From the NCBI GenBank assembly GCA_033764955.1, contig JANRIL010000001.1, positions 1 to 64,000 on the forward strand: DNA of 64,000 nt, in the 5' to 3' direction. A program made the position numbers and the translations under genes. This document shows, piece after piece, positions 1 through 64,000 of this stretch (within the stretch, counting starts at the first letter, position 1; each line of letters opens with the position of its first letter). The DNA is from Cyanobacteriota bacterium (GTDB lineage: Bacteria; Cyanobacteriota; Cyanobacteriia; Thermostichales; Thermostichaceae). The notes under the pieces are model-generated. The model was not told where the DNA came from. It saw only the letters and a list, made by a program, of their open reading frames with translations, and made no database searches.

Positions 1-123
1 ATTGGCAGACTCAAGGTCTTTCGGATCTTGTCGGAGCGATACCGCAACCGTCGTCGTCGCTTTCGACTGCGCTTTAATCTAATTGCTGCTCTCTATAACT
101 TTGAGTTGGAGCTGTTTTTCTGA
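1..123 (+). mobile_element. IS5-family (ISL2/IS702-like) transposase, C-terminal end (partial)
   Basis: Frame 1 reads IGRLKVFRILSERYRNRRRRFRLRFNLIAALYNFELELFF*, matching the C-terminus of cyanobacterial IS702-like transposases; followed by a likely terminal IR GACTTTCGCAAGAGG (122-136). Confidence 0.8.
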
Positions 124-143
124 CTTTCGCAAGAGGTTCACTT

Positions 144-452
144 TTGACAAGGATCCACCATAGAAATGAACTGTTTGAGGTGAACCCTATGCGTGTCGAT
201 GAATTTCTCGGAACCCTACCCGATATTTCTGCTCCTTCTATCCCTGAGGATCTAGATCCCGCTGATGAAAATGCTCTGGAGCAGTACATCTACGATGTAA
301 TTCTTCATGCCTCTCGTGTGGAAGCCAAACTGAACGAGTCTCGTGGACGAGATGACCGGATCAATCGTTTCGCCACCACCATTAACGAGAGCGGTGCAGT
401 GAAATCGACCCTCACGGGTCGTGTGGATCTCTCCACCATTGTTGTGAGCTGA
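144..452 (+). CDS. hypothetical protein, possibly 5'-truncated by the IS
   Basis: 102-aa ORF with protein-like composition starting at TTG immediately after the IS end. Confidence 0.4.
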   Translation: MTRIHHRNELFEVNPMRVDEFLGTLPDISAPSIPEDLDPADENALEQYIYDVILHASRVEAKLNESRGRDDRINRFATTINESGAVKSTLTGRVDLSTIVVS

Positions 453-523
453 TAACCCCTTTAGTAAAAAATGCTTGCTCTGGGGATCCCCCTGGGGCAG
501 GTATTTTTCATAAACACTATTCT

Positions 524-964
524 TCAATGAATTGGATCCCCTAATGGTGGATGTCGTCCAACTTCTTTATCAGCGGCACGAATCACTAGAACTCGCTCTC
601 GGTTTAGTTGTAACACCTTAACTGTTGCTCGTCCCGTTGGGCTGATTCCCAAAATGAATAGGGTATCAGTTGACCAAGTGAAATGATCATTCCATCTGTC
701 TCTTCTGGGGTTGAATAAAGTTACCTCTTCCTTGGAATCTGGATCTATTCCAGCCTGATGATTTGACTTGCGACGGTTGCAATGGAAGCACGCCAGAGCT
801 AGATTCCCCAGATCATCACTGCCCCCTTCCTGCACCGGAACAACATGATCTACCGTAAACGACACATACTGCCATTGTTCTGAAGCATGACAATATTCAC
901 AACAATGCCTTGCTCTCTGCCGAACTTGCTCTTGCAATCTATCAGGAATTTTGCGACGAGACAC
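524..964 (-). CDS. HNH endonuclease
   Basis: CEYC...VDHVVP..GG.DDLGNLALACFHCN..K Zn/HNH motif and LFNPRRDRWNDHF tail. Confidence 0.9.
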   Translation of the reverse strand: MSRRKIPDRLQEQVRQRARHCCEYCHASEQWQYVSFTVDHVVPVQEGGSDDLGNLALACFHCNRRKSNHQAGIDPDSKEEVTLFNPRRDRWNDHFTWSTDTLFILGISPTGRATVKVLQLNRERVLVIRAADKEVGRHPPLGDPIH

Positions 965-969
965 AAGTG

Positions 970-1257
970 TTATGACTCTTCGGGGAATTGATGCCTAGCA
1001 TTCATCAACAGCACATTTCTAAGACTGCGATTGACGAAGCTGAGGTAATCATCAATCTCTTCATAGCAATCTAGTTCCGCTTCCTCATCTGAGGTGAGAC
1101 AAGTGGGATCCTTGGCAAGTAGCTGTTCAATGCGATGGTGGACAGCACTAGAAGCTCGGAAAATAGGGATCCCTTCCTGCAACTCAATCCGAACTGCCCC
1201 TTCAATGGGGAAGGAGTCAGGCAGATGATGAAGGCGGGGCATGACGGGTTGAAGCAT
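970..1257 (-). CDS. small antitoxin-like partner of the HNH nuclease
   Basis: RIEQLLAK...LTSDEEAELDCYEEIDDYLSFVNR motif typical of small genes preceding these cyanobacterial HNH genes; 5 bp from the HNH start. Confidence 0.65.
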   Translation of the reverse strand: MLQPVMPRLHHLPDSFPIEGAVRIELQEGIPIFRASSAVHHRIEQLLAKDPTCLTSDEEAELDCYEEIDDYLSFVNRSLRNVLLMNARHQFPEES

Positions 1258-1294
1258 GGCAGGCTGACCTGAATCGTATTGGTAACCCTAACAT

Positions 1295-1642
1295 TCAAGA
1301 AACCTCAACGGCCTCAGTTTCCAGAACCAGCGAGTCGGTGATGATAAAGATAGTTTGCTCTGAGTTGCCTAGCTTCAAAACTCTTGTATCAGAAGGCCAT
1401 TGCTTGAGGATCCGCCACAGTCTTGACCAGTAGGGATCCAACATCAATGGCTCAAAGAATTGCTCCCCAGGAATGCACTCACAGGGATCCCCTTGTGCCA
1501 GCCGCTCCCAGATTTTGGGTAAGGGAACTTGAGCCAGTTGCACGGGTTCATCCGCGTCACTGATATAGCTGAGTTTGGGCAGCAGGCGTTTTACCTGGTC
1601 GCGCAGGATGCTGGTTTTGGGGCGGCAACGGATCCGGGGCAT
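1295..1642 (-). CDS. nuclease A inhibitor (NuiA)-like protein, divergent
   Basis: LSYISDADEP...EQFF...VLKLG...IFII...LETEAVE resembles the NuiA pattern L.(Y/F).SE.D.P...FF...VYR.G...YI.G...T..VET. Confidence 0.55.
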   Translation of the reverse strand: MPRIRCRPKTSILRDQVKRLLPKLSYISDADEPVQLAQVPLPKIWERLAQGDPCECIPGEQFFEPLMLDPYWSRLWRILKQWPSDTRVLKLGNSEQTIFIITDSLVLETEAVEVS

Positions 1643-1645
1643 CGT

Positions 1646-1846
1646 TCATTCCTCCCACTCCAATTCAGATTCAGGAATCCAGCATTTTCCCTCAACTTCG
1701 GGGGCTTCCAATTGATAGAACCAGACGTTTTGAACAGGATCCCAGCGAAGTCCCAATATCAATCCATTGCCCAGCCACTCTCCGACAGAGAAAAGGGGTT
1801 GGGAGAAATTGAGGTGTTCTGTAGAAATAGGAGTAGAAACCATCAT
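1646..1846 (-). CDS. small hypothetical protein (DUF1392-like)
   Basis: 66 aa, P.FSVGE...G.ILGL...WFYQL; 3 bp upstream of the NuiA-like ORF. Confidence 0.4.
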   Translation of the reverse strand: MMVSTPISTEHLNFSQPLFSVGEWLGNGLILGLRWDPVQNVWFYQLEAPEVEGKCWIPESELEWEE

Positions 1847-2001
1847 TCGATTCTAGTGGAATGTTCAAATCATGGGGATACCCATTTAGTTTGAGTGGTC
1901 CTCAAATCGATAAACTTTATTCCTCTCTATGATCGCTGAGGGCATTAGCAAGGGTAATCAAGCGGATCCTCTGTAAGAAGATCATTTTCTCGATTCTCAC
2001 C

Positions 2002-3000
2002 CTAAGCTTTAGCAGCACATTGACTAACCTCAGCATTCAATGACCCATCCCATAAGGCTTTGACCGTAACTGGGCTAGCCAGCACCCCCGACTGGTAGAA
2101 CGCATCCGCCACTTTTTGTTGGGAGGCAATGGCTTCATCCGAGGTTGGTAAAACTTGTGGTTTTCGCTGGTCTAATCCTTGCTTTAGTTCGCTTAAAGCC
2201 ACGTCATAGTCAATCCCAGTAGCAGGCGAATAAACTTTCGTCCATTCCTCAGGGTTTTTGGCTTGCCAGTTGAAAAAAGATTGGATCCGACAGAGATAAT
2301 CGGCGATGGCAGCTTTTTTCCCCGGATCCTTGATCGCCCCTGGATCCGCCACGATCATAAAATTTCCACTGAGGATATCTTCGGCTGATTCTAGGATCCG
2401 AGCACCTTGTTTGATGGCTAATTGAATCGTGAACCCATAAGTTGCCATCGCCTCAATATTGCCACTAGTTAGTGCCGCAAAGCCATCGGTCGTATTCAGA
2501 GGGAGAGCTTCAATATCTCGGAAGGTGAGGCCAACTTTCTCCAGCATTTTCAGCAAAAAGTAGTGAGCAGTAGTGGATCGAACATAGCCCACTTTTTTGT
2601 TTTTGAGGTCATAAACAGTTTTGGCTTTTGAATCTTTGGAAACGATAAGTGCTTGACCACGAGTGGTATTTTTAGTGGCGGCAATGATCTTAATGGCAGA
2701 TTGTTCGGCAGCAAAAAGGGGGGGGATCTCACTACAAGAGGCTAGATCAATGGCTCCGGCGTTAATTGCCTGAATCATCAAATTACCACCTGTGAATTCG
2801 TTGTAAACAACCTTGTAGGGAAAGTTATCCACTTTCGCAGACTTCAACCCTAAATCCCAGCCTCCTTTATAGTGGGCAACTCGCAATGTCACTTTCGATA
2901 AATCGGTTTGGGCGGAGGCTTGAGTCGAGAATGCTGCCATCATCGCGCCTGAGGTGCCGAGCCAGCGAATCATCTGGCGGCGGTAATAGTGTTGAGTCAT
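2002..3000 (-). CDS. SsuA/NMT1-type ABC substrate-binding protein, Tat signal
   Basis: RRQMI twin-Arg signal, EFTGGNLMIQAINAGAIDL, DLKNKKVGY; ATG at 3000 preceded by GGAGG. Confidence 0.85.
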   Translation of the reverse strand: MTQHYYRRQMIRWLGTSGAMMAAFSTQASAQTDLSKVTLRVAHYKGGWDLGLKSAKVDNFPYKVVYNEFTGGNLMIQAINAGAIDLASCSEIPPLFAAEQSAIKIIAATKNTTRGQALIVSKDSKAKTVYDLKNKKVGYVRSTTAHYFLLKMLEKVGLTFRDIEALPLNTTDGFAALTSGNIEAMATYGFTIQLAIKQGARILESAEDILSGNFMIVADPGAIKDPGKKAAIADYLCRIQSFFNWQAKNPEEWTKVYSPATGIDYDVALSELKQGLDQRKPQVLPTSDEAIASQQKVADAFYQSGVLASPVTVKALWDGSLNAEVSQCAAKA

Positions 3001-3150
3001 GAGTTCAGCCTCCAATGCTAAGTTGAATTAGGCAAAATCTAGAACAAAAATCTGGCTCTCAATGCACCGACAATGATGCTGGGATCGTTGATGCCATTTC
3101 GACTGTCGCGCTTTCCTAAATGAGACTGTTGGTATTTGAGGACGGCTTTC

Positions 3151-3192
3151 GGGATGGGATCCTTCTCTGGCTGCGACGAGGCTCAACACCCC
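3151..3192 (-). ncRNA. conserved leader hairpin motif, copy A
   Basis: GGGGTGTTGAGCCTC-N10-GAGAAGGATCCCATCCC, 7 nt downstream of box 1. Confidence 0.55.
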
Positions 3193-3199
3193 TAGACCG

Positions 3200-3233
3200 A
3201 ATCTACGACAAGTCGATCGACTTACCGTACTTG
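3200..3233. promoter_or_regulatory. palindromic sulfur-cluster box 1
   Basis: AATC TACG ACAAGTCGATCGACTTAC CGTA CTTG. Confidence 0.75.
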
Positions 3234-3379
3234 ATTGTTTTTGTCATCTCATAGGTTGATGTATAAAGCCAGAAAATCAATTAATTTTAGGAGCATTTTT
3301 TTGGGTTTGTTGTTAAGCCTTTAATCCACCGATATCTTCTGATTTTAGTTTGGAGTAAACCGATCATTTCGAGAGGGGA

Positions 3380-4246
3380 TCACTGTAGCTTAAACCCTAA
3401 ATTTGATAACGCCTCTCGCAATCGATGGCGACCTGAAAGGGATTCGGATCCAGCCACTCGTTTTAGGGAATGCTCTGTCCAATCGCCAGGGATCTCCATC
3501 TGCTGGGTGGTGTAAAAATCGTTCATGATTTGGTTGTACTGATCGACAAGCTGTTGCTGCGGCTCCAGTTGATAGGTTTCACGGTGCAGCACAACGCCTT
3601 GGGGTAATCGGGGCTTAATCGCAGGCAGCGAGTCGGGATCCGGGTAGCCGATACATAGCCCAAACACCGGAAACACTTTGGTTGGCAACGCCAACTCAGC
3701 GGCAACAGCTTCTGGCTGATCTCGTAAGGCACCGATATAGACCGATCCCAAACCCAGCGATTCGGCTGCAATCACAGCATTCTGAGCTGCAAGAGCTGCA
3801 TCGACAACCGCCATCACAAACATTTCCAAATAATCCAGCGCCTCGTAGGGGAGATCTCGCTGATCGCCTAGCTGAGAGAGTCGGGCGAGATCTGCCAGCC
3901 AAACTAGAAACAAGGGGCATTGTCGAATATGGGCTTGTCCTCGTGCTAGATCGGCAAGTCTGGCTTTTTTACTTGCATCCTCGACTGCAACCACGCTCCA
4001 AGTTTGTAGATTAGAAGAGGTTGCAGCCGATTGAGCCGCCGCCATCAGTAGCTCTAAAGTGCCTGTGGGTAACGGATCCAGTCGGTAGGTGCGGATCGAG
4101 CGATGGGTGAGAAGAGTGCTTAAGCTTTCATTCCAACTGACCGATAGAGGATCCGGGTCGGATCCAGCGGTTCCATAACGGTTCTGAAATAGGTTCGTCC
4201 AACGCTCAAGACTAGCGATCATGATGGTTTCCCCACTTTGGGTCAC
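3380..4246 (-). CDS. NfsA/Frp-type nitroreductase-family NADPH:flavin oxidoreductase
   Basis: HRSIR, AAQSAATSSNLQTWSVVAV, AESLGLGSVYIG, KPRLP motifs. Confidence 0.9.
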   Translation of the reverse strand: MTQSGETIMIASLERWTNLFQNRYGTAGSDPDPLSVSWNESLSTLLTHRSIRTYRLDPLPTGTLELLMAAAQSAATSSNLQTWSVVAVEDASKKARLADLARGQAHIRQCPLFLVWLADLARLSQLGDQRDLPYEALDYLEMFVMAVVDAALAAQNAVIAAESLGLGSVYIGALRDQPEAVAAELALPTKVFPVFGLCIGYPDPDSLPAIKPRLPQGVVLHRETYQLEPQQQLVDQYNQIMNDFYTTQQMEIPGDWTEHSLKRVAGSESLSGRHRLREALSNLGFKLQ

Positions 4247-5037
4247 TCTAGTAAATCAGGCTGCTCTCGCACGATCTTGTCATAAAGGGGTTGGAAGCTA
4301 TACCAGCCCCCTTGAGAGGATCCGCCAGTTTTGCGCGCAGTATTCGGATCGATCTCGATAGGTTTGCCCAAGGATTCCGCCAAGATTTGGGTTCGACAGG
4401 CATCTTCCATCGTGATAAACCACCAAGCAGCTTCATCCACCGAATGCCCGACGGTGAGTAGGCCATGATTGCGCAAAATGATCGCTTTATGGTCTGCTAG
4501 GGCTTGGGCGATACGCTGTCCTTCCGAGGTGTCGAGAACGATCCCGGTATAGTCATCGAAAATGCTGTGATCTTCAAAAAAGGCGCAGGCATCTTGGGTC
4601 AACGGATCCAATAAGCGGCCTGTCGTAGACCACACTTTGCCATAGGGGGAATGAGAGTGCGCCGCCGCGATGATGTCAGGTCGAGCCGCATGAAGTTGAG
4701 AGTGAATGGCAAACGCTGCCTGATTAACCGGTCGATTCCCTTGGACGATCTCGCCACGATGGTTGACCAACAGCAGATCGCAAACGTGGATGTGTCCGAA
4801 GTAGACCGCTAGCGGATTCACCCAGAAATGGTCGAGCAGTTCCGGATCCCTGACCGTAATATGTCCAGCTAGACCGTAATCAAAGCCGTAATGGGCAAAC
4901 AAGCGCAGGGCTGCTGCTAGCCGTTGCTTCCGATATAAGCGTTCTTGATCGATCTGCTCGAATACAGGAGGGCTAGGCCAAGCAAATGATTCTGGAATCA
5001 ACGATTGCGAAATAGCCGGGGGGAGAGTTTGAGGCAT
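4243..5037 (-). CDS. class II aldolase/adducin family protein
   Basis: GHITVRDP, IHSQLHAARPD..AAAHSHS, ILRNHGLLTVG metal-binding His motifs. Confidence 0.9.
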   Translation of the reverse strand: MPQTLPPAISQSLIPESFAWPSPPVFEQIDQERLYRKQRLAAALRLFAHYGFDYGLAGHITVRDPELLDHFWVNPLAVYFGHIHVCDLLLVNHRGEIVQGNRPVNQAAFAIHSQLHAARPDIIAAAHSHSPYGKVWSTTGRLLDPLTQDACAFFEDHSIFDDYTGIVLDTSEGQRIAQALADHKAIILRNHGLLTVGHSVDEAAWWFITMEDACRTQILAESLGKPIEIDPNTARKTGGSSQGGWYSFQPLYDKIVREQPDLLE

Positions 5038-5081
5038 GAGGCAAGGATCCTTTGCTTGGGAGGGTTCTGGAGTGGTAGCGT

Positions 5082-6182
5082 TCAGGCGACGGCAACCGAT
5101 TGTCGATCACGGCGGGCAACTTCAGCTCGCACCAAGGGAATTAGATCGCGTCCATAGTCGATGGCATCTTGTAAGGGTTCAAAGCCTCGGATCAAGATCG
5201 TCTTTACCCCCACTTCGTAGTAACTGAGCAGAGATTCTGCCACCTGTTCGGGAGTACCCACGAGACAAGTGCTGTTCCCTCCGGCTCCAGTTGCCGCCGC
5301 AATGGCTGTCCAGAGTCGCTGATCATGAATCTCTCCGTCCGCTGCAAACTTGAGTAATCGTTGCGCTCCCACAGCTTGGGGTTGGACAGTCGCCAGCCGT
5401 TGACCACCCCGCAAAGCCACGATCCGCTCCAGAAAGTCGTGTGCCCTTGCCCATGCTTGCGTTTCCGTTGCCCCCAAAATCGGTCGCAGAGAGACGCTGA
5501 ACTCAGGAAAACGCCCATAAGGTAATGCAGCTGCTCGAACTTCGGTAATCCGCTCCCGAATTGCGGCAACAGGTTCTCCAAAGAGCATGAAAACATCCGC
5601 GTGTTTGGCACCGACTTGAATGGCTGGCTCCGAGGATCCGCCAAAGTAAAGGGGAATATGAGGCTGCTGGAAGGGTTTAACCTCAGAAAATGCTTGTTTG
5701 ACCCGATAAAACTGCCCCTCGTAGTCAAACGGATCTGGACTAGTCCAGGTCTTACGGACGATATCGAGATATTCATCGGTACGCTGGTAGCGAGCATCTT
5801 TTTCTGTCCAGTCACCATCCCTCTGTTGATCCGCGTCGCTGCCGCCCGTGATCGTGTGAACCGCGATTCGACCTTGGGTGAAGTGATCGAGGGTTGCTGC
5901 TGTCCGTGCTGCTAAGGTAGGAGCGACAAATCCGGGACGATGGGCAACCAAAAAATTCAGCTTTTCGGTGTGGGCTGCGGCATAACTGGCGATCCCAAAG
6001 CCATCGGGACTGCCAGCCGAATAGCCGATCAACACCCGGTCGAAGTCTCCTTGGTCGTGGGCGCGGGCGATATCTCGCAAAAACGCTTTATCAATCGGGT
6101 GATTGGCAGGTTCAAAAAAATTTCCACCTGATAGCTCAGTAGCAGGACGGGTGCTGATCAATCCAATGAAGTGAATCGGCAT
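5082..6182 (-). CDS. luciferase-like (LLM) flavin-dependent monooxygenase, SsuD-related
   Basis: AHRPGFVAPTLAAR.AATLD, LYFGGSSE, LVGTPEQVAE. Confidence 0.9.
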   Translation of the reverse strand: MPIHFIGLISTRPATELSGGNFFEPANHPIDKAFLRDIARAHDQGDFDRVLIGYSAGSPDGFGIASYAAAHTEKLNFLVAHRPGFVAPTLAARTAATLDHFTQGRIAVHTITGGSDADQQRDGDWTEKDARYQRTDEYLDIVRKTWTSPDPFDYEGQFYRVKQAFSEVKPFQQPHIPLYFGGSSEPAIQVGAKHADVFMLFGEPVAAIRERITEVRAAALPYGRFPEFSVSLRPILGATETQAWARAHDFLERIVALRGGQRLATVQPQAVGAQRLLKFAADGEIHDQRLWTAIAAATGAGGNSTCLVGTPEQVAESLLSYYEVGVKTILIRGFEPLQDAIDYGRDLIPLVRAEVARRDRQSVAVA

Positions 6183-6254
6183 CGTGGTCTCCTTCGGATC
6201 CGGTGTGATGGGGATAACTGTTCGATGGTTGAAGTAAAGATCTCAGCTACAGAT

Positions 6255-7352
6255 CTAGGCCACTGCCAATTGGCGTTCACGGCGAGCAACTTCCGAGCGA
6301 ACCAACGGGATCAGGTCGCGCCCATAATCGATGGCATCTTGCACCGGATCAAAGCCGCGAATTAACAGAGTGGTCGCTCCCGCCTCGTAATAGTCCACTA
6401 GCGATTCCGCCACTTGTTCGGGGGTGCCAACCAGAGCCGTCGTATTGCCATAGGCACCTGTAGCTGCTGCAATCGGAGTCCAAAGGCGCTTGTCATGAAT
6501 TTCTGCTTGGGCGGCAAAATCCAATAACCGTTGAGATCCGACCGATTGCGGTTGCACCGACTCCCGGATCCGTTTCCCCCCTCGGATATCTACAACTCGC
6601 TCCAAAATGGACTGAGCACGTTCCCAAGCTTTGGCCTCTGTGGATCCGAGAATGGGACGTAAAGAAACACTGAAGCGAGGTATGCGACCAAATGTATGAG
6701 CAATGTTCCGCACTTCGGCAATCCGTTCTTTCACAGCGGCAACTGGCTCTCCCCAGAGGGCATAGACATCGCTATGTTTGGCTCCGACCTCCACCGCGAT
6801 TCCTGAGGCTCCACCAAAATAAAGAGGAATCCCCGGATCCTGGAGGGGCTTTGCCTCTGAGAAAGCATCTTTGACCTGATAAAACTCACCCTCAAAATCA
6901 AAAGGGAGTACACTCGTCCAGACGCGGCGCAGGATTTCTAAATACTCATCAGTGCGGCGATAACGGGCATCATGATCTAGCCAATCTCCATCTCGTTGCT
7001 GCTCAGTGTCATTGCCACCTGTAATGATGTGGAGCGCGATCCGGCCTTCGCTGAAGTGATCTAGAGTTACGGCTTTACGAGCAGCCAATGTGGGAGCAAC
7101 AAATCCGGGGCGATGAGCGATTAAAAAGTTCAGCGTTTCCGTCACCGAAGCCGCATAAGAAGCCACACTAAACCCATCCGGCCCATTCGAGCCATAGCCA
7201 ATCAAAACTCGGTCAAAACCGCTCTTTTCATGGGTTTGGGCAAAGTGACGAACGAAATCTGGATCTACAGATCCGCCGGTGAGAGACACAGTGGATCCAT
7301 CCAATTCTGAGGCGTGGCAGGTGCCGATCATTCCCACAAATTCTACTGGCAT
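6255..7352 (-). CDS. LLM flavin-dependent monooxygenase, tandem paralog
   Basis: Same motifs as 5082-6182 with long identical blocks. Confidence 0.9.
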   Translation of the reverse strand: MPVEFVGMIGTCHASELDGSTVSLTGGSVDPDFVRHFAQTHEKSGFDRVLIGYGSNGPDGFSVASYAASVTETLNFLIAHRPGFVAPTLAARKAVTLDHFSEGRIALHIITGGNDTEQQRDGDWLDHDARYRRTDEYLEILRRVWTSVLPFDFEGEFYQVKDAFSEAKPLQDPGIPLYFGGASGIAVEVGAKHSDVYALWGEPVAAVKERIAEVRNIAHTFGRIPRFSVSLRPILGSTEAKAWERAQSILERVVDIRGGKRIRESVQPQSVGSQRLLDFAAQAEIHDKRLWTPIAAATGAYGNTTALVGTPEQVAESLVDYYEAGATTLLIRGFDPVQDAIDYGRDLIPLVRSEVARRERQLAVA

Positions 7353-7441
7353 GGGCTTTCTCCAATGAAGATAGCAAGATCAAACTAAGCAGGTAGCAAC
7401 GGTTCACCTGAAAAAGTAATCGACATTCCCAGTCTCTGGCA

Positions 7442-8521
7442 TCAGTTCGAAGCCTTGATCGAGGGGCAAATCGTGGAAGCAACATCTAGCTTTTTAGGCA
7501 AAATTTTGTTCTCTAGCATCCAATCCGCATTGGTTTGGATCCGAGCGATATCCTCAGCACTTGGCTTGACTAAATTGCCCGCATAAGTTCCCCGCAGATC
7601 GATCACTTTCTTCGCCACTACTGGCGATATTTTGAGCTGTTTGACCATGTAGTCGGCGGTTTTATCAGGATTTTGGAACATCCAAGTGGTTTCTTGATCC
7701 AACCCATTCAGAGCTGCTTCTACGGCTTGAGGAGCCTGAGTTGCCTTGTCCCGCCCAACAACCATCACACTATAGGTTAAGGGAGGTAGATCGACTGGGA
7801 TCCGTTGGGCTCCATGTTCTAATTCAGCAATCGTGTTGTATGGTTCCCACACTGCCCAGGCATCAACCTGTCCGTTAACCAATGCAGGCAGAGCATCGGG
7901 GGGAGCAATATTGAGTCGCTCAACTTTATCTTTGGGGACATTATTCACCTCTAGAGCTTTCAGCAGCAGCCATTCCCCTGCCCCACCAGTGTTGATCGCG
8001 ACTTTTTTCCCTACTAAATCAGCAATGGATTTGATGGGGGAATCTTTCGCCACCAGAATAACTTGGGTATTTCTCCGGCGTTTGTCATCAGGATCCGGCG
8101 GAATGACACGACCAATGCACAGAGGTTGTCCGGCAGCTAAGGCTGAAATGGTAGGAATGTCACCGCAGCCACCGATATCGGCATTATTGGTGATGATGGC
8201 CTGAAGTAAGGAAGCACATCGATCAAAAGGACCAGACCATTCAACTTTGATGTTTTTGGCTGCCAGTAATTTATCTAGTTCGCCCCGTTCTTGCGCAACC
8301 GGAAAAACTCCGCCGCCGCGTTGGTACCCTAATTTGATTGTTTGAGGCGATGAAGTTGTTTGAGCAGAAGTTTGGATCCCAGCGGAAACAACACCAACTA
8401 GGGCGGTGGCTAGCAGAGTTGCTACTAAATTGGCTTTTGGGGGATGAGCTTTTGATCCCCAGAGCTGTTGAGTAGTTATTCGTTTCATTTGTTTACTCTG
8501 AAATAGTGGACAAACAATCAT
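7442..8521 (-). CDS. SsuA-type aliphatic sulfonate-binding protein
   Basis: IKLGYQ, SPIKSIADLVGKKVA, VDAWAVWEPY; start uncertain. Confidence 0.85.
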   Translation of the reverse strand: MIVCPLFQSKQMKRITTQQLWGSKAHPPKANLVATLLATALVGVVSAGIQTSAQTTSSPQTIKLGYQRGGGVFPVAQERGELDKLLAAKNIKVEWSGPFDRCASLLQAIITNNADIGGCGDIPTISALAAGQPLCIGRVIPPDPDDKRRRNTQVILVAKDSPIKSIADLVGKKVAINTGGAGEWLLLKALEVNNVPKDKVERLNIAPPDALPALVNGQVDAWAVWEPYNTIAELEHGAQRIPVDLPPLTYSVMVVGRDKATQAPQAVEAALNGLDQETTWMFQNPDKTADYMVKQLKISPVVAKKVIDLRGTYAGNLVKPSAEDIARIQTNADWMLENKILPKKLDVASTICPSIKASN

Positions 8522-8785
8522 CTAACTATCGAAAGTTCTCAACTTGCCACAACTTGAAAGCAAGTGAGGATATTCATCTTCTTCCTCAATCAAGATCGGA
8601 ACCAAATGAACTCCCATCGCAGCTTTCAGTAAGAACCGAATCACCAATGTGAGTATGATAGTAGGGATCCAAATCCCCCAAAGAAAACCAAGCAACTGAA
8701 ATTGGATAATCGACTGAGGTTCATGAACAGATCCATCTAGATTAACTGGATCCAGTGGATTCAAAGGATGAAGGAAGGTGAGCAT
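8522..8785 (-). CDS. small single-TM hypothetical protein
   Basis: 87 aa, hydrophobic segment LLGFLWGIWIPTIILTLVIRFLL; abuts the SBP ORF. Confidence 0.4.
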   Translation of the reverse strand: MLTFLHPLNPLDPVNLDGSVHEPQSIIQFQLLGFLWGIWIPTIILTLVIRFLLKAAMGVHLVPILIEEEDEYPHLLSSCGKLRTFDS

Positions 8786-9018
8786 AAATTAAACCTGAAT
8801 GAAGAAACATCGGATCCGAGTATCTGTCGCAGAAAACTTTAGAAGATGCGCGTGGCTGAGTGACAACCAAACGGTCGCCGATAGCCGCTTTTAGAAAATG
8901 AATTTACTCAACCCTGGTGCTAGACAAAGCCGATGCCTAACCAAGATAGGTAACGATGAATCCAAAAACTTCTTCTCCCAAACCATGCTTCAGTACCTTC
9001 TCTCGGTGACTGTGATCT

Positions 9019-9055
9019 GGGATGGATCCTTCTCAACGTAGAGGCCCAATCGCCC
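9019..9055 (-). ncRNA. conserved leader hairpin motif, copy B
   Basis: GGGCGATTGGGCCTC-TACGTT-GAGAAGGATCCATCCC. Confidence 0.55.
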
Positions 9056-9150
9056 TGTGAAAAAATCAAAAATACTGTGAGTCCGTCAAATCATTGGCTA
9101 GACTGACCTGCGAGATCGATAAGCTCTATTAACTGAATCGTAAGTTGCTT

Positions 9151-9184
9151 AATCTACGATATGTTGATCAAGATACTGTATTTT
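9151..9184. promoter_or_regulatory. palindromic box 2
   Basis: AATC TACG ATATGTTGATCAAGATAC TGTA TTTT. Confidence 0.75.
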
Positions 9185-9229
9185 GATTGATTTTCAGTAA
9201 AGCACAGGATCCTAAAATGTGCAAGCGAG

Positions 9230-9943
9230 TCAACCCACAATCTGCGGATCCTTTTCTAGGCAGGGAGCATTCGAGTAGCCAGAACGAAATGAGCGCACAG
9301 TCTGAGCTTCGGGATTGAATTGATGTCGCCAAACGCAGCCCGTATCATTGCCCAACAAGTGAATGGAAACGGAGGCTTCGGGTGATGTAGTTTTGACGGC
9401 ATGAATATCTCCCTTGGGCGGTAGCAGTCCGTAGAGATCGCCGGGTCGTAACGACCTCACTTCCGCAACTTGCAAGTAGGCATGGCTCTCCGCTTGGTGC
9501 GAATGAAGAGTGGCCTGATCGTGATCATGAGACAGTGAAGGGGAAGTCTGCTCATCATCTTGGCGCTGATAAACGGTTTCTTCCTGATGCCCTTGATAAA
9601 GGCCAATCAGTCCCCAAGCCAGATGATCATGCACAGGAGTAGCGGATCCGGCAGGAACCACCAAGCTAAACAAGGTTAGGGATCGATCGGCTGAGCGATA
9701 GATCAACCATTGCCCAATCCCGCCACCCATCCCACTAGCCGGATTTGGGGCTAGAAATGGATCCGGTAACCAACCCGATCGAGCGAGCAATTCCTGAAAC
9801 GGTGGCTCCAGAGCTGCTAACAATCCGACATAATTTCCTTCAAAACGGCTACGAGCTGCCTGAACGGTGGCGACAAACTGGTGTAGCAGCGGGTGATCGA
9901 TAAACCATTGATCCTCAGCTAGAGGTTCGAGTACATCAGTCAT
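9230..9943 (-). CDS. cysteine/thiol dioxygenase family cupin
   Basis: TPVHDHLAWG and GDIHAV 3-His iron site, SVSIH. Confidence 0.85.
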   Translation of the reverse strand: MTDVLEPLAEDQWFIDHPLLHQFVATVQAARSRFEGNYVGLLAALEPPFQELLARSGWLPDPFLAPNPASGMGGGIGQWLIYRSADRSLTLFSLVVPAGSATPVHDHLAWGLIGLYQGHQEETVYQRQDDEQTSPSLSHDHDQATLHSHQAESHAYLQVAEVRSLRPGDLYGLLPPKGDIHAVKTTSPEASVSIHLLGNDTGCVWRHQFNPEAQTVRSFRSGYSNAPCLEKDPQIVG

Positions 9944-10015
9944 GAAGATCCTCCTAACACTGTGAAAAAATGTGGAAAGCAGACAAAAAGCTCTATGGGT
10001 CGTGGTCTAAGCTCT

Positions 10016-10049
10016 AAACCACGGTAAGTCTATCGGAATGCCGTGTTTA
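10016..10049. promoter_or_regulatory. palindromic box 3
   Basis: AAAC CACG GTAAGTCTATCGGAATGC CGTG TTTA. Confidence 0.7.
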
Positions 10050-10126
10050 TCAAGGTGGGTTTAGCTTGCCACAGATCGGAAGTCAGAGCAAGCCTAATCA
10101 TTTGTGTGCTAACATTGTCAAATCAA

Positions 10127-10160
10127 AAACTACGCATTGTCGATGTGCTTGTCGTAGATT
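10127..10160. promoter_or_regulatory. palindromic box 4
   Basis: AAAC TACG CATTGTCGATGTGCTTGT CGTA GATT. Confidence 0.7.
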
Positions 10161-10168
10161 AAAATTTC

Positions 10169-10205
10169 GGGCGATTGGAACTCTAGCTGAGAAGTGCTCC
10201 ATCCC
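10169..10205 (+). ncRNA. conserved leader hairpin motif, copy C
   Basis: GGGCGATTGGAACTC-TAGCT-GAGAAGTGCTCCATCCC, 8 nt after box 4. Confidence 0.55.
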
Positions 10206-10247
10206 ATTCTGACTAAAGATCTCAACGATTCAGAACGGAGGATAGAG

Positions 10248-11459
10248 ATGCCATTACTGGATAGGCCATTGCAGATCGCGGATCCGATCGAGCTAAGACC
10301 GGCCAAGCCCCAAAATCACTATGAGACCGACTGGCTAACGCGAGCAGAAGTCCTCGGATCTGAGTTTGCTCTCCAGGCAGCTCGGCATGATCGAGAGGGA
10401 TCCTTTCCCTTCCAAAATTTTGAGGCTCTGCATGATTCAGGCTTGCTGGGATTAACCATTCCGGTGGAATTGGGTGGGCAAGGAGCCGATCTGTCTCTGA
10501 GCGCTGGAGTGATCGAACGGATTGCACAGGGAGATGCGCCGACAGCTTTAGTCCTAACCATGCACTATTTACAGCACGCCATTGCGGGTCGATCTCGGCG
10601 TTGGCCTCAGTCTGTTTATCATCAACTCTGTCGAGAATCGATTCAGGGAATAGCTCTCCTCAATGCTGCCAGGGTTGAACCAGAACTGGGAACACCTGCA
10701 AGAGGTGGACTACCGGCGACAATTGCAGAAAAGACCGCTAGTGGTTGGCAAATTTCGGGACATAAGATCTACACCACAGGCAGCCCGATCTTGAGCTATT
10801 TCGTTGTTTGGGCAAGAACGCTGGACGAAGTGCCACAAGTGGGAAGCTTTTTGGTTCCTCGCCACACCCCAGGAGTGAAGATTCTCGAAACCTGGGATCA
10901 CTTGGGAATGCGAGCCACAGGCAGTCACGACCTGATTTTGGAACAGGCTATCATCCCAGCAGAGTACGCCTTGGATGTTCGTCCTCTGTCAGAGTGGAGA
11001 TCGCTGGATCCGGCTCAGGCTGTTTGGGGCAGCATCTTGATCAGCGCCCTTTATCAAGGAGTTGCCACCGCCGCCCGCAACTGGTTAGTCAATTATCTGC
11101 AAGAGCGAGTTCCCTCTAATCTCAATCACTCGTTGGCAAGCCTTCCCCGCTTTCAACTAGCTATGGGCGAAATCGAGGCGCTCTTGTACGCTAACCACCA
11201 GTTGATCTATGGGTTGGCAACAAACCTAGATCGTGGATCGGGTGCCAACGGATCCGAGGCGCAGACAGTGAAATACCTGACCACAAACAACGCGATCAAA
11301 GTCGTGCAAACCGGGTTAGAGCTGACTGGCAATCCAGGGCTCTCCCGCCGAAACCCACTAGAGCGGCATTACCGAGATGTCTTGTGCAGTCGGATCCATA
11401 CCCCTCAAGATGATGCGATTTGTGTATCTCTGGGGAAAAAAGCATTGGAAGCCAGCTAG
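10248..11459 (+). CDS. acyl-CoA dehydrogenase-family flavoprotein (DszC/SfnB-type monooxygenase family)
   Basis: GHKIYTTGS, WDHLGMRATGSHD, LERHYRD; ATG 10248 with GGAGG RBS. Confidence 0.85.
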   Translation: MPLLDRPLQIADPIELRPAKPQNHYETDWLTRAEVLGSEFALQAARHDREGSFPFQNFEALHDSGLLGLTIPVELGGQGADLSLSAGVIERIAQGDAPTALVLTMHYLQHAIAGRSRRWPQSVYHQLCRESIQGIALLNAARVEPELGTPARGGLPATIAEKTASGWQISGHKIYTTGSPILSYFVVWARTLDEVPQVGSFLVPRHTPGVKILETWDHLGMRATGSHDLILEQAIIPAEYALDVRPLSEWRSLDPAQAVWGSILISALYQGVATAARNWLVNYLQERVPSNLNHSLASLPRFQLAMGEIEALLYANHQLIYGLATNLDRGSGANGSEAQTVKYLTTNNAIKVVQTGLELTGNPGLSRRNPLERHYRDVLCSRIHTPQDDAICVSLGKKALEAS

Positions 11460-11465
11460 CCAACC

Positions 11466-12413
11466 ATGAAATTCATTTTGCCTGCACAGGTTGCTGCTCA
11501 GATCCAACCTCATTTGCCAGGAGAGGCTCAGGTGGTGTTGGCAACTCATCAAGGCGAGCTTAACGGCGATGCTCACGATGCGGAAGTTTGTCTTTACTGG
11601 TTTTGGCAGCCCACTCCAGTGCTGAATCGGATGCTACAATCTGCCCCGGCCATTCGCTGGTTGCATACGCCCACGGTGGGGGTAAATCATCTGCTGACCC
11701 CAGCTTTATTAGCCTTGAATCCCATTCTGACCAACGGAGCAGGGGCTAACGCGATCCCGATTGCGGAATATGTGCTCACCATGATGTTGAGTCACACCAA
11801 GCAACTCACCAAACTTCAAGCTTTGCATCAAGATCATCACTGGCTGCGAGGGCTGGAATTAGAGGAGTTGAAGGATCAAACTTTGCTGGTCTTGGGAGCA
11901 GGCAACATCGGTCGCGAAATTGCTAAACGGGCGGATGCTTTTGGTGTCAAGGTTTGGGGAAGTCGTCGTCACCCAGAACCGATGCCTTATTTCGAGCGGG
12001 TTGTCGGATCCCAACAGTGGCAAGCTCTCGTACCAGAAGTCGATTTTTTGATCATTGCCACCCCTTTGACACCTGAGACAACGGGCATGGTGAATGCAGC
12101 AGTTCTACAAGCCATGCGCCCTACGGCTTATCTGATCAACATTGCCCGGGGAGGGATTGTCGATCAGACCGATTTAGTCACCGCCCTCCAGTCAGGGTGG
12201 ATCGCTGGGGCGACGCTAGATGCACTATGGACAGAACCACTCCCGGCTGAAAGTCCACTCTGGACGCTGCCCAACTTATTCATCACGCCTCATTGCTCTG
12301 GGTTTTCGCCCGCAGTTGCTCGTCGTTCGCTCGATCTATTTCTGGATAACCTAAATCGCTATCTGAGCGGGATCCATTTACGCAATCAGGTGGATATTCA
12401 AGCTGGATATTGA
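11466..12413 (+). CDS. D-2-hydroxyacid dehydrogenase
   Basis: GAGNIG, LINIARG, GATLD, ITPH. Confidence 0.9.
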   Translation: MKFILPAQVAAQIQPHLPGEAQVVLATHQGELNGDAHDAEVCLYWFWQPTPVLNRMLQSAPAIRWLHTPTVGVNHLLTPALLALNPILTNGAGANAIPIAEYVLTMMLSHTKQLTKLQALHQDHHWLRGLELEELKDQTLLVLGAGNIGREIAKRADAFGVKVWGSRRHPEPMPYFERVVGSQQWQALVPEVDFLIIATPLTPETTGMVNAAVLQAMRPTAYLINIARGGIVDQTDLVTALQSGWIAGATLDALWTEPLPAESPLWTLPNLFITPHCSGFSPAVARRSLDLFLDNLNRYLSGIHLRNQVDIQAGY

Positions 12414-12471
12414 ATCAGATTTTTATGGATCCAAGAATCAGTCTTGCTGTCAAAACTAATTCGTGTTACGC

Positions 12472-12505
12472 TAACCTTACAATCCCAATCGACATACCGT
12501 AGATT
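12472..12505. promoter_or_regulatory. palindromic box 5 (left half degenerate)
   Basis: TAAC CTTA CAATCCCAATCGACATAC CGTA GATT. Confidence 0.6.
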
Positions 12506-12512
12506 AACTATC

Positions 12513-12546
12513 GGGTTGTTGGATCTCCTACAGAAGAATCCATCCC
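12513..12546 (+). ncRNA. conserved leader hairpin motif, copy D
   Basis: GGGTTGTTGGATCTC-CTAC-AGAAGAATCCATCCC, 7 nt after box 5. Confidence 0.55.
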
Positions 12547-12923
12547 AACTGTTGTCAAAGTCTCTGACAGGAAGGATTTTGGGCGTTTTGTAGAATTTGT
12601 TGATCTCAAATCAGTACTGGTAAATTTTTGATCTGAAGACATTTATTCTTTACTGAGTAGATGCTTAGAAACATTCAGAATATCCCTAGCTATCTAGATA
12701 GGAAATCTTGACTATGGAATCGAAACCACAGCTTGATAATTCTGTTGATCTCCACGGAGATGTTTTTGGATTAGGGGTGGTCACTAGCCAGGTTTCAGGG
12801 AAAGTGGATCCAATGATTAATCTGCTCCCCCATCCTTTGCTGGATTTTTGGCTAAGTCTACTGCCTCATGAGAGTTCTAGCTTGAGAGGCGTTCAGTATT
12901 TACGAGATGGGTGAGGGTTCTCG

Positions 12924-13979
12924 ATGAAACTTCCTCGTTTTGGCGTTTGGGCACCGGTTTATGGCAATTGGGGATCCCGCCATCACCCTCAGGATCCGTT
13001 TGATGCCTCTTATGCTCGAACTCGCGCCACCATTTTGCAAGCAGAAGCATTGGGGTTCGACTCAACGCTAATTGCCCAACACATTGTGAATCCAAATGGA
13101 CAAGATCTCGATCAGCTAGAAACCTGGACAACGGCAGCAGCCCTCGCGGAAGCTACTGAAAAGATCGAAATTATTGCCGCGATCAAACCTTTACTTTTTC
13201 ATCCGGCAGTGATCGCCAAGATGTCTTTAAATATCGATGCGATCAGTCGAGGACGATTTGCCATCAACTTGGTGAGTGCCTGGTTTAAGACTGAACTGGA
13301 AAAAGCTGGGATCCCTTTCCCTGATCATGATGATCGCTACCGCTATTCCACAGAGTGGCTACAGGTGGTGAAAGCCCTTTGGACCGGAGAACGTGTGACC
13401 AAACAGGGAGAATTTTTCCAAATTTCAGACCTGAGCTTCCGTCCACAACCTACGACTAGCCCCTATCCCCGGATTTATTTGGGTGGAGAATCGGATCCGG
13501 CGCGACAGTTAGCAGCAGCAGAGGCAGATGTCTTTTTCATCAATGGGCGACCGCTCCCAGAAGTTCAAGCCATCATCCAAGATGTCTCACGTCGTCAACG
13601 TCACGGCAAGCCACGCCTCAAATTTGCTTTGGCTGCTTTTGTGATTGCTAGACCTACCTCATCGGAGGCAGAAGTCGATCTAGATCTGCAATTGGCACGT
13701 TCAGTCCAAGAGGATCGCTCCTTTTTTGTCGAAGGTGCGGATCCCAAGGCAGTCATGCTCAAGCTTCGGCAGAAGTATCGGTTTGTCGGCACCAATGGTG
13801 GCACTGCAGCCGGGTTGGTAGGCAGCTACGACACCGTGGCAGAACGGATCCTCAGGTTTGCTGACATCGGCATTGAAACCTTCATGCTGCAATTTCAACC
13901 CTTGACGGCTGAGATGATTCGTTTTGCTCAAGAAGTGATCCCTCGTGTTCAGCGTTTGCAGGCTTTGGCGCATGTGTAG
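12924..13979 (+). CDS. LLM flavin monooxygenase (SfnG/SsuD/MsuD-related)
   Basis: AEALGFDSTL, IDAISRGRFAINLVSAW, IYLGGES, GLVGSYDTVAE. Confidence 0.88.
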   Translation: MKLPRFGVWAPVYGNWGSRHHPQDPFDASYARTRATILQAEALGFDSTLIAQHIVNPNGQDLDQLETWTTAAALAEATEKIEIIAAIKPLLFHPAVIAKMSLNIDAISRGRFAINLVSAWFKTELEKAGIPFPDHDDRYRYSTEWLQVVKALWTGERVTKQGEFFQISDLSFRPQPTTSPYPRIYLGGESDPARQLAAAEADVFFINGRPLPEVQAIIQDVSRRQRHGKPRLKFALAAFVIARPTSSEAEVDLDLQLARSVQEDRSFFVEGADPKAVMLKLRQKYRFVGTNGGTAAGLVGSYDTVAERILRFADIGIETFMLQFQPLTAEMIRFAQEVIPRVQRLQALAHV

Positions 13980-14015
13980 TTGGTGATTTCAGGATTCTAA
14001 TTTGGAGACAATGGC

Positions 14016-15095
14016 ATGGTTCTTTCACCCCCCCAAGCTCAAAGTGTTATTTCGTCTCTTACGGTTGGCACCTTATGGTATACCCGCTGTCCAGTGCCTA
14101 CAGCCTCTAGTCTGGCCATTCAACAGGGTTGGCTCGACGAGGAGTTTTTACCCGATGGGATCGAGGTAGCTTCTCTACGACAGTCAGATCAACGCGCAGT
14201 ACGAGAATCTCACTTCAGCCATACTCAGGCGAATTCTTTTCGACAAGGCGGCAACATCCCACCGATTTGGGCGCGGTCTCAAGGGCAGGATTTACAGCTG
14301 ATTGGCCTATCTTGGGCGGAGCAATATCAGGCAATTTTGGCTCTACCTGAGTCTAGGATCCGTTCGGCTCAAGATTTACGAGGTCGGCGCTTGGCATTGC
14401 CACAACGGATCCATGATCCAATCGATTTTTGGCGTGCCACCAGTCTTAGAGGCTATCTCTCGGCTTTGGAGTTAGTAGGCTTAAGCGAGAAAGAAGTGGA
14501 ATTCGTCGATCTCTCCGTTGCCGAACCCTACATCACCGATCTCAATCCCTCTCATACTGGGCCTTTATTCACTAGCCAAAACCTGAAACGATTGCAGTCC
14601 ACCGAAGTCTTTGCCCTAATTCGGGGGGAAGTAGATGCGATCTATGTCAGTGGTGGTCGGGGTGCAGAACTTCAAGCATTTCTGGGCGCGGTCGTGGTTA
14701 CCGATTTGGGACGACACCCGGATCCGGCGGTGCGGATCAATAACATTACTCCGGCTGCTTTGACCGTGAGCGGATCTTTAGTGCGGGAGCGACCCGATCT
14801 GGTGACACGGTATGTAACTCGACTCCTGGAGGCGGCGGCTTGGGCGGAGATTCATCCCCATCTAACCAAACGCATCATCGCTGCTGAGGTGGGAGTTGCT
14901 GAGGAGTGGGTGGATCTAGCTTATCCTTCGGATCTCCATACTCACTTGACCCCAGAGCTATCGGAACAGTCCATCGCTGCCATCGAATCTCAAAAAAACT
15001 TTCTGCTCAAGTGGGGATTTATTCAACAAGATTTCGATCTACGGAGTTGGGTCAATTCTGAACCCTTAGAAGCGGCAAAGCGACGGTTTCATTAA
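14016..15095 (+). CDS. DszB-like desulfinase (SBP fold, no signal peptide)
   Basis: YTRCPVP, ESHF, RQGGNIPP correspond to DszB CPVP/His/RFGGEIPP catalytic motifs. Confidence 0.75.
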   Translation: MVLSPPQAQSVISSLTVGTLWYTRCPVPTASSLAIQQGWLDEEFLPDGIEVASLRQSDQRAVRESHFSHTQANSFRQGGNIPPIWARSQGQDLQLIGLSWAEQYQAILALPESRIRSAQDLRGRRLALPQRIHDPIDFWRATSLRGYLSALELVGLSEKEVEFVDLSVAEPYITDLNPSHTGPLFTSQNLKRLQSTEVFALIRGEVDAIYVSGGRGAELQAFLGAVVVTDLGRHPDPAVRINNITPAALTVSGSLVRERPDLVTRYVTRLLEAAAWAEIHPHLTKRIIAAEVGVAEEWVDLAYPSDLHTHLTPELSEQSIAAIESQKNFLLKWGFIQQDFDLRSWVNSEPLEAAKRRFH

Positions 15096-15158
15096 AGTTA
15101 GCTTGCTTTGATCAACAACTTTGTCTAGATCACCCAGTCATCCTGAAAGGAGGATCTC

Positions 15159-15983
15159 ATGATTGCTACCTTAGCGCCTGTTTGGAATACTGAATTTGAG
15201 AAGAAAACACTCGATCGCCTAATCGATCAGCACGCCCCTCATTTTCCCAAGTCCCGTCAAGGGGCAGTCCGAAAACCGATCACGGCTGAAGAAACCGACC
15301 GCTTCTACACCTATTGGGCAGGCACGGCGGCTTTAGATTTATTTATCATCCAAGCTTGCGCCAAAGGCATTGGGCTGATCGATGACCTTGAATTTCAGAT
15401 TTTTTTGACCCGTCAAATCGGGGATGATGGCGCTCATGCCCAAGCTTATCGAGAACGGATCCAAGCAGTTACGGGTCGGGATCCGATTGAGGACATGCAG
15501 CGAGAAGCCAAACGGCAGTGGGACTTAATGGGAGATCTGCCCTATCGTAACTGGCTGGGGTTCATCACCTTTGAGATCCACTACGAGCTACATGTAGTAC
15601 CTACGATGGTTTTGAACAGTCGCCTTGCCACCATTGGGGATCCGGAGCTATCCCATCAAGGGGCAGATCGCTTTTTGCCAGATGAGGCGCTTCACCGAGA
15701 GGGCGTGGCAGCCTGGTGGCGGAAGCGCTATCGCCAAGCCTCTGTCCATGAAAAGTCCGAACTGCGCGAACAACTGCTAGCTCTCGAAGAAGAAGGACAG
15801 CAACTTCGCCAGGAAGAGTTATGGCAACGTTGGCGGGATGTTCGCCTAGCCAGTGGCCTGAACAATACGGGCATTGAAAAGATCTATGATGGCTGGCGCT
15901 CAGAGGTGATTCGTTATTTATTTGATCGCTCCGTTCCCGATCTGTCTCTGGTTAGTGACTGGTCAACCTGGGGGGAGCCATGA
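15159..15983 (+). CDS. ferritin-like diiron protein
   Basis: QIGDDGAH ... EIHYE ... DEALH carboxylate/His pattern. Confidence 0.7.
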   Translation: MIATLAPVWNTEFEKKTLDRLIDQHAPHFPKSRQGAVRKPITAEETDRFYTYWAGTAALDLFIIQACAKGIGLIDDLEFQIFLTRQIGDDGAHAQAYRERIQAVTGRDPIEDMQREAKRQWDLMGDLPYRNWLGFITFEIHYELHVVPTMVLNSRLATIGDPELSHQGADRFLPDEALHREGVAAWWRKRYRQASVHEKSELREQLLALEEEGQQLRQEELWQRWRDVRLASGLNNTGIEKIYDGWRSEVIRYLFDRSVPDLSLVSDWSTWGEP

Positions 15984-16951
15984 AGCGTCGGACTTTCCTC
16001 CAAACGACAGCGGCAACCACAACCGCTATATCCACCGGATCCTTTGCCAGCGGATCCATACAGGCTCAAACTGAGCAAAAGTTGGTAATTGGCTATCCAA
16101 CGGCATTTGGCTTTCTAAGCACCCTTCGTTCTCGGAGCGAACAGATCGCTGGAGTCAACATCGAGTGGCAATCTTTTGGCAATACGGGTCCGATGATCGA
16201 GGCTCATAATTCGGGAGCAATCGACCTGACCGAAAATGGAGATTCACTGGCGATCACCCTGTTTTCCAATGGCGCTGATTTCAAGGTGATAGCTACCACA
16301 GAATCTCAACCCAAAGCTGCTGGGTTAATCGTCCAAAAAGATCTCGCTGCCCGCAGTTTTCCCGATCTAGTGGGCAAAAAAATCATCTTTCTGCAGGGAA
16401 CTAATCTGCATGTTCTCTTTCTTAATTTGTTGAAGAAATATAATCTCAATTCGAAAGATTTTGTGCATGTAAATTTGGGTGGCCCTGACGCGAGGTCGGC
16501 CTTTGCTGCTGGAGCTGGGGATGCGATCATGACGGTGGATCCGGCCTTGGCGAGCGTGGAGGTGACAACGGGTGGTCGCTTATTGCTAGATGGCAGTAAT
16601 GGGCTGGTAGAAAATCCTTATGTTTACACAGCAACGGGTAAAGCCCTGCGGGAGAAAGAAGCAGCTCTCAGGCTGGTCGTGCCAAAACTGCGAGAAGCGA
16701 TCACATGGGCAGCCCTAAACCGAGAGCAACAAGCGGATTATCTATTCACTTCCAAAATTCTGCCATTTCCGAAAGAGGCCATTTTGAGAGGATATGGTCG
16801 CAGCGCCAAAAAACTGGTCTCAATCACACCAGAATTATTGTCAGCAGAACAAAAGATTGCCGATGTTCTTTTCGAGGCTGGTATCGCCAAGAAGCCAGTT
16901 GATGTCAATCAGCTCTATGATCTCCGCTTCAATAAACAAGTAACCGGATAA
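15980..16951 (+). CDS. SsuA-type ABC substrate-binding protein, Tat signal
   Basis: MKRRTFLQ signal, FGNTGPMIEA.NSGAIDL, DLVGKKI. Confidence 0.85.
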   Translation: MKRRTFLQTTAATTTAISTGSFASGSIQAQTEQKLVIGYPTAFGFLSTLRSRSEQIAGVNIEWQSFGNTGPMIEAHNSGAIDLTENGDSLAITLFSNGADFKVIATTESQPKAAGLIVQKDLAARSFPDLVGKKIIFLQGTNLHVLFLNLLKKYNLNSKDFVHVNLGGPDARSAFAAGAGDAIMTVDPALASVEVTTGGRLLLDGSNGLVENPYVYTATGKALREKEAALRLVVPKLREAITWAALNREQQADYLFTSKILPFPKEAILRGYGRSAKKLVSITPELLSAEQKIADVLFEAGIAKKPVDVNQLYDLRFNKQVTG

Positions 16952-16994
16952 GTTAAATCTGTAGCCTTTGAGAGAAAATTCTGTAGGAATGATC

Positions 16995-17669
16995 ATGCCA
17001 ACCTTAGAACTGTATAGTGCCGTCGTTTGTCCTTATGCTCATCGCACCCGCTTAGTGTTGCTCGAAAAAAAGATCCCCTTTGACCTACATGAGATCGATT
17101 TACAGAATAAGCCCCCTCACTTTCATGAGATCTCTCCCTACGGCAAAGTACCAGCGATCAAACAGGGCGAGGAGCGAGTTTGGGAGTCAGCCATCATCAA
17201 TGAATATCTAGATGAAGTCTTCCCGGATCCACCGCTTCTACCTACCGATCCCCTAAAAAAAGCCCAGGCTCGAATCTGGATCGATTTTGCCAATACGCGA
17301 TTTGTGCCAGCATTCTCCCAGTTATTGCGTAGCCAGGATCCAGAGGCTCAAGCACTAGCGGCTCAAGAACTCACTAACCACCTTTTGTTTATCGAGAAAG
17401 AAGGGCTGAGCAAGCTTTCTGAGCAAGGGCCATACTGGTTCGGATCCGAATTGAGCTTGGTTGATCTCACGTTTTATCCCTGGTTCGAACGCTGGCCTGC
17501 CTTAACCTATTATCGAGACTTTTACATTCCAGAAGAACTTAGCCAACTGCATCTCTGGTGGCAGGCATTGAGTCAGCGGCAATCCATCCAATCCATTGCA
17601 AATCCTCAAGACTATTACATCGAACGATATGCCAGGTTTGCTAATCCTTTACCTACTTCAAGTCACTGA
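16995..17669 (+). CDS. glutathione S-transferase, Cys-type (omega-like CPYA)
   Basis: [25 protein letters not shown]. Confidence 0.9.
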   Translation: MPTLELYSAVVCPYAHRTRLVLLEKKIPFDLHEIDLQNKPPHFHEISPYGKVPAIKQGEERVWESAIINEYLDEVFPDPPLLPTDPLKKAQARIWIDFANTRFVPAFSQLLRSQDPEAQALAAQELTNHLLFIEKEGLSKLSEQGPYWFGSELSLVDLTFYPWFERWPALTYYRDFYIPEELSQLHLWWQALSQRQSIQSIANPQDYYIERYARFANPLPTSSH

Positions 17670-17686
17670 TCATTTTAGGATTGAGC

Positions 17687-18862
17687 ATGACCTACATCCG
17701 CAAAAAGAAAACATCCGCCAAAGCTGACCAATTTACAGAATCAGTGATTCGTGAAATGACACGAGTTGCCCTACGCTATGGTGCCATCAACCTTGCCCAG
17801 GGATTTCCTGACTTTCCCTGCCCTCTCGAACTTAAGCAAGCTGCGTGCGAAGCGATCAATGCTGATATCAATCAATATGCCATCACCTGGGGAGATCGCC
17901 CCTTTCGCCAAGCCATTGCTGAAAAGGTGAGTTGGTATTTGGGGCTAACCGTGGATCCGGAAACTCAAATTACCGTCACCTGTGGATCGACAGAGGCAAT
18001 GGCAGCAACCATGCTTGCCACCGTGGATCCGGGAGATGAAGTCATTATTTTTGAACCCTACTACGAAAACTATGGCCCTGATGTTATTTTGGCAAACGCA
18101 ACTCCTCGCTATATCTCCTTACATCCACCTGATTGGACGTTTGATGAGCAAGAGTTACGGCAAGCGTTTAATCATTCCACGAAAGCGATCATTATCAATA
18201 CACCACATAACCCAACTGGCAAAGTTTTTAATCGATCCGAACTTACCCTCATCTCAGAACTTTGCCAACAATGGGATGTCTTAGCTTTTACCGATGAAAT
18301 TTATGAACATATTCTCTATGACGATGCTAAGCATCTAGCATTAGCCACCTTTCCGGGGATGGAAGATCGAACGATTACGATTAATGGCCTTTCAAAAACT
18401 TATAGTGTGACTGGTTGGCGAGTTGGTTATATCCTAGCCAGCCCACAACTAACCGGATCCATTCGCAAAGTCCATGACTTTCTCACTGTCGGATCCCCAG
18501 CGCCACTACAAAGAGCAGGAGTAACAGCTCTCCAATTTCCTATTTCTTATTACGACAATTTATCCCATCTTTATCAAGAAAAAAGAGATTTTATTTTACA
18601 AGCTCTTGATCAAGTTGGCATCTCCTATTTTGTTCCCCAGGGAGCCTATTATGTCTTTGCAGATATCTCTGATTTTGGCTATTCCAGCGATATCGAGTTT
18701 GCCCATCACTTGATCAAAGATATCGGGGTAGCCGTGGTTCCCGGATCCAGCTTCTTCGCGGATCCACTTCAACATCAACAATTCGTCCGTTTTTGTTTTA
18801 GCAAAACTCTCCAAACTCTGGATGCAGCAAAAGAAAGGTTAATTCAAAATCTGAAAAGTTAG
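17687..18862 (+). CDS. PLP class I/II aminotransferase (YbdL/glutamine transaminase K-like)
   Basis: INLAQGFPDF, NTPHNPTGK, DEIYE, SKTYSVTGWRVG. Confidence 0.9.
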   Translation: MTYIRKKKTSAKADQFTESVIREMTRVALRYGAINLAQGFPDFPCPLELKQAACEAINADINQYAITWGDRPFRQAIAEKVSWYLGLTVDPETQITVTCGSTEAMAATMLATVDPGDEVIIFEPYYENYGPDVILANATPRYISLHPPDWTFDEQELRQAFNHSTKAIIINTPHNPTGKVFNRSELTLISELCQQWDVLAFTDEIYEHILYDDAKHLALATFPGMEDRTITINGLSKTYSVTGWRVGYILASPQLTGSIRKVHDFLTVGSPAPLQRAGVTALQFPISYYDNLSHLYQEKRDFILQALDQVGISYFVPQGAYYVFADISDFGYSSDIEFAHHLIKDIGVAVVPGSSFFADPLQHQQFVRFCFSKTLQTLDAAKERLIQNLKS

Positions 18863-18870
18863 GAGCAACC

Positions 18871-19386
18871 ATGCTGAAGGTGATTACAGTAGCTTGGCTA
18901 CTGTTGTTTCTGGGTGATTTTCTCTCAACCTTTTGTTATCACATTCCGCAGCATGTCTTTGGTAAGTTACACCTTCAAGTACACCACTCGCCTCGCCAGC
19001 ACTATTGGCATTATGCAGTCATTTCAACGGATCCCAATGTATTACTAGATGGAATCTTAGGCGCACTTCCCTACCTATTTCTGGCTTTGCCGCTGGGATT
19101 TTTATCTCTTGGCGGAGTTGTTTTGGGTCTAGCGCTTGGACAGTTTCATGTCTGGTGGCGACACACGACAGCCTTACAGTGGCAAACTCCACAATTGATT
19201 GGGGTTCTCTGCCGATTTCTATCGATTACAACTCCCGAACTTCATTGGGAACATCATCGAAATACGACTCGTGGCTATGGCGATATTTTTACTATTTTCG
19301 ATAAGCCGGGTCGAGTATGGCTGCGACAACTTAGACGATGGCGATATCGATTGAAGGCTTCTCTGGCTTTAGTGACCAGAATCTAA
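18871..19386 (+). CDS. sterol desaturase/fatty acid hydroxylase family membrane protein
   Basis: His boxes YHIPQH, HLQVHH, HVWWRH, HWEHH. Confidence 0.75.
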   Translation: MLKVITVAWLLLFLGDFLSTFCYHIPQHVFGKLHLQVHHSPRQHYWHYAVISTDPNVLLDGILGALPYLFLALPLGFLSLGGVVLGLALGQFHVWWRHTTALQWQTPQLIGVLCRFLSITTPELHWEHHRNTTRGYGDIFTIFDKPGRVWLRQLRRWRYRLKASLALVTRI

Positions 19387-19394
19387 GACGGAGG

Positions 19395-19802
19395 CTAGAG
19401 ATGGTTTAGGAGTTCTGTGGGGGAGTATGTGGGGAGTTTGCTACCGATGAAGTCTTTCTGATCGCGGGTGACGATCCTATCAAGTTGATTGAGGCTCGCG
19501 CAGGCAAGTTGGATGCTGTCTTCAACGTCTTTCAGGCCGAGGCGAAGAGCCGTTTCGACTATCTGGCTATCAACAGCACAAAATCGGAGGCCGATTAGTA
19601 GCCGATTAATGGCAGCAAGGGCGACTTCACGACCTTCAGTTTTACGGATGATGTAGAAAAAATTGGTGATGGTGGTTGCGGCGATATAACCTTCCAAATT
19701 GCCTCATTCGATTTGCTCGAAAAAGGCAATCGCGGTATTGACAAAGGGATCCCGTTCTAGGAGCAGATCGAGAACGACATTGGTATCGACGAGAACTTTC
19801 AT
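19395..19802 (-). pseudogene. PIN-domain (VapC-like) toxin with in-frame stop
   Basis: MKVLVDTNVVLDLLLERDPF...FEQIE*GNLEGYIAATT...DVEDSIQ; TGA at 19704-19706 (codon 33). Confidence 0.85.
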
Positions 19803-19810
19803 GGGAAAGC

Positions 19811-20047
19811 TTACTGGTATTTCTGGGTCAAATAGTCTGTGTAGTCTGCTTGAAGGTCATCATCGCTAAAGTCTAGTCCGTGACGTTTGGCGATGCCCCG
19901 GAGTCCGGTGAGGGTGCCGGGGATAGCTGTAGATTGAAGGGCAGTGAGTTGTTTTTGGTTAAGAAATTCGGCGAAGTTGAGGACTTCGTTGATTTGGTTT
20001 TCTAGGAGGGCTTGGATAAGCTGGTAGAGCCTTTCGACGGCTGTCAT
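19811..20047 (-). CDS. DUF2281-type antitoxin
   Basis: MTAVERLYQLIQAL...EVLNFAEFL, C-term DYL..KY; directly upstream of PIN gene. Confidence 0.7.
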   Translation of the reverse strand: MTAVERLYQLIQALLENQINEVLNFAEFLNQKQLTALQSTAIPGTLTGLRGIAKRHGLDFSDDDLQADYTDYLTQKYQ

Positions 20048-20166
20048 GATGGTTAAACTCTCACTGCTAATCTCCTCATATTGAGGGTGATGAAGCAAGT
20101 TAAAATCTACTCTGTTTAGCAAATTCAAGGATAGACGCTGATCAAAATCCTGGGAATGAAGGACTT

Positions 20167-21495
20167 ATGAGCGGATCAAAACAATTAAAACTGGGTGCAT
20201 TCATGCGTCCTGTCAGCATCCATACGGGAGCATGGCGTTATCCGGGGGCGTTGCCTGATGCCAATTTCAACTTCCCAGCGATCAAACGATTTATCAAAAA
20301 ACTAGAGCAGGGAAAGTTTGACGCTTTTTTTATGGCTGATCACTTGGCGCTGCTAAATATGCCCATCGATGCTCTCAAACGCAGCCACACTGTTACCTCA
20401 TTCGAGCCATTTACTCTGCTCTCCGCTCTTGCTAGTGTCACTAACCATATCGGACTGATGGCGACAGCTTCGACTACCTATGATGAGCCATATCACATTG
20501 CTCGTCGCTTTGCCTCGCTCGACCATATCAGTGGCGGACGCGCTGGCTGGAATATTGTCACTACTTCTAATCCAGATGCAGCCCGCAACTTCGGCTTAGA
20601 AGAGGACTTAGAGCATGACGAACGCTACGTGCGAGCTCGTGAATTCTATGATGTCGTCACAGGACTATGGGATTCCTTCGCTGACGACGCATTCATTCGT
20701 GATCGCGAATCCGGAATTTATTTTGATCCGGCAAGAGTTCACGTTTTAGATCATCAGGGTAAGCATCTCTCGGTGCGGGGTCCCTTAAACATCGCCAGAC
20801 CGATCCAAGGGTGGCCAGTGATCATTCAGGCTGGAGCCTCCGAAGCAGGGCGGCAATTGGCTGCCGAAACCGCTGAAGTCGTCTTTGCTCCTGCCACTAA
20901 TCTGGAAGCAGGCAAAGCACTCTTTGCCGATATTAAAAGTCGAGCGCAAAAGATCGGGCGTGCCCCTGAAACGATCAAAATTCTGCCAGGTGTTTTGGTG
21001 ATCGTGGGTGAAACGGTTGAAGCAGCACTAGCTAAGCGTGAACAGTTAGATAAGCTCGTGCATTATGACAGCGGCATCGGTAGCCTCAATAGCGCCCTCG
21101 GCTATGATGTTTCAGGATTTGATCCCGATGGCCCATTGCCGGAAATCCCTCAGACGAATGCCAGCCAGAGCGGACGAGAACGGATAATAACGATGGCACA
21201 ACGAGAAAACCTAACCATTCGACAACTGGCTCAACGGATCGGTAGCTATGGCGGGCTTGCCTTCGTGGGCACTCCTCAAACGATTGCCGATGAGATGGAG
21301 CGATGGTTAATCGAAGAAGGATCCGATGGATTCAACATCATGTTCCCTTTTCTCCCCGAAGGCCTGGATGATTTTGTGGACAACGTGATTCCAGAACTCC
21401 AGCGACGTGGGATCTTTCGTCAGGAATATGAGGGCAAGACACTGCGGGAGAATCTTGGCCTTGCTCGACCAGCCAACCGCTTTTTTGAAGCCTAA
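20167..21495 (+). CDS. NtaA/DszA/DmoA-family LLM monooxygenase
   Basis: FDAFFMADH, ARRFASLDHISGGRAGWNIVT, QAGASEAGR, YEGKTLRENLGL. Confidence 0.92.
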   Translation: MSGSKQLKLGAFMRPVSIHTGAWRYPGALPDANFNFPAIKRFIKKLEQGKFDAFFMADHLALLNMPIDALKRSHTVTSFEPFTLLSALASVTNHIGLMATASTTYDEPYHIARRFASLDHISGGRAGWNIVTTSNPDAARNFGLEEDLEHDERYVRAREFYDVVTGLWDSFADDAFIRDRESGIYFDPARVHVLDHQGKHLSVRGPLNIARPIQGWPVIIQAGASEAGRQLAAETAEVVFAPATNLEAGKALFADIKSRAQKIGRAPETIKILPGVLVIVGETVEAALAKREQLDKLVHYDSGIGSLNSALGYDVSGFDPDGPLPEIPQTNASQSGRERIITMAQRENLTIRQLAQRIGSYGGLAFVGTPQTIADEMERWLIEEGSDGFNIMFPFLPEGLDDFVDNVIPELQRRGIFRQEYEGKTLRENLGLARPANRFFEA

Positions 21496-21519
21496 TTTAG
21501 GATGAATTTTTCCCTGGAC

Positions 21520-21876
21520 TTATCTGGACTTTTTCATTTGTGCTCCACGGGCAAACATTTCTCCCATCTGGTGGTGGAGATTTTTATGATTAGGGTGGTT
21601 AGACCATTCGTCCCAGCCGGAGTTACGTCGAAATTCTCCTAATCTGCCTGATGCAGTGATCTCAGCTTCATTAACTCCACTCGAATGTTCACAGTCTGGA
21701 GATACATAAAGAGCATCAGCCTGACAATAAAGTTCACACATATTGCAGGTTTGACAATCACTTTGCCGAGCAATCACTGGGGACCCATTGATGACCGGAT
21801 CGAAAACATTGGTGGGACAAACCTGAACGCAGAGGTTGCACTGAGTACAACGGCTATCGATCACAAGCTCAATCAT
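21520..21876 (-). CDS. 2x[4Fe-4S] ferredoxin (AsfB/AprB-like)
   Basis: CTQCNLCVQVCP and CQTCNMCELYC. Confidence 0.9.
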   Translation of the reverse strand: MIELVIDSRCTQCNLCVQVCPTNVFDPVINGSPVIARQSDCQTCNMCELYCQADALYVSPDCEHSSGVNEAEITASGRLGEFRRNSGWDEWSNHPNHKNLHHQMGEMFARGAQMKKSR

Positions 21877-23468
21877 TATGCCGCCTCGCTAGCAATAGAT
21901 TCTGGTTCGGATCCTTCATCCAGTTGTGTCCATACTTGATCCAACCCACCCACCAAGAGGCGATGGGTAAAACGCGGATCCGGCATAGGTGCATCATCAC
22001 GGATATGCATTCCCCGACTCTCTTGTCGAGTGAAGGCGGCGGTATAACACCATCTGGCAGTGGCGACTAAGGCAGCACTTTCTCGTGCTTTGATCAGGTC
22101 AACTCCTTCTGCATAAAGGTGATTTCTCACGTCCTGCCAGAGGGCATCGAGTCGGGTGAGGGATCCCCTTAGTCCTACACCGGATCGAAAAATATTTTTG
22201 TCGAAAGGTTCCATTTCTTGTTGTACCCCAGCAATAATGGCACGAGTGTCTAAGGCCATGACTGAATGGGCAGGATGGATCCCGGCTTTCCCGATTGCAA
22301 TGCCTTCCTCGTGAACTCGGCGACCGGATCCTCTCACCAACCTGGCTGCCCCTCGTCCAGCAAAATAGCCAGAAGTCAACGCCCAGGCTGAGTTTTGGGC
22401 ACCGCCACCGGAAATAGCACCCGCTATCAATTCACGGGTAGCAGCGTCACCTACGGCAAACAGACCCGGCACACTCGTCTGGCAATTCTCATCGATAATC
22501 CGGATCCCTCCGGATCCGCGTACTGTTCCTTCCCCCCGCAACGTCACCTCGAATTTGTCAGTAAAAGGGTCGATGCCTTGACGAGCAAAGGACAACAGTA
22601 CCGCTGGCTGAATTTGCGACAACCGATCTCGGAGATCTTGAGGCATTCTTGCTAGGTTGCAAAATACACGTCCGGCTAAGAGTGCTTTCGCCAAGGAGCG
22701 ATTTCCGTCGCCCCAATCAATGTCAAGTTCGGCACCATCACTATCAAAGTAAGTGGCAAAAACATAAGAGGCCGAGCGGGTTTGAGTCGAGTAGATGGGC
22801 GCGACCGTATAGTAATTGGAAAATTCCATGCCCGAAAGCTCTGCCCCAGCCTCCACAGCCATCAAGTACCCATCACCCGTATTCGTTTGGCTACCTAGCA
22901 ACCTTGACATAAACGCACAGCCCCCGGTCGCTAAGATAACGGCTCCAGCTCGGACACACCAGGAACCTCCTCCCGCCTGCCGTCGGATCCCTCTCGCTCC
23001 TGCTACGGATCCATCTCGATGTAACAACAATTCCAAAGCCGGACTGTGATCGAGGATCCGAACTCCTAAATCCTCTGCCATTTGGCGTAAGGCGCGTAAA
23101 TACTCTGGGCCTCGTAGCGCCCGATACTGGGTGATCCCTTGATCATCCACAGGAAATGGGTAGTAGCTCGCCAACGTGGGCAGAATGCGCCAAGTGGTAT
23201 CCAAAACCCTTGCCATCCAGCCAGGATCCGCTAGTCCACCACTCCGAGAGGATTGGACTCGGATCGCCTCATCCCGGTGATCGGGATCTACCCACCAATG
23301 TCCTGGCCCTGCTGTTGCCGTTACTCCACTCGTGCCACAGTAGCCTTTATCTACCAGAACGACCGATGCCCCCTGTTGCGCTGCCGCTATCGCTGACCAA
23401 GCACCAGAAAGACCTCCGCCAATGACCAGCACATCCGCCTCGATATCCAGATTGATCGGGATAACCAT
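21876..23468 (-). CDS. FAD-binding SdhA/FrdA/AprA-family oxidoreductase (AsfA-like)
   Basis: DVLVIGGG, VILATGG, NTGDG, GLFAVGD, RQESRGMH; coupled to ferredoxin. Confidence 0.85.
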   Translation of the reverse strand: MVIPINLDIEADVLVIGGGLSGAWSAIAAAQQGASVVLVDKGYCGTSGVTATAGPGHWWVDPDHRDEAIRVQSSRSGGLADPGWMARVLDTTWRILPTLASYYPFPVDDQGITQYRALRGPEYLRALRQMAEDLGVRILDHSPALELLLHRDGSVAGARGIRRQAGGGSWCVRAGAVILATGGCAFMSRLLGSQTNTGDGYLMAVEAGAELSGMEFSNYYTVAPIYSTQTRSASYVFATYFDSDGAELDIDWGDGNRSLAKALLAGRVFCNLARMPQDLRDRLSQIQPAVLLSFARQGIDPFTDKFEVTLRGEGTVRGSGGIRIIDENCQTSVPGLFAVGDAATRELIAGAISGGGAQNSAWALTSGYFAGRGAARLVRGSGRRVHEEGIAIGKAGIHPAHSVMALDTRAIIAGVQQEMEPFDKNIFRSGVGLRGSLTRLDALWQDVRNHLYAEGVDLIKARESAALVATARWCYTAAFTRQESRGMHIRDDAPMPDPRFTHRLLVGGLDQVWTQLDEGSEPESIASEAA

Positions 23469-23659
23469 AAGAAAACTCTTGGATGATTGGGTTGAATTCG
23501 CTAAATACTGATTAGGCTTTGCTTGCTTATTTGAGGATCAATCGCTCTCAATGCGTGAATCGCCTCAGGAAGTAAGCCGCTGATTCGACCGTCTCAAAAA
23601 GCTTGAGATTGGGTCATGTGTCATGAATTAAGCTCAACTATACTCTTTATTGCAAATTA

Positions 23660-23693
23660 AATCTACTGTATCTTGGTCGATTTACTGTAGATT
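23660..23693. promoter_or_regulatory. palindromic box 6
   Basis: AATC TACT GTATCTTGGTCGATTTAC TGTA GATT. Confidence 0.75.
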
Positions 23694-23768
23694 AAGGTAT
23701 CTCCGCTCTTCCGGCACATCAGCTGATGAGTGCAATCACAAGTGATCTCTGATGCCGATAGTAGCCAT

Positions 23769-24458
23769 TTAGAACCGCTCTACCCAAGGCCGCAATTCTA
23801 CTTCCCAAGTCCAGGCACTTCGGGGTTGACGCAAAATCGCCAGATAGGTCTGGGCAATCGCATCCGGATCTAGGTAACTATCTGGCTGATCGGGCGGATC
23901 CTGACGGGTTGCCGAGCGGATCCCACCATCGATCACAAAATGAGCCACATGGATATTTCGAGGAGCCAACTCCCGTGCGATACTTTGAGCTAATCCCCGG
24001 AGGGCAAACTTACCCATCGCAAATGGAGCCGACTGGGGATAGCCTTTGACGCTGGCAGAAGCGCCCGTAAAGAAAATAGCTCCTTCGCCCAATACTAATT
24101 GTCGTTTGGCAGCAGCTTGCGCGACTAAAAACCCCCCATAGGCAGTGATTTCGAGGGTTTTGGATACTTCTAGTGGATCGAGATCAACCAAAGCTCCTCG
24201 CACTCGCCAGCTGGGATTGTAGATCACGACCAATGGAGCGCCCAAGGCTTGCTCGACCTGCGCGAAAAGGTGATTAACCTCGTCTGGCTGACTGGCATCA
24301 CAGGCAAAACTAACGGATCCGATTGTTTTGACTAACCCCCGCAGTTTCTCGATGTTGCGAGCTGCCAATGCAACCTTAAATCCTTCTGCTGCCAATAATC
24401 GAGCCAAAGAAGCACTTAATCCATCGCCTGCTCCTACAATCAATGCAATCGGTGGCAT
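23769..24458 (-). CDS. short-chain dehydrogenase/reductase (atypical)
   Basis: GAGDGLS, FTGASAS, FAMGK (YxxxK altered), HVAHFVIDG. Confidence 0.88.
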   Translation of the reverse strand: MPPIALIVGAGDGLSASLARLLAAEGFKVALAARNIEKLRGLVKTIGSVSFACDASQPDEVNHLFAQVEQALGAPLVVIYNPSWRVRGALVDLDPLEVSKTLEITAYGGFLVAQAAAKRQLVLGEGAIFFTGASASVKGYPQSAPFAMGKFALRGLAQSIARELAPRNIHVAHFVIDGGIRSATRQDPPDQPDSYLDPDAIAQTYLAILRQPRSAWTWEVELRPWVERF

Positions 24459-24593
24459 ACATCTACTTCCTAAGGAAAAACGAACAGCGTTTTATAACTT
24501 CCGTGACACAAACACCATTTCTCTCAGTGGAATCTGTTGGGATTGGGCTTGTATTTTCTCGCTTGATGTGTCAACTTAGTATCTATTCAAGCA

Positions 24594-24627
24594 TAAGAAC
24601 GATATTCCGATTGGATTACCGTGCATT
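24594..24627. promoter_or_regulatory. palindromic box 7
   Basis: TAAG AACG ATATTCCGATTGGATTAC CGTG CATT. Confidence 0.65.
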
Positions 24628-24635
24628 AAGGTTTA

Positions 24636-24672
24636 AGGCGCTTGGATTCCGCTCTGATAAGGGATCCATCCT
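24636..24672 (+). ncRNA. conserved leader hairpin motif, copy E
   Basis: AGGCGCTTGGATTCC-GCTCT-GATAAGGGATCCATCCT, 8 nt after box 7. Confidence 0.5.
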
Positions 24673-24883
24673 AGTCGCTTGATACAGCAATGGTTAAGCT
24701 TTTTACAGAATGCCCGAGTGACATGAGAAGCCTTGTGGATCTCTAAGGCTCTATTTTGTTCTTGTGATCTTTAATGATCTCTAAAGTAGATCTTTAAGAT
24801 CACAACTTTTCTGGCTAAGTCCAAATTCCTCTTAGTCTATCAATCTGAGTGCTAATTTAACCAAACGTTCAGGAGGAAGAATT

Positions 24884-25567
24884 ATGAGTCAACTGCATCT
24901 TTATTATGCCAAAGCTTCCACTTTTTCTCAACGGACTCGTGTGGTGCTGCTGGAAAAAGGAATTTCATTTACCTCAACTGAAATTGACTTTCAGAATAAA
25001 CCGGAAGACTTCCTTCAACTCTCTCGCTATGGCAAAGTTCCTGCAATCAAACATGGAGATATCGAAATCTTTGAGTCAGCGATCATCAATGAATACCTGG
25101 ATGAAGTGTTTCCGGATCCGCCTCTACTACCTCAGGATCCGGGGAAGAAAGCCATCGCCCGTATTTGGATTGACTACGCTAATACTCGTCTCGTTCCGGC
25201 TTTCAATAAATTCCTCCGAGGCAAAAATAGCCAAGAGCAGGAGCAGGGTCGGGCTGAGTTTCAGGAGGTGCTTTTGTTCATCGAGCAAGGACTCAGCAAC
25301 CTTTCCAATTCTGCTCATTCTCCCTATTGGTTTGGCGAGGATATCAGTTTAGTGGATATCAGCTTTTATCCCTGGTTTGAACGTCTGCCACTGCTCGAAC
25401 ATTTCCGACAATTCAGTTTGCCACCTGATACCTCTCGTTTGCAGCAATGGTGGAATACCCTACGTAATCGACCATCGATCCAGGCTGTTGCGAACTCGAC
25501 TGAGTTTTATCTCGAAAGATTTGCCAAAATTCTGGGGCAACCTTTGCCTGTACGAGTTTCCAAGTAA
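24884..25567 (+). CDS. glutathione S-transferase, Ser-type (STFS)
   Basis: [21 protein letters not shown]; paralog of 16995-17669. Confidence 0.9.
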
Positions 25568-25619
25568 GTCTATTTTGACGAGATCCTCCTTACCTTTTAG
25601 CTTGGAGAAACTAACCCCC

Positions 25620-26483
25620 ATGAGCCTACCTAGCTCTGCCTTGGCTAGCCCCGTGGCAACCTTACCCTATGTTGAAGCCGATCTCACATATTTGATCCCG
25701 ATGGAGGAGAAGCCCTTCAACTATACCTATGAGCCACCAGCCGGGATCCCGCGCTTCAACGGCAAGTTTGCCACTCACCGGATCCGGATCCATAATGCTC
25801 GGCACCGAATCGGCGATCTTTCCCTCGATCAGCAGGGCTTTAGGCTGGTAGAGCACTACAGCAAAGTCAACAATTTTTATGATGAAGCGGAAGTACGTGG
25901 GGTCTATTACCCTGAAGCCGAAAGACTATTACAAGCAGTCACAGGGGGCACTCAGGTGATCGTATTTGATCATAATGTGCGGAATATAGAGCGGGCACAG
26001 CGGGGAGAAAGCAACGCTAAAGAACCCGTTAGACGTATCCACAACGATTTTACTGACAAATCTGGCTATAGCCGCGCTCGCAGCGAATTGAGCGCCCGAA
26101 ACATTAAGGATCCAGAATCGTTATTGAAACAGCGATTTGCCGTGATCAACGTATGGCGACCCATCACGGATCCGGTTCAAGATGCTCCTTTAGCCATTTG
26201 TGATGCAAGTAGCATTGCTCCTAATGACTGGGTTGCTAGCGATCTCATTTATCCCAATCGGGTGGGGGAGACGTTTGCTGTGACCTACAATCCAGCCCAT
26301 CGTTGGTTTTATTTCCCCTTACAGCAACGACATGAAGTCACTTTGATCAAATGCTTTGATGCTGAAGCAAGGGTTCAAGCACGCTTTACTGCCCACACTG
26401 CTTTTGACGATCCCACAACCCCACCCCACGCGCCCTCTCGACAGAGCATTGAGCTACGAGCATTCGTATTTTTGCCTAACTGA
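25620..26483 (+). CDS. CmcJ/NvfI-family (2OG/Fe-type) oxidoreductase
   Basis: VFDHNVR, IHNDFT, INVWRPI, PLAICDASS, AHTAF, RQSIELR; ATG 25620 with GGAG RBS. Confidence 0.82.
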   Translation: MSLPSSALASPVATLPYVEADLTYLIPMEEKPFNYTYEPPAGIPRFNGKFATHRIRIHNARHRIGDLSLDQQGFRLVEHYSKVNNFYDEAEVRGVYYPEAERLLQAVTGGTQVIVFDHNVRNIERAQRGESNAKEPVRRIHNDFTDKSGYSRARSELSARNIKDPESLLKQRFAVINVWRPITDPVQDAPLAICDASSIAPNDWVASDLIYPNRVGETFAVTYNPAHRWFYFPLQQRHEVTLIKCFDAEARVQARFTAHTAFDDPTTPPHAPSRQSIELRAFVFLPN

Positions 26484-26516
26484 TCGCTATCGTCTCTGCA
26501 CATAGGAGAACTGAAC

Positions 26517-27398
26517 ATGAGTTTGACTTTGCAACTAGAGGCTCCGAGCATTGTTCACTCTGCCGGACAGCTAACTATTCGCCCTTTGCAACCAACGATC
26601 GGAGCTGAGATCCGGGGAGTCGATCTTCGGTTACCCGTTTCGGACGAAGTTCGGGATGAAATTAAGGCAACGCTTCTACGCTACAAAGTTGTCTTTTTCC
26701 GGGATCAGGATATTACCCGCGAGGATCAAGCTGCTTTTGCCCAGCGTTTTGGAGCCATCTACGCCCATCCGACAACTAAACGACCGGATCCGACCCAGCT
26801 ACCGGCGATTCATCACATTGCGGCTGCCGACTTTCAGAAACCGGAAGATGCGCTCATCCTGAGTCAAGACGGGATCCGTGACGGCTATCATACCGACACT
26901 AGCTGGCGCTTGGTGCCTACTTGGGGGGCTGTATTGCGACCCATTCATCTGCCGCCAGTAGGAGGTGATACCGTGTGGGTGGATGCAGGATTAGCCTACG
27001 AGGGCTTACCCGAAGCGATTCAAGCCAGATTGGAAGGCTTACACGTTACCCATGACTTCCGGGCATCGCTGCTGAAAGATGGGCATGATTATCCCATTGT
27101 TGCCCACCCGATTGTGCGCACCCATCGGGAAACCGGGAAAAAGATTTTGTGGGTCAACTTCACCCAAAAGCCCTACATTATCGGTCTTGATCAGGAAGAT
27201 AATATCAAACTCTTAACGATTATTCTGGATCAGTATCGTCGCCATGAAAATCAGGTACGGTTTAGTTGGGATTTGGGATCCGTTGCTTTCTGGGATAACC
27301 GGGCTACTGTGCATTATGCCGTCCGCAATTATGGGGATTTTCCTAGATTGTTGGAACGTATCCTGATTGCAGATGAGCCACTTTACGCTGATCTGTAA
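26517..27398 (+). CDS. TauD/AtsK-family 2-oxoglutarate dioxygenase
   Basis: IGAEI.GVDL, YHTD, GGDT.W, WDNRATVHYA. Confidence 0.92.
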   Translation: MSLTLQLEAPSIVHSAGQLTIRPLQPTIGAEIRGVDLRLPVSDEVRDEIKATLLRYKVVFFRDQDITREDQAAFAQRFGAIYAHPTTKRPDPTQLPAIHHIAAADFQKPEDALILSQDGIRDGYHTDTSWRLVPTWGAVLRPIHLPPVGGDTVWVDAGLAYEGLPEAIQARLEGLHVTHDFRASLLKDGHDYPIVAHPIVRTHRETGKKILWVNFTQKPYIIGLDQEDNIKLLTIILDQYRRHENQVRFSWDLGSVAFWDNRATVHYAVRNYGDFPRLLERILIADEPLYADL

Positions 27399-27496
27399 TT
27401 CCTCTATTGCCAAAGGATCCGGCAGCAAGACGTGAGTAAATCGGCAACTCACCCAGTCAGCCTGTTTACTGGATCTACCTCTGTAGGAGATTAGGG

Positions 27497-28456
27497 ATGA
27501 ATTTGCTCTTATCGAGTGAATTTGCTCCTATGCTGGAAGGGCTCTTACCTAAAGATGTTGAGGTTGTCTGGCTGGATCCGTTGGGCAATTGGGAGGGCGA
27601 GATTCATGATGCAGAAGTGTATCTCAATGCAGGTTTGCTTAAGTCTACGATTCTAGAAAAAGTGCTCCAAGCAGCCCCTGCATTACGCTGGCAACATACC
27701 CTCAGTGCTGGGGTAAACCATCTTCTGAATCCGAGCCATTTAAGCAGAAATATTATTCTCACGAATGGTGCCGGGATCCATGCGATTCCAGTCGCCGAGT
27801 TTACGCTAGGGTTAATGCTGGATCATGTCAAACGGTTACATAATCTCCACCAATTACAAACTGATCACGAATGGGATAATTCTTGGAGGAATGGCAATTT
27901 CTTACGAGAATTATCAGGCGCAACAGTATTAATCATAGGAGCCGGAAGTATTGGGCAAGCGATAGGGCACAGAGCTAACGCTTTTGGCATGAGGGTGTGG
28001 GGAAGTCGTAAGCATCCAGAGCCTTTACCTAGCTTTGAGAAAGTGGTTGGGTCTTCAGAATGGTACACTCTGTTACCCGAAGCTGATTTTGTCGTATTGG
28101 CGCTGCCGTTAACCCCGGAGACAAAAGAGATTATTAATGCCGATGTTTTCAAAGCCATGAATCCTACTGCTTATTTTATTAATATTGCGCGAGGGGCATT
28201 GGTTGAAGAACCTGCTTTGATTATGGCTTTAACGGAAGGGTGGATCGCTGGGGCAGGTCTAGATACTTTTGCCGTAGAACCTCTACCACCAGAAAGCCCT
28301 CTATGGTCTTTACCCAATGCGTTTATTACCCCTCATATCTCTTGGAGTTCTCCAAATACCCGCCAGCGCACGGCTGAATTGTTTTTAGATAACCTGCATC
28401 GCTTCCGCCACGGACTTCCTTTGCGAAATGTAGTAGATCGGCAGGTGGGCTACTAA
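27497..28456 (+). CDS. D-2-hydroxyacid dehydrogenase, paralog
   Basis: GAGSIG, INIARG, GAGLD, ITPH. Confidence 0.9.
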   Translation: MNLLLSSEFAPMLEGLLPKDVEVVWLDPLGNWEGEIHDAEVYLNAGLLKSTILEKVLQAAPALRWQHTLSAGVNHLLNPSHLSRNIILTNGAGIHAIPVAEFTLGLMLDHVKRLHNLHQLQTDHEWDNSWRNGNFLRELSGATVLIIGAGSIGQAIGHRANAFGMRVWGSRKHPEPLPSFEKVVGSSEWYTLLPEADFVVLALPLTPETKEIINADVFKAMNPTAYFINIARGALVEEPALIMALTEGWIAGAGLDTFAVEPLPPESPLWSLPNAFITPHISWSSPNTRQRTAELFLDNLHRFRHGLPLRNVVDRQVGY

Positions 28457-28557
28457 TGGGTAAATCGATAGAGTTTTGGCCCGATCTACACCTGCTGTAT
28501 AACTCAGCAACCGCATCTAACTGAGTTACCTATCCTCCACCCCATGGCATTTTTAGA

Positions 28558-29871
28558 ATGAAGAATTGGCACTGGAACGCTAAGCCTCAGATCAGTCAGA
28601 GCATCTACCACCATTTACCGGCCTTTCGATGGCGTAACTTCCGTCTCTTGTTTTTGGGACAACTGCTGTCAATGTCAGGAACCTTTATGACTCAACAGCT
28701 AGCCATCCCTTGGTTGATCTATGATTTAACCCAATCAGCTTGGTTACTGGGATTAGCAGGCTTTTTACAGTTTTTACCTACTTTGTTACTGATCCCGGTT
28801 TCAGGGGTTTTATCAGACCGTTGGCAGCAGCGAGATTTATTAATGCTGGTTCAAATCCTGGGAATTAGCATCTCGATCACTCTGACTATTCTCACTTTTT
28901 TAGATCTAATTACTTTTGAGGCTCTCTTGATTTTAAGTGTATTAAACGGCTTACTCAAAGGATTAGATATGCCTGTTCGCCACACCATTGTGACTCACAC
29001 AGTCGATGATCGTGTGGATTGGGCTAATGCCATTGCCCTCAATTCAGTCATGCTAAGTTTATCATTGGTTTTGGGGCCTGCCCTAGGTGGAATCTTAATG
29101 AGTACACTGGGGGTCAAATACTGCTTCCTCTACGATAGTCTCAGCTATCTTGCAGCGATTTTGACCCTCCAAGCTATGCATATTCACCCCATGCATCAAC
29201 AGGCTATTTCTGAAAATGCTGATGGTTGGCAGAGGTTTTGTGAGGGATTCAGTTACATCAAGGAGGTACGGCCAATTCGGATTCTTTTGCTGATTATCGC
29301 TATCAAGAGTGTGGTAGGAAGTGCCTGTATAGCTTTATTACCAGTCTTTGCGGCTGACGTTTTGCGAGGAAACGCTTCGACCCTAGCTATGATCAGTGCA
29401 GCAGGGCCAGTCGGGGCTCTCTTGGCCTGTTTATATCTGAGCATCAGGCAAAGCATTCTCGGATTGGAACGATTGATTTTAGTTTCTCAAGCGCTCATTG
29501 GTGTTGGATTTTTTGCTGTTGCCTACTCAAGAGAAAGTATATTCTCATTTCTCTCTCTAATCGTTGTGGGTGGGTTCAGCTTACTCCATCTAACCAGTAG
29601 CAACACCATCATCCAAAGCTTGGTTGCCGATGATAAACGGGGGAGAGTGATGAGCTTTTATGCTTTGGCATTGGTAGGCATGATGCCCTTTGGCAATTTA
29701 CTGGCGGGTGGTTTAGCACAGCATATGGGCGCACCCAGTGCACTGATAGTTTGTGGTTGCATTTGTTGGCTGGGATCAGCTTGGTTTTTCTTCCAATTAC
29801 CGCAACTTACCCTTTGGATCCGGAAACACTTACAGACGGATGCATCCGATAAGCAGGAAGAATTTGTATAA
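28558..29871 (+). CDS. MFS transporter
   Basis: RNFRLLFLGQLLS..G, GVLSDR, RGRVMSFY; about 12 TM segments. Confidence 0.88.
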   Translation: MKNWHWNAKPQISQSIYHHLPAFRWRNFRLLFLGQLLSMSGTFMTQQLAIPWLIYDLTQSAWLLGLAGFLQFLPTLLLIPVSGVLSDRWQQRDLLMLVQILGISISITLTILTFLDLITFEALLILSVLNGLLKGLDMPVRHTIVTHTVDDRVDWANAIALNSVMLSLSLVLGPALGGILMSTLGVKYCFLYDSLSYLAAILTLQAMHIHPMHQQAISENADGWQRFCEGFSYIKEVRPIRILLLIIAIKSVVGSACIALLPVFAADVLRGNASTLAMISAAGPVGALLACLYLSIRQSILGLERLILVSQALIGVGFFAVAYSRESIFSFLSLIVVGGFSLLHLTSSNTIIQSLVADDKRGRVMSFYALALVGMMPFGNLLAGGLAQHMGAPSALIVCGCICWLGSAWFFFQLPQLTLWIRKHLQTDASDKQEEFV

Positions 29872-30025
29872 GTTTAATAATCCTGATGATCTAAAAATTC
29901 GTTATTTACTGCTCAATTGCTTGTTCTAACTCATTTATTTAACTAAAGCGAGAAACCAATCCTTATCATTTTCTGCCACATTATTCCGATGCTCACCAAC
30001 CGGAAACTTCAACAGCATAACCACC

Positions 30026-30769
30026 TCAATGCGCCCGAAACGACCAGAGTACCCGCCCAATCACGCCAAAGTCCTCCGGCGGATCCTTCAAATCAATCGT
30101 GAATGGCTTGTAAGTGGGATTATCACTGGTCACCTCCAACTGTCGCCCTGGATAAACTGCCACCCGCTTCACGAGCAGAGTCCCATCCAAACGCAATACA
30201 CAGATCCCCTCACGCGGATCCGTGGCCTTCGTATCCACCAGAATGATGTCCCCAGATCTTAGGGTGGGTTCCATGCTTTCCCCTCGCACATGAATCAAAC
30301 TCAACCCCTGCGGACTGGTCATAAACCGCTGCCGGATCCAAGACTCTCGAAAGGCAATCACATCCTCTCCGACCGCCTCATCCACAAACGTTCCGCACCC
30401 TGCCCCCGCCGCAATATCCAGCAACGGCAACGACACCCAGGTATCTTTGACGGTCACAGGTTGAGACTTCTCTGCTTCTTCCACCCGTTTTGCCAACTCA
30501 GGACTCAGCAACATCGCCCCTTGTCCGGTGAGCAACCAATCCACACTGGCTCCCGTATGCTCGGCAATGATCCGCAACCTGTCCGCTCCAGGCTTGGATC
30601 CCATCAGATATTTGCGAATCGTGCTCTCGGGGATCCCTAAGCGACCAGCAAAATGATTGATCGATTCGTGTCCAATCACCAGACGCAAGCGTCGCGCAAT
30701 CGTATCCGCCGCTTGCGCCTCTTCAAACGAGGGGGGAGAGACATCATTTACCCAAGGCCGACGAGACAT
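30026..30769 (-). CDS. CI-like repressor (HTH + S24 peptidase)
   Basis: N-terminal HTH, AGAG cleavage site, VRGESMEPTL and LLVKR Ser-Lys dyad. Confidence 0.9.
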   Translation of the reverse strand: MSRRPWVNDVSPPSFEEAQAADTIARRLRLVIGHESINHFAGRLGIPESTIRKYLMGSKPGADRLRIIAEHTGASVDWLLTGQGAMLLSPELAKRVEEAEKSQPVTVKDTWVSLPLLDIAAGAGCGTFVDEAVGEDVIAFRESWIRQRFMTSPQGLSLIHVRGESMEPTLRSGDIILVDTKATDPREGICVLRLDGTLLVKRVAVYPGRQLEVTSDNPTYKPFTIDLKDPPEDFGVIGRVLWSFRAH

Positions 30770-30812
30770 AGAGATCCCCTACCCAATCTGGATACGGATA
30801 TTCTAAGATGGA

Positions 30813-30875
30813 ACGCAGTTATTCGCACTCTAGCAAAACTATCGTAGCAATCTTACTAGTAAGACGCAACTATTC
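30813..30875. promoter_or_regulatory. candidate operators of the divergent switch
   Basis: ACGCAGTTATTC (30813) and ACGCAACTATTC (30864) direct repeats; perfect palindrome TCTTACTAGTAAGA (30851-30864). Confidence 0.5.
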
Positions 30876-30936
30876 TTGCTCAATGTTAAGCCATGACTTT
30901 ACTCAATGAGGAATAGGCCAGATATGGAAGAAGGAT

Positions 30937-31161
30937 ATGCACCGCGAAGAAATCAAGGCTCAACTCCGGTTGAAAGGATCCTCATTAGCAGGTGTGTCAA
31001 GGGAATTAGGGGTGACCAAGCAGACGGTGAACGCTGTGCTAGCTGGCAAAGGCAGATCCAAGCGGATCGAGACGGCCATTGCTCAGAAGCTGGGATTGAG
31101 TGTGGAAGAAGTCTGGCCGGACAGGTATCCCGCTGCCGTAGAGCAGTTCGTACTTTTTTAA
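30937..31161 (+). CDS. Ner/Nlp-like HTH regulator
   Basis: MHREEIKAQLRLKGSSLA...IAQKLG...EVWPDRY matches the Mu Ner/SfsB pattern. Confidence 0.85.
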   Translation: MHREEIKAQLRLKGSSLAGVSRELGVTKQTVNAVLAGKGRSKRIETAIAQKLGLSVEEVWPDRYPAAVEQFVLF

Positions 31162-31167
31162 GTCGAG

Positions 31168-34116
31168 ATGGATCTTATGTTTGACATTCGAGAGCACATC
31201 GAGTTTGACCGCAATGGGCGGGCGTTCTGTCCCAGTTGCGAGATCAAAAAGGGTCGCAGACCGAGGCAAAAATCTCTGGCGATTGTCCCTGGATCCAATG
31301 GAGCCTACCTCTGTCATGCGGGGTGTTCCGTTGAAGAGATCCGCGAGGCTATGGGGCAACCCAAGCGGGATCCCTCTATCCGTCACATTGCTTCTGCTCC
31401 CAAGGTTAGAGAGAGTCCACTTCCTCAGCCGGATTTAGACAAGCTCTACAACCCCATACAAGTGGGGAAATTTGTAGGAATGTTGCTCAACGGACAGGCT
31501 CCTGATGCTGTGATGGCACGGGAATGGCTTCGGGCAAGAGGCATCACCAGTGAGATGATCCTGCACTACCAACTGGGGTTGATGACTTATCCCAAAGGGA
31601 TTGGGATCCCCATTCCGCTGGATGAGCAGGGGGAGAAGTTTTCCATCAAGACCCGTAAGTTTCCGCTGAGCAAAGACAACCAGGATCCGTGGAGCCAGAA
31701 AGGGATCCCTGCCAGCGTTTTCTTTGGTTATTGCCCAGAGAGTGCCACCCAAACTTGGCTGTGTGAAGGGGAGTGGGATGCCATGCTCTTGGGCTGGATA
31801 GTCAGAGAATCAGGGATCCAAAACATTGCTGTTGCCAGCTTCACCTGTGGGTGTAAGTCTGTTGCGGTGGGATCCCAACTGGACAGATTACCTGGAGAGG
31901 TGATCCTGTTCTATGACCTTGACCTGCCAGGGCGAGAGGGATCTGTGAAGGTGGGATCTGCTTTGGCGAAACGAGGTCAGGTGGTGAGGATTGCTCAGGT
32001 GCCTGCACCCAAGGATCCGCCCAAGGGTTGGGATATCTCCGATGCCCTCAATCATGGATTGACCCTTGCTGATATCCAGAAAAGCGCTGATGAAGCCGTG
32101 ATATTCAAGCTGGAGGAACAGCCCCCACAATTAGGGATCCAGGATGCTGTGATCCGCTTGGTGGCTCAACCTTTAAGCAGTATTGAGCGCCAGGTGAAGG
32201 TGTTGGATCTGGCGATGGCCTATGGCAAGCAACCCCGTGATATTGAGAAACTGCTTCAGGCTTGTGAACTGGATCTAGACCGTGCCTCAGAGTTTGAGTC
32301 AGCGCTGGATGTCTTGCCTCAACTGCAAAAGTTGGAAAACCAGCGGCTGAACTTGCATCGGATCCTGCCCCCAGCATTGGCAGATGCCCTAACCTTGACG
32401 GCTGCCGCCATGCCCACTACCTCTGAAGCATTGCTGACCACGTTGATTCCGGTACTGGGATCCCGTATTGGCACTTCCTCTCGCATCGTGATCAAGGCAT
32501 CCAGTAATTACGTGCAACCCGCCATCTATCGGACGGCGATTGTCGCCAACACCGGAGACAGAAAGACACCTACCCAGATGGCGATCCTCTCTCCTTTATA
32601 TGACCTGGAACGGGAAGCTGCTCAGAAATTCGAGTCTGCGATGGAGGTTTACCAAGAGGAGATGAGAACCCACCAAGAAGGAGAACCGTTTCCAACAAAA
32701 CCTGTCCGCAAACGCTACATCATCAATCAGGGATCCTATGAGGGCAAGATTCGGGTTCACTCGGAGAACCGCCGGGGACTACTCGACTACACCGATGAGT
32801 TGGCTGGGCGCTTTGCCCGTATGAATCAGTATCGGCATGGGTATGGGGATGATGCCTTCAATGATCTGAGTGAGTTTAATGGTGGGCCACTGAGTCGGGA
32901 CAAAGTTGGGGGGAGTGATTATTTGCCTCGGACTGCCATCAGTTCCACCGGATCCATTCAGTGGGAGACTTTGCGCCAACTTCAGGAACAGGCGGGATCC
33001 GATGATCATGCCGGAGTCTGGGCGAGGTGGTTGTTTTGTGCGGTGCCATTGCCGCCTGCACTGATCAACCTGGATGACTCCCAACCGGATCCGCTCTCTC
33101 CACTTCTCAAGTCCCTCTACATTCAGTTAGACGAACTCCCCGACCAAGACTTTTTCCTCAGTGATGCTGCTAAACAACGATTCCAAACTTGGCAACATTC
33201 CCTTGTCCATCGCACTCAGGCAGAGATTCATCCGGCTCTGAAAGCGGCCTATCCCAAACTCGAAAGCTATGGGGCACGATTGGCTCTGCTCTTGCATTGT
33301 GTCTGGGCAGTTGTAGAGGCCAAGAAACCGGATCCGGTCATCTCCGGCGAAACGATGCAACGGGCTATCGAACTCACCAACTGGTTTGCGGGGCAGATGC
33401 GCCTGGTGCTGGCTCACAATAGTCCCCTCAAACAGACGGAAGGGGAGCTACTCAAGATCCTGAATGTGCTCAAGCGTAGAGGATCTGTGACAGCTCGTGA
33501 GATCCGCAACTATTGCTGGACGCTCCGAACTAAACCCTTGCCGGAGATCCGGCAGATGATGGTACGCCTTGCCCACTCTGGGTTTGCCACTCTCACCGGA
33601 GAGGGAGAACGGATCCGGCTGTGTGTAGAGAGTGTAGCGGCTGTAGTAGAGGAGCCTCTACATGCTGAAACGCTTTCCCAGTCAGAAATACAGCAATTCG
33701 TAGCGACTGTAGAGGGAGAAGGGGGGGTAGAGAAAAATGGGAACTATTCTGTTCTGGATCCACCTGATTTCTCTACGCAAGGGGGGGATCCCCTCTACAC
33801 CCCTACAGCAATGTCTGAAATCCAGATAGAGCAAGAGGTTGAGCCAGTAGAGACTGACCTCTCCACTCCACTACATCCCTCTACAAGTTTGTGCTGCTCA
33901 CCGCCTCAGCGGTTACCGCTCCTGCAAGTAGGAGACATTTGCCGTTATGTCGGATCACATGGCGTTCTGGGGGTGACTTGCCGGGGAAGGGATCTCAAGG
34001 TGCTTGAGGTGAAAGGATCCGTGGCGACGGTCAACGCTCTCAAGGATTTCTTTCACCACCATGAGTGGATCCATCCCTATGACATTGAGATCCAATATCT
34101 GAGAAAGAGATCTTGA
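31168..34116 (+). CDS. primase-helicase fusion (Zn finger + TOPRIM + DUF3987-type P-loop + winged helix)
   Basis: CPSC..CHAGC, LCEGEWDA, YDLDLPG, KGWDISD, ANTGDRKT, YTDE, G..ARWLF. Confidence 0.85.
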   Translation: MDLMFDIREHIEFDRNGRAFCPSCEIKKGRRPRQKSLAIVPGSNGAYLCHAGCSVEEIREAMGQPKRDPSIRHIASAPKVRESPLPQPDLDKLYNPIQVGKFVGMLLNGQAPDAVMAREWLRARGITSEMILHYQLGLMTYPKGIGIPIPLDEQGEKFSIKTRKFPLSKDNQDPWSQKGIPASVFFGYCPESATQTWLCEGEWDAMLLGWIVRESGIQNIAVASFTCGCKSVAVGSQLDRLPGEVILFYDLDLPGREGSVKVGSALAKRGQVVRIAQVPAPKDPPKGWDISDALNHGLTLADIQKSADEAVIFKLEEQPPQLGIQDAVIRLVAQPLSSIERQVKVLDLAMAYGKQPRDIEKLLQACELDLDRASEFESALDVLPQLQKLENQRLNLHRILPPALADALTLTAAAMPTTSEALLTTLIPVLGSRIGTSSRIVIKASSNYVQPAIYRTAIVANTGDRKTPTQMAILSPLYDLEREAAQKFESAMEVYQEEMRTHQEGEPFPTKPVRKRYIINQGSYEGKIRVHSENRRGLLDYTDELAGRFARMNQYRHGYGDDAFNDLSEFNGGPLSRDKVGGSDYLPRTAISSTGSIQWETLRQLQEQAGSDDHAGVWARWLFCAVPLPPALINLDDSQPDPLSPLLKSLYIQLDELPDQDFFLSDAAKQRFQTWQHSLVHRTQAEIHPALKAAYPKLESYGARLALLLHCVWAVVEAKKPDPVISGETMQRAIELTNWFAGQMRLVLAHNSPLKQTEGELLKILNVLKRRGSVTAREIRNYCWTLRTKPLPEIRQMMVRLAHSGFATLTGEGERIRLCVESVAAVVEEPLHAETLSQSEIQQFVATVEGEGGVEKNGNYSVLDPPDFSTQGGDPLYTPTAMSEIQIEQEVEPVETDLSTPLHPSTSLCCSPPQRLPLLQVGDICRYVGSHGVLGVTCRGRDLKVLEVKGSVATVNALKDFFHHHEWIHPYDIEIQYLRKRS
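33624..33885. repeat. ~260-bp imperfect inverted repeat of GTAGAG/CTCTAC iterons inside primase-helicase CDS (candidate ori)
   Basis: GTAGAG at 33625, 33646, 33709, 33727, 33847; CTCTAC at 33656, 33771, 33793, 33879; the two arms mirror each other. Confidence 0.7.
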
Positions 34117-34121
34117 GATCC

Positions 34122-34472
34122 ATGAGTTCTTCACCAAGAGATAAAATTATGGTTGATAAAACTCTCAGAGAACAAAGTCAGCAATATGTCAAATTTGCTC
34201 TGCCAGAATTAGTTCTGAAAGAGTTGTTTGTTGAGCCTCTGATTATTCAAGAAAGGCTAGGTTTGTCAATCAGAACCTTACAGATCTTGAGAAGGGAAGG
34301 CTCCCTAATTCAAGGGATCCATTTTTCCGAAATCAACACTAGATTAATTGTCTATAATCTACCCTTAATGATCGATTGGGTTGCTAACCGTCATGATCCA
34401 GACGCTCACATCAAAGCTATCGAAAACTTTCAGGCTAGCTTACTGAGTAATCGAAGCAGAAGACGTGGCTAA
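34122..34472 (+). CDS. excisionase-like small DNA-binding protein
   Basis: RLGLSIRTLQILRREGSLIQGIHF..IN...IVYN..MIDW; convergent with integrase. Confidence 0.7.
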   Translation: MSSSPRDKIMVDKTLREQSQQYVKFALPELVLKELFVEPLIIQERLGLSIRTLQILRREGSLIQGIHFSEINTRLIVYNLPLMIDWVANRHDPDAHIKAIENFQASLLSNRSRRRG

Positions 34473-35674
34473 TGTGATGCAGTAGGAACCATTACAGGCA
34501 CTTCAACTTGATTGATAATCCCTAAATAATGCTGAGAAATGATCCATTCTGAGTTCCCTACCCACTTAGCAACGTGTTTAGTCGGGATCCCAGCTTCAAT
34601 ACACTGGGTGATAAAAGTATGGCGCGTCTGATAGGGTTTCCGATACTCAATACCACACTGGGAAAGGATTTTCTTCCAAGCTCCAAAACAAAAGTGATAC
34701 CAATTAATATACTGACCCCCTCTGGGAGCGGGAAAAATCAAATCTGTTGGACTGGCATTCTCTGGTTTGATGGATTTTAATAAAGCCTGCAAATTCAAGT
34801 TGCAGGGAAAGCGGCGCTTCTCTTGTGTTTTTAGGCCATCTTTCATTACAGGACGATAGGATCCATCCATTACTACTGCCTGCTCAAATAAAATCTCGTT
34901 CCCTAACCAGTGTCGCCACTCCAATGCAATTGCTTCACCTGGTCGGCATCCTGTAGCAAAAAGTAGTTGGACTAAAGGTGTATAAACTTTGTAATAGGTT
35001 GATTTAGAAAATGCTCGAATAATCTTAGATTGCTCCTGGGGAGTGAATGGCCTAATATCCATTTCATCATCTTCGGTTCTTTTCTTCGTCTTAATTTTGA
35101 TTTCAGAAGCCATTCCCTGGAATGGATTGGACTCAATGAGTCGTGCTTTAACAGCCCACTTGCAGCAGGCTGACAATTGAACCATGATCCGCTTAGCACC
35201 ATAAGCCGTCAAATGACCTGTGAGGTAAAGGTGAATGAGTTCAGCATCCTCAAGCTTTTGAGTGGGGAATTTAGCTATATGACGCCGAACATGGTTATGG
35301 ACGGTTCTCACAGTGCCAGGGGTAACATTGGGGAGTCGATAGACAGTGTAACGATCCCAGAGGTCTCCAATCAAAGACTGGGATGGTGTGGACGAATCCT
35401 TCAACGGATCCTTGGACTGACTCAGTTTACCTGTCGTTGCTGACTGGGGTTTGTACTTCGCTAAGGTGGGATCCACTTCCCCGTAAGCAATGTCTCGCTC
35501 AATCTGGGCTGCCCGCATTTCAGCCGCCTTGCGGTTAGCTTTACTATCCGGCAGCCCTAACGAAAGATAGTACCGTCGCCCCAAGTAGCTAAAGACCAAC
35601 TGAAGGCGCTGGTTACTCACCTTAATTTGGACGGATCCAGCACTGGCCTTCCGAGGCTGATTGGCTGACTGCAT
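34469..35674 (-). CDS. tyrosine recombinase/integrase with arm-binding (DUF3596-type) domain
   Basis: RYYLSLGLPDS arm domain; TGCRPGE, LKT, YQTRHTF, VGNS...HY. Confidence 0.93.
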   Translation of the reverse strand: MQSANQPRKASAGSVQIKVSNQRLQLVFSYLGRRYYLSLGLPDSKANRKAAEMRAAQIERDIAYGEVDPTLAKYKPQSATTGKLSQSKDPLKDSSTPSQSLIGDLWDRYTVYRLPNVTPGTVRTVHNHVRRHIAKFPTQKLEDAELIHLYLTGHLTAYGAKRIMVQLSACCKWAVKARLIESNPFQGMASEIKIKTKKRTEDDEMDIRPFTPQEQSKIIRAFSKSTYYKVYTPLVQLLFATGCRPGEAIALEWRHWLGNEILFEQAVVMDGSYRPVMKDGLKTQEKRRFPCNLNLQALLKSIKPENASPTDLIFPAPRGGQYINWYHFCFGAWKKILSQCGIEYRKPYQTRHTFITQCIEAGIPTKHVAKWVGNSEWIISQHYLGIINQVEVPVMVPTASH

Positions 35675-35682
35675 AAGAATAA

Positions 35683-35716
35683 GGGGTAAGACTGCTTACC
35701 CCAATCTTACCCCAAT
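35683..35716. repeat. candidate integrase arm-type sites
   Basis: Tandem CTTACCCCAAT x2 (35695-35716) plus inverted GGGGTAAG (35683-35690). Confidence 0.6.
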
Positions 35717-35810
35717 TAATGGCCTGAAGTCGTTGGAACTAGGCAGAACTCGTCGGGTAGGGATCCCTCAACATCTTGCCAGAAGGCTTGTCCAGAGCCA
35801 GTTTTGTTGA

Positions 35811-35883
35811 TGGGGCGTACAGGACTTGAACCTGTGTAGGGCAAATTATGAGTTTGCTGCCTGAACCGCTCGGCCAACGCCCC
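35811..35883 (-). tRNA. tRNA with CAT anticodon, most likely tRNA-Ile2 (lysidine)
   Basis: GGGGCGTTGGCCGAGCGGTTCAGGCAGCAAACTCATAATTTGCCCTACACAGGTTCAAGTCCTGTACGCCCCA cloverleaf; body resembles cyanobacterial/plastid trnI-CAU. Confidence 0.9.
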
Positions 35884-35947
35884 CTAAGAGTAGAAAATGG
35901 AAAACTTAGGCTATTCTAGCCTGCGGGATCCCTTCTCAAAAAGTTAG

Positions 35948-37459
35948 CTAAGGGAGAAAGGTCTCTAGCAGGTAACGATTTTTTTGAAATTCATTGAGCA
36001 AAAGCTCCACCTCAATCTGCCATAAGCCGGACTGAGCCATCTCTCCTCCGTGCCAGAAAAAGGAGTTTTTTGGGGATTGCTGCATAGGACGACGAATCGG
36101 ATCAATATCTTGTTCGGGCAGGGAAAAGACTAAAGTGGCGGTCAGGGGATCCCGATCGGTCTGGGTTTTCAAAATTAGGGTATTTTCTCCGGCACGACAG
36201 GGAATGATGCAGAGAGTAATGGCTTGACCCGTGCTGTCCGTAGCCGTAAGTTGGCACTGGTTTTGTTCAGGCGGGTGGGTCTGGGCGAATCCAGAGGGAT
36301 CCTGTTCCACCAGAGCCGTCGTGACCAGCAGGAGCAGCGCCAGTCCGAGGATCTCGACGGTGACCATACGGCGGAGGCGGGGTAAGACTAGCAGGGATCC
36401 CTGAGCTAGGGTAGGCAGGAGGCGAAATTTATTGTGGGCAGCCAAACCCAGCAGCAGCAGCACGATCAGCAGTTTGAACAAGACAAGTTGAGTATAGAGA
36501 TTGCGGATCTGCCAAGGCCACCCCAGATGGATCAACCCCAACCCCAATCCAGCCAGTGTTAACAGAGGCACAATCAGAGTAGCTCGCCTGGAAAAGTGCT
36601 GAATGGCTTGCCGATCCGCTTTTCCCAAAGCAATTCGCAGCAATCCCCCTCCCCAAAAAGCAATACCAGCTAGGTGCAGAAACAAGATCCCCATCGCCGG
36701 GATCCCCTGTCTAGCTGAATGCCCTACCCCACAAAAGGAGAGCAGTACTAAGCCTTGCCCCCAGCCTCGCGTAGGCACAGCCAACAAACCCAGCATCCCC
36801 AGCATCCGCACACCAGCGCTGATCCCATAGGCGGAGGTGAACAGGGATCCCCAACCCGTGCCAGACCCCTCCCCATACAACTGCATAAATTGGGTCAGTA
36901 GCCCCGCCCCGCTAGCCGCCATCGTTACCCCAATGCACCAGAGCAAGCCACGGCGAGACCAGCCCGCTATCCCCACACTCAGTAGGGATCCCCCGTACAG
37001 GAGTGCCCGCCCACCCGCCCCCCCCCAGCGCCATGGATCCCAGGCATCAGGATGAGGGATATCCCCCGCTTGAGCTACCCCCACCGAAAAGACGAACCCT
37101 CCCCGCACCGGATGACCATCCGCCGAGATGGCTCGCCAACTCACTGTGTAAAGCCCCCTCGGCAAGTCGGTCTGAAGGGACACTGTTGCCTGCTCACCAG
37201 CCACCACAGGGGATCCCTGAACCACCGTTTCACCAGCCGCATTCAGCACCCGCAATTGGGTTACCTCAACCGTTTCGTTGAAGTGCAAGACCACTTCGGG
37301 GGGAGAATTGACCAAGACCTCTTGATCCGCAGGCTGAGTGTGCCGCAAAGCCGCATGAGCTAGGGCAGGATCCCCAGATAAGCCAAGAACCAGACACAAC
37401 CCCAGCAACAAAAAAACAACCAATCGATAGCAATGATTCATAGACACTTGCCCAACCAC
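35948..37459 (-). CDS. CopC-CopD fusion copper uptake protein (YcnJ-like)
   Basis: ALAHAAL..T.P mature N-terminal His, WRAISADGHPVRG.F.FSVG, CopD TM region. Confidence 0.88.
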   Translation of the reverse strand: MVGQVSMNHCYRLVVFLLLGLCLVLGLSGDPALAHAALRHTQPADQEVLVNSPPEVVLHFNETVEVTQLRVLNAAGETVVQGSPVVAGEQATVSLQTDLPRGLYTVSWRAISADGHPVRGGFVFSVGVAQAGDIPHPDAWDPWRWGGAGGRALLYGGSLLSVGIAGWSRRGLLWCIGVTMAASGAGLLTQFMQLYGEGSGTGWGSLFTSAYGISAGVRMLGMLGLLAVPTRGWGQGLVLLSFCGVGHSARQGIPAMGILFLHLAGIAFWGGGLLRIALGKADRQAIQHFSRRATLIVPLLTLAGLGLGLIHLGWPWQIRNLYTQLVLFKLLIVLLLLGLAAHNKFRLLPTLAQGSLLVLPRLRRMVTVEILGLALLLLVTTALVEQDPSGFAQTHPPEQNQCQLTATDSTGQAITLCIIPCRAGENTLILKTQTDRDPLTATLVFSLPEQDIDPIRRPMQQSPKNSFFWHGGEMAQSGLWQIEVELLLNEFQKNRYLLETFLP

Positions 37460-37460
37460 C

Positions 37461-38000
37461 CTAATGGCTAGCGGTTTCCCGCACCAACTTCAACAGAGGG
37501 GCAGGCTCTGCCAACTCCTCAGGATCCTCTCCAGGGGCAGCCACTTCAATCCAGCGATGAACCCCTTGTTCACATTCCTGCACCACCGGAATGGGCACCA
37601 CTTGATCCGGTAGATCCGGCAATTTAAGACTGAGGCTAAATTCATCCATAAACTCGTCGAGCAAAGGTCCCCCCGTCCACACCACCTCCGCCACAGTTTC
37701 GGTAATGGGTTTCCCGTGGGATTCGATCGGAGTGTCTAACTTGACCTTAACCGTGCTGATCTCCCAGCCGGGATGCACCATCGGTTTGACCGAGAGAGAA
37801 CCCTTAGGCAGTTGCACCCGCACTTTAGTGGTAGGGGATCCCTCACAACCATGAGGCACACGGAAGGTGAGCTTGGCATAACCGTTAGCAGGAGCCTCTT
37901 TAGGCCAAACCGTAACATGGGCTAATGATGGGGGAGTTATCCCGACGACAAGACTAGAGGTTAGCACCGAAAAACAGATCGTTCGCAATCGTGTAATCAT
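37461..38000 (-). CDS. YcnI (DUF1775) copper-binding protein
   Basis: SLAHVTV, FRVPHGC, W.GGPL, VVQEC, W.E. Confidence 0.88.
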   Translation of the reverse strand: MITRLRTICFSVLTSSLVVGITPPSLAHVTVWPKEAPANGYAKLTFRVPHGCEGSPTTKVRVQLPKGSLSVKPMVHPGWEISTVKVKLDTPIESHGKPITETVAEVVWTGGPLLDEFMDEFSLSLKLPDLPDQVVPIPVVQECEQGVHRWIEVAAPGEDPEELAEPAPLLKLVRETASH

Positions 38001-38208
38001 TTTTATGTGGGTAGAGAGTTAACAATTCAAACCATTAAGCTAATCCAAAATAGCCAATCCAAAACTAGCCAAGTGCTAGCTACTTCCGTCCATGGAAAGT
38101 TATTTTCACCCAGGATGGAATCAAAGTCTCACGCTGAGAGGAGCAAGTCAAAAGACGGACTGTCAAACATCAACATGGCCAACCATTGGACAACCTCACC
38201 ATCTCTAC

Positions 38209-39078
38209 CTAACCCACCGCCACAGACGGGAAACTCTGGATACTTTTTTCTACTGCCAGATACCAATTTTGTTCAGCTTCCTGGAGGTGAGGATCCAGTT
38301 GCAACGCCCATTTGAATTGCTCAATCGCTGCATTCATCTGTCCTGTTTGAGCCAAACTTACCCCTAACCCATTGTGAGCCGCTGCCCAATCTGGTTTGAG
38401 TTGAATGGCTAGGGAGAAAGAATCCACAGATTTGATGGGATCCATCCGTCGTTCAACCATACCCATCACATAATAAATTCTTGCATCCCTTGGGTTCAGA
38501 TCCATCGCTATCTTCAATTGCTCTTGAGCCGCATGATGCTGATCTTCTTGATATAGAGCCTCTCCCAAAGCAATATGAGATTCTATCAGGGCTGGATCCA
38601 AATCAACAGCCATTTGCAATTGCTCAATTGCCAGAAAAAGATCTCCTTTAGCAAGTAAGACATTAGCAAGATTGTGGTGAGTCTGAGCAAGATTAATTAT
38701 ACTTTCTCCCCTCCGATCGCCATTTAATAAATTTAATGATAGCTCTAATTCAAACTCATGAAGAGCTTCTTCGAGATATCCAGTTTGAGCCAGTATACTA
38801 CCCAGATTATTATGGGCATTAGGGTGAGAAGGATTACTCTGGAGAGCTAAGCGAAACTTTTGAGCCGCTTGATCCCATTGCTGCTGCTGATAAAGGTGAA
38901 GCCCTTCCTCAAAGTAAATTCCTGATTGATAAAGTGGATCCTGAATTGCATGGGCGATCAAGGGCAAGACTAATAGATTTAACATAACCCCTAAGCCAAT
39001 CAAAAGCAGGGTGGCAGCTAGGATATAAATAGTTTTCCATAATTGATGAGCCCAAGAAAAAGGTTCCTGCTCAGACAT
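38209..39078 (-). CDS. membrane-anchored TPR protein
   Basis: N-terminal TM, repeated AHNNLG/A..LDP TPR units. Confidence 0.85.
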   Translation of the reverse strand: MSEQEPFSWAHQLWKTIYILAATLLLIGLGVMLNLLVLPLIAHAIQDPLYQSGIYFEEGLHLYQQQQWDQAAQKFRLALQSNPSHPNAHNNLGSILAQTGYLEEALHEFELELSLNLLNGDRRGESIINLAQTHHNLANVLLAKGDLFLAIEQLQMAVDLDPALIESHIALGEALYQEDQHHAAQEQLKIAMDLNPRDARIYYVMGMVERRMDPIKSVDSFSLAIQLKPDWAAAHNGLGVSLAQTGQMNAAIEQFKWALQLDPHLQEAEQNWYLAVEKSIQSFPSVAVG

Positions 39079-39142
39079 GAATTTATCCCCAATTGGTTCG
39101 CCGACTGAATTGAATAACTAACTACTAATCACTACCCATCAT

Positions 39143-39559
39143 TTAGTCATCTGCACAGGCTAACAAAACTGAATTTTCCCTAAGATTAGCTAAGTTCTTT
39201 CCCCAGTTCCTTTGAGCTTGGTCTAACACATAGGCAGCTACCGAATCAATCTCTTCCGGCTTGAGTCGTTTACCAAAAGCAGGCATTCCTCCCTTGCCAT
39301 AAGTTACTTGCTTAATTACTGCTTCCTGTGAATCCATGCTATATTTTTGCAGGGTTTGAAGATAGAGATTTTTGTCAGGCATAACAGAATTTTTACCCCC
39401 CATGTGGCAGCCAATGCAGTTAGCCTTAAATATCTTGGCTCCCTGCGTTAAGTCAGCTTCGGCAAAAGCAGGGAATGTAAGGATCCCACACATGAACATG
39501 GAAAGTAATAACAAACCTATGGCACGAATCCACTTTCTTATCTGCATATTCAGCATCAT
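39143..39559 (-). CDS. petJ: cytochrome c6 family protein
   Basis: PAFAEAD signal, GAKIFKANCIGCH, GKGGMPAFGKRL. Confidence 0.85.
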   Translation of the reverse strand: MMLNMQIRKWIRAIGLLLLSMFMCGILTFPAFAEADLTQGAKIFKANCIGCHMGGKNSVMPDKNLYLQTLQKYSMDSQEAVIKQVTYGKGGMPAFGKRLKPEEIDSVAAYVLDQAQRNWGKNLANLRENSVLLACADD

Positions 39560-39826
39560 CCTTTCTCTCCAAAGCAAGACATTTCCCAAAACACCTAAAC
39601 AACTATTGTCGAGCTATTTTGAGCATCACGAACTAACACAAACAATCTGTGCAAAACTCAGATAAAAATTTGACTAGATTTGAGCAGTACTTTATTCCTT
39701 GCCACTATTTTGCTCCAGCTTGTCTGCCGGTGTCAAAAGACAGCTTGTCAATGTTAACGTTGCTATTTTTCATAGCCCATTCCTCCGGTGTGCCGGGATC
39801 CCATCTATACATTTGAACTCAGAAGC

Positions 39827-40081
39827 CTAGTAATCACGTCCATTCTGTAAGGTAAAAGTTGTAACTTTACCTTCCTCAGGATCCACAATCCAATGTTCAG
39901 GGATCCCTAGTTTTTCATATTCCCTAGTCTTGATTTCATAGTCTCGTTCTCGATTCTCCTCACCAGGGCTGACGACCTCCACCACCAAGAGCGGCGGACG
40001 TTCCACAATGTTCGCTAATTTAGGGTTTTGCTGGCGAAGTGCCTCCCAGTCTTCAGCATGAATAATCCAGAAATCTGGTTC
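39827..40081 (-). pseudogene. Uma2-family endonuclease C-terminal remnant
   Basis: EPDFWII...PPLLVVEVVSPGEENRERDY..K..EY..LGIPEHWIVDP; preceded by a stop, no start. Confidence 0.8.
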
Positions 40082-40254
40082 TCATGAGGTTCGGATCCCC
40101 CTCTTGCGACTCCCAAAATAGGGATCCCATTCCGCGCATCCAAATGTTATTCCAAGTCAACGGAAATGCTCAGGTACTCGATTCGGTTACGAATTTACTA
40201 TCTCAGGTTTCGGGATATCCCTCTCCTCCCCTGATTCATACTGCTACTCAGCAA

Positions 40255-40410
40255 CGCCTCATTGAGATGACCTGAGGCACCTCTACACATAGCCAACCGA
40301 TCACCAGTATCAATGCCCTACTCTGGTTCAAGCTCAGGGGCACAGGCTTTTCGGCTTATACTACCGATCTCAGGCTCTACATCCCAGCTTTGGAACAGGA
40401 GGAATTATAG
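40255..40410 (+). pseudogene. second Uma2-family remnant (N-terminal part)
   Basis: IEMT*GTSTHSQ...LRGTGFSAYTTDLRLYIP resembles the Uma2 N-terminus; internal stop. Confidence 0.5.
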
Positions 40411-40502
40411 TCATTCCGATTTAATTTGAGAATCGCAAAGCCCCTCACAGCTTGGCTAGAAGGACTTAGGTAGTCGGATTCTTATGATGATATGCGGAGA
40501 TA

Positions 40503-40895
40503 TTACAGGGATCCCTGAGATGGCCTGGTTTCAGGGTAGCCCGCCTCTCGCCAGCCCCGCATACCTCCATCCATAGAAATGACGCGGGTATAGCCCATCT
40601 TTTGCAGATTATCCGCCGCTAGGGCAGAACGAAAGCCGCCCCCACAATAGAGAATAATCTCAGCGTTGGGATCCGGAATGTGGCTTTCGATATCCCGCTC
40701 TAGGATCCCCTTGCCCAGATGAATGGCCCCCTCAGCATGTCCAGCCAGCCATTCGGATTCTTCCCGCACATCAATGAAATGAAAGGGATCCCCTTGTTGC
40801 TGTTTCTCTCTGACTTGATCCACGCTCATTTCCACAATGCGAGTTTTCGCTGCTTCGACCAGGGCAAGGAACTTCGGAGCATGATGAGGAGCCAT
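40503..40895 (-). CDS. rhodanese-like sulfurtransferase
   Basis: IDVRE..EW..GH, LYCGGGFRS, MDGG..GW. Confidence 0.92.
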   Translation of the reverse strand: MAPHHAPKFLALVEAAKTRIVEMSVDQVREKQQQGDPFHFIDVREESEWLAGHAEGAIHLGKGILERDIESHIPDPNAEIILYCGGGFRSALAADNLQKMGYTRVISMDGGMRGWREAGYPETRPSQGSL

Positions 40896-40908
40896 CTGCG
40901 GATCCCCC

Positions 40909-41460
40909 CTAGCCCACTAACTCGATAGCATCCGCCCGCCGATCCGCATGGTGACGGGGCAGTCCTTCCAACGCCACTTCCCGATCATCGCGGCTGCCTG
41001 GGGGGATCCCAGGCTCAGTTAATTGATCCAGTTCGGTTACAAAGTCCTTAACTCCCTGGAATTGTCGATAAACAGAGGCAAAGCGAACGTAAGCCACCTC
41101 GTTTAATTTTTGTAGCCCCTCTAGCACCATTTCGCCAATTTTGAGGGTACTGACCTCCTGCACATCTTCCAGTTGCAGGCGCTCTTCAATGCGCTCCACC
41201 AGATCTTCCATTTGCTGGACACTGACCTGGGTCTTTTGACAGGCTCGCATCACCCCCTGCAAAATTTTGTTGCGATTAAAGCTCTCCCGCGAACCATCCC
41301 GTTTGATCACCATGATCGGCACAAACTCAATCCGCTCATAGGTGGTGAATCGATAACTGCACGACATACATTCCCGCCGCCGCCGCACACTCTGACCGGC
41401 CTCAGCTGAACGAGACTCCAAAACACGAATTTCTTGCTTGCTACAACGGGGGCATTTCAT
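40909..41460 (-). CDS. nrdR: transcriptional repressor NrdR
   Basis: MKCPRC, RRRREC..C..RFTTYE, ATP cone, VAYVRFASVY. Confidence 0.96.
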   Translation of the reverse strand: MKCPRCSKQEIRVLESRSAEAGQSVRRRRECMSCSYRFTTYERIEFVPIMVIKRDGSRESFNRNKILQGVMRACQKTQVSVQQMEDLVERIEERLQLEDVQEVSTLKIGEMVLEGLQKLNEVAYVRFASVYRQFQGVKDFVTELDQLTEPGIPPGSRDDREVALEGLPRHHADRRADAIELVG

Positions 41461-41577
41461 GGGTGCAAATCCTCTCAGGCGAACTCACAGTCGGCGAAAT
41501 CAGTGAAGGGTAAGGGAACGCGGGGGAAAACTCATCCTCTAGGACGGAAGGCAAAATGCTGATGCAAACAAACTGTA

Positions 41578-43143
41578 TCAAATCTTCTCCGCTTGGGCAT
41601 CACCATCCGCCATTGTCTGGATCGCTGCTGGGGATCCGGATTGCCACCAAGCTTGAGCGAGTGCCTGGATTTGGCGAATGGTCTCCGGTTCGAGACGATC
41701 CAGGTGAGCTAGCACCAACCCCATCCGACCTAGCCCCTGCAAGGTTTGGCGATGTCTCAGTAAAAAATCCCAATAAAAGAAGTTAAACGGGCAAGCGTCC
41801 TCCCCAACTTTCTGGTTGTGATGATAGTGGCAAGAGCGGCAATAGTCACTCATGCGATGGATGTAATTGGCGGAGGCGGCGTAGGGCTTGCTGGCGAGCA
41901 TTCCCCCATCCGCAAACAACCCCATGCCAAGCACATTGGTTTGCATCACCCAATCATAACTATCAATAAAGACCGCATGAAACCACGATTCCATGACTTG
42001 GGGTTGGATGCCGCTAATCAAGGCAAAGTTGCTGAGAATCATCAGCCGTTGAATGTGGTGAGCATATCCGGTGCGCTGAATTTGATCGATGACTTGATGT
42101 AAACAATTCAAGTCTGTCTGTCCTGTCCAAAAAAAGTCGGGTAACGGATGTTGATGCTGAAAGGTATTCTGTTGAGCATAGTGATCGGGCATTAGATATT
42201 CATAAAGACCGCGCATATATTCTCGCCATCCCAATATCTGTCGAATAAATCCCTCCACACTGTTGATCGGGATCCCGTTCGTCCAGTAAGCATTTTCGGC
42301 CTCTTGGATTACCTCCTGAGGGGTCAATAGCCCCATATTTAGATAAGGAGAAATCAAGCTATGCCAAAGGCTATCGGATCCCGTTACCATCGCATCTTGC
42401 CAAGGACCAAATTGGGTCAACCGATGGGCTAAAAAATCTTGTAAAACCAGCCAAGCCTGTGGTCGAGTCACCGCCCAGCCAAAGTTTTTCAGGGATCCAA
42501 AGTGATGGGTATAGTGGGTAGAGACTTTCTGGATGACCGTCTGGGTGATGGCATCGGGGGGGAAATGGAGAGGGCTGGGAAAAGTGACTTGAGCAGGTGG
42601 AGGTTGGCGATTCTGGCTATCAAAATTCCACGCCCCGCCACAGGGATCCCTTCCTTCCATCAAAATCTGAAATCGTTTGCGCCCCGCTCGATAAAAATCT
42701 TCCATCAACAGACGTTTCCGACCTTTTGCCCATATCAGAAACTCGGATCTTGACCAGAGAAAATGATTATTTTCAAGGAGGACAATCGGACAAGGAAGTT
42801 GAGGGGCTATGGCTTGAACGTATTCTCGAAAAGGAATATCGGCTGGGGTCATCAGGCGAATTTCCCTGAGGTTTCGCTCCGTTGCCCAGTCATGCAAAGG
42901 GATGACAAAATCGACAGATTCTACATACGTGACTGGATAGCCCTGCTGGTGCAGTGCTTCTGCAAAATGACGCATAGCTGACCAGATCAGTACCAGCTTT
43001 TGTTGATGAAAATTACGCTGGTTTACCCAAGCCTGCGACTCGATCAAAATCACCGGAATGGTGGCCGGATCGTCGGAAAGGCAGGCCAAAGCCGACTGTT
43101 GAGGATGCAGTTGATCGCCTAAAATCCAGACGCCTACGGTCAT
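41578..43143 (-). CDS. cryptochrome/photolyase family, FeS-BCP (6-4 photolyase/CryB-type)
   Basis: ILGDQL, HQQKL, EGFIRQILGWRE, HHIQRLM, SDYC..C, ACPF. Confidence 0.92.
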   Translation of the reverse strand: MTVGVWILGDQLHPQQSALACLSDDPATIPVILIESQAWVNQRNFHQQKLVLIWSAMRHFAEALHQQGYPVTYVESVDFVIPLHDWATERNLREIRLMTPADIPFREYVQAIAPQLPCPIVLLENNHFLWSRSEFLIWAKGRKRLLMEDFYRAGRKRFQILMEGRDPCGGAWNFDSQNRQPPPAQVTFPSPLHFPPDAITQTVIQKVSTHYTHHFGSLKNFGWAVTRPQAWLVLQDFLAHRLTQFGPWQDAMVTGSDSLWHSLISPYLNMGLLTPQEVIQEAENAYWTNGIPINSVEGFIRQILGWREYMRGLYEYLMPDHYAQQNTFQHQHPLPDFFWTGQTDLNCLHQVIDQIQRTGYAHHIQRLMILSNFALISGIQPQVMESWFHAVFIDSYDWVMQTNVLGMGLFADGGMLASKPYAASANYIHRMSDYCRSCHYHHNQKVGEDACPFNFFYWDFLLRHRQTLQGLGRMGLVLAHLDRLEPETIRQIQALAQAWWQSGSPAAIQTMADGDAQAEKI

Positions 43144-43179
43144 GATCTGGCTTCCTTGTCATAGTGGACGGGGATCCCG

Positions 43180-44199
43180 TTATTCACTCAGGTGTAGCCC
43201 TAATCCCTCTTTGCGGTTCCGCAGGTCGTAATATAAAATCGCCTTGATCACCTGCCAAAAGGGAAGAATCAGCGCCCCACTGACAAATCCCGCCAAAAGA
43301 CTGACGATAAAACTGGCAGTGGTCACGGCAAAAAACAGCCAACTATCCTCCGGCAACAATAATCCAGCAATGTCAAAAGGAACCTGTGGTAAATAGCCCA
43401 CGATCAACTGCACAGGTAGGGTAACAATACCCGCAATAAAAGTAATCAAAAAGAGGCGACCCACGGATCCCTGAGTCAACTGCCAACTGCGTCGGATACT
43501 GGCGGCGGTGGTCAGTTGCGGTTCAATCGCCAGGGGTAACTCCGACAACATCCAACGGGTATAGAACCAAGCTATAGGTAGCAACACTAGGCCAATCACC
43601 CCCAAAATCACCAGTAGCGCAATCACCAATCCCAACAAAATATTGTCAGAAGGAGAGTCGCCCCCAAATAAAGCCACCATCACAAAACCCAAAATCCCCA
43701 ACACAACTACGGCCAGGATGACCAGCCCTAGATAAAGAACAAACATCAAAATTCCCACCCGAAAGGCCACCCCCAAAAATGACCAAAGACGGGGATCCAA
43801 ATCTTGGCGAGCGGCTGCTATGCTCTCCGGCTGATTGCTTAATTCTTTGAAGGTTAACCGAGAAATCAGAGCAGAAATCAACACAAACTTGGCCCAGCCG
43901 TAGAGTGCCAAGGGAATCATCACGAGAGCAAAAACCAGCAAAATGCCCGCCGCCGCCCCCAAGCCATCCAGGATAGCTACGGGAATATCGACCTCCTCAC
44001 TAAAACCAGGAATGACCCCTGCCAAAAACGCAAACAGCGAACCATAAAGAAACAAAAAGCAAAAGAAAAAGGGGATCAGCCAAAGATAAGCCCGCAGCGA
44101 TAGCCAAAAGTAAGACTTAATCTGAGATCGCCAAAGCTGCACCCCCAAACTGACCACATTGCCGACACTGAGAGGATTGAGGCTGGAATAGGCAGTCAT
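43180..44199 (-). CDS. conserved integral membrane protein
   Basis: PLSVGNVV, RSWQLT.G, LYYDLR.RKEG; multiple TM; divergent from SpoIIM-family gene. Confidence 0.75.
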   Translation of the reverse strand: MTAYSSLNPLSVGNVVSLGVQLWRSQIKSYFWLSLRAYLWLIPFFFCFLFLYGSLFAFLAGVIPGFSEEVDIPVAILDGLGAAAGILLVFALVMIPLALYGWAKFVLISALISRLTFKELSNQPESIAAARQDLDPRLWSFLGVAFRVGILMFVLYLGLVILAVVVLGILGFVMVALFGGDSPSDNILLGLVIALLVILGVIGLVLLPIAWFYTRWMLSELPLAIEPQLTTAASIRRSWQLTQGSVGRLFLITFIAGIVTLPVQLIVGYLPQVPFDIAGLLLPEDSWLFFAVTTASFIVSLLAGFVSGALILPFWQVIKAILYYDLRNRKEGLGLHLSE

Positions 44200-44291
44200 A
44201 GCACTCCGGCATAAATAAGTGGAGCCAAGCAAGGCACGGATTGGTTTTATCTCGTACGGGTTAGATTATCGAGAGATCTTCAACAAAACTT

Positions 44292-45251
44292 ATGGATATT
44301 CAACGCTGGATGGCGCGCCGTGATCCGCAATGGCGAGAACTGGATAACCTGCTTAAACAGGCAGAAAGCCAAGGGATCCGTTCCCTGCGCTCCCCAGAAG
44401 TGCGGCAACTCTCCAGCCTTTACCGGAGCGTCAGCGCCGATCTGGCTCGTGCCCAAACCCATCAGGTGGGACAGGTGGTGACTCGCCATTTGCAGGATTT
44501 GGTGACCCGCAGTTTTGCCCAGATCTATCAGGGATCCCGGCGACAAGAATGGGCTGCCGTCTGGCAGTTTTATGCCTGGGGATTACCGAAGGTACTGCGT
44601 CAAACCTCACCCTATTGGGGGCTGGCGGTGCTGCTGTTTGGTCTCGGTATGGGAATTGGTTGGCAGAATAGCCAAGCGGATCCGCAGTTTATGGCCTTAC
44701 TCGTACCGGAGGGGATCATTGAACAGGTGCGGGATCGGGGGGAGTTGTGGACGGGTTCGATTGTCGGGGTAGAGCCGCTGGCCTCCAGCCGCATTACTAC
44801 TAATAATTTGGCGGTTTGTTTCGCTGCCGTAGCAGGGGGGATCACGGCTGGGCTGTATACGGTTTTTATTATGGTTTTGAATGGGTTGTTGATCGGCTGT
44901 ATCGCGGTGTTGGTGGCGCAATACCAGTTGGCAGGGTCTTTCTGGGCGTTTGTTTTTCCCCATGGGTCGTTGGAGTTACCTGCCATTTTTTTGGCGGGGG
45001 GGGCAGGATTGCTGTTGGCACGGGCGTTGTTGTTTCCCGGCTGGTATCGGCGACTGGATGCTCTGCGCCTCTATGGTGGGTTAGCGGTTCGGTTGCTGGC
45101 GGCTGTTGTGCCGTTGTTGCTTTTAGCCGGAGCCATCGAGGGGTTTATTTCTCCCCAACCAGGGATCCCGGATGTCCTGAAATATGGCTTGGGATCCCTG
45201 CTGTTTGGCCTACTGATCAGCTATGGCTGTCGGCAACCGAAGAGAGGCTAA
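44292..45251 (+). CDS. SpoIIM-family membrane protein
   Basis: YRSVSADLARA, I.TNN, PHGSLEL.AI, AGAIEGF.SP. Confidence 0.9.
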   Translation: MDIQRWMARRDPQWRELDNLLKQAESQGIRSLRSPEVRQLSSLYRSVSADLARAQTHQVGQVVTRHLQDLVTRSFAQIYQGSRRQEWAAVWQFYAWGLPKVLRQTSPYWGLAVLLFGLGMGIGWQNSQADPQFMALLVPEGIIEQVRDRGELWTGSIVGVEPLASSRITTNNLAVCFAAVAGGITAGLYTVFIMVLNGLLIGCIAVLVAQYQLAGSFWAFVFPHGSLELPAIFLAGGAGLLLARALLFPGWYRRLDALRLYGGLAVRLLAAVVPLLLLAGAIEGFISPQPGIPDVLKYGLGSLLFGLLISYGCRQPKRG

Positions 45252-46072
45252 AACTGGTTGTTGATCCAGTCAGAGAACTCAGACACACGGGTATAGACCC
45301 CCGGAAAGCGGGGGCGACCACAACCCCGGCCAAAGCTAGTAACCCCCACTTGTACCCACGCACCCGGAGACTCTTCAACCAGCAGAGGCCCGCCGCTATC
45401 CCCTTGGCAGCTATCCCGCCCAGGTCTGCCGGCACAGATCATATTGTCAGAAATTTGTCCCGGATAGGATTGACTGCAACTGGCGTTGGATTGAACCGTG
45501 ACATCCACTTCCTGGAGTTGATTGGGAAAAAGGCGGGTAGGGCCTAGCCTCGCATCTCCCCAACCAATGGCGGTTGCCGTTTCTCCCACAAATAAACCAT
45601 CAGCGGGTTCTGCTCTGGTCACAACAGGGATCCCTGTGGATGGGGGGGCGATGAATAGCAACGCAATGTCGGAGTCTTCGCCGTTTAGCCCATAATCCGG
45701 GTGAATCGATAGGCTGGTGACCGCTAAGCGTTCTCCGCCATTGGTTAAGTCAGCCGTACCTAATAAAACCTCAATGTCTGCCGGATCACTCAACCCAGTG
45801 TCAACTAAGCAATGCGCCGCTGTCAGCACCACCTGCGGTGCAATCAGGGATCCTCCACAAAAGAATGCCTCATAGTTATCCGGCTGATCAGACTGCAACA
45901 GCGCCACCATCCAGGGATAAGCCCCAGGATCGGCATCGGATCCCCCCACAATCAACTGACTCGACTCCGATGGGATCCCAGTTTGAGCGGTCGGGAGAGA
46001 CTCCTTTCCACATCCGGCCACCAGAAAGAGCAACGATAAGCCCAGATAAGAGAAAGCACGGTTCATATCCAT
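45248..46072 (-). CDS. trypsin-like S1A serine protease lipoprotein
   Basis: Lipobox LVAGC, IVGG, CGGSLI, LTAAHC, DIAL, DSCQGDSGGP; start 46072 or 46066. Confidence 0.92.
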   Translation of the reverse strand: MDMNRAFSYLGLSLLFLVAGCGKESLPTAQTGIPSESSQLIVGGSDADPGAYPWMVALLQSDQPDNYEAFFCGGSLIAPQVVLTAAHCLVDTGLSDPADIEVLLGTADLTNGGERLAVTSLSIHPDYGLNGEDSDIALLFIAPPSTGIPVVTRAEPADGLFVGETATAIGWGDARLGPTRLFPNQLQEVDVTVQSNASCSQSYPGQISDNMICAGRPGRDSCQGDSGGPLLVEESPGAWVQVGVTSFGRGCGRPRFPGVYTRVSEFSDWINNQF

Positions 46073-46113
46073 CTCCAGTGAGGAATGACTCCTATTAACG
46101 TAGCAGCAGATGG

Positions 46114-47880
46114 TTAAGGCTTCGGGTGAGGGAGGGTGAGTGGCGGCGGCTGAGTGGTCTCTAGCGTTTCTGTCCAGATAACCTGGTTTTTTAGAAGTAC
46201 AACCCCCCCCCATTCCGCCTGCGAGGTTAGGGGTAGCCGTGCTTGCAGTTCGGCCACAAACGGTTGCCAGGTGACGACATGTTCTACCCAGCCATTCTCC
46301 ACCAAGGGAATCAATGACCACAATTGTTCGCTGTAGGGAACCTGATCTGGCCCATAAAAATAGGGAATAAAGGAGCGAAAGCCGTAGAGAGCCACCGGAT
46401 AGGGCGGCGAGGATCTAGAATCTACTGAGGCAAAGGACTGAAAGAAAGCCATAGATCCCCCTTGGGTGTGGAGGAGCACCCGTGAGATTAACGTGCCCCA
46501 GATCAGTTGACCGCTCAGCCACGTGGCTAACAGGAGTAGTAGCCAACGGCGGGATCGTCTAGCCCCATTACTGGTGTTCCAGCCCAACCCAGAAACCCCC
46601 AGACCTATCAAGAGGATGATTCCCGGCCAATAGACATACCCCGGCCAGCTCACGGGGGCACTCAGATAGGCTTGCGTCAAGGGATCCCCTATCCAGGTTT
46701 TGACCAGCTCTCGATGTTGCCCAACCCAGGCCAGAAGTAACAAGAGGCAGCCGATCAACCCGCCGCTCAGGAGCGTTCCCAGGGTTTCTAGCCTCGTCAA
46801 GCGGGATCCCTGCTCCAGGCAGCGCTGGCAACGGCGAGCCGCAAAATAGGATCCCAAAGGATAGAGAAGGGAGGTGTAGTGGATCAGCTTGGTTTGCACC
46901 ACCAGGGAAAACAACCCCAGCACCACTCCAAACGCTACCAAGAGCAGATGGCTGAAGCGACGGGCGGCCTGAGAATCTTGATTTTCCTGGGCTATCCAGG
47001 GATCTTGCATCCCCTGCCAAGTCAACCAGGCAAACGGGAAACACCCCAGACTGTAAGCCAGCAGATGAAAATAAATCGGCCCCCCATGACCGTCGGAGGT
47101 GGTCAAAATCCGCCACTGATAGCGGATAAATTGCCAGACAAAGGTGGGGCCAGCCAGCAGCCATTCCACTACAAACCAACTCAGCGCTACCCCACCCACC
47201 ACCAGACTAAATCGCAGCCCTTCTCCCCAAGTCATCCAGGGATCCCGATGCCAGATTTTGTAGAGACCCCAGATCACTAACGGCAGAAGGATGCCCAACG
47301 GTCCTTTGGTCAACATCGCCAGACCCAGCAGGATTGCTCCCAGATAGAGGTAGTGATCGGCCTTTTTCTGGTGTAAGCGCGCCTGTTCCCAGCCAAACAA
47401 GCCCAGCAATCCCCCCAGCATCAGGCTATTCAGGAGCGGATCGATCAAACCCGTTTTGCCAAACAGCATCGGCAGCAAGCTGCCACCCATCAGGATCCCC
47501 CAACACCAAGCCAGCCGTGTGGATCCCAGGTGAGCCGCCACCCCCACCAACAGCCCCACCAACAGCCCTCCCGCCAGGGCATTGGGTAAACGAGCCGCCG
47601 TCGGATTCACCCCTCCCACCCCCATGCTGAGTGCCTGAAGCCAAAAAAAGAGGGGGGGCTTTTCCCAAAAGGGCAGGTCGTTGATGTGCAGTTCCCACCA
47701 ATGCCCCGTCCGCAGCATGTGCCGAGCTAAGCTGCCATAGATCAACTCATCCCAGTCAAACAAAGCCGGGATCCCTTGCCCAATCAGCAGGCTAAGGGTG
47801 GCTAGCCCTCCCAACAGGATCCCAAGCCGCCACGGAACAGGTATTCTCGAAGAGAATCGTTGCCAGCCTAAATTGACCAT
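46114..47880 (-). CDS. ArnT/PMT-like membrane glycosyltransferase
   Basis: DWDE..Y, EKPPL.FWL, ARLP.A, LTKGP. Confidence 0.88.
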   Translation of the reverse strand: MVNLGWQRFSSRIPVPWRLGILLGGLATLSLLIGQGIPALFDWDELIYGSLARHMLRTGHWWELHINDLPFWEKPPLFFWLQALSMGVGGVNPTAARLPNALAGGLLVGLLVGVAAHLGSTRLAWCWGILMGGSLLPMLFGKTGLIDPLLNSLMLGGLLGLFGWEQARLHQKKADHYLYLGAILLGLAMLTKGPLGILLPLVIWGLYKIWHRDPWMTWGEGLRFSLVVGGVALSWFVVEWLLAGPTFVWQFIRYQWRILTTSDGHGGPIYFHLLAYSLGCFPFAWLTWQGMQDPWIAQENQDSQAARRFSHLLLVAFGVVLGLFSLVVQTKLIHYTSLLYPLGSYFAARRCQRCLEQGSRLTRLETLGTLLSGGLIGCLLLLLAWVGQHRELVKTWIGDPLTQAYLSAPVSWPGYVYWPGIILLIGLGVSGLGWNTSNGARRSRRWLLLLLATWLSGQLIWGTLISRVLLHTQGGSMAFFQSFASVDSRSSPPYPVALYGFRSFIPYFYGPDQVPYSEQLWSLIPLVENGWVEHVVTWQPFVAELQARLPLTSQAEWGGVVLLKNQVIWTETLETTQPPPLTLPHPKP

Positions 47881-49408
47881 GAGTTCTCAGCCAGTAAATC
47901 GAAAAAAACTATTGGATCAACGCAGTCGGTTGGTGCTGTTTTATGAACAGATCATGGCTCTAGTTGCCCTTGCCAATTTATGTCTAATTTTATTTGATAG
48001 CAGCTACATCGCTTGGCGAGATTTCTGGTTGCAGGGCAAAATTCAACTGTTTGGTGGATTCGGGGATCCGATTGCCCTACCCATTTTATCGGAGGAAACG
48101 CATACTTCTCCCATCACACAGCTTTATGATCCGGTCAAGGGAATTGAACCCAATCCAGACACTCAGCGCTACTTACAATTTGTCGATCAACTAGAGGCTG
48201 AAATTCTCAGATCGGGTATTACTTCAGAACTATCTCAAGAGCTGCTGGCCCAACTTCGCAACCTTAGCCAAGAAATGATTGATACGGATCCTTTTCAGTT
48301 GGCAGGGAAAAGTGGGGTTCTGGCAAAAATTCAAAATCGTATGCGGGATCATATTCCCAATCAAGCCACAGGCAAAGCCGCTTTTTCCACCTTCTGGACG
48401 GCTGACTATCTAAGCCGCGTTCCCGAACAAGAGGGTTTGTCTTTTTTTCAGGAAGAAATTCGCCCTCTGCTGGAACTCAATTACAATCGTCCCATCGGAG
48501 AAAGTGGCAGCTACATTGATTTTTTCCCTGCTCTTGATTTTCCCTTTGTTGCCCTGTTTGGCCTAGAGTTATTGCTGCGGACTCTCATGATTAGTCGGCG
48601 CTTTACGGGGGTAAGTTGGTTAGATGCCGTTTTGTGGCGCTGGTACGATCTTTTGTTTCTGCTGCCCTTCTGGCGCTGGTTACGCATCATTCCTGTCGTG
48701 ATTCGACTAGGGGATGCTCGACTGATCGATTTGGCACGGGTACGCAGTCAGATGAGCCAAGGATTTGTCACTAATTTTGCAGAAGATTTAACCGAAGTAG
48801 TGGTGATTCGGGTGATCAATCAAATTCAGGGATCCATTCAACGGGGCAACTTTGGTTTGCTCCCCTCCGGTAAAAAATCTGCAGATTCTCCCCAAAAGTC
48901 TACTCATAAAAACCAAAACTTTACCTATATTGATCTGAATAATATCAATGAAATCGAAGCCATTGCCACCATTTTTATCAAAATGATTTTGTATAAGGTT
49001 TTGCCCAAAGTGCAACCGGATGTAGAAGCGCTGCTTCGATACAATTTGGACACGATTTTCAAGCAACTTCCCGGCTATGAAGGGTTGACCGCTTTAGGGA
49101 TCCCGGAGCAGTTTGGACAACGCTTAGCCAGCGAAATTACTCAGTCTGTCTACCAGTCTTTAACAAAATCGTTTGAGGATCCCGTCGGCAACCAACTGAC
49201 TGCCCAACTCAGCCAGCATTTTATGACTGCCCTAATGAGCGAGCTAAAAGAACGGCGTTCTCTAGAAGAGATTCGTCAGCTACTCTATGTCTTTTTGGAA
49301 GAAATTAAGCTGAATTATGTGGAGCGGCTATCCCAAGAAGATCTTGAAGAAGTCATGGAACAAACCCGCCGGATTCGTCAACAAGCCCAGAGCATCGATC
49401 CATCCTAA
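47879..49408 (+). CDS. conserved cyanobacterial membrane protein
   Basis: Long ORF with YDPVKGIEP and DAVLWRWYD motifs; ATG at 47879. Confidence 0.75.
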   Translation: MSSQPVNRKKLLDQRSRLVLFYEQIMALVALANLCLILFDSSYIAWRDFWLQGKIQLFGGFGDPIALPILSEETHTSPITQLYDPVKGIEPNPDTQRYLQFVDQLEAEILRSGITSELSQELLAQLRNLSQEMIDTDPFQLAGKSGVLAKIQNRMRDHIPNQATGKAAFSTFWTADYLSRVPEQEGLSFFQEEIRPLLELNYNRPIGESGSYIDFFPALDFPFVALFGLELLLRTLMISRRFTGVSWLDAVLWRWYDLLFLLPFWRWLRIIPVVIRLGDARLIDLARVRSQMSQGFVTNFAEDLTEVVVIRVINQIQGSIQRGNFGLLPSGKKSADSPQKSTHKNQNFTYIDLNNINEIEAIATIFIKMILYKVLPKVQPDVEALLRYNLDTIFKQLPGYEGLTALGIPEQFGQRLASEITQSVYQSLTKSFEDPVGNQLTAQLSQHFMTALMSELKERRSLEEIRQLLYVFLEEIKLNYVERLSQEDLEEVMEQTRRIRQQAQSIDPS

Positions 49409-49445
49409 TTGGGCATCCCAGTCCCCCAGTTCGGACGTTAATCCC

Positions 49446-49634
49446 TTAGGACTTGCGCTTCTCTACCGAACGGGATCTGGAACCTTGTCGGGCACGGCGG
49501 CGTTTGTCCCGCCATTCCGCATAGGTGACATAACCAATCCCACCCGTTACCCCTACTAACAGAAGAAAGACGGTGGTATAGGCAATTTGTAAAACAACCG
49601 AGGGTAATTCAGGATTGGCGGGATCCACAACCAT
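49446..49634 (-). CDS. small single-TM protein downstream of petN
   Basis: LLVGVTGGIGYVTYAEWRDKRRR motif; start uncertain. Confidence 0.6.
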   Translation of the reverse strand: MVVDPANPELPSVVLQIAYTTVFLLLVGVTGGIGYVTYAEWRDKRRRARQGSRSRSVEKRKS

Positions 49635-49667
49635 CTCCTTGAGTCCAGCAAAACGGGTTAGCACTCA

Positions 49668-49757
49668 TCACATGCCGTTGCGGCCCCACACCACCAGAGA
49701 GATGGACAAGACAAATGAGACTAAAACCGCAACCCAGCCGAGAGTAACAATATCCAT
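49668..49757 (-). CDS. petN: cytochrome b6f subunit PetN
   Basis: [29 protein letters not shown] (29 aa; below ORF-track cutoff). Confidence 0.93.
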
Positions 49758-49909
49758 GCCAACGATCCTTCTGCTTTGCAACATTTCGGTCTTTTTTATC
49801 CTAAATCATCTTGGGGATCCCTACCCCCAAAAAAGACGGTGTCCACTGTGGCACACCGTCTTACTTTTTCAAGATCATTCTTGGAGGGGAGTCAGCCAAT
49901 CTCTCCTGT

Positions 49910-51826
49910 CTACACCCCCAAACTGACGGGAATTGGGGAAGGCAGGGTAGGATCGGGATCCACCTCCGGCAGTGGCATGACCAAGGGAGAGCCATCCAAA
50001 ATAGCTTGTAGCTCTTCTCCATCAATCGTTTCCACTTCCATCAACCGTTGGGTGATCCGATCCAAAATGGCACGGTTGTCGCTCAAGACTTGTTTCGCTT
50101 TGGCGTAGGCAGCCTCCACCAAACGATGCACCTCTTCATCAATGATTGCCGCCGTCTCTTCCGAAAAATCCCGCTCGGTAGCGATGTCACGCCCCAAGAA
50201 GATATTACCGGATTGGCGTCCCAACGAGACATGCCCCAACCGATCACTCATGCCAAAGCGGGTCACCATATTGCGGGCAATGCGAGCCACCTGCTGGAGG
50301 TCGCTGGAGGCACCCGTCGTGATCTCGGTTTCTCCATAAACCACTTCTTCGGCGACCCTTCCCCCTAAGGCAACAGCCATCATATTTTGCAGATGGGCAC
50401 GGGTGGTCAGCCCCATATCATCATCACTGGGCATAAACCAGGTCAATCCACCCGCCTGCCCACGGGGAATGATCGTGACCTTTTGAATGGGATCATAATT
50501 GGGCATCAAAGCCCCCACCAGGGCATGTCCGGCTTCGTGATAGGCCACCAGTTGCTTGCGCTTTTCGCTCATCAGGCGATCCTTCTTCTCTGGCCCGACC
50601 AAGACGCGATCGACAGCATCGTTGATCTCATCCATTGAGATTTCGGTTAAATTGCGGCGGGCTGCCAAAATGGCCGCTTCGTTGAGCAGGTTAGCCAAGT
50701 CCGCTCCCGTAAAACCAGGGGTGCGACGGGCGATTTTTTCCAGATCAACATCTTGGCTGAGGGTTTTGCCACGGGCATGAACCTTCAGAACATCGTAGCG
50801 ACCCGTAAAATCAGGCCGATCCACGGTGACTTGCCGATCAAATCGTCCGGGGCGCAGCAAGGCTGCATCCAAGACATCGGGACGGTTGGTGGCGGCAATC
50901 ACGATGATGCCAGAGTTGCCCTCAAAGCCATCCATCTCGGTGAGCAGTTGATTGAGGGTTTGTTCCCGCTCATCGTTGCCACCGCCTAAGCCAGCTCCTC
51001 GCTGCCGCCCTACGGCATCAATCTCATCGATGAAGACAATACAGGGGGCATTTTGCTTCGCCTGTTCAAAGAGATCGCGAACACGGGAAGCTCCTACGCC
51101 AACAAACATCTCGACAAATTCGGATCCCGAAATGGAGAAAAAGGGAACCCCAGCTTCTCCGGCCACCGCCCTCGCCAAGAGGGTTTTCCCCGTTCCGGGA
51201 GGCCCCACCAGCAGCACTCCTCTGGGAATGCGTGCCCCCAAAGCCGTAAAACGCTCAGAATTTTTTAGGAAATCTACCACCTCGGCCAGCTCTAACTTGG
51301 CTTGCTCAATCCCCGCTACATCGTTGAAGGTGATCTGAGTTTTGGGTTCCATCTGCACCCGCGCCTTGGATTTGCCAAAGTTGAGGGCTTGGTTGCCGGG
51401 GCCAGATTGGGCGCGTCGCAACAGCAAAAAGAGCCCCACTAAGATCAGAATCGGCAACAGCAAACTGCCCAAAAAGCGATTAAACAAGTTTTCCTCTTGA
51501 GCAGGTCTAACCACCAAATCTTCGACGCCATTGTCGCGAATGATGGTTTCAAACTCAGGGGTGAGGGGGGGAAGATTGACCTGAACGAGAGCCGGACGAC
51601 CATTTATAGAAGTATCGGCGATGGCAATCAATCGTCCATCTGCCATCGTCTCGATGGTGATCTTGTCAATTTGTTTGGCTTCGATGCGGCTGATCAGATC
51701 GGAGTAGGTGATTTCCATCCGATCGCTGGGTTTGCTCCCCAAAAAGGTGGTTGCCAACGAGATGACCACAATTGCCAGCAGAGCATATAAGCCTGCACTT
51801 CGCCATTTCTTATTTTTTTGCGCCAC
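49910..51826 (-). CDS. ftsH: ATP-dependent zinc metalloprotease FtsH
   Basis: [19 protein letters not shown]. Confidence 0.97.
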
Positions 51827-52076
51827 GTATAGTCGCCCTCCCAGACAGCAAGGAATGATTTCTTAACGGTAGACGATCCCGAAAGTGGGGTTTTCGATAA
51901 CTGTTAACTAATATTAACTTAGCTGAGGAGCATTTTGATAGGGTAGGCGGTTTCTGGCTCTATCTCCTCAGGATCACCCAACCGGAAGGGGTCGAAGATC
52001 GATAAAGTAGAGAGATGGGATCCCTTGGCTGAATGGGCTTAGGGGATGTCGGCTCTTTCCTCTCAGGCTCTCGCTT

Positions 52077-52547
52077 ATGTTGACCCAACTGCGCTCCCTC
52101 AGCTTTGCCGTAGACGGGCGGTATGCCTCAGATGGCGAGTTGGAGTTTATGAATCGTTACTTGCAAAGTTTTGACCTGCGGCTGAGCACCTACCAAAAAC
52201 TGCAAGCGGCGGAAGTGGAGATCATCAACGAAGTGGAAAGCACGCTGAAAAGTTTGGATCCCCATCTTTTGATGCGCGGTACGGAGGACTTTCAGACTAA
52301 GTGGAGATCCGATACCGTGCGCGTCTTTCGTCTATCTTTGTTAACGATGTTGCTCGATGATCCCGACCGTTATCAAGAACGCTTTTTGCTGTGGTTTCAA
52401 ACCCTGATGCGGGCGTTTAAGACCCAGCGCAGTTGTGAAGTCACCTACCGTGTTTTGTTGGAAACTGTGAAAAAGCACTTGACCGGAGAGGAAGCTAGCT
52501 TGATCTGCCCTATTTTGGAGCTGAATCGGACGATGCTGGGTACCTAG
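52077..52547 (+). CDS. phycobiliprotein-like globin-fold protein lacking chromophore Cys
   Basis: DGRYAS..EL, KWRSD in place of C.RD, LLWFQT.M.A. Confidence 0.7.
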   Translation: MLTQLRSLSFAVDGRYASDGELEFMNRYLQSFDLRLSTYQKLQAAEVEIINEVESTLKSLDPHLLMRGTEDFQTKWRSDTVRVFRLSLLTMLLDDPDRYQERFLLWFQTLMRAFKTQRSCEVTYRVLLETVKKHLTGEEASLICPILELNRTMLGT

Positions 52548-52570
52548 GGATCCGGTCAAAGCGGTCAGGG

Positions 52571-52813
52571 TCAGGCCACCTCTTCGCTAAAGGCCAATAC
52601 CTCCAGTTCACTGTCTTGCAGATGCGCCTTAAACTTACGTTCAAATTGCACTTGGTACGGATAGTTGGCACTGACCGGACGCCCGTTCCAGTCCAGCAAA
52701 ACAGCCGTCAAGACTCCTTCTAGCCCGTAGATATCAAAAGCTTCATTGCGGTGGTCAGGGTGATGGTAGACCAGCACATGAGACTTGACTCGAATGCGAT
52801 CTCCGATGTTCAT
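52571..52813 (-). CDS. ftrV: ferredoxin-thioredoxin reductase variable subunit
   Basis: MNIGDRIRV..VYHHP.HR...W.GRPVSANYP..V.F..KFKAHL. Confidence 0.92.
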   Translation of the reverse strand: MNIGDRIRVKSHVLVYHHPDHRNEAFDIYGLEGVLTAVLLDWNGRPVSANYPYQVQFERKFKAHLQDSELEVLAFSEEVA

Positions 52814-52894
52814 GGCAGGCGCTCCAGGAGGAAGAGTTTTGGTGATTCCCACTCTAACGTATTCCTAAGTTTGCCTTCTCAATATCCCAAATCA

Positions 52895-54214
52895 TCACGT
52901 TTTTTGGCGATTCTGTAACAGGGATCCCTGATTGGCTGGATTGGTTACCCAGGCTTGGGCGTAGCCGAGAGCCTCCTCTTGGGTTTGAATCTCTCCAGTG
53001 GCTTGTGCCAGGCGGATCGCGGTCAGTAGGGATCCCACCCAGCGCCCGGAGGGGAGCCCCAGAAACTCGATCAACTGATGTCCATCCAGGAGAGCCACAG
53101 GGTGAGCCAACCGATCGTGGGGATTGTGATAGCGCTCCAGCCAGGGAATGAGGTGGCAGGCAGAGAGTCCATAGGCATGAGCCAGCAGCGCGATAGCCGG
53201 GAAGAGGGATCCCGCCGCCTGAAAAAACAGGTAGATTTGACTAGCCGGCGGGGCAGCGATGGCAAGGGTTTGCAGTTGTGGGGTCAAGGTTTTCAGCTTC
53301 TGCATCCACTGCCGCTCGATGCGTGAATATTTGAGATGCAGCAACGCTGCGTCCATCTCAGCCAGGGAAATCCCTTCCGGTAGGCACAATGCCGCCAGCC
53401 AGAGGGTAATCAGCCCCGTGCGTTGGTCGGTCAGCGGGTGTTGCAGGGGCAAAAAGCTGCTGGCATAGTTAGCACTCAGTTCTGGTAAGCGAGACATCGC
53501 TTGCTCAGCCACCTGAAAGCTGGCGGCACTTAAAAACGGTAACCAGTCAGTGAGAATGCCATCTGACCAGGCTTGTCCTAGCCAATATAAACCCTGCTGT
53601 TGCTTGGCAAGCAAATAGCTGATCTCGGTGCGTACCCGCTCCCCCGCCACCTGTTGCAGCAGGGATCCCCGTTGGCGGATTGCCTCTTGGGTGGGGGGAT
53701 CGAGATCAAAGCGCAGTTGGGCGGCTTGTCGATAGGCGCGCAGCAGGCGCAGGGGATCCGCCGTTAAATTGTCCGGATGCACCATGCGGAGGCGGTGCTG
53801 GCAGAGATCGGCGTAGCCCTCCAAGGGATCCAATCGCTTCCCGCTGTGCAGTTCCAGAGCAATCGCATTGCAGGTAAAGTCGCGCTGATAAAGGTCAGCC
53901 TCTAGGCTGGATCCGGCCTGCTGAGCAATATCTAGGGTTAAATCCGGTAACACCACACGGGCAATATGCCGCTGTTCATCCAGCACCACATATCCCCCCT
54001 GCAAGTAACGGGCTAGATTGGCTGCCCATTGCAGGGCATCTCCCTCCACCACCAAGTCGAGATCCAGCTTACCCATCGATCCGTCGGGATCCCAGCCCAA
54101 ATGTTCCTTCAGCAGCCAATTGCGGACGGATCCCCCTACCAAATAAACAGGGTTAGGCAGGCGATCTAGCCAATCACTGGCAATCGGAAGGGACGACAAA
54201 ACGGAAGGTGCCAA
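52895..54214 (-). CDS. tRNA nucleotidyltransferase (CCA/CC-adding family)
   Basis: YLVGGSVR, DLDL, RDFT.NA, DPLRLLR.YR. Confidence 0.9.
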   Translation of the reverse strand: MAPSVLSSLPIASDWLDRLPNPVYLVGGSVRNWLLKEHLGWDPDGSMGKLDLDLVVEGDALQWAANLARYLQGGYVVLDEQRHIARVVLPDLTLDIAQQAGSSLEADLYQRDFTCNAIALELHSGKRLDPLEGYADLCQHRLRMVHPDNLTADPLRLLRAYRQAAQLRFDLDPPTQEAIRQRGSLLQQVAGERVRTEISYLLAKQQQGLYWLGQAWSDGILTDWLPFLSAASFQVAEQAMSRLPELSANYASSFLPLQHPLTDQRTGLITLWLAALCLPEGISLAEMDAALLHLKYSRIERQWMQKLKTLTPQLQTLAIAAPPASQIYLFFQAAGSLFPAIALLAHAYGLSACHLIPWLERYHNPHDRLAHPVALLDGHQLIEFLGLPSGRWVGSLLTAIRLAQATGEIQTQEEALGYAQAWVTNPANQGSLLQNRQKT

Positions 54215-54359
54215 CGAACGTCATATCCAAACCAAGCAACCCTAGCTTAAACGGTTCGGGCGCTCGGAGGGCAGGGATCCCTTAGCCATCCGGTGACGAA
54301 GAGAGGGATCGCTTAGGATGGGGGGTGAACTATTTGGTCAGCGTGGCTGAGCAATCCCC

Positions 54360-54836
54360 ATGAGTGAAAGCCTTTCCCCTTCCCCCAATAATGCTGATTT
54401 GCGGGACTTAATCCTGGCTCTCGACAAAAAAATGGATATGCAATTCAGTACGCTTGAAAGAAAGATGGACAATCAATTTGCTCAGTTGACTTTAGAAATT
54501 AAGCAGGTTGAACTGAAGCTAACTGGGGAAATTATTAGGGTTGAAGAAAAATTGGGTGGAGAGAGCAAGCGAGTCGAGGAAAGACTGGAGGGAGAGATCA
54601 AGCGAGTTGAAGAAAAATTAGGCGGAGAGATCAAGCGAGTCGAGGAAAGACTGGGGGGAGAAATCAAGCGGGTTGAGACCGAAGTCAAGGGAGTGGAAGA
54701 AAAGGTAGGGGCGAAACTGGACGGGATCACGACCCGCATTGATTATCAAGAATTTATCAGTCGAGGAGCCATTCTCATCCTAATTGGGGGCATTACCACA
54801 GGCATTGTTAAATATTTCTTCTTCCCTAATCCTTGA
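54360..54836 (+). CDS. coiled-coil repeat protein with C-terminal TM (DUF1640/Bdr-like)
   Basis: 11-aa GEIKRVEE(K/R)L(G/E) repeats and a terminal hydrophobic helix. Confidence 0.75.
   Translation: MSESLSPSPNNADLRDLILALDKKMDMQFSTLERKMDNQFAQLTLEIKQVELKLTGEIIRVEEKLGGESKRVEERLEGEIKRVEEKLGGEIKRVEERLGGEIKRVETEVKGVEEKVGAKLDGITTRIDYQEFISRGAILILIGGITTGIVKYFFFPNP
54525..54680 (+). repeat. 33-bp tandem repeat, ~4.7 copies
   Basis: GGAGAGATCAAGCGAGT(T/C)GA(A/G)GAAA(A/G)A-type units. Confidence 0.85.
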
Positions 54837-55008
54837 AACATAGTTGGGCTGACTGACGATTTCAAAAAGTCTGATTGGGGTAGGTGGGCAACCCTCATCT
54901 CTGGGCGGATAACCCAACCTCATCCCCAGAAGGCCGAGAGCCAAGAGTTATACTGGAGCTGGTCAAAAAAATTTATCTTGCCTCATGCATGTGATTGAGG
55001 ACTAGGTT

Positions 55009-55689
55009 ATGTATTTTCACCCCTCTTATTTGTTGTTGATCCCTGGCATGCTGCTAATGTTTTGGGCACAGGCTCAGGTGCAGGGAACCTATCGCCGCTA
55101 CGCTCAGATCGCCTCTAGCTTAGGTATGACGGGAGCTGATGTGGCTCGCACCATCCTCCACAAAATGGGCATCCACGATGTGAAGGTTGAGCCGGTGGCT
55201 GGAGAACTCACCGATCACTACGATCCGACGGCGAAGGCAGTTCGTCTCTCCCAGGGGGTTTATGGATCGGGATCCCTGGCGGCGGCGGCGATTGCGGCTC
55301 ACGAATGTGGGCATGTCTTGCAGGACTATCAGGGCTATGGGTTTATGAATCTGCGGGCATCTCTTGTGCCCGTTGCCAATTTGGGATCCCAGCTTGGGCC
55401 GATTTTGGTGATGGTGGGTTTGTTTACTGGGGCATTGGGGGGCATTTTCATCAACATTGGCATTGGCTTGTTTATCGCTGCGATTGCCTTTCATGTGGTG
55501 ACTCTGCCTGTGGAGTTTGATGCGTCAGGGCGTGCCCTCAAGCTGATTGACCAACTGGGAATTTTGCAGGGACAAGAGAATCAAGCGGCGCGGGCGGTGT
55601 TGCAAGCTGCTGCCTGGACGTATGTGGCTACCGCCCTCTATGCGGTGCTGCAACTGGTGCAACTGCTGATGATGTCGCGTGACGAATAA
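55009..55689 (+). CDS. YugP-type membrane zinc metallopeptidase
   Basis: LTDHYDP, AAHECGH, TLPVEFDAS.RA, AAAWTY. Confidence 0.92.
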   Translation: MYFHPSYLLLIPGMLLMFWAQAQVQGTYRRYAQIASSLGMTGADVARTILHKMGIHDVKVEPVAGELTDHYDPTAKAVRLSQGVYGSGSLAAAAIAAHECGHVLQDYQGYGFMNLRASLVPVANLGSQLGPILVMVGLFTGALGGIFINIGIGLFIAAIAFHVVTLPVEFDASGRALKLIDQLGILQGQENQAARAVLQAAAWTYVATALYAVLQLVQLLMMSRDE

Positions 55690-57106
55690 CCCAAGGGGGG
55701 ATACCCCAGTATTGGATCCCCAATCGGATCAAGGAGCAGGGGGTCAGGCATTTCTGGCAGGTCGTTCTCAGGCTCGTCAGTTGGCATTTCTAGCGCTTCG
55801 CCAGATGGATCGCCAGTCAACTTTTGCCAATATCGCCCTGGATCGGGTGTTGCGTTCTACGGATTTGCCTCAACCAGAGCGGGATTTGGTGACGGAGTTG
55901 GTGTATGGGATAACGCGCCGTTGTCGCACCCTCGATGCCCTGATCGATCGCTATAGCCGTAAACCTGCCCAGCAACAGCCCCCTGATCTGCGCCGAGTTT
56001 TGCACGTAGGGTTTTATCAGCTTGCCTTTTTGCCCCAGATTCCTCCAGCAATTGTCATTCACACCACCGTTGAACTGGCTCGCCAACAAAAACTGGAGCG
56101 ATTGACTCAGGTTGTGAACGGGATCCTGAGGGCGTTTTTGCGGGCAGCGGATCCCGTTGATCTGACTGCTCATCTGTTTCCTGAGCCATTCCATCGGGAT
56201 CCCGACGCGGCTCAATTGGCTCTTTTGGAAAGCTTTCCCGACTGGTTGGTGGAGTTGTGGCAGCAGCAACTTGGCGATTCGGCTACCCAAGCCCTCTGTC
56301 GCTGGTTCAATCAGCCCCCTACTATCGATCTGCGGGTTAATTGCTGCCGGACTGATCTAGTAGAAGTAGCCCAGGCTTTACAGGCTGTGGGGATCCCGAC
56401 GGATCCGATTACCCATACCAGAGGCGGGCTGAGATTGCGCCACCATGCTGGCGATATTACGCAACTGCCCGGATTTCGGGAGGGGTGGTGGACGGTGCAG
56501 GATGCCAGTGCTCAGCAGGTGGTGGAATGGTTGGATCCCCAGCCCCACGAACGGGTGATCGACTGTTGCGCAGCTCCCGGTGGCAAATCAACAGCCATTG
56601 CAGAACGGATGGGGAACGAAGGGGAAGTTTGGGCGTTGGATCGGCATCAGGGACGGCTGGCGCGGGTTGAGGACAATGCCCAGCGATTAGGGCTGACCTG
56701 CATTCGCACCCAAGCGATTGATCTGACGCAAGTCGAACCGCAACGGGATAGCTTACCCAGTTGGCGCTCGGCGGATCGGGTGTTGCTGGATGCCCCCTGC
56801 TCAGGATTGGGCACCTTGCATCGCCATGCTGATGCCCGTTGGCGACAGTCTCCGGCCATGATTGAGGATTTGGTTCGTCTCCAGGCGAGGCTGTTGCGGC
56901 AGGTGAGCCGCTGGGTCAAGCCGGGCGGAATACTGGTTTATGCCACCTGTACGCTGCATCCCGCCGAAAACCAGCAGCAGATCGAAGGCTTTTTGGTTGA
57001 ACAGACTGACTGGCATTTGGATCGGGATCCCTGGCAAATTTGGCCACACCGCGAACAGCGAGATGGCTTTTTTATGGCGAGGCTGACCTATCTGGGATCC
57101 GGCTAG
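55679..57106 (+). CDS. rsmB: 16S rRNA m5C967 methyltransferase
   Basis: NusB-like N-terminus, VQD.S, DCCAAPGGKS, DAPCSG.G, YATC. Confidence 0.93.
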   Translation: MTNNPRGDTPVLDPQSDQGAGGQAFLAGRSQARQLAFLALRQMDRQSTFANIALDRVLRSTDLPQPERDLVTELVYGITRRCRTLDALIDRYSRKPAQQQPPDLRRVLHVGFYQLAFLPQIPPAIVIHTTVELARQQKLERLTQVVNGILRAFLRAADPVDLTAHLFPEPFHRDPDAAQLALLESFPDWLVELWQQQLGDSATQALCRWFNQPPTIDLRVNCCRTDLVEVAQALQAVGIPTDPITHTRGGLRLRHHAGDITQLPGFREGWWTVQDASAQQVVEWLDPQPHERVIDCCAAPGGKSTAIAERMGNEGEVWALDRHQGRLARVEDNAQRLGLTCIRTQAIDLTQVEPQRDSLPSWRSADRVLLDAPCSGLGTLHRHADARWRQSPAMIEDLVRLQARLLRQVSRWVKPGGILVYATCTLHPAENQQQIEGFLVEQTDWHLDRDPWQIWPHREQRDGFFMARLTYLGSG

Positions 57107-57140
57107 ACTGGCAGGTGGCCGTAAGGAGAATTGGCTGATC

Positions 57141-57716
57141 ATGGCAAACCCCGACAATATCCTGACCTTTTGGTTTGGATCCCCTGACCACCCCGACTAT
57201 GGCAAGCCCCGCCCTGCATGGTTTGCTAAGGATCCTGAGTTTGACCAGACCCTCCGCCGCCAGTTTCTGGATACCTATCATCAGGCTGCCGCTGGACACC
57301 TGCAAACTTGGCAGGCATCCCCTACTTCTGCCCTGGCGCTGATTCTGCTGTTGGATCAACTGCCCCGCAATATCTTTCGGCAGACTCCCCAAGCCTTTGC
57401 TACCGATCCGCAAGCTCTGGCTGTGGCGGAACAAATGGTAGGGACGGGTTGGGATCAAGCTCTTGTGCCTGTGCAGCGCTGGTTTGTCTATTTACCCTTT
57501 GAACACAGCGAGTCCTTGGCCGATCAGCGACGGGCGGTACAACTATTCGAGACCCTCGCCTGGGATCCCGACTCCCAAAGCGCGGTGACCTATGCCCACA
57601 AACACCTGGCGGTGATCGAGCGGTTCGGGCGGTTCCCCCATCGCAACGCTATTTTGGGGCGATTCTCCACACCTGAAGAACTGGCGTTTTTGCAGGAACC
57701 AGGATCTTCTTTTTGA
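57141..57716 (+). CDS. DUF924 family protein
   Basis: LLDQ.PRN.FR, F.YLPFEHSE, FGRFPHRN..LGR.ST.EE. Confidence 0.92.
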   Translation: MANPDNILTFWFGSPDHPDYGKPRPAWFAKDPEFDQTLRRQFLDTYHQAAAGHLQTWQASPTSALALILLLDQLPRNIFRQTPQAFATDPQALAVAEQMVGTGWDQALVPVQRWFVYLPFEHSESLADQRRAVQLFETLAWDPDSQSAVTYAHKHLAVIERFGRFPHRNAILGRFSTPEELAFLQEPGSSF

Positions 57717-57793
57717 TAAGAGCAGCAGAATTGTTGGGCTGGCTGATGGCGCGACTTGTTAGAACAAAAAGGCTGTAAGCTTTCTCAGCTTAC

Positions 57794-58813
57794 TTAGGGG
57801 TTAACCCCTCCTGAAAAGGGTTGATAGGAGCCTCCCAACGCTTGCACAATGGTACGGGTATTGGCCTCCATCATGGCGATATAGCTCTCCGCTCCACTGC
57901 CCTGACCACCTAAGGAATCGGAATAGAGTGGATCCGGTGCTAATGTTACTTGGGCTTCCGCCGCTACCGTTTGAATCAGCATGGGGTTAATGGTGGTTTC
58001 GGCAAAGATGGCCGCGGTCCCGGCTTCTTGAATGGAATCCACCAGCCGCGTCACCGTTTGGGCACTGGGTTGTTCCTCGGTGCTGATGCCGATCAGGGAT
58101 CCCCCCAACTCCAGTCCATAGGCATGAGCATAATACTGAAAGGCATCATGGGTGGTGACAAGGATTCGATATTGGGGAGGAATCGTTTGAATTTGCTGCT
58201 CAATCCACCTGTCGAGAGCCGACAATTGAGCCAGATAGTCACGGGTGCGCTGCTGAAATTGGGTTTGATTCGCCGGAGATACCTCAACCAACGCATCGCG
58301 GATCGCCCCCACCATGAGCATGACATGAGCTACATCCCCCCACACATGGGGATCCGGCACCTGCTGCCCGTTATAGCTCGTTTGCAAAGGGGGAACCACC
58401 TCCCCCACCGCCAGTTTCTCGGCTTTGACGCCCGCCCCTTCCATGAGGCGGATCAGCCCTGGCTCAAGGTTGTAGCCGTTGTACAAAATCAAATCTGCTT
58501 CTTCTAGAGCACGACTATCGGCGGGAGTGGGTTCATAAATATGCGGATCGGTGCCTGCTTCTAGCAAACCGGTGTGATGGATCGCTTCTCCCGCAATGGT
58601 TTCCGTCCAATCGGCAATCAAGGTGCTGGTGGAGACAACCCGTGCTAACGAGGGATCTTCCTGCTCAGCCAGAGCACAACCCAGCCCTCCAGTCAACAAA
58701 CAGCCTATCAAGGCTAAAGGGATCCCAATGCCGGAGATTTTCCTGTTTGGCAGGATGGCACTTTGCCGCCCTGTATTTTTGGGTAGCCCCGCATTCTGGG
58801 GAGAGGTTTTCAT
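57794..58813 (-). CDS. Mn/Zn ABC transporter substrate-binding protein (MntC-like)
   Basis: DPHIYEP, DPHVW, THDAF.Y, YSDSL. Confidence 0.92.
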   Translation of the reverse strand: MKTSPQNAGLPKNTGRQSAILPNRKISGIGIPLALIGCLLTGGLGCALAEQEDPSLARVVSTSTLIADWTETIAGEAIHHTGLLEAGTDPHIYEPTPADSRALEEADLILYNGYNLEPGLIRLMEGAGVKAEKLAVGEVVPPLQTSYNGQQVPDPHVWGDVAHVMLMVGAIRDALVEVSPANQTQFQQRTRDYLAQLSALDRWIEQQIQTIPPQYRILVTTHDAFQYYAHAYGLELGGSLIGISTEEQPSAQTVTRLVDSIQEAGTAAIFAETTINPMLIQTVAAEAQVTLAPDPLYSDSLGGQGSGAESYIAMMEANTRTIVQALGGSYQPFSGGVNP

Positions 58814-58893
58814 GATCCGCCTGCCTGTGGAGAGAAGATTTTCATGATCATTTCATTTTTATCCTAGACCTTCTGCTAAACTATGAAAAGACT

Positions 58894-59670
58894 ATGAAAA
58901 TCAATTCTCCCTCTCATTCCATGACGGCTCTTCCCCCTTCTGCTCTGTCTAGGATCACCATCACCGATTTGCGGGTGTCCTACCGTTCTCACCTGGCACT
59001 CGATCAGATCACTACCCAGTTGGCGGCAGGACAACTGACGGGCATTGTGGGGCCTAATGGAGCTGGCAAAAGTACCCTAATCAAGGCCATGTTGGGACTG
59101 ATTCCCATTGAGCGGGGGGAGATCACCCTGGATGGACAACCCGTGTCTGGACAGCGCCGCCGCATTGCGTATCTACCGCAGCGCTCCCAAATTGATTGGA
59201 CTTATCCGGCCACGGTCTGGGATGTTGTTTTGATGGGGCGAGTGCGAAAAACTGGGTGGTTACGGCATTTTTCCTCCAACAGTCGAGAGTTAGCCCATGC
59301 TGCCCTAGCCAGGGTGGGTTTAGCGGATTTGGCCAATCGCCCGATTGGGCAACTGTCGGGAGGACAACAACAGCGGGTGTTTTTAGCACGGGCATTGGCA
59401 CAGGAAGCCGACATTTTGGCTTTGGATGAACCGTTTGCCGGAGTGGATCAAAAAACGGAAGGGATCCTCTTCGACATCCTCCGCCAGCTTGCCGATCAGG
59501 GATCCACCGTGTTGATCATTCACCACGACCTAGGAACCGCCATTCGACGGTTTGATCACCTGCTGTTACTCAACCAGCGACTAATCGCCCAGGGATCCCC
59601 CCACCAGGTTTTACAACCCCACTACGTGCAGCAAGCCTACGGGGGCTATGGGTTGCCTGAGGTGGCCTAA
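58894..59670 (+). CDS. Mn/Zn ABC transporter ATPase (MntA-like)
   Basis: GPNGAGKST, LSGGQQQR, LDEPF. Confidence 0.92.
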   Translation: MKINSPSHSMTALPPSALSRITITDLRVSYRSHLALDQITTQLAAGQLTGIVGPNGAGKSTLIKAMLGLIPIERGEITLDGQPVSGQRRRIAYLPQRSQIDWTYPATVWDVVLMGRVRKTGWLRHFSSNSRELAHAALARVGLADLANRPIGQLSGGQQQRVFLARALAQEADILALDEPFAGVDQKTEGILFDILRQLADQGSTVLIIHHDLGTAIRRFDHLLLLNQRLIAQGSPHQVLQPHYVQQAYGGYGLPEVA

Positions 59671-60539
59671 TGGGAGAAGGGATCCTGTCACTGATCTGGG
59701 AACCGTTGCAATACAGCTTTATGCAACGGGCACTGTTGGTGGCGGTGGCGGTTGGCATCCTCTGCGCGGTCATGGGCAGTTATTTGTTGGTGCAACGGCT
59801 GGCGCTGTTGGGGGATGCCATTAGTCATTCCCTGTTGCCGGGATTAGCGCTGGCTTTTATGGTGGGGGTGAATATTTTTGTCGGAGCCTTTATCGCCGGG
59901 GTGATTAGCACCCTCTTGATTCATGCCATCCGCTCCCGCACGACTCTTAAGGAAGATGCCGCGATGGGGGTTGTCTTCTCAGCGTTTTTTGCCTTAGGGA
60001 TTACCCTGATCACGCTCCTGCAAAAGGCGCAAAAAATTGACCTCAATCACTTTTTGTTTGGCAATATCTTGGGGGTGACGGCAGAGGATGTGTGGATAAC
60101 CATTGCAATTGCGGGACTGGTTTTGCTGGTGGTAGCCCTTCTTTATAAAGAGCTTTTGTTTGTCAGTTTTGATCCGATTGGGGCGCAAGCTGCCGGGATC
60201 CCAGTGGCGGGGTTAAATGCCAGTTTGATGGTGCTGGTTTCCCTCACCCTAGTCGCCAGTATGAAAGCCGTCGGGGTGTTGCTGGTCTTAGCCATGCTGA
60301 TCACCCCTGGAGCCACCGCCTATTTGTTGGTGCCCCGTCTGCATCAGGTGATGGGGGTGGGATCCCTGCTGGGGGTGGTGGGTAGTGTGATGGGTCTGTA
60401 TGGCAGTTATTACCTGAATGTGCCCTCTGGTCCGGCGATTGTCTTGGTGGTCTCCCTGGGATTTTTCCTGGCGCTACTGTTTAGCCCCAGCCAGGGATTA
60501 TTGACTCGCCCCCATCCTCCAGGATCCCCTCAACCTTGA
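59670..60539 (+). CDS. Mn/Zn ABC transporter permease (MntB-like)
   Basis: GDAISHS.LPG, LFGNILG, SFDP. Confidence 0.92.
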   Translation: MGEGILSLIWEPLQYSFMQRALLVAVAVGILCAVMGSYLLVQRLALLGDAISHSLLPGLALAFMVGVNIFVGAFIAGVISTLLIHAIRSRTTLKEDAAMGVVFSAFFALGITLITLLQKAQKIDLNHFLFGNILGVTAEDVWITIAIAGLVLLVVALLYKELLFVSFDPIGAQAAGIPVAGLNASLMVLVSLTLVASMKAVGVLLVLAMLITPGATAYLLVPRLHQVMGVGSLLGVVGSVMGLYGSYYLNVPSGPAIVLVVSLGFFLALLFSPSQGLLTRPHPPGSPQP

Positions 60540-60582
60540 GTCTATGGTTGGCGCTTTTGCTGAGCCGCTGCATGGACTAAAA

Positions 60583-60632
60583 CCATAGACTGAAATCTAT
60601 GGATATCTAAAAATCATAGTATTTTACTTATG
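60583..60632. promoter_or_regulatory. CmpR/NdhR-type LysR sites (ATAG-N8-CTAT)
   Basis: CCATAG-ACTGAAAT-CTATGG (60583-60602) and CATAG-TATTTTAC-TTATG (60615-60632) upstream of cmpA. Confidence 0.7.
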
Positions 60633-60778
60633 TATAACCCCACAGTAGAGTCTTAATTAAGAAAATTAAACCTTTCTGTATTTCGCATTCCATCCTTTGG
60701 GATCCTCTCCCCGCTGACTCTCAGGGCTTTCATCACCTCCCATTTCTGATCCTCAATGATCAAAGGAGATCATTAGTT

Positions 60779-62122
60779 ATGGTTCGTTTGGATCGATCCA
60801 GACGCAAATTTTTACTATCTGCTGGAGCCTACACCAGTAGTTCGGTTTTATTGGCCAGTTGTTTAGGCAACCCACCTTCTCGTACCCAAAACACGGTGGC
60901 AACTCCAGTCTCCTCATCGGTTGACAGCAATCTAGAAACCACCACCATCAAGCTAGGCTATATCCCAATTGTGGAAGCAGCCCCTCTCATTGTCGCCAAA
61001 GAGAAAGGATTTTTTGCGCAGTATGGCATGAGCGGGGTGGAAGTCTCCAAGCAAGCCAACTGGGGATCCGCCCGTGACAACGTAGAAATCGGTTCGGCAG
61101 GAGGGGGGATCGATGGCGGTCAATGGCAGATGCCCATGCCCTATCTAATTTCAGAAGGGTTGATCACCAAAAACAATGTGAAAGTTCCCATGTTTGTCTT
61201 GGCTCAGCTCAATACGCAAGGCAACGGGATTGCCATCGCCAACAAACATCTGGGTCAGGGATTTGGCTTGGATGTGAGTGGAACCAGGGACTATATCGTG
61301 GGCTTAAAAGCCGCCGGAACTCCCTTCAAAGCCGCTTCTACTTTTCCCAAAGCCAACCAAGATTTCTGGATCCGTTATTGGTTAGCCGCCGGGGGTATTG
61401 ATCCCGACAATGACCTGGATTTGTTGGTGGTTCCAGCGGCTCAAACGGTGGCGAATATGCAAACCGGAACGATGGATGCCTTCAGCACGGGGGATCCCTG
61501 GCCTTATCGAATTGTGGCGGATCAAATTGGTTTTATGGCAGCCCTGACAGCACAGATATGGCCGGCTCACCCAGAAGAATATCTGGCGGTGCGGGCGGAT
61601 TGGGTGGAGAAACATCCCAATGCTACCAAAGCTCTCTTAAAGGGGGTGATCGAGGCGCAGCGTTGGTGTGATTTGCCCGAAAACCGACCGGAGCTGGCGG
61701 AGATTTTGGCGGGGCGCAACTACTTCAATTTGCCCGTTGAGATCCTTACTTCTACCCTGCAAGGGAAATACACCCTGGGAGATGGCAAACCCGCCGTTGA
61801 TAACTTCCAATCCGGGCCTCTCTACTGGAAGGATGATCGGGGCAATGTTTCTTACCCCTACCAGAGTCATGATCTGTGGTTTTTGACGGAAAGTGTGCGC
61901 TGGGGCTTTTTGCCTCCCGACACCTTAACTACTGCCCAAGAGTTGATTAGCCAAGTGAACCGCGAGGATCTCTGGCGAGAGGCAGCCCAAGAACTCGGCA
62001 TAGCCGCCAGCGATATTCCCAGCGATACCTCTCGTGGCATCGAAACATTTTTTGATGGGATTAGCTTTGACCCACAAAACCCGCAAGCCTATTTGGATCA
62101 GTTAACCATCAAACGGATCTAG
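60779..62122 (+). CDS. cmpA: bicarbonate-binding lipoprotein CmpA
   Basis: [12 protein letters not shown] (CmpA-type rather than NrtA GIDGAHIL), Tat-lipoprotein signal. Confidence 0.88.
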
Positions 62123-62205
62123 CCGGATGCCTTTCCTGATTGGGATCCTAGCCACCCAGCGGGATCCCCTCAATCCCCTAACCCTTTTCACATGAGCACA
62201 ATCTA

Positions 62206-63030
62206 ATGACCACCTCATCTTTTCCCAAAAGCAGCAATTCCCCCCTTCAGGCTTGGATCCCGGCCTTTCGCCAGCATGTTTTGCCCCCCCTCTTGGGGAT
62301 CCTGGGATTTTTGCTGATTTGGCAGCTTTTTTCCAGTTCCGGTTTAACTCGCCTGCCGGGGCCGGCCTCGATTGTTTTGGAAGAACGCACCCGCGAATTG
62401 TTGCTCTATCCCTTTTATGACCTAGGAGGATTGGATAAAGGTCTGTTTTGGCAAACGTTGGCCAGCCTGCAACGGGTGGCGATTGGCTATTGTGCGGCGG
62501 CGTTGGTGGGGATTTCTCTGGGGATCCTGATTGGCTTGAGTCCCTTCATGAACAAAGCCCTGGATCCGATCTTTCAGTTTTTACGAACCGTGCCACCCCT
62601 AGCTTGGGTGCCCATTGCTTTAGCCGCCTTGCAGCAAAACGAACCCGCCGCCCTCTTCGTCATTTTTATCACCGCCATCTGGCCGATTTTGATCAACACG
62701 GCGGTTGGCGTGCAGCAGATTCCCCAGGATTATCGCAACGTGGCGCGAGTCTTGCAGTTGCCCAAACAGAAGTTCTTCTTCCAGATCCTGTTGCCATCAG
62801 CCCTCCCTTATATCTTTACCGGATTGCGAATCGCCATCGGTTTGGCGTGGCTGGCCATTATTGCCGCCGAGATTGTTATGTCGGGCATCGTGGGCATTGG
62901 CTTCTTCATTTGGGATGCCTACCAAAACAACTACATCAGCGAGATCATCCTGGCTCTCGTCTATATCGGGGGGGTGGGGCTGATCTTGGATCGCTCGATG
63001 GCTTGGTTGCAATCTCGCCTCTTCCGCTAA
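62206..63030 (+). CDS. cmpB: bicarbonate ABC permease CmpB
   Basis: DKGLFWQ, PLAWVP, IIAAEI; operon position. Confidence 0.85.
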   Translation: MTTSSFPKSSNSPLQAWIPAFRQHVLPPLLGILGFLLIWQLFSSSGLTRLPGPASIVLEERTRELLLYPFYDLGGLDKGLFWQTLASLQRVAIGYCAAALVGISLGILIGLSPFMNKALDPIFQFLRTVPPLAWVPIALAALQQNEPAALFVIFITAIWPILINTAVGVQQIPQDYRNVARVLQLPKQKFFFQILLPSALPYIFTGLRIAIGLAWLAIIAAEIVMSGIVGIGFFIWDAYQNNYISEIILALVYIGGVGLILDRSMAWLQSRLFR

Positions 63031-63118
63031 TGGATCCCTTTGCGGTGGGATCCGTGCCTACCCACTGCCGTAGGGGATCCCGTGTCTACCTGCCAACCCT
63101 ATCCTCAGTGTGAACATC

Positions 63119-64000
63119 ATGTCTGTGCTTGTTGCTATTGATCAAATCGACAAAATTTTTGATTTGCCGGGGGGTAATCAATATCTGGCGCTCAAAGGGA
63201 TCCATCTGGAGATTCAACAGGGAGAATTTGTTTCACTGATTGGGCATTCCGGCTGCGGCAAATCGACCCTCCTCAATATGGTGGCGGGGTTGGATCTCCC
63301 CTCAGAAGGGGTGGTGCTCCTGCAGGGGGAACGGATTCACCGCCCTGGTCCCGATCGGATGGTGGTCTTTCAAAACTACTCCCTACTGCCCTGGCTGACG
63401 GTGCGCCAAAATATCGCCCTAGCCGTGGATACGGTGCTGGAAGGTCTCTCCAAAGCAGAGCGTCAGGAAATTGTCGAACAGAATATTCGGATGGTGGGAC
63501 TAAGCCACGCCGCCGACAAAAAACCGGATCATCTCTCCGGCGGCATGAAACAACGGGTGGCAATTGCCCGTGCCCTGGCGATCCGCCCTAAAGTTTTGCT
63601 CTTGGATGAACCCTTCGGTGCTTTAGATGCCCTCACCCGTGGCAACTTGCAGGAACAACTGATGGCGATCTGCGAAGCCAACGAGATTACTGCTGTCATG
63701 GTGACTCACGATGTGGATGAGGCGGTGCTGCTCTCGGATCGGATCGTCATGCTCACCAACGGTCCCGGATCCCAGATTGGGGGAGTGATGAGTATTGACA
63801 TTCCCCGTCCCCGCAAACGGCTGGAAGTGGTCAACCATCCTAGCTACTACAGTTATCGCAGTGAGATCATTTACTTCCTTAATCAGCAGAAGCGGGTCAA
63901 ACAACGGCGAGCCAAGAAGCAAGCGGTGGTGGCGCGGCATGGGCTGGAAAAAATCAACCTAGAAATCGGCTTTGTCCCTTTGACCGCTTGTGCTCCCCTG
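63119..64000 (+). CDS. cmpC: bicarbonate ABC ATPase CmpC (3' truncated by window)
   Basis: MSVLVAIDQI...GHSGCGKST...LSGGMKQR...LDEPFGALD; continues into C-terminal regulatory domain. Confidence 0.88.
   Translation, partial: MSVLVAIDQIDKIFDLPGGNQYLALKGIHLEIQQGEFVSLIGHSGCGKSTLLNMVAGLDLPSEGVVLLQGERIHRPGPDRMVVFQNYSLLPWLTVRQNIALAVDTVLEGLSKAERQEIVEQNIRMVGLSHAADKKPDHLSGGMKQRVAIARALAIRPKVLLLDEPFGALDALTRGNLQEQLMAICEANEITAVMVTHDVDEAVLLSDRIVMLTNGPGSQIGGVMSIDIPRPRKRLEVVNHPSYYSYRSEIIYFLNQQKRVKQRRAKKQAVVARHGLEKINLEIGFVPLTACAPL

Follow-up and report, generated by a model that had tools for sequence, protein, structure and literature searches.

A short stem-loop motif precedes eight organosulfur-acquisition operons in the genome of a single cyanobacterium. 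The motif is best explained, at a little under even confidence, as a lineage-specific RNA leader element that would be read by a trans-acting factor and would add a second layer of control to part of a sulfur regulon. Five of the eight copies are located in the analysed window, a stretch of 64,000 nucleotides from one contig.

Copies of the motif and their downstream genes

The five copies reported in the earlier note are all present, with the same positions and strands:

3151–3192, minus strand: motif copy A, 42 nt with the longest loop, 37.7 bits; SsuA-like binding-protein gene 150 nt downstream (true ATG at about 2999, ORF listed as 2002–3015)
9019–9055, minus strand: motif copy B, 48.6 bits; operon running from 8785 down to 3380, with genes for an 87-aa membrane protein, an SsuA-like protein, two SsuD-like monooxygenases, a class II aldolase and a nitroreductase
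10169–10205, plus strand: motif copy C, 48.1 bits; SfnB/acyl-CoA-dehydrogenase-like gene 43 nt downstream, then a 2-hydroxyacid dehydrogenase gene
12513–12546, plus strand: motif copy D, 34 nt, 44.9 bits; SfnG-like monooxygenase gene 377 nt downstream, then SsuA-like, GST and aminotransferase genes
24636–24672, plus strand: motif copy E, P1 helix AGG/CCU, 48.9 bits; GST, CmcJ-family oxidoreductase and TauD genes, starting 211 nt downstream

A degenerate two-arm pattern matches the window at exactly these five copies, against 0.85 matches expected, and none of 100 shuffles reached five matches. A covariance model built from seven copies and applied to the 3.8-Mb genome identified eight sites, of which seven are strong (37.7–48.9 bits, E-values of 1.7e-9 to 2.2e-6) and one is weak (25.6 bits, E-value of 0.005). 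The model added three copies to those listed above:

C1:21996–22030, minus strand: extra motif copy
C18:12564–12599, minus strand: extra motif copy
C18:8583–8618, minus strand: extra motif copy

The motif is about 34–42 nt long, and the earlier view that it is not coding was upheld. All eight copies are intergenic and positioned sense-upstream of organosulfur operons of the SsuA, SsuD, SfnB, SfnG, TauD and GST types. The linkage to sulfur genes and the conserved orientation that had been proposed are thus those of a real family, and a dispersed repeat or MITE was rejected on the same grounds. Each of the six SsuA-like genes detected by tblastn in this genome lies downstream of a copy. The distance from the motif to the start codon ranges from 34 to 377 nt.

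The 4227 models of Rfam 15, used with gathering thresholds, matched only a tRNA in the window. When E-values of up to 10 were allowed, the eight loci gave six weak matches, none of them at a motif site. The motif therefore has no Rfam family match in these scans, in agreement with the earlier note, which recognised no known riboswitch. The motif was found in none of the other genomes and metagenomes searched. Because it was found nowhere beyond eight operons of one cyanobacterium, it is probably lineage-specific. A search of 29 further genomes of the order gave no SsuA orthologue, a result suggestive of acquisition and subsequent expansion.

Structure and covariation of the stem-loop

The motif has the consensus 5'-RGG NNNU UGGR NCU C..loop..GA AGN (0–2 nt) YCCA U CCY-3' and was redrawn as a bulged stem-loop of three helices, P1 (RGG/CCY), P2 (UGGR/YCCA) and P3 (NCU/AGN). 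The outer helices of the pairing proposed earlier are retained. Its inner CTC/GAG helix forms in only five of the eight copies and never varies, and NCU/AGN is better supported. Two bases of the AAG that had been described as unpaired are paired in P3.

With a bulge of 0–2 nt, 78 of the 80 paired cells of the eight copies are satisfied, a figure in which the pairing of P3 is inflated because the bulge register was chosen copy by copy. In the model alignment, 93.8% of the cells are paired, compared with 35–73% in slid controls, and four pairs contain double changes. The covariation score is 0.314 versus 0.211 in shuffles, and two of 500 shuffles reach 0.314; the sample consists of eight paralogous copies from one genome, and related sequences may exceed shuffles without any structure. 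The covariation that the earlier note had proposed as a check is thus present to some extent. The compensatory changes are located at three helix ends: P1.1 is GC in six copies and AU in two; P2.4 occurs as AU, GU or GC; and P3.1 is CG in four copies, UA in three and AU in one. Copy H is nearest to copy D, with three differences, yet it has A:U in common with copy E, which indicates at least two compensatory events. Base pairs appear to be maintained by compensatory substitutions among these eight paralogues.

The conserved bases sit inside the helices, and base identity is kept as well as pairing. Three of the four bases of the 5' internal loop, NNNU, vary, and in the terminal loop only the first C and the last GA are constant. 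Changes have accumulated to saturation in the spacer of the operator box described below, in the spacer between the −10 hexamer and the motif, at the three internal-loop positions and in the terminal loop, yet the arms remain conserved, which argues for selection on the arms rather than recent copying. The sequence GGATCC, which contributes to the 3' arm of copies A, B and E, is over-represented 12-fold across the genome, and this excess could give rise to spurious arm similarity in the three copies.

The idea of a thermodynamically special hairpin did not hold up. Single-sequence folding of seven copies gave z-scores of −1.51, −0.01, 0.67, −0.15, −0.89, 0.70 and 0.29, that is, from −1.5 to +0.7, and the copies are no more stable than shuffled sequence. 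The energies of single hairpins are weak, −6 to −14 kcal/mol, and the summed folding energies of the sense and antisense strands (−72.1 vs −75.0 kcal/mol) exhibit no strand bias.

Candidate operator box and predicted promoter

The box is a 24-bp palindrome, ACGGTA-N12-TACCGT, the last T of which is the first base of the −10 hexamer. Its centre is near −23.5 relative to the predicted start, a repressor-like position. The following boxes are present in the window:

3200–3228, minus strand: box of copy A; palindrome 3205–3228 with two substitutions, TAGATT 3200–3205, 7-nt spacer to the motif
9069–9097, minus strand: proximal box of copy B; degenerate, ends AGTATTTT, 13 nt before the motif
9151–9179, minus strand: distal canonical box of copy B; palindrome 9156–9179 with two substitutions, flanked by TAGATT (minus side) and TATTTT (plus side)
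10132–10160, plus strand: box of copy C; left half degenerate, TAGATT 10155–10160, 8-nt spacer to the motif
12477–12505, plus strand: box of copy D; left half degenerate, TAGATT 12500–12505, 7-nt spacer to the motif
24599–24627, plus strand: box of copy E; palindrome 24599–24622 with one substitution, then TGCATT, 8-nt spacer to the motif
10021–10044, strand not assigned: motif-less box with one substitution; 78 nt upstream of a cupin/CDO-like gene (9230–9943, minus strand)
23665–23688, strand not assigned: motif-less box with two substitutions; TAGATT on both sides, upstream of an FAD-oxidoreductase paralogue (21876–23468, minus strand)

The palindrome noticed earlier is symmetric only in the form ACGGTA-N12-TACCGT and is degenerate in several copies. 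In nine other cyanobacteria, 25 of 35 intergenic palindromes have a TAnnnT hexamer that begins with their final T, read from one or both sides (37 of 70 sides). This recurrence supports the earlier assignment of TAGATT as a plausible −10 hexamer, and with it the position of the motif 7–9 nt past the −10 in five of the eight copies (7, 8, 7, 8 and 9 nt). The previously reported spacing of 7–8 nt thus holds, slightly widened, for these five; copies B, H and F are at 13, about 16 and 31 nt. In the same five copies, the transcript is predicted to have the motif as its first structure, as had been suggested for the whole set. It is not always 5'-terminal because B, H and F lie too far from the −10.

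The box recurs in nine other cyanobacteria, which belong to seven genera, at both ssu and sulfate-transport promoters; in the ssu clusters it is found near a Crp-family regulator gene. A homologue of P0004 (37–48% identity among the matches listed) is encoded in each of the nine genomes, within about 1–8 kb of an SsuA gene. The box, a conserved palindrome that precedes regulon genes and has a regulator of the family encoded nearby, is a candidate Crp/FNR-type operator, judged from sequence. It resembles Crp, FNR and NtcA operators in adjoining a TAnnnT −10 hexamer and in the Crp-family gene of the cluster, both here and in the nine other cyanobacteria. The CRP site is 5-N6-5 and the NtcA site is GTA-N8-TAC; set against these consensus sequences, the half-sites of the box (6-N12-6) are wider apart.

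At least four box promoters of this genome lack the motif; they head genes of the sbpA-cysTW-like and cysA-like types, as well as two island genes. Since these promoters carry the box alone, the motif marks a subset of the box regulon. The coupling of box and motif described earlier is therefore seen at the motif copies and is not obligatory, as motif-less boxes occur here and are widespread in cyanobacteria.

Alternative explanations

It is possible, although unlikely, that the motif functions as DNA: the segment from +1 to +40 would be a second double-stranded protein site, serving as a roadblock or promoter-clearance block for an organosulfur-specific repressor. The identity of the arm bases is conserved beyond pairing alone, neither thermodynamic excess nor strand bias is seen, and a site directly downstream of the −10 is in the classic repressor position. 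However, the arm-to-arm spacing (TTGG to (T)CCA) varies from 20 to 28 nt because the loops are 8–15 nt long, a range usual for a hairpin but not for a rigid DNA dimer site, and the arms are asymmetric by a 3-nt insertion on one side. Neither the fixed half-site spacing nor the symmetry of a dimeric transcription-factor operator was found. The compensatory changes at the three helix ends, the fixed orientation of all eight copies and the slight preference for the sense strand among mismatched and wobble cells in the arms (four G:U vs one A:C) also speak against a DNA site.

A passive stabiliser, in which the hairpin would merely shield the mRNAs from 5'-end-dependent RNases without a recognising factor, is improbable. 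The predicted start of the motif at about +1 in five copies suits this role, and in one other cyanobacterium (G172) two box promoters have sequence-unrelated hairpins at the same place (z-scores of −2.3 and −3.6). The motif is similar to the 5'-terminal stabilisers of ompA and aprE in that, by prediction, those five copies begin only a few nucleotides from +1. However, those stabilisers are sequence-independent and a passive role needs structure only, whereas the arms of the motif are sequence-conserved while neutral positions are saturated. The hairpin is weak, and in copy F it would start about 25 nt into the leader. Most box promoters elsewhere lack a hairpin, with z-scores of −2 or below in five of 34 folded leaders, a set that includes some spurious box matches inside ORFs.

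There is little to recommend an inherited promoter cassette, duplicated as box plus leader during expansion of the regulon and similar by ancestry without separate function. The restriction of the motif to one genome and the apparent acquisition of SsuA agree with it, but the arms have been preserved in spite of complete divergence of the flanks and the internal neutral positions, and pairs are maintained through double changes.

The least credible explanation is a small riboswitch that binds a sulfur metabolite directly, the "small sensor" of the earlier note. The motif occupies a leader position within a metabolic regulon, and aptamers of similar size, such as preQ1-I and guanidine-II/III, are known; it is unlikely to be such a sensor because the internal loop is variable, as is the terminal loop, and because the motif is followed neither by a terminator nor by start-codon coupling. 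The conserved bases belong to helices, not to an invariant unpaired ligand pocket, and the leaders contain no U-tract, no conserved pseudoknot partner and no second conserved block. The SAM-I/II/V, SAM/SAH, sul1 and NMT1/xanthine motifs are likewise positioned in leaders before sulfur-related or NMT1/SsuA-family genes, but the motif matches no Rfam model, even in E-value mode. An intrinsic terminator or attenuator was found at none of the copies, and the flanks after CCC start with purines and are not T-rich.

Proposed role as an RNA element

In the preferred explanation as an RNA element, eight organosulfur-acquisition mRNAs would carry a cis-acting stem-loop at their 5' end or close to it, and would be transcribed from promoters in which the palindromic sulfur-regulon operator would occupy the −35/−10 spacer. 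A putative Crp-family, CysR-like regulator, whose gene lies next to copy H, would be the likely binder of the operator. The hairpin may be the recognition site of a trans-acting factor, for which an RNA-binding protein is the likeliest candidate and an sRNA a possible one, as suggested by the conserved identity of the helix bases and the variable distance to the start codon. Acting after initiation, the putative factor would set the fate of the transcript by way of stability or processing. A second layer of control would thereby be conferred on the sulfonate and organosulfur operons, one that the sulfate-transporter genes in this box regulon do not have. The family, its gene linkage and some covariation stand from the earlier proposal of a cis-regulatory RNA of a sulfur regulon; the pairing was partly wrong, the stability is unexceptional and the box coupling is optional.

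In the iron-responsive element (IRE)/IRP system, a short bulged stem-loop with conserved bases is repeated in leaders, and one factor co-regulates a nutrient regulon. The motif is likened to it by form alone, as a short bulged stem-loop repeated in putative leaders of functionally related genes; it has no sequence or family relation to the IRE, is bacterial and limited to one lineage, and its distance to the start codon varies. The ssu and tau genes of Escherichia coli are under two-tier control in which Cbl/APS acts atop CysB, and Bacillus subtilis ssu is controlled by leader termination. By analogy, the motif may be an extra layer for sulfonate genes, here within a box regulon that includes motif-less sulfate-transporter genes. 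It differs from both systems, as Cbl is a DNA-binding LysR protein and the B. subtilis leader uses a terminator, whereas no terminator follows the motif.

A more specific version, which we consider doubtful, is that the private stem-loop is an RNA "second operator" read by a dedicated trans-acting factor (protein, sRNA or small ligand), so that organosulfur scavenging would be switched on only without preferred sulfur (sulfate or an activated form), atop a phylum-wide CysR-type operator. If true, Cbl/APS control would have a counterpart at the RNA level, and a regulon tag would have been born and spread in a single genome.

Regulation under sulfur starvation is poorly defined in cyanobacteria. 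The locus provides a candidate operator, ACGGTA-N12-TACCGT joined directly to the −10, that is common to nine other cyanobacteria of seven genera, and a private leader hairpin that divides the box regulon into two classes inside one genome. If the hairpin acts as DNA, it would define the site of a second regulator. If it acts as RNA, it would show the birth of a post-transcriptional regulon signal and its spread to eight operons, and it may serve as a compact, portable part for sulfur-source-dependent expression.

Eight copies of a putative leader hairpin point into organosulfur operons

A bulged hairpin of 35–42 nt occurs eight times in the genome of the cyanobacterium. All eight copies are intergenic, and each points into an organosulfur-acquisition operon, in agreement with the orientation that the earlier note had described for sulfur operons of the window. 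The sequences of the five window copies (A–E) are as that note had given them. A degenerate pattern of the two arms has five matches in the 64-kb window, which are copies A–E, against 0.85 expected, and none of 100 shuffles reaches five. A loose regular expression applied to the whole 3.8-Mb genome yielded two further convincing copies on other contigs. A covariance model of the motif (R1), built from seven copies, identified eight sites genome-wide, seven of which score 37.7–48.9 bits and one 25.6 bits (E 0.005). The score of the latter, copy H, is no higher than the best chance matches of a forced-pattern scan (25.5 bits); the copy was accepted because of its context: an operator-like box precedes it, an SsuA gene follows it, and it differs from copy D at just three positions.

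Copies of the motif and the genes downstream of them (F–H located with R1)
Copy A, window 3151–3192 (-): SsuA-like binding protein
Copy B, window 9019–9055 (-): small membrane protein, SsuA-like protein, two SsuD-like monooxygenases, aldolase, nitroreductase
Copy C, window 10169–10205 (+): SfnB-like flavoprotein, 2-hydroxyacid dehydrogenase
Copy D, window 12513–12546 (+): SfnG-like monooxygenase, SsuA-like proteins, GST, aminotransferase
Copy E, window 24636–24672 (+): GST, CmcJ-family oxidoreductase, TauD
Copy F, contig C1:21996–22030 (-): two SsuA genes, SsuD
Copy G, contig C18:12564–12599 (-): FAD oxidoreductase, ferredoxin, SsuA-like protein
Copy H, contig C18:8583–8618 (-): SsuA, permease, ATPase

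All six SsuA-like genes found by tblastn in the genome are located downstream of a motif copy, on the same strand. The start codons lie 34–377 nt past the motif. The 377-nt leader of operon D (window 12547–12923) contains a 66-codon ORF, which starts at +202 relative to the motif start and lacks an obvious Shine-Dalgarno sequence.

The island also encodes two proteins, one of 237 aa (window 9230–9943(-), cupin/CDO-like by eye) and one of 274 aa (15159–15983(+)), for which neither Pfam (at E up to 0.001) nor NCBIfam (at E up to 0.01) gave a match. The tandem SsuD-like monooxygenases are paralogous (5096–5394 and 6266–6564, 71% DNA identity over 299 nt), as are the two GST genes (17184–17315 and 25073–25204, 74% over 132 nt; proteins 56% identical). 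At its left end, the window has an HNH endonuclease gene (524–964(-)), adjoining small ORFs without family match. In the segment 30026–35883, genes for a cI-like S24 repressor, a 982-aa DUF3987 primase-like protein, and a tyrosine integrase adjoin tRNA-Met (35811–35883). The segment has the appearance of an integrated element adjacent to the sulfonate cluster; no att repeat of this tRNA was found within window positions 1–36200. Genes for a phycobilisome protein and a cyanophycinase-like protein identify the organism as a cyanobacterium.

Structure of the motif

The fold was drawn from RNAalifold and a register-aware table of the copies. It is composed of helix P1 (RGG/CCY), an internal loop of 4 nt (NNNU) opposite 1 nt (U), helix P2 (UGGR/YCCA) followed by a 3′ bulge of 0–2 nt, helix P3 (NCU/AGN), and a terminal loop of 8–15 nt, of which the first base is always C and the end mostly GA. 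The CTC/GAG helix proposed in the earlier note is present in only five of the eight copies, without any variation, and two bases of the AAG that the note took as unpaired belong to P3.

The covariation that the note had suggested looking for has a score of 0.314 against 0.211 in shuffles (reached by 2 of 500), in a sample of paralogues from one genome, and related sequences can beat shuffles without any structure. In the model-fitted alignment, 93.8% of 80 cells are paired, with double changes at four pairs, and sliding the partners as a control lowers the pairing to 35–73%; with a bulge of 0–2 nt, its register picked copy by copy, 78 of the 80 cells pair. P1.1 is G:C in six copies and A:U in two (E and H). 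P3.1 is C:G in four copies, U:A in three, and A:U in one, and P2.4 is A:U in four, G:U in two, G:C in one, and A·G in one. Copies H and D differ at only three fixed positions, yet have A:U and G:C, respectively, at P1.1, which indicates at least two compensatory events at this pair.

The hairpins are weak (-6 to -14 kcal/mol) and not more stable than dinucleotide-shuffled sequences (z = -1.51, -0.01, 0.67, -0.15, -0.89, 0.70, and 0.29 for copies A–G). Folding is equally good on the two strands (summed, -75.0 kcal/mol for antisense and -72.1 kcal/mol for sense). The conservation of the arms is largely one of base identity. GGATCC, part of the 3′ arm in copies A, B, and E, occurs 11709 times in the genome, 12 times expectation. 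The sequence GGGATCCC has 4915 copies, 75 times expectation, whereas the classical HIP1 sequence GCGATCGC reaches just 1.7 times expectation. The iterated palindrome of this genome is HIP-like, with a sequence other than HIP1.

The motif follows a box that also occurs without it

In an alignment of the proximal copies, the box reads ACGNTANT-YCGAT-N8-CGTAGATT. It forms an imperfect palindrome of 24 bp, ACGGTA-N12-TACCGT, and a TAnnnT hexamer begins at its final T. Window palindromes are located at 3205–3228, 9156–9179, 10021–10044, 23665–23688, and 24599–24622. The earlier note had four copies starting 7–8 nt past the box; five of the eight start 7–9 nt past the -10-like hexamer, and in B, H, and F the distances are 13, ~16, and 31 nt. 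The 31-nt spacer of copy F (C1:22031–22061) contains two more TAGATT-like words (TAGGAT and TAGGATT) and GGATGG, complementary to the 3′ arm of the motif; these words may reflect duplication or an alternative pairing. A sigma-70 scan made no calls at the TAGATT promoters because of their poor -35 regions.

The initial impression that every box has a motif, obtained from exact CGTAGATT matches, was overturned by a palindrome scan. Since the same genome contains palindromes without the motif, the motif labels a subset of the box regulon.

Boxes without the motif
Window 10021–10044: upstream of the cupin/CDO-like gene; palindrome scan, no R1 match
Window 23665–23688: upstream of an FAD-oxidoreductase paralogue; palindrome scan, no R1 match
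Contig C45:169743–169766: directly upstream of an SBP_bac_11 protein and two permeases (sbpA-cysTW-like); no R1 match
Contig C13:4346–4369: adjoins a TOBE-domain ABC ATPase (cysA-like); no R1 match

The G operon and copy H flank the gene of a candidate regulator.

Candidate regulator gene
C18:8724–9311 of the source genome G000 (locus L136:3222–3812) (-): P0004, Crp-family regulator of 196 aa; HTH_Crp_2, E 2.5e-13

The NCBIfam models nearest to P0004 are PtrA and NtcA, both under cut-off. Of 401 genomes sampled from the class, 224 have a homologue, the source genome among them. In nine of those genomes, from seven genera (G172, G135, G636, G148, G596, G669, G536, G711, and G638), a homologue with 37–48% identity lies about 1–8 kb from an SsuA homologue. 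With up to three substitutions allowed, these nine clusters (138 kb of DNA, 28% intergenic) contain 35 palindromes in putative intergenic DNA and 21 in ORFs. A TAnnnT hexamer begins on the last T of the palindrome on at least one side in 25 of the 35 intergenic cases and on both sides in 12 (37 of 70 sides). The combination recurs at promoters of ssu and sulfate-transport genes in these nine cyanobacteria (loci L189–L197). The box looks like a compact bidirectional promoter-operator, and is probably a phylum-wide unit with its center near -23.5, a repressor-like position. It is probably bound by P0004, a candidate CysR-like protein. According to PMC12016511 and PMC11420160, CysR governs sulfate-transport genes, and the structure of its regulon is undefined; the protein is also treated in PMC3590769.

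Leaders past the box in the other genomes are mostly unstructured (z <= -2 in 5 of 34 folded). Two of these five, from genome G172 (C1, locus L189, about 5559–5600 and 8958–9000), are stable hairpins 6–8 nt past TAGATT (z = -2.3 and -3.6), unrelated to the motif in sequence.

Possible mode of action

The reading tentatively preferred here is that the motif is an RNA recognition site controlling the fate of the transcript. That it is instead a DNA operator is unlikely: the arm-to-arm spacing ranges over 20–28 nt, owing to loops of 8–15 nt; the two arms are not symmetric; double changes preserve pairs; four G:U cells stand against one A:C cell; and all eight copies have one fixed orientation. 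A passive 5′ stabilizer, a role that would require no partner to read the hairpin, is somewhat less probable still. There is little to recommend an inert inherited cassette. Changes have saturated the 12-nt box spacer, the spacer between the -10 hexamer and the motif, three bases of the internal loop, and the loop, and the preservation of the arms beside them indicates selection rather than recent copying. A riboswitch ranks last, with a very low probability. The earlier note did not recognize a known riboswitch, and no Rfam match was obtained, whether at gathering thresholds or, for the eight loci, with E values up to 10. No terminator follows the motif and no second element is common to the eight leaders, which, together with the distant start codons, rules out Shine-Dalgarno-sequestering and terminator-type switches.

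What these observations leave is a leader element that would be read in trans or would act through the accessibility of the 5′ end. The sequence-specific arms, variable 3-nt bulge, and variable loop would best fit a bulged stem recognized by a protein. A complementarity search for an sRNA or anti-arm partner gave one attractive site, C5:101443, which falls inside a 403-aa ORF. The motif would act most like IRE-type regulon hairpins or leader stabilizers, but is a member of neither. Cbl acts on top of CysB, and the regulatory logic proposed for the motif resembles this layering, although the motif does not belong to that system. The motif would be classed as a leader stem-loop regulon signal, confined to one of the genomes searched.

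Distribution and origin

R1 had no matches in 150 relatives (strict filters, 40 candidates scored per genome), and its best score in 24 loci of SsuA orthologues was 13.2 bits; most of these orthologues are inside operons, behind an ABC ATPase gene. The five genomes whose SsuA is most similar gave matches of 19–24 bits, which lie in a coding region, the leader of an rbp gene, and an unrelated spacer. A pattern was also searched for in 30 genomes of the order, where the three look-alikes that were checked lack box and promoter context, and in a phylum sample of 400 genomes, which gave nothing convincing. A global scan of genome contigs, with a pattern that by itself fixes 18 bases, returned at least 119 stretches, and the 80 scored with R1 reached at most a chance-like 25.5 bits. 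The two matches of a box-and-motif pattern in metagenome contigs were GC-rich, coding-looking sequence without an R1 match. A literature search found no description of the motif or the box.

SsuA orthologues were found in none of the 29 other genomes of the order that were searched, but 61 of 400 other genomes from the class carry them, at up to 71% identity. This distribution indicates that the organosulfur genes were probably gained by the source lineage. Given such a gain, the motif would have arisen or spread in that lineage.
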